A stretch of 30,898 bases of DNA from Verrucomicrobiota bacterium (lineage in GTDB: Bacteria; Verrucomicrobiota; Verrucomicrobiia; Chthoniobacterales; UBA10450): assembly GCA_003219115.1 (NCBI GenBank), contig QHPN01000101.1:1-30898 (forward strand), written 5' to 3'. The translations under genes were made by a program, and so were the position numbers. The notes under the pieces are model-generated. The model ran no database searches, was not told where the DNA came from, and worked only from the letters and a program-made list of their open reading frames with translations. This document shows positions 1 to 30,898 of the stretch, piece after piece. The stretch's first letter is position 1. Each line of letters opens with the position of its first letter.

Positions 1-1
1 C

Positions 2-1033
2 CCGTCGCGCAAAAATGTTAGAGAGCGTTTTGGGCGTCATCATCCCACTGGAAAGCGCATAAACGCGGCCGGCGCGCGCCGGAGAATCGTTGATCGTCTG
101 GCCATTCAGGACAAAAGGCGCCACGTCTTGCATCAATTGCACGCGTGGCCATTGCCGGCGCGTTTGATTGGCCCGCCAATCGTAAACCGCTGTCATTTTC
201 GAGCTCAGTCCGCCGATGTAAGCCGGGAAATCCAATTGTTGTTGGCGGCGAAACTCATAAAACATCCCGAGCGCTTCCTGCGTTTTTCCGAGCGCGAAAA
301 CCGGAATCAGCGCGCAGCCCCCGCGGCTAAAGGTTGCTTCAATCGCGGTTGCCAGTTTTTTTTCTTCCGACGCGCGTGACCAGCCGGCGGGCTCGGGATG
401 ATCGCCGCGAGTGCACTCCATGATCAGGACGTCGATAGAGCTTTGCGGAAAAATCGCCGATTGCATGATCGTTTGATCATCGAAATTAACGTCGCCGGTG
501 TAGAAAATGGTTCGACCTTCCGCGTGCAAAAGAATTCCGGACGAGCCGAGGACGTGTCCGGCATCCCAGAATTCGAAGGCTAACGCGCCGCCATCGGCGA
601 CGCGATCACCGGTTGTGGTGTGGGGCTGGCGGTATTGGCACCGATACCACTGCTCGCTGCTGCGATCGATTTGGCGATGGCCAAAAAGCGGATAGATGGT
701 GAGGCCGAGGTCCTCACGCTGCCGCGTCATAACGTTAACGGAATTGTGGAGGAGAAGAGAGCCGATTTCGCTGGTCGGTTCAGTCATGAAAACGCGCGCG
801 TGCGGCTGGTGTCGCATCAGGACAGGAAGTGTCCCGATGTGATCTTGATGGGCATGGCTAATAAGAATGGCATCGATCGTTCGGCCTTCGATTGGCTTCC
901 AGTTTGGGAGCGCGTTCTCGCCTACCTCTTTCGGATGCATCCCACTATCCAGAATCAGTCGCTCGCCGCCGGCTTCGAGGTAGTAAGAGTTCGCGCCGAT
1001 TTCGGTGTGGCGGGTAAGATTGACGAACTTCAT
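2..1033 (-). CDS. Metallo-beta-lactamase / beta-CASP family ribonuclease (CPSF73/YSH1-like), 3' end runs off the window
   Basis: Translated by hand from ATG at 1033 with no stop before the window edge: MKFVNLTRHTEIGANSYYL...LDSGMHP...ISHAHQDHIG (HxHxDH)...DAGHVLGS...FYTGD...MECTRG...IPVFALGKTQE. Confidence 0.9.
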   Translation of the reverse strand, partial: MKFVNLTRHTEIGANSYYLEAGGERLILDSGMHPKEVGENALPNWKPIEGRTIDAILISHAHQDHIGTLPVLMRHQPHARVFMTEPTSEIGSLLLHNSVNVMTRQREDLGLTIYPLFGHRQIDRSSEQWYRCQYRQPHTTTGDRVADGGALAFEFWDAGHVLGSSGILLHAEGRTIFYTGDVNFDDQTIMQSAIFPQSSIDVLIMECTRGDHPEPAGWSRASEEKKLATAIEATFSRGGCALIPVFALGKTQEALGMFYEFRRQQQLDFPAYIGGLSSKMTAVYDWRANQTRRQWPRVQLMQDVAPFVLNGQTINDSPARAGRVYALSSGMMTPKTLSNIFARR

Positions 1034-1050
1034 GCCGTCGAACTGTTGAG

Positions 1051-1121
1051 TCTTCCTCTTCCTCTCAGTCTTATTCTGAGGATCGCACTAAGGTCGAGAT
1101 TAAGACGAGGAGAAAGAGGAA
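1051..1121. repeat. Short-unit array (TCTnnn, 6-bp period) followed by a loosely inverted purine-rich array
   Basis: TCT at 1051, 1057, 1063, 1069 and 1075, then gagattaagacgaggagaaagaggaa at 1096-1121. Confidence 0.5.
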
Positions 1122-1144
1122 TAAATCCGGATTAACTACATCAC

Positions 1145-1176
1145 GTTTTCGAAAATCAGCATCCGGATTCGAAAAC
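1145..1176. other. Perfect 9-bp inverted repeat with 14-nt spacer (possible operator or hairpin)
   Basis: gttttcgaa 1145-1153 / ttcgaaaac 1168-1176, upstream of the beta-CASP gene. Confidence 0.35.
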
Positions 1177-1185
1177 AGAATACGC

Positions 1186-1307
1186 TGTCATCCCGAGTCG
1201 CGCAGACGATGCGGGATCTCACCTATCCCTGCATAGTTCGATCAAGCTTGTGTGATCAATGACCTTTGGTGAAATCCCTCTCCCGGAACTGCGGGATCGG
1301 GATGACA
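1186..1307. repeat. TGTCAT-ended palindromic REP-like doublet, copy 1
   Basis: 11-bp perfect terminal IR tgtcatcccga/tcgggatgaca and inner gggatctcacc/ggtgaaatccc. Closely similar to 10085-10190. Confidence 0.85.
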
Positions 1308-1321
1308 TAGCAGAAGCGCCG

Positions 1322-2365
1322 TTACAGAAGCTCCTCGAAGATTCGCATCCAGTTTCGAAACAGGATTTTTTCGATCTGCTCGTCGCTAAATCCGTGTTCA
1401 ATCAATTTAGCGGTGACGTTGCGCGCGTGACCATGGTGCAAAAGGTCGGGAATGGAATGGACATGGGGGAATTTTTTATGGAACGCAGCGCGCTCTTCTT
1501 CGGACCAACGCCGGTAAAAGAACTCGAAGAAATCGAAGCCAATACCGACGCCATCGATCCCGATCAAATCGATCACATGCTGAATATGATTGACGTAACG
1601 ATCGAGAGTGGCTTCTTCTTTTTTTGAACTAACGAGAATCGAATTGACGCCGATGACTCCGCCGCGGGCGCCGATCGCCTTGATTTGTTCGTCGCTGATG
1701 TTGCGTTCGATGTCGTAATATTTGCGCGTGTTCGTGTGCGAAACGATTACCGGGCGAGTGGTATTTTCCAAAATGTCGCCAAACCCGGCGGGATTGATAT
1801 GAGCCAGATCGAGAATGACGCCAAGCCGCTCGCATTCACGAACCAGTTCACAACCAAAGGCGGTCAGTCCTTCCGGCGAGGAACCGCTGGGCGCGAAAAC
1901 GCCGCCGTGACCAGCCGCGTTGCTGCGCGCATGAGTGAGGCCAAGGATGCGCAGCCCCAGCTCGTAAAAAATTCGCAACAAATTGAGATCGGCACCGAGT
2001 GGTTCGGCTCCTTCCATCGCAATCAAAAGTCCAATTTTTCCTTGCTCACGCGCGCGTTTGATCTCCGCATACGAGCGGCAGATGGCGAATCGATGGCAGC
2101 GTTCCGCTTCCACGTAAGTTCGCGCCACTTGCGCCAGGGCCACTTCCAGCGCGCGATCAGGCACATATTGGTCTTCGATGTAAATGCCGGCCGCTACCGT
2201 TCCGATGTCGCCCGCTTCAAATTCCGAAAGAAAATCGTCCGCCAGCACGTTCTCGCGGTCTCGGTTGTCGTACAAAAACATCGGCAAATCGAAATGCAGA
2301 TCGATCATTCCTGCGCCATGTAGTCGTGCGATTCGCTCTTCCATTGATTCGGGCGAAGGATTCAT
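1322..2365 (-). CDS. Membrane dipeptidase family (peptidase M19, amidohydrolase fold)
   Basis: 347 aa with DLHFD, MEGAEP, LGLTH, DLAH, VSH and GIGFDF motifs. Confidence 0.9.
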   Translation of the reverse strand: MNPSPESMEERIARLHGAGMIDLHFDLPMFLYDNRDRENVLADDFLSEFEAGDIGTVAAGIYIEDQYVPDRALEVALAQVARTYVEAERCHRFAICRSYAEIKRAREQGKIGLLIAMEGAEPLGADLNLLRIFYELGLRILGLTHARSNAAGHGGVFAPSGSSPEGLTAFGCELVRECERLGVILDLAHINPAGFGDILENTTRPVIVSHTNTRKYYDIERNISDEQIKAIGARGGVIGVNSILVSSKKEEATLDRYVNHIQHVIDLIGIDGVGIGFDFFEFFYRRWSEEERAAFHKKFPHVHSIPDLLHHGHARNVTAKLIEHGFSDEQIEKILFRNWMRIFEELL

Positions 2366-2421
2366 TTGCTGTCAGCGAAGTCTAGCAGATAAGCACGAAC
2401 AATGGGCGTGGCATGCGGGAT

Positions 2422-2505
2422 TCTGGGGAGCGCAGGCTGCCAGCCTGTGTTCGTCGGCAGCTTGCCGACGAAATCGTGTTCGGCAAGCTGCCTGCGCTGC
2501 CCAGA
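2422..2505. repeat. GGAG-tagged palindromic REP-like element with truncated right arm
   Basis: tctggggagcgcaggc / gcctgcgctgcccaga arms and internal hairpin tcgtcggcagcttgccgacga (2451-2471). The left-arm segment tgccagcctg has no complement on the right. Confidence 0.8.
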
Positions 2506-2541
2506 CACAACCGCCGCGCTTAATTTCAATGTCCGAGCACA

Positions 2542-3768
2542 CTACGGCGCCGGTGGCGACGGTACGATGTCGGTCGCTTCCGCTCGATGTTTCTGCCGTG
2601 GCCATGCGAAAGCGAGAATTCCCAGCAACCATGCTGTGGCCAACGGCACCAGTCCGGGAACCCAAATCGCATAGCGCGATATGATCAGGAACGCGATGAG
2701 GCAATACGCCGCGGTGAAAGCGATTAATCCAAGGAGGAGATCGACCCGCGAAGCTCGCACCCCGCGCGAACCGAGAACCGCGATGAGCAGGATTACGGCG
2801 CAGTCAAAGACGACGCTAACGCGGCGAGCAAAATGATTCGATTGCAGCGTCGCGATGGTGGCAGCGAAGACATCGGGCGAGGCGAGCGGATTTGTGGGAG
2901 TCCGCACAAGGATCAGTTCGTCGTGCAAACTTTGTAGCGGGGAGTTTTGCCGTTGCTGTGCGAGCAGTAGCAATTCGTTTAAGGAGAACCGCCGTCCAAG
3001 CTTGGACGCGTTGGGATTTACCGTCAGCGACCCGTCCCAATCGATCGGAATCCTCCGCCCTCCCGGCAGCGCGATGTGCGAGCCGATTTGAATTTGCACT
3101 TCGCTCATCGCTATGCGTGCCCAGCTGAGAAAGGCCTGCAAGGCAAAGGCTGGAATGACTTCGCCGCGATAGTTAAAGAGCAAGGGAACGCGCGTGGGAG
3201 AATTCCCCGATAAGTTGATGTAACCGAGCGACGAGATTAGTCGCAAATCTTCGTCGGGTTGGCGCTGCACTCCAGTGTAGGTGGGAAGGTCGCCTCGACG
3301 CCCGCTCACGTGCACAAAACCTGGAATCTCCGTGGGTGGCGCATCCGGATCGGGCGTCGAGGTTAACTCGGCTGAGAGCAGCAGTTTCGGAACGCGCATT
3401 GCCTGATCGAGAAAAACCTGTTCCTGATCCCTGTCGCGCTCGTGCCATTTCAAGAGTGGTTCGACGGCCACTATCGTCGGCCTGAAATCGAGAATGGCCT
3501 GAAAGAAGAGCGCGAACTCGAGTGGCGAAACTGCGCTGGCGTTACCGCGTGGTGCAGTAGAAGCCGGTGGTGCCGTTTGATTCGGCTGCGTTTCAACTAT
3601 GGGCGCGGCGCCGATTTCGACCACCGTTAACGGAACATGCTCTCCTGATGCCGGAGTATTTCGCAAGAGCCAGTTGAGGAAAAATCCGTCCGCTTTCTCC
3701 ACGTAGGGATCGCGCGCCAGCAGCAATGCCGTGAGCACGATAACGATGGCGAGAAGAAGACGCTGCAT
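2542..3768 (-). CDS. CHASE2-like extracytoplasmic sensor membrane protein without an output domain
   Basis: 408 aa: N-terminal hydrophobic helix, a large soluble domain (LGYINL...VPLLFNYRGEVIPAFALQA...IPIDWDGSLTVN), three C-terminal hydrophobic segments and a short tail. Confidence 0.65.
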   Translation of the reverse strand: MQRLLLAIVIVLTALLLARDPYVEKADGFFLNWLLRNTPASGEHVPLTVVEIGAAPIVETQPNQTAPPASTAPRGNASAVSPLEFALFFQAILDFRPTIVAVEPLLKWHERDRDQEQVFLDQAMRVPKLLLSAELTSTPDPDAPPTEIPGFVHVSGRRGDLPTYTGVQRQPDEDLRLISSLGYINLSGNSPTRVPLLFNYRGEVIPAFALQAFLSWARIAMSEVQIQIGSHIALPGGRRIPIDWDGSLTVNPNASKLGRRFSLNELLLLAQQRQNSPLQSLHDELILVRTPTNPLASPDVFAATIATLQSNHFARRVSVVFDCAVILLIAVLGSRGVRASRVDLLLGLIAFTAAYCLIAFLIISRYAIWVPGLVPLATAWLLGILAFAWPRQKHRAEATDIVPSPPAP

Positions 3769-3776
3769 CGCGCGCG

Positions 3777-3805
3777 AAGTTAGAAACGACCCGCCGTAAA
3801 GACAA
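3777..3805 (-). promoter_or_regulatory. Sigma70-type promoter, probably leaderless
   Basis: Minus strand TTGTCT-17 bp-TAACTT, then 8 nt to the ATG at 3768. No SD. Confidence 0.5.
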
Positions 3806-3817
3806 ACTTAATCGCGG

Positions 3818-3968
3818 ATCGTAGCGGCGACGCCCTCGTCGGCGGAAGTGTTCGCGGCGCCCTCGCCGCGACGGTTCTGGCGCAGACGGGCTACTTTTTG
3901 CGTTCACTTTAGTGTGGCAGCGAGGGCGCCGCCTTCACTGCCTGCGACGAGGGCGTCGCAGCTACGAT
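3818..3968. repeat. GTAG-tagged nested inverted repeat (REPIN-like)
   Basis: 24-bp IR with 1 mismatch (atcgtagcggcgacgccctcgtcg / cgacgagggcgtcgcagctacgat) plus a perfect inner 13-bp IR at 3854-3866 / 3920-3932. Confidence 0.9.
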
Positions 3969-4019
3969 CATCCAAGAATGACTTTTTACCGATACGTTTT
4001 AAGCTGCCCCTGCTCGTAA

Positions 4020-6224
4020 ATGAAACGATTCGACATCTCCGTCCTTATGACTGATGAGCTGCGCGCGTTCCTGCACGGCGCGCACCCAGATCCATTTCGC
4101 ATTCTCGGCCCGCACCGCTTGCACGAAGACGTTTTGGTCCGCGTATTTCGTCCCGATGCGCGTGAGGTTTCGATCAAGCTCGACAACAATGGCGCGATTG
4201 TTCCGGCCGAGAAAATTCAAGGCGAAGGGCTTTTCCAAGCAACGCTGGAGAAATGCGCCCGCGATGTTCCTTACACCCTCAAGATCAAACGCTGGGACGG
4301 TAGCGAACAGATTACGCGCGATCCGTATTCCTACGGCGTGATCATGGGCGAAGTCGATCTGCATCTCTTCGGCGAAGGGCAACACTGGCGGCTCTACGAG
4401 AAATTTGGCGCGCATGTTCGGAAGGTCGGTGAAGCCCTGGGAGTTTACTTTGCGGTCTGGGCTCCGAATGCACAACGCGTGAGCGTGGTTGGCGATTTCA
4501 ACGGTTGGGATGGACGAGTTCACCCCATGCGCAGGCTGATCGGGAGCGGAGTGTGGGAATTGTTCATTCCAGGCATCGGCGAAAACGCGCACTACAAGTT
4601 TGAAATCCGCACCGGCCATGGCGCGATTTTCTTAAAAAGCGATCCGTTCGCCTTTTTCAGCCAGCACGGCAAGGAAACGGCATCGTTGGTCTACGATTTG
4701 GCCCGTTATCAGTGGGCCGACGGCGCGTGGATGGAGGCGCGGCGGTCGAAGAATTTGTCGGGCAGCCCGCTCAGCATCTATGAAGTGCATCTCGGATCGT
4801 GGCGGCGAAAGGCAGAGGAAGGGAATCGTTTCCTCAGTTATCTGGAACTGGCCGGCACCCTTCTGCCGTATGTGCTCGAGATGGGTTACACCCATATCGA
4901 ATTAATGCCGGTGGCAGAGCATCCGTTCGAGGGTTCGTGGGGCTATCAGGTCACGAATTACTTCGCGCCGACCAGTCGCTTTGGAAAACCGGATGAGCTT
5001 CGGTATTTTATCGACCGCTGTCATCAAGCCGGCATCGGCGTGATCATGGATTGGGTGCCGGCGCATTTCCCGAAGGATGTCCACGGTCTGGCGGAATTCG
5101 ACGGGACCGACCTCTACGAACACACGGACCCGCGTCAGGGCGAGCACATGGATTGGGGGACGCTCATTTTCAATTTCGGGCGCAACGAAGTCCGGAATTT
5201 CCTCATCGCGAATGCGCTCTTCTGGCTCGACCAATATCACATCGACGGTTTGCGGGTCGATGCGGTCGCCTCGATGCTGTATTTGGATTATTCGCGCAAG
5301 GAAGGACAGTGGATCCCGAATGTTTTCGGCGGCCGCGAAAATCTCGATGCGGTTTTTTTCCTGAAACGGTTCAACGAAGTCTGCTACGAACGTTTCCCCG
5401 GCATCATGACGATCGCCGAGGAATCAACCGCCTGGCCCGGTGTTACGCGCCCAACTTATCTCGGCGGCCTGGGCTTCGGGTTTAAATGGAACATGGGCTG
5501 GATGCACGATTTCCTCGAATTCATGCAGCTCGATCCGATTTATCGCCGGTTTCATCAGGGAAACATCACCTTCTCGCTGCTCTACGCTTTCCAGGAGCAC
5601 TTCGTTCTGGTGCTGAGTCACGACGAAGTTGTGCATGGGAAACGGTCGCTGCTTTCAAAAATGCCGGGCGATGTGTGGCAGAAATTCGCCAATCTGCGGA
5701 TGTTTTATGCGTGGATGTTCGGTCACCCTGGGAAAAAGCTGGTCTTTATGGGGGGCGAATTCGGGCAGTGGCGCGAATGGAATCATGATGCGTCATTGGA
5801 TTGGGGATTGCTACAGTCGCCTTTACACGACGGGCTTCGCCGACTGGTTCAGCATTTGAATTATCTTTATAAGAGTGAGCCAGCGCTGTGGGACCAGGAC
5901 GATGCTTACGAAGGATTCGAGTGGATTGATTTTCACGACGCTGAAAACAGCGTGATCGCGTGGGTGCGCAAGTCGCGCGAGGGTGAGATGATCGTTTTCA
6001 TCATAAACGCCACGCCGGTAGTGCGTTACCAGTATCACATCGGAGCCCCCGGAGCCGGCTATTACCGCGAAATCATCAATACCGACGCCGAAACCTACGG
6101 TGGCGGCAATGTGGGGAATCTCGGCGGGATTGCTGCCACCGACGAACCCTGGCAGGGCCGCGAGCATTCCCTCTATGTCAATCTGCCACCGCTGGCGACA
6201 GTGGCGCTTAAGAAACAAAATTGA
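4020..6224 (+). CDS. glgB: 1,4-alpha-glucan branching enzyme
   Basis: 734 aa with [53 protein letters not shown] and [10 protein letters not shown]. Confidence 0.98.
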
Positions 6225-6246
6225 AAAAGAATTGAAAAAGAAAAGC

Positions 6247-6276
6247 TTGCCAACTGAGACGCTTTTTTGGTAGCTT
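6247..6276 (+). promoter_or_regulatory. Sigma70-type promoter for the prepilin-type gene
   Basis: TTGCCA-18 bp-TAGCTT with an extended -10 TG, followed by an A/C-rich leader without a clear SD. Confidence 0.5.
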
Positions 6277-6308
6277 ATATTTTCTAGAAACCAACAACAT
6301 TCTTCCCT

Positions 6309-6992
6309 ATGAAAACACGTTCCCAATCCGCATTCACATTAATCGAAATGCTCGTTGTAATTTCGATCATCGCCGTCCTCGCCGCCTTCGCTGTGCCCGC
6401 TCTTACCAGCGCGCTAACAAAAGGCCAGATGACCGGCACAATGAACAACGCCCGTCAAATGTACCTGGCTGGCCAGCAAATGGCACTCGATGGCGCGGCT
6501 AATTCCGACCCGAATCTCGTCTTTCCCGGCGATGATGCCACCATCCTGAGTGTTAGCGATTATATGACCAGACTGGTGAACAATGACTACCTTAAGCCTG
6601 GCGACGTTCAAAAGCTCCTGAACGGTCCAGGAACGAATGCTTCGGTAGCGTACGCCGCAGGGCCGCCTGCTACCATAACTATGGGCGGAACGACTCCGGC
6701 TCTGAAAATATTCAGAGTTACCGACGCAAATTCCTCGAACGTGGTCTTCATTGAAAGCAATAATTACACCTACGACACCGCTCTTCCTGCTAACACCAAC
6801 CCGTTCGGTGACAAAGGATTCATCGTTCAGCGCAAAGGCGGCGATGCTAGTATCCTGCGGAAGAACAATGCGACCGTTGCTCTCGCAGGAGGCAACGCGT
6901 CAGTCTTCCAGAGCACAGTCGGTAAACAGCTTAGTGATGCTGACGGCACGGTCACTGCTGAGGTCCCAGGAAACCTGCTAACATACCCGTAA
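6309..6992 (+). CDS. Prepilin-type N-terminal cleavage/methylation domain protein (type IV pilin / T2SS pseudopilin-like)
   Basis: MKTRSQSA|FTLIEMLVVISIIAVLAAFAVP class III signal with Glu at +5. 227 aa, no cysteines. Confidence 0.85.
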   Translation: MKTRSQSAFTLIEMLVVISIIAVLAAFAVPALTSALTKGQMTGTMNNARQMYLAGQQMALDGAANSDPNLVFPGDDATILSVSDYMTRLVNNDYLKPGDVQKLLNGPGTNASVAYAAGPPATITMGGTTPALKIFRVTDANSSNVVFIESNNYTYDTALPANTNPFGDKGFIVQRKGGDASILRKNNATVALAGGNASVFQSTVGKQLSDADGTVTAEVPGNLLTYP

Positions 6993-7022
6993 TAGCAGTC
7001 GAGCTGCGAGAAGTCAGATTTG

Positions 7023-7057
7023 AATTCGCCGTGCGTTCGCGCACGGCGAATTTTTTT
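7023..7057 (+). terminator. Intrinsic terminator after the pilin gene
   Basis: 13-bp stem aattcgccgtgcg-TTCG-cgcacggcgaatt running into a T tract (7051-7057). Confidence 0.85.
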
Positions 7058-7064
7058 CTCCTCG

Positions 7065-7142
7065 TTCCTGCTCATTCCGAGCGTAGTCCAGGAACCTCTA
7101 GCTAAGTCACAAATGTCTCGAGTGCGCTCGACATGACAGGAA
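7065..7142. repeat. TGTCAT-family palindromic doublet, copy 2 (degenerate)
   Basis: tcattccgagcgtagtccagga ... atgtctcgagtgcgctcgacatgacaggaa. The right unit is the near reverse complement of 17664-17690. Confidence 0.7.
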
Positions 7143-7161
7143 TGCGAGTTGGGGGCGATGT

Positions 7162-8526
7162 CTACGCGACGTCCGACTCAATTGCCCCATCAGTCACACG
7201 CGTGCGCAATCGGTCGCCGCGCTTTACTTGCGTGACTGAGCGAACGATGGCGCCCGTGGCGTCCGTGGTCATGCTGTAGCCCCGGCCCAATGTCGCGTCG
7301 GGTCCGAGGACAGCGAGAACCTTCTCCGATCGCTCAAAACGTCTCCACATGGCAGCCGTTAATTGGGCCGGACACGCTGCCAATCGCCTCGCGATCTCGG
7401 CAACTCGATTTCGCCGCAAAACAATCTCGCGAGACGGATCGTGGCGTCGAAGCGCAGCGCCGTTTTCTGCCAAACGGCCGCGCCAATTTCCAACAAATCC
7501 AACCGCATTCCGCTGCAAACTTTCGCGACGCCAATCGAGCGTTTGTTTGCCTTCCTGCATCCGGCGCAATAATTCGCGGGAGACGGCCCGCTCGGAAAAT
7601 AAGCGCAATCGCGTTCGCTCCCGTGCGATGAAACTCTGCCAGCACCGATTCAGGCAAAGCGCCAGCTCATTCACCCGTCGTTCCAGCTCGATCGCAGCGG
7701 GCACAATCAATTCCGCTGCCGCACTCGGCGTCGGCGCGCGCAAATCCGCCACAAAGTCCGCAATTGTGAAATCAACTTCGTGTCCAACCGCGGAAACAAT
7801 CGGAACCAGCGCCGCAGCGATAGCGCGCGCCACCACTTCCTCATTAAATTCCCACAGATCTTCTATGCTGCCGCCGCCGCGGGCGACGACGATCAAATCG
7901 AGCGGCGGCCAGATCTTGCTTGGATTTGAAAGCTCGTTGATGGCCGAGGCAATTTCTGCGGCTGCACCCGCGCCCTGGACGCGAACCGGATTGATCAGAA
8001 TTTCAATTCCGCGTGCGCGCCGTCGCAGGATGTTGAGAATGTCGCGGATTGCTACACCGCTCGGGGAAGTAACAATTCCGATCCGTTTTGGGAATTGCGG
8101 GAGCGGTTTCTTGCGCGCCTGATCGAACAGTCCTTCCGCTTCCAACTTGCGTTTGAGCGCCTCGAATTTTGCCTGCAGCAAGCCCAACCCGCGAGGCTGG
8201 ACAATTTCAACGCTGAGCTGGTACTGCCCCCGCGCCTCAAAGACACTGACGCTGCCGTAAACCTGCACTTGCGCGCCATCGGCCAGCGGTTGACGCAGTG
8301 TGAGTGGCGCGTTTCGAAAAATCACGCACGCGATCTGGGCGCGTGAATCCTTAAGGGTGAAGTACTGATGGCCTGAAGGATGTTGTTTGTAATTCGAGAT
8401 CTCGCCCTGCACCCAGACGCCGCGGAATCTGGTTTCCAGCGCGCCGCGGATTGCGCGCGTCAATTCCGCGACGGTGAGAATTTTGGTAGCGGTAGAGCCG
8501 AAGAGATCGGTAGTCACAGATTGCAC
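7162..8526 (-). CDS. xseA: Exodeoxyribonuclease VII large subunit
   Basis: 454 aa, GTG start, with VWVQGEISN, SGHQYFTLKD, IGIVTSP, ARGGGSIEDLW, SAVGHEVD, ADLRAPTPSAAAE and LGRGYS. Confidence 0.96.
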   Translation of the reverse strand: MQSVTTDLFGSTATKILTVAELTRAIRGALETRFRGVWVQGEISNYKQHPSGHQYFTLKDSRAQIACVIFRNAPLTLRQPLADGAQVQVYGSVSVFEARGQYQLSVEIVQPRGLGLLQAKFEALKRKLEAEGLFDQARKKPLPQFPKRIGIVTSPSGVAIRDILNILRRRARGIEILINPVRVQGAGAAAEIASAINELSNPSKIWPPLDLIVVARGGGSIEDLWEFNEEVVARAIAAALVPIVSAVGHEVDFTIADFVADLRAPTPSAAAELIVPAAIELERRVNELALCLNRCWQSFIARERTRLRLFSERAVSRELLRRMQEGKQTLDWRRESLQRNAVGFVGNWRGRLAENGAALRRHDPSREIVLRRNRVAEIARRLAACPAQLTAAMWRRFERSEKVLAVLGPDATLGRGYSMTTDATGAIVRSVTQVKRGDRLRTRVTDGAIESDVA

Positions 8527-8535
8527 AATTAATGA

Positions 8536-8544
8536 ACATTAACA
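8536..8544 (-). promoter_or_regulatory. Extended -10 element, near-leaderless xseA
   Basis: Minus strand TGtTAATGT, 9 nt before the GTG start. Confidence 0.4.
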
Positions 8545-8566
8545 CATGACGCGATCACGCGTCTCT

Positions 8567-8678
8567 GGGTAGCGCACGCGTCTCGCGTGTTGGTTTCGGC
8601 GTCTCGCCGAAACAGCCTTACAGAGAAGTCCGCGATGACGAGACGTCATCGCCAACACGCGAGACGCGTGCGCTACCC
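8567..8678. repeat. GTAG-tagged four-hairpin REPIN-like element, copy A
   Basis: Perfect 27-bp IR gggtagcgcacgcgtctcgcgtgttgg / ccaacacgcgagacgcgtgcgctaccc. All four hairpins have TCT or AGA loops. Confidence 0.95.
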
Positions 8679-8697
8679 GGAATTATTGCGCGCTCGA

Positions 8698-9702
8698 TCA
8701 TCCGCCAAACAAATCATTCTGCGCCCCGCTCGGGGGCTTGAGCCCCAGCTTGCGATAGGCATTCGGCAGCGCCACCCGGCCCTGTGGCGTCCGCTTGATG
8801 TAACCCTGCATGATCAAATACGGCTCGTTCACTTCTTCCAGCGTTCCCGCTTCCTCGCCGACTGCCACCGCTAACGAGTTTAAGCCAACCGGCCCGCCAT
8901 TAAATTTGTGAATCAAGGTTTCAACGATCCGTTTGTCCCATTCGTCGAATCCGTCGCGGTCGATCTCGAGCATGGCCAGGGCGCGATCCGCCAGATCTCC
9001 ATTGATTTTTCCCTCCGCCTTCACCTGAACATAATCGCGCACCCACCAGAGTAGGTTATTGGCAGTGCGAGGCGTTCCACGCGACCGCGAAGCGATCTCC
9101 TTTGCTCCATCGTCATCGATCTCAACGTTCAATAATCCCGCGCTGCGCCGGACGATTCTGTGCATTTCCTCTGCACCATAATAATCGAGCCGCGCCGTTG
9201 TTCCGAAACGCGAACGCAACGGCGCGCTCACCATTCCCGCGCGCGTCGTCGCCCCGATCAACGTAAACTTCGGCAATTGCAATCGCAGACTCCGGGCCTG
9301 CGGCCCCTGATCAATGATGATGTCGAGCCGGTAATCTTCCATCGCCGGATAGAGATACTCTTCAATCGTGGGTTGAAGCCGGTGAATCTCGTCGATGAAA
9401 AGCACGTCGCCTTTCTCCAAACTCGTCAGCAGCCCGGCCAATTCGCCTGCTTTTTCGATTACTGGCCCACTTGTGTTCTTAACGTTCACGTCCATCTCGT
9501 GAGCAATGATATTGGCCAGGGTTGTTTTGCCGAGACCCGGCGGCCCGCTCAATAGGATATGTTGAAGGACGTCAGCCCGCTTTTTCGCTGCTGCCACCAA
9601 AAGCTCCAACCGTTCGCAGACTTTCGCCTGCCCCGTGAACTCGCTGAACATGGGTGGTCGCAGCGAGACTTCGAGAGCGGGATCCGGTTCCGGCGGTTTC
9701 AT
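8698..9702 (-). CDS. ruvB: Holliday junction branch-migration ATPase RuvB
   Basis: 334 aa with [14 protein letters not shown] (Walker A), [37 protein letters not shown] and [10 protein letters not shown]. Confidence 0.98.
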
Positions 9703-9776
9703 CGTCGATCTAGAGCAAACCTCATAACATCGAACGAAAGATTACGCACGATGCGATTTTGAAATAACGGTGAAGC

Positions 9777-9805
9777 GTTAAAGTGGTTAAGACGTTAAAT
9801 GTTCA
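9777..9805. repeat. Short GTTAA-unit array (8-9 bp period)
   Basis: GTTAA at 9777, 9786 and 9794 and GTTCA at 9801. Same unit as 13415-13492. Confidence 0.45.
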
Positions 9806-9826
9806 GATCGGCGCATGCGCGCTGAT

Positions 9827-9998
9827 CCGGGTAGCGCACGCGTCTCGCGTGTTGGTTTTCGCGTCTCGCGAAAACAATCTTCCCTATCAACCCTATTTTT
9901 TTCCCGCGACTGCGAGCGGAACGAAAAGTCCGCGATGACGAGACGTCATCGGTCCGAGCCGGACTGGCGTTAACGCGCGAGACGCACGCGCTACCCGG
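9827..9998. repeat. GTAG-tagged four-hairpin REPIN-like element, copy B (with 18-nt insert)
   Basis: 30 bp identical to copy A at 9829-9858 and 26 bp identical at 9926-9951. Extra gtccgagccggactggcg at 9952-9969. Confidence 0.95.
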
Positions 9999-10084
9999 AG
10001 GATTGTCCGCGCGCTCTCACGTTGGGAAAGAGAAAACAAATTCTTTGACCGCCAATCGACAATTAGCTTCAGAATAAAAACGCG

Positions 10085-10190
10085 TGTCATCCCGGGTCGC
10101 GAAGACGACGAGGGACCTCGCAATGACGGAGTAGCCGACCGATCCAAGTTGCGTCACGAATACCCATAGGTGAGATCCCTCGGGATGACA
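10085..10190. repeat. TGTCAT-family palindromic doublet, copy 3
   Basis: tgtcatcccg/cgggatgaca terminal IR. The left unit tgtcatcccgggtcgcgaagacgacgagggacctc is nearly identical to 1186-1220. The right unit lacks the internal hairpin. Confidence 0.85.
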
Positions 10191-10251
10191 GACAAACTGC
10201 GTGCGCACGACATTAATAGCCATCGCTATGTCCGGCTTACGTTGAATCGCA

Positions 10252-10671
10252 TCAGGACGCAATCCTCTTGGTCAACACCAGTTCCGTCCCGCGCTGGCGT
10301 AAAATATAGTCAACCTGATCAAAGGCGTTGCGGATCATCATCAGGCCGAGCCCGCCCGGCCGGACAACTTTATTGCGTCGGCGCTGCAGCGCTTCCGCCG
10401 CCGGCTGCATTCCATAATCACGCAGCCGCATTCGCACACAATCCTGCCGATGCTCGAGAGAAAGTGCGATGAGCTGGTCGTCGCGCAGCTCGTAGGCGTG
10501 CCGGATAATATTGGTGCACGCTTCATCAACACCGAGCACCATCAAGGTGCGATCGCGCTCGGGGATCGGCAGGTTATCTAAAAATTTTCTCACGAAACTG
10601 CGCATCAGAGAGAGATTCCCAGGATGACTGGAAAACTCGAGATTGCGCTTTTTCATTCCGACCGCAGTCAT
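10252..10671 (-). CDS. RsbW/SpoIIAB-like anti-sigma factor (HATPase_c fold)
   Basis: LMVLGVDEACTNIIRHAY (N box), LRDYG (G1) and GGLGLMMI (G2). Start placed at 10671 (alternative 10656) rather than the ORF-track 10779. Confidence 0.85.
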   Translation of the reverse strand: MTAVGMKKRNLEFSSHPGNLSLMRSFVRKFLDNLPIPERDRTLMVLGVDEACTNIIRHAYELRDDQLIALSLEHRQDCVRMRLRDYGMQPAAEALQRRRNKVVRPGGLGLMMIRNAFDQVDYILRQRGTELVLTKRIAS

Positions 10672-10679
10672 GCTGGCGA

Positions 10680-10688
10680 AGGTTATCA
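10680..10688 (-). promoter_or_regulatory. Extended -10 element, probably leaderless anti-sigma gene
   Basis: Minus strand TGaTAACCT, 8 nt before the ATG at 10671. Confidence 0.4.
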
Positions 10689-10821
10689 TCGCTTCAAGTG
10701 TCGGATGACAGAATAATTCATGCCGGACATTGAGATTTCTGGGTAGCGGCGGAGGCTCCGGAGCGAAAAAAACGCGCATACCCGATTGGACACAATTACA
10801 AACCGCGCTTCAATTTCCCGC

Positions 10822-11524
10822 ATGTCGAAAAGTTTTGCCGCGCTCTTCCTACTTTCTGCGTCCGCTGTTTTCGCGCAAACCAATGCCACTGCCTACGATG
10901 CGCTTCGCACCGTCGGCAATAAGCTGAATCGTGACTACGTTAATCGCGTAGTTTCGGTCACCGGACTCGACGGCAACCCCCAACCGTCGACCTGGAGAAT
11001 TCTGATTGATGATCGAAACGCCCACGGGATTCGCGAAGTCGAGGTGAAAGACGGGAGTGTTACTGCCAATCGAATGTCCGATCGTAATGTCGTCGGAACA
11101 GCGCAAGGCGCGACGATTAATCCGGCGCATTTGAATCTGGACTCGAGCGGCGCGTATGAGGTGGCGAGCCGCACCGCCGACTCTTCGCACGTGCCTTTCG
11201 CGTACGTCTCTTCGCACGAACGCACGCGGTGATGGCACCTGGATTGTCACTTTACAAAACCAACATCACCGCCCCGTCGGCACAATTTACATTGGCGCAA
11301 ACAAGGGAACAGTGACGCGCACCGAGGGCATGTTTGCTGGCGCCCCGATGGACGCGGTGGTCGAAGATCATCGCGAGGGAAATGTCGAGTACGAAGAGCG
11401 GAGTAGCGACAATCCGATCATGCGCAGTGTCCGGCACACGTTTTACCGGGCGCGCGAACAGGCCCTCGAAACGTTCAAACGCGTGCGTCACAATTTTGCC
11501 GATTTTATCCGCGGCAACGACTAA
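10822..11524 (+). pseudogene. Secreted hypothetical protein split by a frameshift near 11210
   Basis: Signal peptide MSKSFAALFLLSASAVFA. Frame 1 ends ...PFAYVS and protein-like sequence continues in another frame as LRTNARGDGTWIVTLQ to the stop at 11524. The joined length of 703 nt is not a multiple of 3. Confidence 0.6.
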
Positions 11525-11526
11525 CC

Positions 11527-12460
11527 GTGGCGGAGAATTCACGCGAACAAATCTGGCCTGCGCTCGATTATTCGGAGTGGCGGGAGACATGCGTGACATT
11601 GCAGTTGTGGACGCAGATCATCGGTAAGATCAGGCTGGCTCTCGGGCCCTGGATCAACCATTCGTGGGGTGTTACTTTGTATGTGACGGCGCGCGGGTTG
11701 ACCACGTCACTCATTCCCTATGGTTCACGCGCATTTGAAATCGAGTTTGATTTCATCCGGCACGAATTACGTATTATCACGGCAGAGGGCGATGAGCGTG
11801 TGATCATGCTGCAACCGCAGAGTGTCGCGAATTTTTATCGTCAGGTAATGGACAACCTTGCAGATCGGAATGAAGCCGAACGAAACGCTGGAAGCGATCC
11901 CGTTCGATCGCGATGAGAAACACGCGGCTTACGATCCGGAATATGCCAATCGATTCTGGCGCGTGCTTTTGCAAGCCGATCGGGTTTTCAAGGAATTTCG
12001 TTCGCGTTTCTGCGGCAAATGCAGTCCGGTGCATTTTTTCTGGGGCAGTTTCGATCTGGCAGTGACACGTTTCTCCGGGCGACCGGCGCCGGCGCATCCG
12101 GGCGGCATTCCGCATTTACCCGATGCGATCACGCGCGAAGCCTATTCGCAGGAGGTGAGCAGTCTCGGGTTCTGGCCGGGCAACGATCAAATCTCGACGG
12201 CGCTCTTTTATTCCTACGCCTATCCTTCGCCTGATGGTTTCGCGGAGGCGAAGGTGAAACCGGCCGGTGCATATTTTCATTCGCAACTGCGCGAGTTTGT
12301 CCTCCCTTATGACGAAGTGCGCCGCGCGGAATCACCCGACAAGGCGATCCTAGAATTTGCGCAGAGCACTTATGACGCAGCCTCCACCCTGGCAAAGTGG
12401 GACCGCGCCGCCTTGGAGGAAGCCAAACCTTCCTTGCATTCGAGTGCTCGCTCACCGTAA
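11527..12460 (+). pseudogene. DUF5996 family protein split by a frameshift near 11859
   Basis: N half WPALDYSEW..TLQLWTQIIGKIRL..WINHSWGVTLYVTARGLTT and C half PVHFFWGSFDLAVTRFSGR..GFWPG..FYSYAYP lie in different frames. Joined length 934 nt. Confidence 0.75.
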
Positions 12461-12469
12461 TTATCAAAC

Positions 12470-13405
12470 ATGATTGGTGTGGATGGGGCGACCGCGGAGA
12501 AGGGCGCCTGGCGGGATGTTCCGCAAGGTTGGCGACAACTCTACGGCGATTTCAACAAACTCGGAGTCAGCGTAGAGTGGCACGATTTTCAAACACGGCG
12601 GTCCCTGGACTGGGGCCGCAGTTTTCACCCGCAAAGCATCGAGTTCTGTTTGAACCTCACCGGCCGTGGCGAGGTGCGAACGTCGCGCGCACGCAGTGAT
12701 TTTGTGCCGGGGACGTCTGGTTATTATGCCATGACCGATGATCCGTTTAGGGCGACCCGCGAAGCGAACGATCATCATCAATTCGTAACCTTGGAATTTT
12801 CGCGGGCGCATCTGCAAAAGCAGCTCGCGCAGAATGTCAGCGACCTCGGCGCCGCGATGCGCGAATCAATTTTTGAGAACGGTGTTCACATTTCTACTCC
12901 GCGTCCGATGACGTCAGAACAGCGCAAGGTTGTGGCTTCGCTGACCGAGCCGCCGGTCGCGAAGGCTGCTCAAATCTTATGGTATCAAAGCAAGGCGCTC
13001 GAGCTGATGGCGCATTTCCTTTTCGAACCGAAGGACCCGGAATTTTTTTGCATGCGCCAGAAACGGGTCGCGCGTGATCGGGTGGAGCGGACCAAGGAAT
13101 TACTCGCTCGCGATTTGGCGAACCCGCCGACGCTGGAGATGCTCGGTCAGGAAGTTGGGTGTAGTCCCTTTTATTTAAGCCGGATTTTTTCGCGCGAAAC
13201 TGGTCTCACCATCCCGCAATATCTCCGCAATATCCGGATGGAACGCGCCGCCGAGCTTTTGCGAAGCGGCCGGTATAACGTCACTGAAGCCGCGATCGAA
13301 GTTGGCTACTCCAGCCTGAGTCATTTTAGCAAAGCGTTCTGCGAAACGATCGGTTGCTGTCCTGTGCTTTATCCGGCGGCGAAGAACGTGATTCTCGATC
13401 GCTGA
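12470..13405 (+). CDS. AraC family transcriptional regulator
   Basis: 311 aa with a C-terminal double HTH: PTLEMLGQEVGCSPFYLSRIF...RMERAAELL...VTEAAIEVGYSSLSHFSKAF. Confidence 0.92.
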   Translation: MIGVDGATAEKGAWRDVPQGWRQLYGDFNKLGVSVEWHDFQTRRSLDWGRSFHPQSIEFCLNLTGRGEVRTSRARSDFVPGTSGYYAMTDDPFRATREANDHHQFVTLEFSRAHLQKQLAQNVSDLGAAMRESIFENGVHISTPRPMTSEQRKVVASLTEPPVAKAAQILWYQSKALELMAHFLFEPKDPEFFCMRQKRVARDRVERTKELLARDLANPPTLEMLGQEVGCSPFYLSRIFSRETGLTIPQYLRNIRMERAAELLRSGRYNVTEAAIEVGYSSLSHFSKAFCETIGCCPVLYPAAKNVILDR

Positions 13406-13414
13406 CGCGATCAC

Positions 13415-13492
13415 GTTAAATTGTTAAACCGTTAAAAAGTTAAAACGTGATTGTGAACCGTTTTAACATTGTAACCTTTTTAACGTTTTAAC
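13415..13492. repeat. Inverted pair of tandem octamer arrays: (GTTAAAnn)x4 then five (nnnTTAAC)-like units
   Basis: GTTAAA at 13415, 13423, 13431 and 13439 (8-bp period). Inverted units end in AAC at 13458, 13467, 13475, 13484 and 13492. Confidence 0.8.
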
Positions 13493-13500
13493 CCTTCCTG

Positions 13501-15024
13501 ATGAAAGTCATCCGCGCCCTTATTTCCGTTTCCGACAAGACTGGCGTTGCCGACTTCGCCCGCGCTCTCGAAAAACAGGGTGTCGATATTATTTCTACCG
13601 GCGGAACGGCGGAACTCTTGCGTAAGAAAAAAATCCCTGTGCGCGAGATTTCCAGTTTCACGGCTTTCCCTGAGGTGTTGGAAGGACGGGTGAAAACTTT
13701 GCACCCGCGTGTGCACGGCGGCTTGCTCTACAAGCGAGGCAACCCGAAACATGAAAAGGAGGCTCGCGACCAGGGCTTCGAGCCGATCGATCTTGTGGTC
13801 GTTAACCTTTACCCATTTGAACAAACGATCGCTAAACCGGATGTGGCGTTGGCTGAAGCGATCGAGAATATCGACATCGGTGGCCCGTCGATGATCCGCA
13901 GTGCCGCCAAAAATTACGAGAGCGTTACCGTTGTTGTCGATCCAACCGATTACGCTCTCGTGCTCGAAACGATGCGCGATAATGAAGGGGAGACGACGCT
14001 GAAACTTCGGGAGCGTCTTGCGATCAAAGCATTTATTAAAACTTCCGCCTACGATCGCGCGATCGGTACATTTCTGAACCAGGAACAAGCAACTGATGCG
14101 TCGTTTTCACTGATGATGCCGCTCGTTACTCATCTGCGTTACGGCGAGAATCCGCATCAAAAAGCCGCGCTCTACGGCGACTTCGAGAAGCATTTTGAAA
14201 AACTCCACGGCAAGGAATTGTCGTTCAACAACATTCTCGACATCAGCGCGGCTACCAGCCTGATTAGCGACTTTGACGAAGCGACAGTTGCGATTTTGAA
14301 ACACACGAATCCCTGTGGCGTCGGGAGCGATCCCGATCTGCGCGAAGCGTGGGAGAAAGCGTTCGCGACTGACAAACAGGCGCCCTTTGGCGGGATCATC
14401 GTCTGCAATCGCGAAATCGACGAATCGTTGGCCAAAGCCATCAGCGAAATTTTCAGTGAAGTCATTATTGCACCGGAATTTTCCGGAGAGGCGCGCACGA
14501 TTTTGCAAAAGAAAAAGAATCTGCGGCTGATTCGGCTGCTTGATCCGGCCACCGAACTCTTGCCGAAAAAGGATATTCGTTCCGTCTGCGGCGGTTTACT
14601 CGTGCAGGACGCGGATGTTGGCATTGAAGAAGCCGAACGCGTCGTCTCAAAACGTCAGCCGACGGAGAGCGAACTCAACGCGATGCGATTTGGTTGGCGT
14701 GTAGTCAAGCATGTGAAATCAAATGCCATCGTTTACGCTGGTCCAGATCGCACTCTGGCGATCGGCGCAGGACAAATGTCGCGCGTCGATTCTTCACGGA
14801 TCGCAATCTGGAAAGCGCAGGAAGCGGGGCTTTCCCTCAAGGGCAGCGCCCTCGCCAGTGACGCATTTTTTCCATTTCCGGATGGGCTTCTCGCCGCGGC
14901 CGATGCCGGTGCCAGCTGTGCGATTCAGCCGGGCGGCTCGGTGCGTGACGAAGAAGTAATCGCCGCCGCCGATGAGCGCGAGATGGCGATGATCTTTACC
15001 GGCGTCCGTCATTTTCGACACTGA
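13501..15024 (+). CDS. purH: Bifunctional AICAR transformylase / IMP cyclohydrolase
   Basis: 507 aa with [68 protein letters not shown] and TGVRHFRH. Confidence 0.98.
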
Positions 15025-15028
15025 AACA

Positions 15029-15232
15029 ATGAGTCCACGCGAAGCGATAGAGTTTCAGATTCAGGCTTACCGTCAAATGACGGGGGAGGAGCGACTCGCG
15101 ATTGCATTGCGCATGCACGATCTGTCATGTGACGTCGCGCGGGAAGGAATTCGCCGGCAATACCCTGGCGCTTCTGAGGCCCAGGTAAATGAGTTGCTTC
15201 GTGCGCGTCTCCAGCTTGCCGTTCGCTCGTGA
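15029..15232 (+). CDS. Small helical putative antitoxin (MenA1/Rv0078B-like)
   Basis: 67 aa. ERLAIALRMHDLSCDVAREGIRRQYPGASEAQV resembles the RLALDM...RMRLGRERPNA pattern of MenA1 as I recall it. GTGA overlap with the next gene. Confidence 0.65.
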   Translation: MSPREAIEFQIQAYRQMTGEERLAIALRMHDLSCDVAREGIRRQYPGASEAQVNELLRARLQLAVRS

Positions 15233-15798
15233 ACGAACGCGAGTTGCTGGTCGACTGTTTGGAGCGGCTAAACAAGCTGGCTTTCCCGTATTACCTGACT
15301 GGCTCGATGGCGGGTAACTACTGGGGGATTCCGCGGACAACTCACGACATCGATTTCGTAATCGCGCTAGTTGCCGCCAACGTAGACAGAATTGTGGCGG
15401 CATTTTCGGACGTCTTTCACATTGACGAAAGGGCGGTGCGAGCGGCCTTCGATCCGCCACATCAGTTCAACGCCATCGATACGCGTTCTTCATTGAAAAT
15501 CGATTTTTGGCTGGCCCAACAAACGCCGTTCGAAAATTCAATGTTCGAGCGTCGAATGCACACGACGCTTTTTGGATCTGAGGTGTGGCTTGCCTCGCCC
15601 GAGGACGTCATACTGCACAAACTTTACTGGAATAAGATCACGCCCTCAGAACGCCAGCTTGGCGACGCGGCTGGAATCGTAGCCGTGCAGGGCGAACACC
15701 TTGACCGCACGTATCTTCTGCGTTGGAGCGATTCTCTGGGTGTTACAGATGACATAACCCGCTTATTGCGCGGGGAAATTCGGCCGAAGCAGAGCTGA
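15229..15798 (+). CDS. Nucleotidyltransferase-fold putative toxin (MenT1/AbiEii-like)
   Basis: 189 aa with YYLTGSMA...PRTTHDIDFV (G-S and DxD), KIDFW, ASPEDVILHKL and RQLGDA. Confidence 0.8.
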   Translation: MNERELLVDCLERLNKLAFPYYLTGSMAGNYWGIPRTTHDIDFVIALVAANVDRIVAAFSDVFHIDERAVRAAFDPPHQFNAIDTRSSLKIDFWLAQQTPFENSMFERRMHTTLFGSEVWLASPEDVILHKLYWNKITPSERQLGDAAGIVAVQGEHLDRTYLLRWSDSLGVTDDITRLLRGEIRPKQS

Positions 15799-15836
15799 AC
15801 CGTGCATGATCCTTTCCGCCGGGATTCTCCGCGGCG

Positions 15837-16949
15837 CTATGGTTTAAATGTAATCGGCACGACGAGGCTCCACTCGCGCCCGGCTTCCGAGCGCCACTCG
15901 TGAAGTGCGGAGACGGCTGCTTGATCGAGGGCGGAATTGCCGGTCGAGCGCATGGTTTGAACCGCGACGGCCCGCCCATTGGCATCGAACGAAACGCGGA
16001 AGCTGCCCGATGGCTGTCCGGCACCCCGCGGTTGTTTTGCTTCTGATGGATAACGCGGAGCGGGCGCGTAAACCAGCTTTGATCCTTTTAGCGGGATTTT
16101 CGATGGTGTCGCCGTTCGAGCCGGCGTTGCCGATGATGCCAGTGTCGTTACATGTGATGCAGCCGTCAGATTCTGCCAGCTCGCGGTCACGTTCGATGAA
16201 ACCTGCGACAGAAGTGTTGCAGCCGCGGCGGCCGATCTGATCGTGCACGAATTGCTTCCGGCGCGAAACGTCGCCACGCCGATGAGCTCGCCTCGTTGAT
16301 TGATAACCGGTGCGCCCGCGATCGTTTTCGATAATGCCGGCGTAACATCGAACCATTCTCCCGCTTCGTCGGTAAAGCGGCCGCTTATTTTCTCCTCCAA
16401 CAGGACCGGGTTTGTCCGTTCGATCGGACTGAGAACGATTGCGACTTCGTCGCCAGCATCCGGCAGTGCGCTCGCGCTCGACACAAGAAACGGTACCGGA
16501 TGGGTCGCGTCCGCTTTCAAAAGAACCAAACTTTGTGACGCAGTTTGGGTGAGGGCGCCCGAGACATTGTAAATTGCCCCGTCTGCGACTTTTGCCACGG
16601 CATTAGCTCCGCCTGTGATGACGCTGCGATCCGCAATGAATTTTCCGTCACCGGAAACGAAGAAGCCGTGACCGTTTGCACTCAAATGTCCTGTTTCATC
16701 GAAGACTGAAACAATGACAACGGCAGCGCGAATCCGTTGTGCCACTTCGATAAAAACGCTTGTCGGAGTCTGTGACCGCTGTGGCGTAGGTGTTGCGCTC
16801 GATTCAACCGGCGCCGACGTGGCCGACGTGGCCGGCGTTGACGCGGTAGAAAGGGGAGAAGGTTCAGGGGCGCGAACAATCGAAGTTTTGCGCTCACACG
16901 AGACAAGCATGCACAGAACGAGAATGAAACAAACCCCGCCGGCTCTCAT
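15837..16949 (-). CDS. Predicted lipoprotein: triad-less trypsin-like (S1) domain fused to a TonB C-terminal domain
   Basis: Start at 16949, MRAGGVCFILVLCMLVS|C (lipobox LVSC). S1 pattern GHGFFVSGDGKF...LVLLK...AGAPVINQRGELIGVA. TonB_C pattern PRYPSEA..G..RVSFDANG...STGNSALDQAAVSALHEWR..VPITF. Confidence 0.8.
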   Translation of the reverse strand: MRAGGVCFILVLCMLVSCERKTSIVRAPEPSPLSTASTPATSATSAPVESSATPTPQRSQTPTSVFIEVAQRIRAAVVIVSVFDETGHLSANGHGFFVSGDGKFIADRSVITGGANAVAKVADGAIYNVSGALTQTASQSLVLLKADATHPVPFLVSSASALPDAGDEVAIVLSPIERTNPVLLEEKISGRFTDEAGEWFDVTPALSKTIAGAPVINQRGELIGVATFRAGSNSCTIRSAAAAATLLSQVSSNVTASWQNLTAASHVTTLASSATPARTATPSKIPLKGSKLVYAPAPRYPSEAKQPRGAGQPSGSFRVSFDANGRAVAVQTMRSTGNSALDQAAVSALHEWRSEAGREWSLVVPITFKP

Positions 16950-17033
16950 TGTCTTAACGACATCCCGTGCCGGTCGCCGACTCAAGGATAAAATCAGCGA
17001 TAGTGGTTGTGGCGCGCTTGGAGGGCGGGATCT

Positions 17034-17058
17034 GGCAGGTGAAGCGCCTGCCCTACAA
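17034..17058 (-). repeat. Single GTAG-tagged REP half
   Basis: Minus strand ttGTAGggcaggcgcttcacctgcc, forming a ggcagg/cctgcc hairpin. Confidence 0.45.
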
Positions 17059-17112
17059 TCGATCGTTCGCGCGACGCAAAACTTGTAGAGCAACCTCCGC
17101 TTGGCGAATTAT

Positions 17113-17640
17113 CTATCGTGGCGCCAAGCTCTTCTTTCGCATCGATGCCGCTTGAACAAGCACCCCGAAAAGCACGAGCGCACTGAACAACAAAATCTCG
17201 CCGGTCGGCGGCAAAGAGATCGCGCTCGTGATCAGATGGGCGCCAATCAGTGACGAGACAAAGATCAGCGCCCAATCAAACAACATGAGGAGCAGCACTG
17301 TTCCGATCAATCCTCCAATAATAAAAATCAGCCAATAATGCGATGCATACTGCGCGACGAACATTGCCACCAGACCGACAGCGAACCGGCCGCCAGCGAT
17401 AAAACCGACCAGGCCAATCGCCAATTTCTGCAGAAAAAGTGCGAGTAACGCGCCGATGAACCCAAGCAAGATTGCGAAGGTTAATTGTAGCAACGGTGTC
17501 GGGTCACTCACGATGTGCGACGTCAGGGTTACGCCTGCAGCAAACCCAATCGCTGCCACGCAAAGCCAGAAGAGTTTGCGACCAAGCAACAGGACGACTA
17601 CACCGATCGCAGCGCCCAGGATGGGGACGGAAAGATTCAC
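17113..17640 (-). CDS. DUF4203 (TM7S3/TM198-like) multi-pass membrane protein
   Basis: 175 aa, almost entirely hydrophobic and Gly-rich, with LLLGRKLFWL..AAIGFAAG and SSLIGAHLI patterns. GTG start. Confidence 0.7.
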   Translation of the reverse strand: MNLSVPILGAAIGVVVLLLGRKLFWLCVAAIGFAAGVTLTSHIVSDPTPLLQLTFAILLGFIGALLALFLQKLAIGLVGFIAGGRFAVGLVAMFVAQYASHYWLIFIIGGLIGTVLLLMLFDWALIFVSSLIGAHLITSAISLPPTGEILLFSALVLFGVLVQAASMRKKSLAPR

Positions 17641-17663
17641 GAATTGGCTTGGCGTATCACTTT

Positions 17664-17753
17664 TGTCATGTCGAGCGCCAGTCGAGACATCTCTTAATTT
17701 ATTTTCTTGCCGGCCGTTAAGTTAGAGATTCGTCGACTCTGCTCGGAACAACA
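17664..17753. repeat. TGTCAT-family palindromic doublet, copy 4
   Basis: Left tgtcatgtcgagcgccagtcgagacatctc and degenerate right agagattcgtcgactctgctcggaacaaca. Confidence 0.75.
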
Positions 17754-17817
17754 AATGGTAGAGAAGCCTCAAGATAGAGCGTGCCGCCAGTGGTCAGTCT
17801 ATCTATCATATGATCTT

Positions 17818-19480
17818 TCACCGTCGCGGGTCGATGGGATCAGCTTTCATCATGGCGTCGCGTTGCGGTTTGAATTCATTTCCCGGCTTCCACTCCGGAT
17901 ATTTATCGCCGTTCGAGACTTCATAACCAACCTGAAAGAGTAGTTGCACGTCTTGCACGGCACCGGATAAATCCCAGTCAGGCTTTACCTCGTCGGAAAC
18001 TTGGTGGTAATCGTGCAGGTCAAATTCGTCGGCACGTAATGGCGCATCGGCCGCGCGTGACAGCAGATGCTCGTTTTTCCCGATATAAAGTACCGGTACT
18101 CCAACTTTAGCGAATTCAAAATTATCTGCGCGATAAATGCTGCCTGCGGCCCTGCGCTTGTGCCCGTTTTGCCAATGCATCGTCCAACGTCGACATACCG
18201 AAACTCGTATCTTCTACGTCGCGCGTTTTCCCCCACACATTCATGCTATCGATGTTGATGTCGGCCAATGTTTTCATCAGCGGGTAGAGCGGATGGAGCG
18301 CGTAATATTTGGCGCCGAGCAAGCCCGCTTCCTCCGCGGTGGTAGCCATGAAAAGGAGCGAGCGCTTGGGCGACGGATTCACCTTCGTAAAGGCGCGCCC
18401 CAGCGAGATGAGCGTCGCTACACCGGATGCGTTATCGACCGCGCCGTTAAAAATCTGATCGCCGGACAACTCGGGATGTTTTCCAAGGTGATCCCAATGT
18501 GCGCTGAAAATTACATATTCGTCTTTCCATTTGGGATCACTGCCTTCCAATTTGGCGATGACGTTGTGCGATTTGAATGTGCGAAGCTCCTGTTTGATTT
18601 CAAAGTTGGCCTTTGCCTTCAATGCAACTGGCCGAAAGTCTTTGCTGATGGCGGATTTCTTCAGCGCATCGAAATCCTGTCCGGAATCAGCTAGCAATTT
18701 TTTCGCAACATCGAGTGTGATCCACGAGCGCACCGACACCGCGCCCGCGTTCTTGTCCGGCGTATCGAGCTCGAAATTTTCCTTCGACCAGCTGGTGCGC
18801 ACGACCGAATAGGGATAAGCAGCTGGCTCCGTCTCGTGAATAATCACTGCAGCGGCCGCTCCTTTTTTTGCAGCGATTTCGTATTTGTAGCTCCAGCGCC
18901 CGTAGTAGGTCATGGCGCGGCCACCAAACATCTTGTCGTCCAGTTTGCCCGGGTCTTTTGCATCTGGAATGGGCGGATCGTTGATCAACATCAGGAGCGT
19001 TTTGCCGCGCACATCCACATCTTTGTAATCATTCCAACCATATTCCGGAGCGACGATTCCGTAACCGACAAAGACGATGTCGGAATTGTCGACTTTGATT
19101 TGCTCCTGCAACCGCGCTGAGGAAGCGACATAATCGTCGGGATAATTCAGCGCCATCTTTTGCTCGCCCACAACAAACGAGGCAGTGGGGGCGCTTTTTA
19201 TACCCGCCAGCGGAACTTCCTGAAAATAAGTGCCGTCGGGATTTCCCGGTATTAACCCGATCGTCTTGAACTGGTCGGCGATGTATTTGATTGAAAGCTC
19301 TTCGCCTTTTGAACCGGGAGCGCGCCCTTCGAATTCATCGGAGGCGAGCATTTTGATATGGGCAAGCAATCCATCGGCTGTGATGGCATCAAGCGCAGGT
19401 TTTAGCCGGTCCGTTTCAGAATCGGCGGCGAATCCAATCTTTACCAACGAAAGGGCGATCAGGATGGCGATGATTTTCAT
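17818..19480 (-). pseudogene. Exported peptidase M28 with PA domain, frameshifted near 18145
   Basis: Signal MKIIAILIALSLVKIGFA, then SDEFEGRAPGS, SAHWDHLG, GAVDNASG and TAEEAGLLG. The C-terminal GSIYRADNFEFAKVGVP...YHQVSDEV is in another frame (17818-18180). Joined length 1663 nt. Confidence 0.85.
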
Positions 19481-19489
19481 CCATTTCTT

Positions 19490-19551
19490 TGTAGCGGCGG
19501 TCTCCGACCGTCGCAACCAGATGGATTCGGCGGTCAGAGACCGCCGCTACA
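19490..19551. repeat. GTAG-tagged REP doublet
   Basis: 21-bp IR with 1 mismatch: tgtagcggcggtctccgaccg / cggtcagagaccgccgctaca. Confidence 0.9.
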
Positions 19552-19585
19552 GCTCGGAGCGGAGTGCCCAGATCGATGGCCCAAG

Positions 19586-21733
19586 TTATTTGTTTCCCGT
19601 CATCAACGCAGTGGAGGTGTTCCCTTCGCTGATCCCGATCTTTTTCAAAAAAGGCTGCACCGATTGTTTGCGCGCGAGAAACTTCTCAATCGATTCGTTG
19701 ACATCGCGAGAATCGCCCATTGCGTAAATTTCATTTCGCAATCGCATTCCTGCCTGCTTATCGTAATAACCCTCAGGCGCGCTTTCAAAGACCGTCGCCA
19801 TGTCGGCGGCGATCGCATCGGCCCAGGCATAACCGTAGTAGCCAGCATCGTAGCCATTGAGATGTCCGAAGTAGGAGACGAAGGTCGTGCTCGGGTCGAT
19901 CGGGAGAAACACTTTTTCTAAAATCGGGTTCGAGATTCCAACGCAATCGTAGGATGCATTCTCCGGATGCGGCCCGTGCAATGCCAGATCAAGCGAGGCG
20001 AAGGCAAATTGGCGGCGATAAAACACGCCCGCAGTCGCGAGCTTGGCATCTTTCATTTTTTGGATGGTCTCCGCCGGAATTTTTTTCGACGGGTCACGGT
20101 AATCTGCCGCGAAAGAATCAAGCACGCGTTTATCCCAGACCCAGTTTTGCAGCATTTGCGAGGGAGCTTCGACAAAATCCGTGGGCACATGTGTGCCGGC
20201 GAAACGGGCGTATTTTGCGTGCGTCGTAATCGTATGCAGGACGTGACCGAACTCGTGAAACAGGATCTCGACCTCGTTATGACTCAACAGTGACGGCTTG
20301 TCTGAAGTGGCAGGCGGGAAATTGCAAAGCAATGTCACCGTTGGTCGCTGATATTTTCCATCCGGCAGAAGTTTACCGCCGATAATTTCGAACTCGGCGA
20401 AGTGATTAAACTTTCCGTCGCGTGGGAACATGTCGAGGTAAAACAAACCCAGGGGTTCGCCGGTCGCGGCATCGCTCACCGCCCAGAGCTGGAGCTGGTC
20501 GATCCATTTATAAGGCGCGGCGATTTGTTCGAATTTCAACCCGAAAATCCCCTGGTAAATGGCAAACATTCCATCAAGTACTTTCTGGAACGGGAAAAAA
20601 TTCCGGAGCGCTTCAGCATCGACCGCAAATTTCTGCTTCTTGAGTTGGTTCTGATAGTAGCGCCAGTCCCAAGTGTTGATTCTGGGCGTAGCAAAAGCAC
20701 TGTTACCGGATGGCTGAAGGTCCAGCTGCTTCATTTTCTGGAGCTCAGCGAGTTCGGCCGCGAACTTGGGCTCGATTCCGGCCACAAGATCATCGATGTA
20801 CTTCTGCGCGGCCGCGCCATTCTTAGCCATGCGTGGTTCGGTTTGAAAATCGTCCCACGATTTATACCCGAGCCGGAGCGCGATCTTATTTCGCAGGTCC
20901 AACATTTTGTTTAGCAGCGGCACGTTCTTCTCCTTCGCGAGCGAATCGTGAGCAATGTAGAGCTTCTTTCGTGTCGCTTCATTCTTGGCGTTTTCTTCCA
21001 CTGCGATGAACTGCCAGGTCACATTCGCGAGCACGGTGTAGGCATCATCACCGGTTTTGATCCCTGGCTTGGTGAAAAAATCCTCCGGCATCCCTTCCAA
21101 CTCGGCTTTTGTGAAAACGACCGGCTGTTTCGTGTTGGCAATGTTCGTTCCAAAATCCGTGCCCAGCTTGGCCAGTTGTTTGCGCAACTGCTCAACCTCT
21201 TTGCGCTTCGGCGGCGGCAGAGCCAGGCCGGCTCGGCGATAATCTCGCATCGTTTCATCGAGCAACTTTTTGTCCTCACCCGCCAGCTGCGGTTTGGTCT
21301 CGGCGAAGGCTTTGATCGATTTGTATACGTTTTCCCGATAATCGATGCCCACAAACCATTCGTTCAATGTCTTGACGGCGTTTTCTGCGGCCGCGCGCAT
21401 GTTCGGGTCGGTATGCGCTTCCTTAATAATAGTAGCCTTGTTCGCAATGTTATTGGCTTCGTAACCGAGGGTGTCGAGAGCGACGAGAGTATTTTGAAAT
21501 GTCACTTTTTTCGGGTCGAGCTTGCCGATGGCATCGAGCGCGGCGTTCCCTTTTTTGATTGCATCCCTGGCCGCAACCTCAATTGCGGCGGGCGTTTGCT
21601 CCCAGTCTGGGATGGTGAGTTGTGCATTCGCCTTAGCGGCGGCGTCGCGATAGCTGTCGATGGATTTTAGGTCCTCAGCGTGCGCGACAACCGTGGTCCC
21701 AAGAATAAACAGCAGAACGTAACGGACGTTCAT
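19586..21733 (-). CDS. Peptidase M3A (thimet oligopeptidase-like) with signal peptide
   Basis: FHEFGHVLH zinc motif, DFVEAPSQMLQNW and YYGYAWA. Start moved to 21733 (MNVRYVLLFILGTTVVAHA) because the ORF-track extension overlaps MarC. Confidence 0.93.
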   Translation of the reverse strand: MNVRYVLLFILGTTVVAHAEDLKSIDSYRDAAAKANAQLTIPDWEQTPAAIEVAARDAIKKGNAALDAIGKLDPKKVTFQNTLVALDTLGYEANNIANKATIIKEAHTDPNMRAAAENAVKTLNEWFVGIDYRENVYKSIKAFAETKPQLAGEDKKLLDETMRDYRRAGLALPPPKRKEVEQLRKQLAKLGTDFGTNIANTKQPVVFTKAELEGMPEDFFTKPGIKTGDDAYTVLANVTWQFIAVEENAKNEATRKKLYIAHDSLAKEKNVPLLNKMLDLRNKIALRLGYKSWDDFQTEPRMAKNGAAAQKYIDDLVAGIEPKFAAELAELQKMKQLDLQPSGNSAFATPRINTWDWRYYQNQLKKQKFAVDAEALRNFFPFQKVLDGMFAIYQGIFGLKFEQIAAPYKWIDQLQLWAVSDAATGEPLGLFYLDMFPRDGKFNHFAEFEIIGGKLLPDGKYQRPTVTLLCNFPPATSDKPSLLSHNEVEILFHEFGHVLHTITTHAKYARFAGTHVPTDFVEAPSQMLQNWVWDKRVLDSFAADYRDPSKKIPAETIQKMKDAKLATAGVFYRRQFAFASLDLALHGPHPENASYDCVGISNPILEKVFLPIDPSTTFVSYFGHLNGYDAGYYGYAWADAIAADMATVFESAPEGYYDKQAGMRLRNEIYAMGDSRDVNESIEKFLARKQSVQPFLKKIGISEGNTSTALMTGNK

Positions 21734-21784
21734 AGACGTTGAATCGGGTGACGGAATTGTGTAGAAGCGCGACGGTAACGCCAA

Positions 21785-22366
21785 ATGCGCGATCTCGCTG
21801 AGAAATTTTTCGTCGCCTTCATCCCGCTTTTTGTCGCGATTGACCCAATCGGCTTGGTCGCGCTTTTTATGGCCCTTGGCCCCGGCGCGTCGCCGCAGCA
21901 ACGCAAGCATCAGGCGTTTCTCGGAATTTTTACCGGTCTCGGCGTTGCCACCGGCTTTATTTTTCTCGGCAAAATCATTTTTTCGGCACTCGGAATCACG
22001 GTGGCCGATTTTCAAATCGCGGGTGGCCTCATCCTTCTGATTCTGGCCACGCGCGAATTGGTCACATTCGGCCCGCCCGATCGCGGCGGCGCGGACGAAT
22101 TCGGGATCGTGCCGCTGGGAATGCCGTTGATCGCAGGGCCGGCATTGCTAACCGCTCTTCTCATTCTGATCGACACGGTTGGGATTGTGTTCACGCTCAT
22201 CTCGCTGCTGGTGAATCTCGGCATTGTCGCCGTCGCGCTTTGCAATGCCGACCGTTTCAGCCGCTGGATGGGCAAGCAAGGTTTGCGCGGCGTCTCCAAA
22301 ATCATCGCGCTCTTGTTGGCGGCGATCGCAGTAAGTTTGATCCGCCGCGGCTGGCAGATGCGTTAG
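21785..22366 (+). CDS. MarC family inner-membrane protein
   Basis: 193 aa with FIPLFVAIDPIG, FQIAGGLILL, IVPLGMPLIAGP and KIIALLLAAIAV. Confidence 0.9.
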   Translation: MRDLAEKFFVAFIPLFVAIDPIGLVALFMALGPGASPQQRKHQAFLGIFTGLGVATGFIFLGKIIFSALGITVADFQIAGGLILLILATRELVTFGPPDRGGADEFGIVPLGMPLIAGPALLTALLILIDTVGIVFTLISLLVNLGIVAVALCNADRFSRWMGKQGLRGVSKIIALLLAAIAVSLIRRGWQMR

Positions 22367-22386
22367 CCGGTTTCAATGTCATCTAA

Positions 22387-22519
22387 CAGACTATTGAAAA
22401 CCACAACTGATGTCCGCGAAACAGATCGGAACATAGGGCTGTGCCTTGTGCGCCCAGCGGACGTGTTGTCCGCCGCTGCAAAGTCTATGTTCCGAATGGC
22501 CCGGTGCTTCAACAGTCTG
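22387..22519. mobile_element. 133-bp MITE-like nested inverted-repeat element
   Basis: Terminal IR cagactattgaa / ttcaacagtctg (11 of 12), inner perfect 11-bp IR tcggaacatag (22426-22436) / ctatgttccga (22485-22495), and a gcggac/gtccgc hairpin. No target-site duplication seen. Confidence 0.6.
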
Positions 22520-22573
22520 CCCGGGCTCAGACCGATTCATGAGTGCCAACGGAGCAATAACTGCCCCACACCT

Positions 22574-23050
22574 ATGATGACTGGTGCATTAGTGAACGAA
22601 GTAGAACCGGCTCCGGAAACTGTTGCTCGTCTTGTTCGAGCTGTATTGCTCAAATCGTTGCTGGAAATACTGATTCTTTGCCTTGTTCTGGGCATAGCTG
22701 GATTCAAGTATTTCAATCCGACGATACGTGGAGAGATTATGCAAGCAGACGCTGTGAGCGTGCGTGGTTGGGTTACCAATCCGCTGGCGCCACACGATCC
22801 AATTCAACTCGAGCTTGTGATCGACGGCCGCCCCACGGCAATCATGACCGCACTAGAAGTGCAGCCTGGACACGCGGTAAGTGCCCTACGTCGAGGTAGC
22901 GAGCATCCGTTCGAGTTTTCATTTCAACGTCTGCCAGCTGGAACGCATTCAGTTCAGGTTTATGCCGTCCAAACCACACCGGGTCGGACGCTGAGTTTGG
23001 TTCCAATTACACGCCGCTCAGAAACTTTCACGCTGAGTCCGGGTAGATGA
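22574..23050 (+). CDS. Single-TM protein with a probable extracytoplasmic Ig-like domain
   Basis: TM segment LLEILILCLVLGIAGF, then the beta-strand pattern VRGW..P...LELVIDG...HPFEF...LPAGTHSVQVYAV. Start placed downstream of the MITE. ATGA overlap with the next gene. Confidence 0.6.
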   Translation: MMTGALVNEVEPAPETVARLVRAVLLKSLLEILILCLVLGIAGFKYFNPTIRGEIMQADAVSVRGWVTNPLAPHDPIQLELVIDGRPTAIMTALEVQPGHAVSALRRGSEHPFEFSFQRLPAGTHSVQVYAVQTTPGRTLSLVPITRRSETFTLSPGR

Positions 23051-23724
23051 ATGCGACTGAGAATAGTGGCTCGTCTGACACCTTATCGTGGCAAGCGATC
23101 AACCTTGCCGAAATAATTTCGGTCGTTCTTTCCATTTTGCTAGTAGAATGGGCGCTCGCGCCTTTCGCGGTGTTACCATGGCTGCTTGGTGCCCCGCCGC
23201 TCCTTGCGTTTGCGCTGATGCTGTATTCGCATCGTTGCCGTGGCGAAACAGCTCAAATGCTGGGATTCGGCGGACGCTACTTTGATCGAGCGCTTCTTCT
23301 GCTTGCCGGACCAACGTTACTGGCAATCGCCGCGTTAATATTCGTCAGCCATGCAACGCATTCGCTTCATCTGCCGGATCGATTCTGGGCCAGGCTGAGC
23401 CTGCTACCTGGTTGGGCGCTTTTACAACAGTACGTGCTGCTGGGTTTTACCTACCGGCGGCTGCGCCAATTCCTTCACGCTAATCAAACCATCATCATAA
23501 CAGCTGGACTGTTCGCCCTCGTTCACGCTCCCAATTATCCGCTGATGATTCTTACTTTCCTTGGCGGATTGATCTGGAGCTTTGTCTACGAACGCGCACC
23601 GAATTTGTTTGCGGCCTCGATATCGCACGTGCTGCTGAGTGCAACGGTTCTCATCGCGATCCCGGAATGGATCCTGCCAAGTATGACGGTCGGCTACCGT
23701 TACCTTCTATATCACAATTTCTGA
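23047..23724 (+). CDS. CPBP (CAAX protease / Abi) family intramembrane protein with EE replaced by QQ
   Basis: 225 aa, multi-TM, with WALLQQYVLLGFTYRR (EExxxR position), LFALVH (FxxxH) and NLFAASISH. Confidence 0.8.
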   Translation: MNATENSGSSDTLSWQAINLAEIISVVLSILLVEWALAPFAVLPWLLGAPPLLAFALMLYSHRCRGETAQMLGFGGRYFDRALLLLAGPTLLAIAALIFVSHATHSLHLPDRFWARLSLLPGWALLQQYVLLGFTYRRLRQFLHANQTIIITAGLFALVHAPNYPLMILTFLGGLIWSFVYERAPNLFAASISHVLLSATVLIAIPEWILPSMTVGYRYLLYHNF

Positions 23725-23734
23725 TTCGTTCTGA

Positions 23735-23769
23735 TTCGGTAGGGGTGGCCGTTCGGGCCACCTACCGAA
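23735..23769. repeat. GTAG-containing hairpin (REP-like or terminator)
   Basis: ttcggtagg-gg-tggcc-gttcg-ggcca-cctaccgaa. Confidence 0.6.
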
Positions 23770-23791
23770 AGTGTCGATTTGTGTCTCTAGG

Positions 23792-23819
23792 TTGACACTC
23801 GGTATGGTGCCGGTACCGT
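23792..23819 (+). promoter_or_regulatory. Sigma70-type promoter for hpnH-shc, near-leaderless
   Basis: TTGACA-16 bp-TACCGT, 9 nt before the ATG at 23829. No SD. Confidence 0.65.
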
Positions 23820-23828
23820 ACGGCTTCT

Positions 23829-25166
23829 ATGAGGTTTCCTTTGGCGCTCACCACCAAGATCGCTGCGTACATCGTCGGCCATAAGATCCGTGGCACGAAG
23901 AAGTTCGCTACCGTCTTGCAGCTTGAGCCATTGCACACCTGTAACCTGACTTGCACCGGTTGCGGTCGAATCCGCGAATATTCCACCTCGCTCAAAGACA
24001 TGATGCCGCTGGAGGATTGCCTCGGGGCGGCCCGGGAATGCAATGCGCCCATGGTCTCGATCTGTGGCGGCGAACCCTTGATTTACCCCCACATCGAAGC
24101 GCTTATTAACGGTTTGCTCGATCAGGGCCGGATCGTATACGTCTGTACCAACGCCATGTTCATGCGCAAGAAGATGCGCGAATGGCTGACAAAAGAATTG
24201 CGAAGTGCGGGTCCGAGCCGGACTGGCGCTAGCGGATCGCGGAGTGAACTCGAACTCAAGATCGATGATTTGGTCCGCGATGGTTTAGTTTCTGAGAAAG
24301 ACGCGGCCGCAATCCGCAATCCGCAATCCGCAATCCGCGATCACGTGATTGCGCCCAGCAGGTGGATGTATTGGAACGTGCATCTCGACGGGCTCGAGCG
24401 GACCCACGATCTGATCGTCGAGCGCGAAGGTGTCTTCAAGGAGTGCATTCTTGCCATTAAAATGGCGAAAAGCCTTGGCTATCAGGTCGCAACAAACACT
24501 ACCGTCTATAAAGAGACGGACATGGATGAGGTTGAGCAGATGCTCGATTTTTTAGCCGATCTCGGAGTTGACGGCCACACCATTACTCCGGGCTACGATT
24601 ATGACGCGGCCAAGAAAGACATGGTGAAGCGGCTCAATCTGCAGCCGGAGAATTTCTTTCTCACCCGCAAAGCGACGGTCGAGAAATTCGTGCGCATGGA
24701 AGAATGGATGAATCGCTACACGTTTTTTGGGACGCCCGTCTACTTTGAGTTTCTCGCCGGTCATCGCGATCTGACCTGCTCGGCCTGGGCCATCCCAACT
24801 CGGAATTTGATGGGCTGGAAAGCGCCGTGTTATTTCATGACCGATACCGTCGGCACGCAGGGTCATTACAAGACTTACGCCGAGATGCTGGAGAAGGTGG
24901 ATTGGGACAAGTACGGCGTCGTTAATGGTGTGGCGCGCGATCCGCGCTGTGAGAATTGCATGACCCACTGCGGTTATGAACCAACCGCCAGCCTCGGCCT
25001 TCAGGCAAAACGCGGAGACACCTGGAAGACGCTAAGGTTTAATTTTGGACCCAGACCTAAGAGCCGTGGTCGCGGCAACGAGATCGCAGTATATAACGGC
25101 GTCAGCTCGGGCAATGGGCACCTGACCGGGAAGCAGCCCGCCGCCGCCGAAGCGAAAGTTTCCTGA
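23829..25166 (+). CDS. hpnH: Hopanoid-associated radical SAM protein (adenosylhopane synthase)
   Basis: LQLEPLHTCNLTCTGCGRI (CxxxCxxC), SICGGEPLIYP, VHLDG, YFEFLAG, CSAWAIP and DPRCENCMTHCGYEPTA. Directly upstream of shc. Confidence 0.93.
   Translation: MRFPLALTTKIAAYIVGHKIRGTKKFATVLQLEPLHTCNLTCTGCGRIREYSTSLKDMMPLEDCLGAARECNAPMVSICGGEPLIYPHIEALINGLLDQGRIVYVCTNAMFMRKKMREWLTKELRSAGPSRTGASGSRSELELKIDDLVRDGLVSEKDAAAIRNPQSAIRDHVIAPSRWMYWNVHLDGLERTHDLIVEREGVFKECILAIKMAKSLGYQVATNTTVYKETDMDEVEQMLDFLADLGVDGHTITPGYDYDAAKKDMVKRLNLQPENFFLTRKATVEKFVRMEEWMNRYTFFGTPVYFEFLAGHRDLTCSAWAIPTRNLMGWKAPCYFMTDTVGTQGHYKTYAEMLEKVDWDKYGVVNGVARDPRCENCMTHCGYEPTASLGLQAKRGDTWKTLRFNFGPRPKSRGRGNEIAVYNGVSSGNGHLTGKQPAAAEAKVS
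24210..24228 (+). repeat. Micro-insert hairpin inside the hpnH coding sequence
   Basis: ggtccgagccggactggcg is identical to 9951-9969 and is translated here as GPSRTGA. Confidence 0.75.
24311..24338 (+). repeat. (AATCCGC)x4 tandem heptamer inside hpnH
   Basis: Perfect units at 24311, 24318, 24325 and 24332, encoding IRNPQSAIR. Confidence 0.92.
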
Positions 25167-25174
25167 TCACTGTC

Positions 25175-27172
25175 ATGGCGACGAATTCGCCTAACCTGAT
25201 TTCTTTGCCAAGCGCGCGGCTCCAGCCCGGCGTCGCCTACGCGGCTAACGATTCGCAGATCGCTGCGGCGATGGCGCAAGCCCAGGCAAATCTCTTGCGG
25301 CAGCAGAAACCGGACGGTCATTGGTGCGGAGAGCTGTTTGTCGATAGCACTCTTTGCTCGGATTACGTGTTGTATCTGCATTGGCTGGGGGAGGTCGACC
25401 GCGAGATCCAGGACCGCTGCACTCAACACATTTTGCGTCGCCAATTGTCCGACGGTGGCTGGAATATCTATTATGGCGGGCCCAGCGAAATTAACGCTTC
25501 GGTGAAAGCTTATTTCGCGCTCAAGCTCGCAGGGTATTCAGCCGATCTGCCATTTATGCGCGAAGCTCGCGCCAATATTTTGCGCATGGGCGGTATCCCG
25601 CGCGTCAACACTTTCAGCAAGCTTTATCTCGCACTCATGGGCCAGTTCCCGTGGAAATATCTGCCCACCATTCCGGTAGAAATGGTCCTGCTGCCGGAGT
25701 GGGCGCCGTTTCACATCTACAAGATGTCGTCCTGGAGTCGGGCCATGCTCATGCCTCTCGCCATCATCAATCATTTCAAGCCGACGCGCGAGTTGTCCGG
25801 CGAAAAACAACTCCACGAGTTGTATCCGCTCGGGACCGAGCACAAGGATTTCCGCCTCCCGCGCGATGAGCGGGTATTTACCTGGCGAAATTTGTTCCTG
25901 CGGGGGGACGATGCGCTCAAGATGCTGCATCGAATTCCCTGGAAACCGTTGCGTCGGATCGCGCTGGAGGAAGCGGAACGGTGGATGATCGAGCGGATCG
26001 GTGAGGGAAGCGACGGTCTGGCCGCGGTTTATCCAGCAATGCTTAATGCGTTGATTGCATTGCACGCCCTCGGCTACCCAAACAGCCATCCCGCTCTCAT
26101 TAAAGCGAAGAAGGATTTCGAAGGATTGTTCGTCAACGATCCGGAAGATTTTCGAATTCAACCGTGTCTTTCGCCGGTTTGGGATACTGCGATCAACGTC
26201 ATCGCGTTGGCGGAGAGTGGGCTGCCGCCCGAACACCTGGCGTTGCAAAAGGCCGCTGCCTGGTTATCGAGCAAGGAAGTTCGGATCCGGGGCGATTGGA
26301 CGAAAAACAATTCCCACCCCGAAGCGAGTGGTTGGGCCTTCGAGTACAATAACGTTTACTATCCCGATACCGACGATACCGCGATGGTGCTGATGGCGCT
26401 GCGTCTGGTTCGGCCTGAAGACGACAAGCAGTACGAAAAGGTATTTGAACGCGCTCTCGCCTGGCAGTTGAGTTTCCAATGTCGCGACGGCGGCTGGGGC
26501 GCATTCGACAAGGGCGTGATCGATGGCTGGCTGGAAAACATGCCCTTCGCCGATCACAACGCCATTCTCGATCCCACTTGCAGCGACCTGACCGCGCGCA
26601 CGCTCGAGCTTTTTGGTTACATCGATTTCGATCGCTTCGATCCTAGCGTGAAGGAGGCGCTACGCTATTTAATCAGGACCCAGGAAGACGACGGCTCCTG
26701 GTACGGGCGCTGGGGTGTGAACTACATTTACGGCACATGGCAGGTGTTGCGCGGGCTGCGCGCGATCGGACAGGACATGACTCAGGATTGGATTCTGCGC
26801 GGACGCGATTGGCTCGAGAGTTGTCAGAACGACGACGGCGGCTGGGGTGAAACTTGCGCGACCTACGAAGATCCCTCGGCGAAAGGAAAAGGCGACAGCA
26901 CAGCTTCACAGACGGCATGGGCAATCATGGGGATTTGCGCTTGTGGCGATCTCAATCGACCGAGCGTGCAACGCGGGTTGCGTTATCTCCTGTCGACCCA
27001 GCAACCCGATGGTTCCTGGCACGAACCGCAAATCACCGGCACCGGTTTTCCGGGCGTGTTCTACTTGAAGTACGACATGTACCGGCAAAATTTCCCGCTC
27101 CTCGCGCTGGCCACCTACGTAAATTACAAGCGCAGCTTCGGCCATCCGCGGAGTTTCTTCCGCTGCGGTTGA
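25175..27172 (+). CDS. shc: Squalene-hopene cyclase
   Basis: 665 aa with the YPDTDDTAMV catalytic DxDD motif, QW repeats (QKPDGHW, QLSDGGW, QCRDGGW, QEDDGSW, QNDDGGW, QQPDGSW) and GRWGVNYIYGTW. Confidence 0.97.
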   Translation: MATNSPNLISLPSARLQPGVAYAANDSQIAAAMAQAQANLLRQQKPDGHWCGELFVDSTLCSDYVLYLHWLGEVDREIQDRCTQHILRRQLSDGGWNIYYGGPSEINASVKAYFALKLAGYSADLPFMREARANILRMGGIPRVNTFSKLYLALMGQFPWKYLPTIPVEMVLLPEWAPFHIYKMSSWSRAMLMPLAIINHFKPTRELSGEKQLHELYPLGTEHKDFRLPRDERVFTWRNLFLRGDDALKMLHRIPWKPLRRIALEEAERWMIERIGEGSDGLAAVYPAMLNALIALHALGYPNSHPALIKAKKDFEGLFVNDPEDFRIQPCLSPVWDTAINVIALAESGLPPEHLALQKAAAWLSSKEVRIRGDWTKNNSHPEASGWAFEYNNVYYPDTDDTAMVLMALRLVRPEDDKQYEKVFERALAWQLSFQCRDGGWGAFDKGVIDGWLENMPFADHNAILDPTCSDLTARTLELFGYIDFDRFDPSVKEALRYLIRTQEDDGSWYGRWGVNYIYGTWQVLRGLRAIGQDMTQDWILRGRDWLESCQNDDGGWGETCATYEDPSAKGKGDSTASQTAWAIMGICACGDLNRPSVQRGLRYLLSTQQPDGSWHEPQITGTGFPGVFYLKYDMYRQNFPLLALATYVNYKRSFGHPRSFFRCG

Positions 27173-27178
27173 TTCTTC

Positions 27179-27254
27179 GTAGCACAGGCATCTTGTCCGC
27201 TACCGGACGGACTCGCCGTGGCGAGCCTGTGGGGCCAACGGGCATCTTGCCTGT
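27179..27254. repeat. GTAG-tagged repeat interrupted by a 30-nt double-hairpin insert
   Basis: gtagcacaggcatcttg|tccgctaccggacggactcgccgtggcgag|cctgt. The uninterrupted unit ggcatcttgcctgt follows at 27241-27254. Confidence 0.8.
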
Positions 27255-27258
27255 TTAG

Positions 27259-27327
27259 ATGGAGGGCGGAGCTCTGCGACGCCGGGCTTGCCGGTCCGGC
27301 CCGGGCTCGCGGAGCTCGCCCCTCCAT
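27259..27327. repeat. GGAG-tagged REP doublet
   Basis: Imperfect IR atggagggcggagctctgcga / tcgcggagctcgcccctccat. Confidence 0.75.
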
Positions 27328-27412
27328 GCCGCGACTGAACGCGCGCAACCATTTGCTCCTCGCAAAAAATAAATCCTGTTCAGCGCGCTAAAGCGATCTA
27401 ACAGTAAAGATT

Positions 27413-28012
27413 ATGGCTTACGAATTACCGAAATTACCCTACGCATACGACGCACTCGAACCGCACATCGACGCGCGCACGATGGAAATTCATCACACCA
27501 AACATCATCAAGCTTATATCACTAACGTGAATAACGCGCTCAAGGATCAAGCTGAGCTCGCGAAAAAATCGGTCGAAGATTTGATCCGTGATTTAAATGC
27601 CGTCCCGGAGAACATTCGCGCCGCCGTCCGCAACAACGGCGGGGGCCACGCCAATCACTCTTTCTTCTGGAAGATCATGGGTCCGGCGAAAGGCGGCGAG
27701 CCCAAAGGGAAACTGGCCGATGACATCAAATCAACCTTCGGCAGCTTCGATCAGTTTAAGGAAAAGTTTGCGGCTGCCGGTGTCGGTCGATTCGGGAGTG
27801 GTTGGGCGTGGTTGATTAAGAACAAGAGTGGCAAACTCGAAGTGATTTCGACGCCAAATCAGGATAGCCCGCTGATGGAGGGAAACACGCCAGTCCTGGG
27901 CGTCGATGTTTGGGAACACGCTTATTATTTGAACTACCAAAATCGTCGTCCCGATTACATCAAGGCATGGTGGAACGTGGTGAACTGGGACGAAGTCGCG
28001 AAAAATTACTGA
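27413..28012 (+). CDS. sodA: Fe/Mn superoxide dismutase, Mn-type signature
   Basis: 199 aa with [28 protein letters not shown] and DVWEHAYY. Confidence 0.96.
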
Positions 28013-28034
28013 CCATCGCGTCCTGAATCCAGAT

Positions 28035-29447
28035 TTGGCGGCGCGAATTCCGTTGCTGATCGTAACTGCGTTGCTCGGTGCGGCGACGCTGTTTACCGTC
28101 GTTATTAGGTTAAGCGAGGCGCTTGCCATAAGTCCGTGGGAGCCCGCCATTGCCATGGAAGCGATGCGCCTGAATACCGGGCTGCCCTTGTACGAAAATG
28201 CTCACGCCACGCACATGTATGGCCCGCTTCTGACGGTTTTTCTTGCCGGAATTTTTCGTGTTGCAGGGCTCAATTTGCTTGCTGGTCGAATCGGATTCTC
28301 GATTCTGGCTTTTGCCTTGGCCTTTTTGCTGAGCGCGATTCTCTGTCAATCGAGAACGTATCGCTTTATCAGTTTCATCCTTTTCCTGGCGATTAACCTC
28401 CGCACCAATCTGATCTTCCTCTCCGCGCAGCCCGACGGCGCGGCCGCGCTTTTCGGGGTAGCCGGCCTTTATCTTTGGGCAACGCGTTCAAATTTGTGGC
28501 AGCGCTCCGTCTACTCGATTGCTTTTTTCCTTTGCGCAACGCTTTTCAAGCAAACTGGCGCCGCCTTCGCCCTTGTCCCGATTGTCTACAGTTTAATCTG
28601 GAAACGCAGGCTTGGAGACGTTGCGATTTCGTTAGTGCCGGCGATGTCGATTGTGCTAATGCTCGCCGTAATACGTTTGATCTGGCCGCAGACTTTTTTT
28701 GGAATAGTCACCGTTCCCGCTTCCATCACCGTTAACTACAATCAGGCATTGCCAATCGGCGCATATTTGATCGCGACATTTCCCATTTTTGGCATCGCCC
28801 TGCTGGCTCGGGTTTTTTCACAGGAGGTAATGGATGTACGCGAGAGATGGATTTTGTCGGCAATTATAGTTCTGGTTCCGCTATCCGTTTGGACAACTTG
28901 TAAGAGCGGCGGCGGTTATAGTTCGTTGATGTTTGGTTACCTCGCGCTGACGGCATTTTTCGTGCTCAAACTCGACGCGATCTGGCAATGGATCGGGTCC
29001 CTACGGGGATGGCGAACTATTGTCTCGGCCATTGTGCTAGCGGCCGCGATACTTTTTTCTTTCCTTATCCAATTTCGTTGGGATTTGGCGTTGCTGCTCC
29101 TTCGGGCTGGTGATGAAAAATATGCCACTGCCGTCATTACGGCTCGGCGAGCGGCCGATCGCGTCATCAGTCCACAGGATCCGACCATTGCCTATCGCGC
29201 CAGCGGTTATTTCGGACGCTCTCTTTTCTTTGAGCTCGACACTCACCCGGTAAATGGCGGCTGGCCGAGCGAAATTCCAGAATCTTTGCGACAGGAACTC
29301 GCGCAAGCAAGATATGTGATGGCAGTCAGCAGTTATGTGCCGACCCCGATGTTTGAAGACGCGCTGGTAAAAAACCATTTCCAACCGATGGATGTTGCTG
29401 ACCTGCGCGGCTCCTCCTACACCCTTTGGAGAAAGGGAGCGGAATAA
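28035..29447 (+). CDS. Multi-pass membrane protein, probable GT-C (ArnT/PMT-like) glycosyltransferase
   Basis: 470 aa, TTG start. Acidic residue after TM1 (PWEPA), MYGPL, QPDG and FKQT patterns, many TM segments and a soluble C-terminal domain. Confidence 0.6.
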
Positions 29448-29451
29448 TTCG

Positions 29452-30759
29452 ATGGCTTTCTTGAACGAAAATTATCTGAAACTCCAGTCCGGCTACCTGT
29501 TTCCGGAAATCGCGCGCCGCGTTCGCGAGTTCTCGGAACAAAATCCGGATGCCGCAAAGCGATTGATTCGTTGCGGCATCGGCGACGTGACCGAACCGTT
29601 GCCGCGCGCGGCGATCGACGCGATGAAAGCCGCAGTCGATGAGCTGGGACGCCGCGAAACGTTCCGCGGTTACGGGCCCGAGCAGGGCTACGAATTTCTG
29701 CGCAGCAAAATCGCGCAATTCGATTATCGCGACCGCGGAGTCGAAATCGCGGATGACGAGATTTTTCTGTCCGACGGCTCAAAGTGCGACTGCGCTCACA
29801 TCCTCGATATTCTCGGCGAGCAAAACAAGATCGCCATTACCGATCCGGTTTATCCGGTTTACGTCGATACCAACGTAATGGCGGGTCACACCGGGCTGGT
29901 GCGGGCCGATGGTAACTACGAAGGCATTCTCTATTTGCCGTGCACGGTTGAGAATAATTTTGTGCCGGAACCTCCGCGTGAACACGCGGATGTGATTTAC
30001 CTTTGCTTCCCGAACAATCCGACCGGCGCGGTGGCATCGCGCGAGCAACTAACGAGGTGGGTCGAATATGCGCGAGAACACAACGCGCTTTTATTATTTG
30101 ATGCCGCCTACGAAGGTTACATCAGCGATTCAGCGATTCCGCACTCGATTTTTGAAATCGACGACGCACGTGAATGCGCCATCGAGTTCCGCAGTTTTTC
30201 CAAGACCGGCGGCTTCACTGGCGTTCGATGCGGCTTCACCGTTTTGCCAAAAAGTTTGCTGGCACAGACTGAATCGGGAAAAAAATTGCCGCTTCATTCA
30301 CTGTGGCACAGACGATGGAGCACGAAATCAAACGGCGTGAGTTATCCGGTCCAACGCGCCGCCGAAGCTTTGTATTCGGCTGAAGGCCGCAAACAGGTCC
30401 GCGGGTTGATCGAGCATTACATGGGCAACGCGCGGATCTTGCGTGAAGCAGCGACCAGCGCGGGTTTGGGAGTACATGGTGGCACAAATGCGCCATATAT
30501 TTGGGTGGAAACGCCGGCCGGCAAAACGAGTTGGCAAACCTTCGACTGGATGTTGCGGGAACTGAATGTCGTCATCACGCCGGGCAGCGGATTTGGCTCC
30601 AGAGGCGAAGGTTTTTTTCGCATCTCAGCCTTTAACAGCCGCGCCAACGCCGAGGAAGTCGCCCGCCGTTTGCGCGAGGCATCATCAAACCAAAAACAGA
30701 CATCCGCTAAACATCCGCCTCCGCTGGGCTCCGGCGTGGCAGGCACCAAAAGACGGTAA
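29452..30759 (+). CDS. dapL: LL-diaminopimelate aminotransferase with C-terminal extension
   Basis: [53 protein letters not shown] (PLP lysine), PGSGFG and RISAF. Confidence 0.95.
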
Positions 30760-30812
30760 AGTCGCCGCGAGAGATCCTTGCCGATCATTTGGGCCTCGGA
30801 TTTCGTCATTCC

Positions 30813-30896
30813 TTACTGGATGAGAATGGTACGCGGAGCTGCAAACTGTTTTTGGCCGGCAATTTGACTGATCTCGGCGTCATTCCTCATCGCCCG
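30813..30896 (-). CDS. 3' end of an unidentified gene entering from the window edge
   Basis: Open frame RAMRNDAEISQIAGQKQFAAPRTILIQ* convergent with dapL. Too short to assign. Confidence 0.35.
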   Translation of the reverse strand, partial: RAMRNDAEISQIAGQKQFAAPRTILIQ

Positions 30897-30898
30897 CC

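Follow-up and report, generated by a model that had tools for sequence, protein, structure and literature searches.

Introduction

The small dispersed repeats of Nostocaceae, SDR1–8, are reportedly about 20–27 nt long and mobile, as judged by filled and empty orthologous sites, and are said to occur also inside genes and nested within other repeats. Rickettsia palindromic elements measure roughly 100–150 bp. IS200/IS605-type elements show a strong replication-linked orientation bias and insert cleanly 3′ of a fixed tetra- or pentanucleotide, and DUS/USS signals occur at about 1 per kb, arise by substitution and are enriched in the core genome.

SDR1–8 of Nostocaceae (Elhai et al. 2008) are cited in passages of PMC5861425, PMC3116915 and PMC2884548. 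SDR5 inserts at HIP1, and among the HIP1-rich cyanobacteria examined no SDR-like repeats occurred outside Nostocaceae (PMC5861425). REPs are 20–40 bp long with an unpaired GTAG or CGTC tetranucleotide, the CGTC families having a stem of 8–9 bp and a loop of 4–5 nt (Di Nocera 2013, PMC3733652); in-frame copies in gene loops have been reported for Opitutus terrae and others, and the same paper cites Rickettsia palindromic elements and other protein-coding palindromes (PMC3733652). In REPIN–RAYT systems the RAYT gene is flanked by its cognate REP or REPIN, and the replicating unit is an inverted REP pair (Bertels and Rainey 2011, PMC3116915).

Here we analyse a 30,898-nt window (contig QHPN01000101.1, positions 1 to 30,898, forward strand; GCA_003219115.1) from a 2.67-Mb genome, G000. 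Sequence comparisons suggest, with a probability of about 0.8, that an 18-mer in this window, termed element A, constitutes the core of a tiny, non-autonomous mobile element; no mobiliser having been found, we infer mobility from those comparisons. The closest precedents of element A are the cyanobacterial small dispersed repeats and REPs. Like SDRs, it is a dispersed, near-identical repeat of about 20 nt with preferred short target motifs, no known mobiliser, and filled and empty orthologous sites. Compared by their descriptions, the two differ in host (Verrucomicrobiota, not cyanobacteria) and in size (an 18-nt core versus 21–27 nt).

Results

An abundant 18-nt repeat with a stem, loop and tail

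The window holds two copies of element A, the second of them within a gene:

9952..9971, + strand: element A copy 1, consisting of the 18-nt core GTCCGAGCCGGACTGGCG (9952–9969) and a TT tail (9970–9971); exact match, in the right arm of REPIN copy B
24211..24228, + strand: element A copy 2; exact match, in frame in hpnH, adding GPSRTG to a surface loop
23829..25166, + strand: hpnH (adenosyl-hopene transferase), host of copy 2; TIGR03470, 367.7 bits versus a cut-off of 225

The exact sequence is present at both sites against a chance expectation of 0.09. The initial annotation had allowed that the 18-mer might occur only here, but the genome-wide count lies far above chance, with 50 exact copies, 96 at up to one mismatch and about 136 at up to two, compared with 0 for a reversed-pattern control. 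It is the commonest 16-mer family, or short repeat, in G000, and it recurs across the bacterial family.

The consensus GTCCGAGCCGGACTGGCR, whose reverse complement begins YGCCAGTCCGG, comprises a 5-bp stem (GTCCG/CGGAC), a 3-nt loop and a conserved TGGCR tail, followed by TT. Across 136 copies the boundaries are sharp, conserved positions outside the element being confined to −1 to +2, and the GGC of the tail is conserved to the same degree as the stem. Compensatory stem variants (GTGC..GCAC) occur among the copies, and the hairpin alone folds weakly (−4.2 kcal/mol, z −1.2). Copies are found in both orientations and also as direct tandem doubles and triples. About 73% have non-coding flanks on either side, and coding sequence is depleted of copies roughly ten-fold. 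The 18-mer is indeed free of stops in all six frames, as initially remarked, but this is unexceptional, as 68% of shuffles of the same composition and 41% of 18-mers drawn at random from the genome are stop-free too.

Filled and empty copies of the host repeats

Filled and empty host repeats in the window are the following:

9826..9999, + strand: REPIN copy B, a GTAG-tagged REP pair; filled host, with element A inside the right arm
8563..8681, + strand: REPIN copy A, the empty paralogue, with CC where copy B has TT
10085..10119, − strand: host REP H1, an empty copy (GAGRTCCCTCG..CTCGGGATGACA) of the commonest element A target; a second empty copy lies at 1186–1220

REPIN copy B had been described as exceeding copy A by exactly 18 nt at 9952–9969, which is correct; a second difference between the two is a 38-nt segment of the spacer. 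This segment is unique and not a repeat, and was rejected as another element. The G010 orthologue of copy B is empty (gcgatcg-CC-aacatacg), and in G032 and G015 the whole REPIN is absent. Orthologous filled and empty pairs were obtained for this REPIN, for hpnH, for the linker of the Lhr helicase gene and for locus C191:22509. Paralogous empty sites were found for 45 copies in at least eight unrelated host repeat families; paralogous and orthologous sites together cover those families and three genes (hpnH, Lhr helicase and proteasome-type ATPase). Element A is thus not always a fixed part of a larger REP, one possibility left by the initial annotation, since H1 itself is mostly empty.

In H1, 21 filled copies stand against 226–227 empty ones. 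TT follows CCCTCG in 14 of the 21 filled copies, with TA in another two, versus 1 of 226 empty copies. The filled copies belong to no fewer than eight sub-lineages, set by compensatory stem changes, each of which has empty members; hence element A appears to target the same REP site repeatedly and on its own. The earlier view that it hitchhikes on REPs was too passive. Pairwise divergence in H1 is 0.091 per site for element A versus 0.090 for the host right arm, and because the former is no lower, the relative youth of the element is unproven in H1.

A 20-nt cassette in place of two target bases

Each event places the core plus TT (20 nt) where two target bases stood, for a net gain of 18 nt and without target duplication. 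Across 25 contexts, TT in the filled copies takes the place of CC, CN or AC in the consensus of the empty sites. What had been taken for a plain 18-nt insertion is therefore right in its net gain, but the inserted unit is 20 nt long. Entry is 3′ of a purine, mostly after CG or AG and often TCG, and element A strongly prefers particular positions within other REP and REPIN repeats. Both orientations are possible at one identical spot. The base at −1 and position 18 were uncorrelated (p 0.44), giving no hidden target duplication of 1–2 nt, and folding of the empty target sites yielded no consistent structural rule. We know of no well-described transposition chemistry that matches this exchange of 2 bases for 20.

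Element A resembles MITEs and the palindrome-associated elements of IS200/IS605 in being non-autonomous, structured and high in copy number. It differs from MITEs in having no useful terminal inverted repeats, target-site duplication or parent IS with matching ends, and from IS200/IS605 in its interleaved orientation, in a target requirement of just R at −1 and in the replacement of 2 bases.

Copies inside genes add six residues

The assignment of the gene around copy 2 to hpnH, and the in-frame position of that copy, were both borne out. Orthologues of hpnH were found in 25 of 31 relatives. The insertion spot is empty in 10 congeners, whose genes are exactly 18 nt shorter, and is occupied in forward orientation in two and in reverse in three; the alignment of orthologues places a same-orientation copy in G015 and reversed copies in G004, G010 and G008. 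This pattern of filled and empty sites among close species does not track flank similarity. The uneven occurrence of element A among species may in part be due to exchange between lineages by recombination instead of repeated insertion.

Element A also lies in the linker of the Lhr helicase, with orthologues that have the empty site, and an older copy with 1–2 mismatches in a proteasome-type ATPase is common to four species; G007 holds a decayed remnant of a copy. Six residues are added to each of these three verified proteins, in differing reading frames, in keeping with the initial proposal that the insert contributes short peptides to proteins. Copies within genes are real but form a minority. 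In-frame insertion into genes that still seem functional, and survival in loops and linkers, recall Rickettsia palindromic elements; element A and its relatives differ in being 18–39 nt long, mostly intergenic and found inside other repeats.

Longer relatives share the stem, the tail and the target sites

Towards the end of the window lie a longer insert and a REP pair:

27195..27225, + strand: element B copy, GTCCG-CTAC-CGGAC-GGACTCGCCG-TGGCG-AG; net 30-nt insert (27196–27225) in H2
27179..27254, − strand: host REP H2 carrying element B, with the minus-strand reading gggcaagatgcccgttggccccacagg-X-aagatgcctgtgctac; an orthologous empty copy exists
27260..27326, strand unassigned: REP pair with a supposed fourth copy (27294–27311), which was rejected

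The 30-nt insert is real and is related to the 18-mer, though longer. It belongs to a family of 12 copies in G000 (0–17 in congeners), and with the G at 27195 it has the GTCCG/CGGAC stem of element A, as first reported, and also its TGGCG tail. Element B folds into two hairpins (−10.9 kcal/mol, z −2.5). Element C, of 39 nt, is element A with a B-like piece inside the loop. Both B (about 30 nt) and C use the target sites of A: the H2 dinucleotide accepts A (at least 12 copies), B (about 6, including that in the window) or C (1), and empty H2 copies exist. The supposed fourth copy did not hold, as it has 4 mismatches and consists mostly of the host REP arm CCGGGCTCGCGGAGCTCGCCCCTCCA; true element A copies lie just 5′ of this arm elsewhere (C201:2932 and C259:2346).

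Distribution is confined to one family

The identical 18-mer is present in 31 of 36 sampled genera and 121 of 151 genomes of the family (Chthoniobacterales, Udaeobacter-like MAGs), at 0–214 copies per genome among 26 congeners and at a maximum density of about 1 per 17 kb. Zero-copy cases include G006 and the genera g16, g18 and g38. Twelve sister families have 0–1 copies. Since the MAGs come from many independent projects, element A is no artefact. The dominant variant, with final G or A, differs by lineage, as would be expected if the element were amplified from master copies. Among 2.9 million viral contigs only 8 single matches were found, and a phage origin was rejected. The window contains no match to known RNA families.

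Candidate movers and rival explanations

The window carries no mobiliser, as the initial annotation had stated, and its contig has no Y1 transposase match. HUH/RAYT transposases and reverse transcriptase, suggested there as movers, were tested and neither is supported. Reverse transcriptase was rejected, being nearly absent (10 of 151 genomes) and missing from the high-copy genomes checked. Pairs of element A within 4 kb are few, and the genes between such pairs are ordinary (acyltransferase, MlaD, PIN, a UvrA fragment), with no transposase bracketed. No longer element with element A ends, parent IS with matching ends or split halves were found in these searches. The 18-mer was also considered as a footprint or the joined ends of a larger element and rejected, as half-site counts equal those of full copies and orphan halves prove to be either 10-mers that occur by chance or the 39-nt relative. 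In G000, element A coexists with true GTAG REPINs and with RAYT genes.

It is unlikely, though the least so of the alternatives, that element A is a minimal REP moved in trans, as single-stranded DNA, by a RAYT/IS200-type Y1 (HUH) transposase encoded in the genome. Such an origin would suit the hairpin with its short conserved unpaired tail, the high copy number, lineage-specific sequence and mostly intergenic placement shared with REPs and REPINs, residence among GTAG-type REPs and REPINs, and the 14 Y1_Tnp matches in G000; both cleavage points would fall 3′ of CG, and REPs in genes and nested in palindromes are known, Opitutus terrae included (PMC3733652). However, neither strand of element A has a GTAG or CGTC tag, the stem and loop fall short of the 8–9 bp and 4–5 nt of CGTC REPs, its 18 nt (20 with TT) lies below 20–40 bp (PMC3733652), and it occurs as singletons or direct tandems, not as inverted pairs. 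The best Y1 genes are bracketed by inverted repeats of their own (CCTGGGGC..GCCCCAGG), not by the 18-mer: at the 11 loci of the best class, one copy lies within 1.5 kb at 2 and none at 9, and among the Y1/RAYT loci examined no RAYT is flanked by element A. The number of Y1 matches follows element A copy number within the genus (rho 0.69) but not family-wide (rho 0.15) or outside the genus (rho 0.09), these being values for incomplete MAGs with no phylogeny correction. Discordant genomes have 46–83 copies with at most one weak Y1 match, or 6–9 Y1 matches with 0–1 copies, and one RAYT class, compared with copy number over 151 genomes, did not co-vary with it beyond the genus (p 0.46). Along contigs of 0.3–4 Mb the orientations are interleaved (adjacent pairs pooled, 100 same versus 74 different), and replichore bias, judged from orientation along large contigs, is weak at best (p 0.058). 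Nor does peel-and-paste predict the replacement of two bases.

Two further readings dispense with independent movement of element A. That it serves as a conserved signal for binding or uptake (DUS/USS-like), or as a protein-binding site, and spreads by recombination and selection seems decidedly improbable, even if it would account for an exact sequence kept over 31 genera and confined to one family, for both orientations, for a tail GGC as conserved as the stem and for the independence of hpnH patchiness from flank similarity, which fits allele exchange. Point mutation and biased uptake cannot make the discrete 20-nt insertions by which new sites appear in unrelated sequences; moreover, element A is sparse (about 1 per 17 kb at its densest), strongly depleted in genes, variable from 0 to 214 copies within one genus, and present in tandem. 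Still less credible, and very improbable overall, is a mere passenger inserted once, anciently, into each REP family and later copied with its host. This would explain why position and orientation are constant among the filled copies of any one host family, why two GTAG-REP copies have a rare variant (T14G) and similar flanks in common, and why divergence in H1 resembles that of the right arm. It is contradicted by the spread of filled H1 copies over sub-lineages with empty members, by orthologous host REPs that are empty in sister species, by the number of unrelated host families, and by copies in unique gene sequence with empty orthologues.

Discussion

As a mobile element, element A would enter 3′ of a purine, with the following two target bases swapped for TT. 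Because 31 of 36 genera retain one and the same 18-mer, we infer that it is recognised by a factor acting in trans and conserved throughout the family. In genes, copies survive only at tolerant loops, where a length of 3n gives six residues in any frame; turnover between species is probably fast, and the element may be selfish or neutral, not functional at the protein level. A bolder proposal, which we advance tentatively and consider less likely than not, is that a new class of "nano-transposon" is made up of the 18-mer together with its relatives of 30 and 39 nt: the mover would be a family-conserved factor, other than a Y1/HUH transposase or a reverse transcriptase, whose chemistry swaps a 20-nt cassette for two target bases in either orientation, and the elements would continually remodel REPs and protein loops in highly abundant soil bacteria.

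If these comparisons are read correctly, few DNA sequences shown to act as mobile elements are as short as element A, and we could find no earlier case of this kind outside cyanobacteria. At 18–20 nt it is too small for two transposase-binding ends, so its recognition, excision or copying, and pasting pose a mechanistic question. The "20 for 2" swap, lacking duplication and allowing two orientations per site, offers a concrete pattern for testing candidates, and conservation across the family, with copy numbers that run from 0 to above 200 per genome, provides a natural data set for finding a partner gene by association.

Udaeobacter-like bacteria are genome-streamlined and very abundant in soil. 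In their housekeeping proteins (HpnH, Lhr and the proteasome-type ATPase), element A and whole REPs appear to have been added in frame to loops on repeated occasions. Because such repeats extend open frames, element A matters for gene calling, and the micro-insertions could be used as strain markers.

Copies in the window and across the genome

A search of the window recovered GTCCGAGCCGGACTGGCG exactly at both positions named in the initial annotation (n=2, 0.09 expected by chance), and no additional match was found in the window with up to 3 mismatches allowed. The positions are as follows.

8563-8681: REPIN copy A, without the insert
9826-9999: GTAG-type REPIN copy B
9952-9969: 18-mer (element A), in the right arm of REPIN copy B
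24211-24228: 18-mer, in frame within hpnH
27196-27225: 30-nt insert

REPIN copy A lacks exactly the 18 nt present in copy B, as had been claimed, and the two bases that follow are TT in copy B and CC in copy A; a 38-nt spacer difference between the copies is unique sequence. The in-frame placement in hpnH was borne out by a 445-aa gene scoring 367.7 bits against TIGR03470 (cut-off 225), with the profile match interrupted around residues 125-174. The 30-nt insert is genuine, whereas the alleged fourth copy at 27294-27311 was rejected, as it differs at 4 positions and largely coincides with the arm of a host REP.

The genome-wide count that the annotation had called for gave 50 exact copies in the source genome, G000 (2.67 Mb, 276 contigs, 76% complete; the window is its contig C132), with 96 at ≤1 mismatch, 136 at ≤2 and 162 at ≤3, against no match for a reversed-pattern control. 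The 18-mer is the top 16-mer family of this genome by abundance, exceeding the classical GTAG REP, and copies were found mid-way inside several different repeat families. When the 136 copies were tabulated by position, conservation extended from -1 to +2 only and the remaining flanks were unrelated: at -1, 74% had G and 20% had A, element position 18 was G or A, and T occupied +1 in 55% and +2 in 65%. According to a codon-usage classifier, 99 of 135 copies were non-coding on both flanks (23% of random positions) and 5 of 135 lay inside a coding frame (33% of random positions).

Tandem arrangements also occur. At G000:C157:8956-9041, downstream of a gene whose product end resembles a peptidoglycan-binding domain, three 34-nt units each contain the 18-mer, and a genome of another genus has three head-to-tail copies with a 19-nt period (G044:C3:638813-638868).

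Insertion signature

We joined both flanks of each copy and used them as a genome query; 45 copies, drawn from at least 8 unrelated host families, proved to have ungapped paralogous empty sites in G000. In 25 contexts, filled copies were set against the consensus of the corresponding empty paralogues: the left flank was identical up to -1, while +1/+2 read CC, CN or AC when empty and TT (or TA) when filled. In each event, then, 20 nt take the place of 2 nt, with a net gain of 18. C was under-represented at +1 to +3. The -1 base and position 18 were uncorrelated (p = 0.44), so no target duplication is hidden here. Folding of empty targets placed many sites just 3' of a small hairpin and gave no single structural rule.

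The largest host REP family, H1 (GAGATCCCTCG…CTCGGGATGACA), has ~248 copies, 21 of them filled. TT followed CCCTCG in 1 of 226 empty but 14 of 21 filled copies, with TA in 2 further filled ones, so TT comes with the element. All 21 filled copies carry it at one position and in one orientation, and they fall into at least 8 sub-lineages, defined by compensatory stem variants, that also hold empty members; this distribution indicates that H1 was filled by repeated site-specific insertion and not by a single fill followed by amplification. H1 copies in the window lie at 1186-1220 and 10085-10119. The H1 loop, between CCCTCG and CTCGGGAT, is highly variable (cttgcg, ccgtctgcgcgg, acttcg and gtcgccgagacgacc among the variants), which suggests that the 18-mer insertion site also exchanges other micro-hairpin modules.

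Filled and empty orthologous sites

The proposed comparison of filled and empty alleles revealed both states across G000 and its congeners at hpnH, Lhr, the REPIN and C191.

States of orthologous sites in G000 and other genomes of the genus
hpnH (orthologue alignment): forward copy in G000 and G015 (…AGPSRTG…); reverse copy at the adjacent dinucleotide in G004, G010 and G008 (…NASPART…); empty in 10 congeners, exactly 18 nt shorter
Lhr helicase linker, DEAD to Helicase_C: six extra residues, SEPDWR, encoded by the 18-mer in G000; none in G032 and G018
Proteasome-type AAA ATPase loop: older copy common to G000, G032, G007 and G034, encoding VRAGLA and diverged by 1-2 mismatches
REPIN of window copy 1: empty (CC) in G010, where it occupies the same intergenic region; G032 and G015 without the REPIN
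C191:22509: +18 and TT in G000; 18-mer absent in 5/5 congeners compared

At the hpnH insert point, genomes outside the genus are even shorter. Presence did not track flank similarity: G004, a reverse carrier, is similar to the empty G016, and G008, also a reverse carrier, to G005 and G014, both empty. In Lhr, SEPDWR lies inside an in-frame insert of ~66 nt that 15 congeners lack as a whole. At C191:22509, 3 of 5 congeners have the host REP in its empty form (ccccacag|gc|aagatgcc), and in G007 the tail of the element alone remains; other sites on this contig recur in only one or two species. Since the reading frame differs among the three verified coding copies, selection on the inserted peptide itself appears unlikely; the host protein loops just tolerate the insert.

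These loci vary in other ways as well. The Lhr linker (orthologues of G000:C243:1814-4537, loci L158-L187) measures 51 nt in 15 congeners; the others hold an in-frame insert of 63-78 nt, of three different kinds. G010 has 134 nt here, including a stop, and its gene seems to be split. The AAA ATPase surface loop (orthologues of G000:C197:445-2157, loci L188-L216) is a repeat hot spot with a base state of 93 nt: 10 congeners have an entire GTCATCCCGAGCG…CGAGGGATCC REP or REPIN in frame (…HPERSASEVEGSRD…), 5 have a GTAG REP in frame and 4 the 18-mer. Around window positions 9760-10250 the intergenic region spans 473-492 nt in G000 vs 74-170 nt in G032, G015 and G010; repeats (REPIN, H1 REP and others) account for the difference. 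An (AATCCGC)4 tract in hpnH (24311-24338), encoding …IRNPQSAIR…, has the same length and frame in the closest congeners G015, G004, G010 and G016, and no frameshifted alleles were found among 15 orthologues.

Classification and search for a mobiliser

Element A does not fit REPs in tag and size, or the REPIN-RAYT system in pairing and RAYT. In behaviour it is closer to the small dispersed repeats reported from Nostocaceae (Elhai et al. 2008). On these grounds we class element A as a putative very small mobile repeat, its mobility being what we infer from sequence comparison. REPs are GTAG- or CGTC-tagged palindromes, 20-40 bp long; a transposase is not known for the CGTC type, and REPs within genes are documented, the verrucomicrobium Opitutus terrae being one example (PMC3733652). 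A REPIN consists of two REPs in inverted orientation and is linked to a flanking RAYT (PMC3116915). One study reported that it found no small dispersed repeats outside Nostocaceae (PMC5861425).

The linked HUH/RAYT transposase or reverse transcriptase that the annotation had proposed looking for did not emerge. G000 has 14 Y1_Tnp (HUH) hits, and the genes of the best Y1 class are flanked by inverted repeats of their own, not by the 18-mer. One full-length RAYT class is frequent in genera nearly devoid of the 18-mer, and searches of several 18-mer-rich genera did not detect it. Statistics from these incomplete MAGs, with kinship ignored, gave no association of this class with the 18-mer outside the genus (p = 0.46), and total Y1 hits correlated with copy number within the genus (rho 0.69) but not across the family (0.15) or outside the genus (0.09). 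Discordant genomes combine 77-83 copies with one weak Y1 hit, or one copy with nine hits. Reverse transcriptases were found in only 10 of 151 genomes, none of them G000, G015 or G010. No gene between 18-mer pairs was transposase-like, neither split halves nor a longer parent element was found, and viral contigs gave 8 single hits and no more.

Weak Y1_Tnp-like matches (32-41 bits) lie within very long open frames of 729-1337 aa in G000, with similar cases in congeners; they may be genuine fusions or frames open by chance.

C151:798-1070: weak Y1_Tnp-like match
C60:2948-3172: weak Y1_Tnp-like match
C260:33183-33479: weak Y1_Tnp-like match
C138:4168-4440: weak Y1_Tnp-like match

Relatives of element A

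Element A and its longer relatives
Element A: 18 nt; ~136 copies in G000; GTCCG-AGC-CGGAC-TGGCG (+TT)
Element B: net 30 nt; 12 copies in G000 and between 0 and 17 in congeners; GTCCG-CTAC-CGGAC-GGACTCGCCG-TGGCG-AG (window plus strand)
Element C: 39 nt; 5 copies in G000; an A element whose loop holds a B-like stretch of 21 nt

Element B, to which the insert at 27196-27225 belongs, shares an identical stem and tail with A and has 10 extra nt. In the host REP family H2, all three elements occur at one dinucleotide, B opposite to A in orientation. The A hairpin alone folds weakly (-4.2 kcal/mol, z -1.2) and B better (-10.9 kcal/mol, z -2.5). The claim of frame-preserving lengths held in that net lengths of 18, 30 and 39 are each divisible by three, which is suggestive although statistically weak; openness in six frames, also put forward as a signal, was not significant.

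Range and orientation

The exact 18-mer is almost confined to MAGs of soil Verrucomicrobiota that bear the label Chthoniobacterales or Candidatus Udaeobacter; as these come from many independent projects, an artefact is excluded. Within the genus (26 genomes), copies at ≤1 mismatch ranged from 0 to 214, with at least 55 in 14 species and at most 30 in 12. Family-wide, 121 of 151 genomes had it, representing 31 of 36 genera, and 12 sister families of the order had 0-1 occurrences. The dominant variant, with final G or final A, differs by lineage. Among unpublished genomes, G006 contributed single rows to several counts and alignments, with no conclusion resting on it, and G039, G050 and G162 were used solely in family tallies.

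Orientations were interleaved on contigs of 0.3-4 Mb, and pooled adjacent pairs comprised 100 of the same and 74 of different orientation (p = 0.058, manual count). One genome, G053, showed a local cluster and favoured one orientation (p = 0.003), which could reflect local hopping or a repeat-rich island: 17 of its 39 copies fall in one 230-kb stretch (C2:1,030,000-1,265,000), 15 of the 17 in the same orientation.
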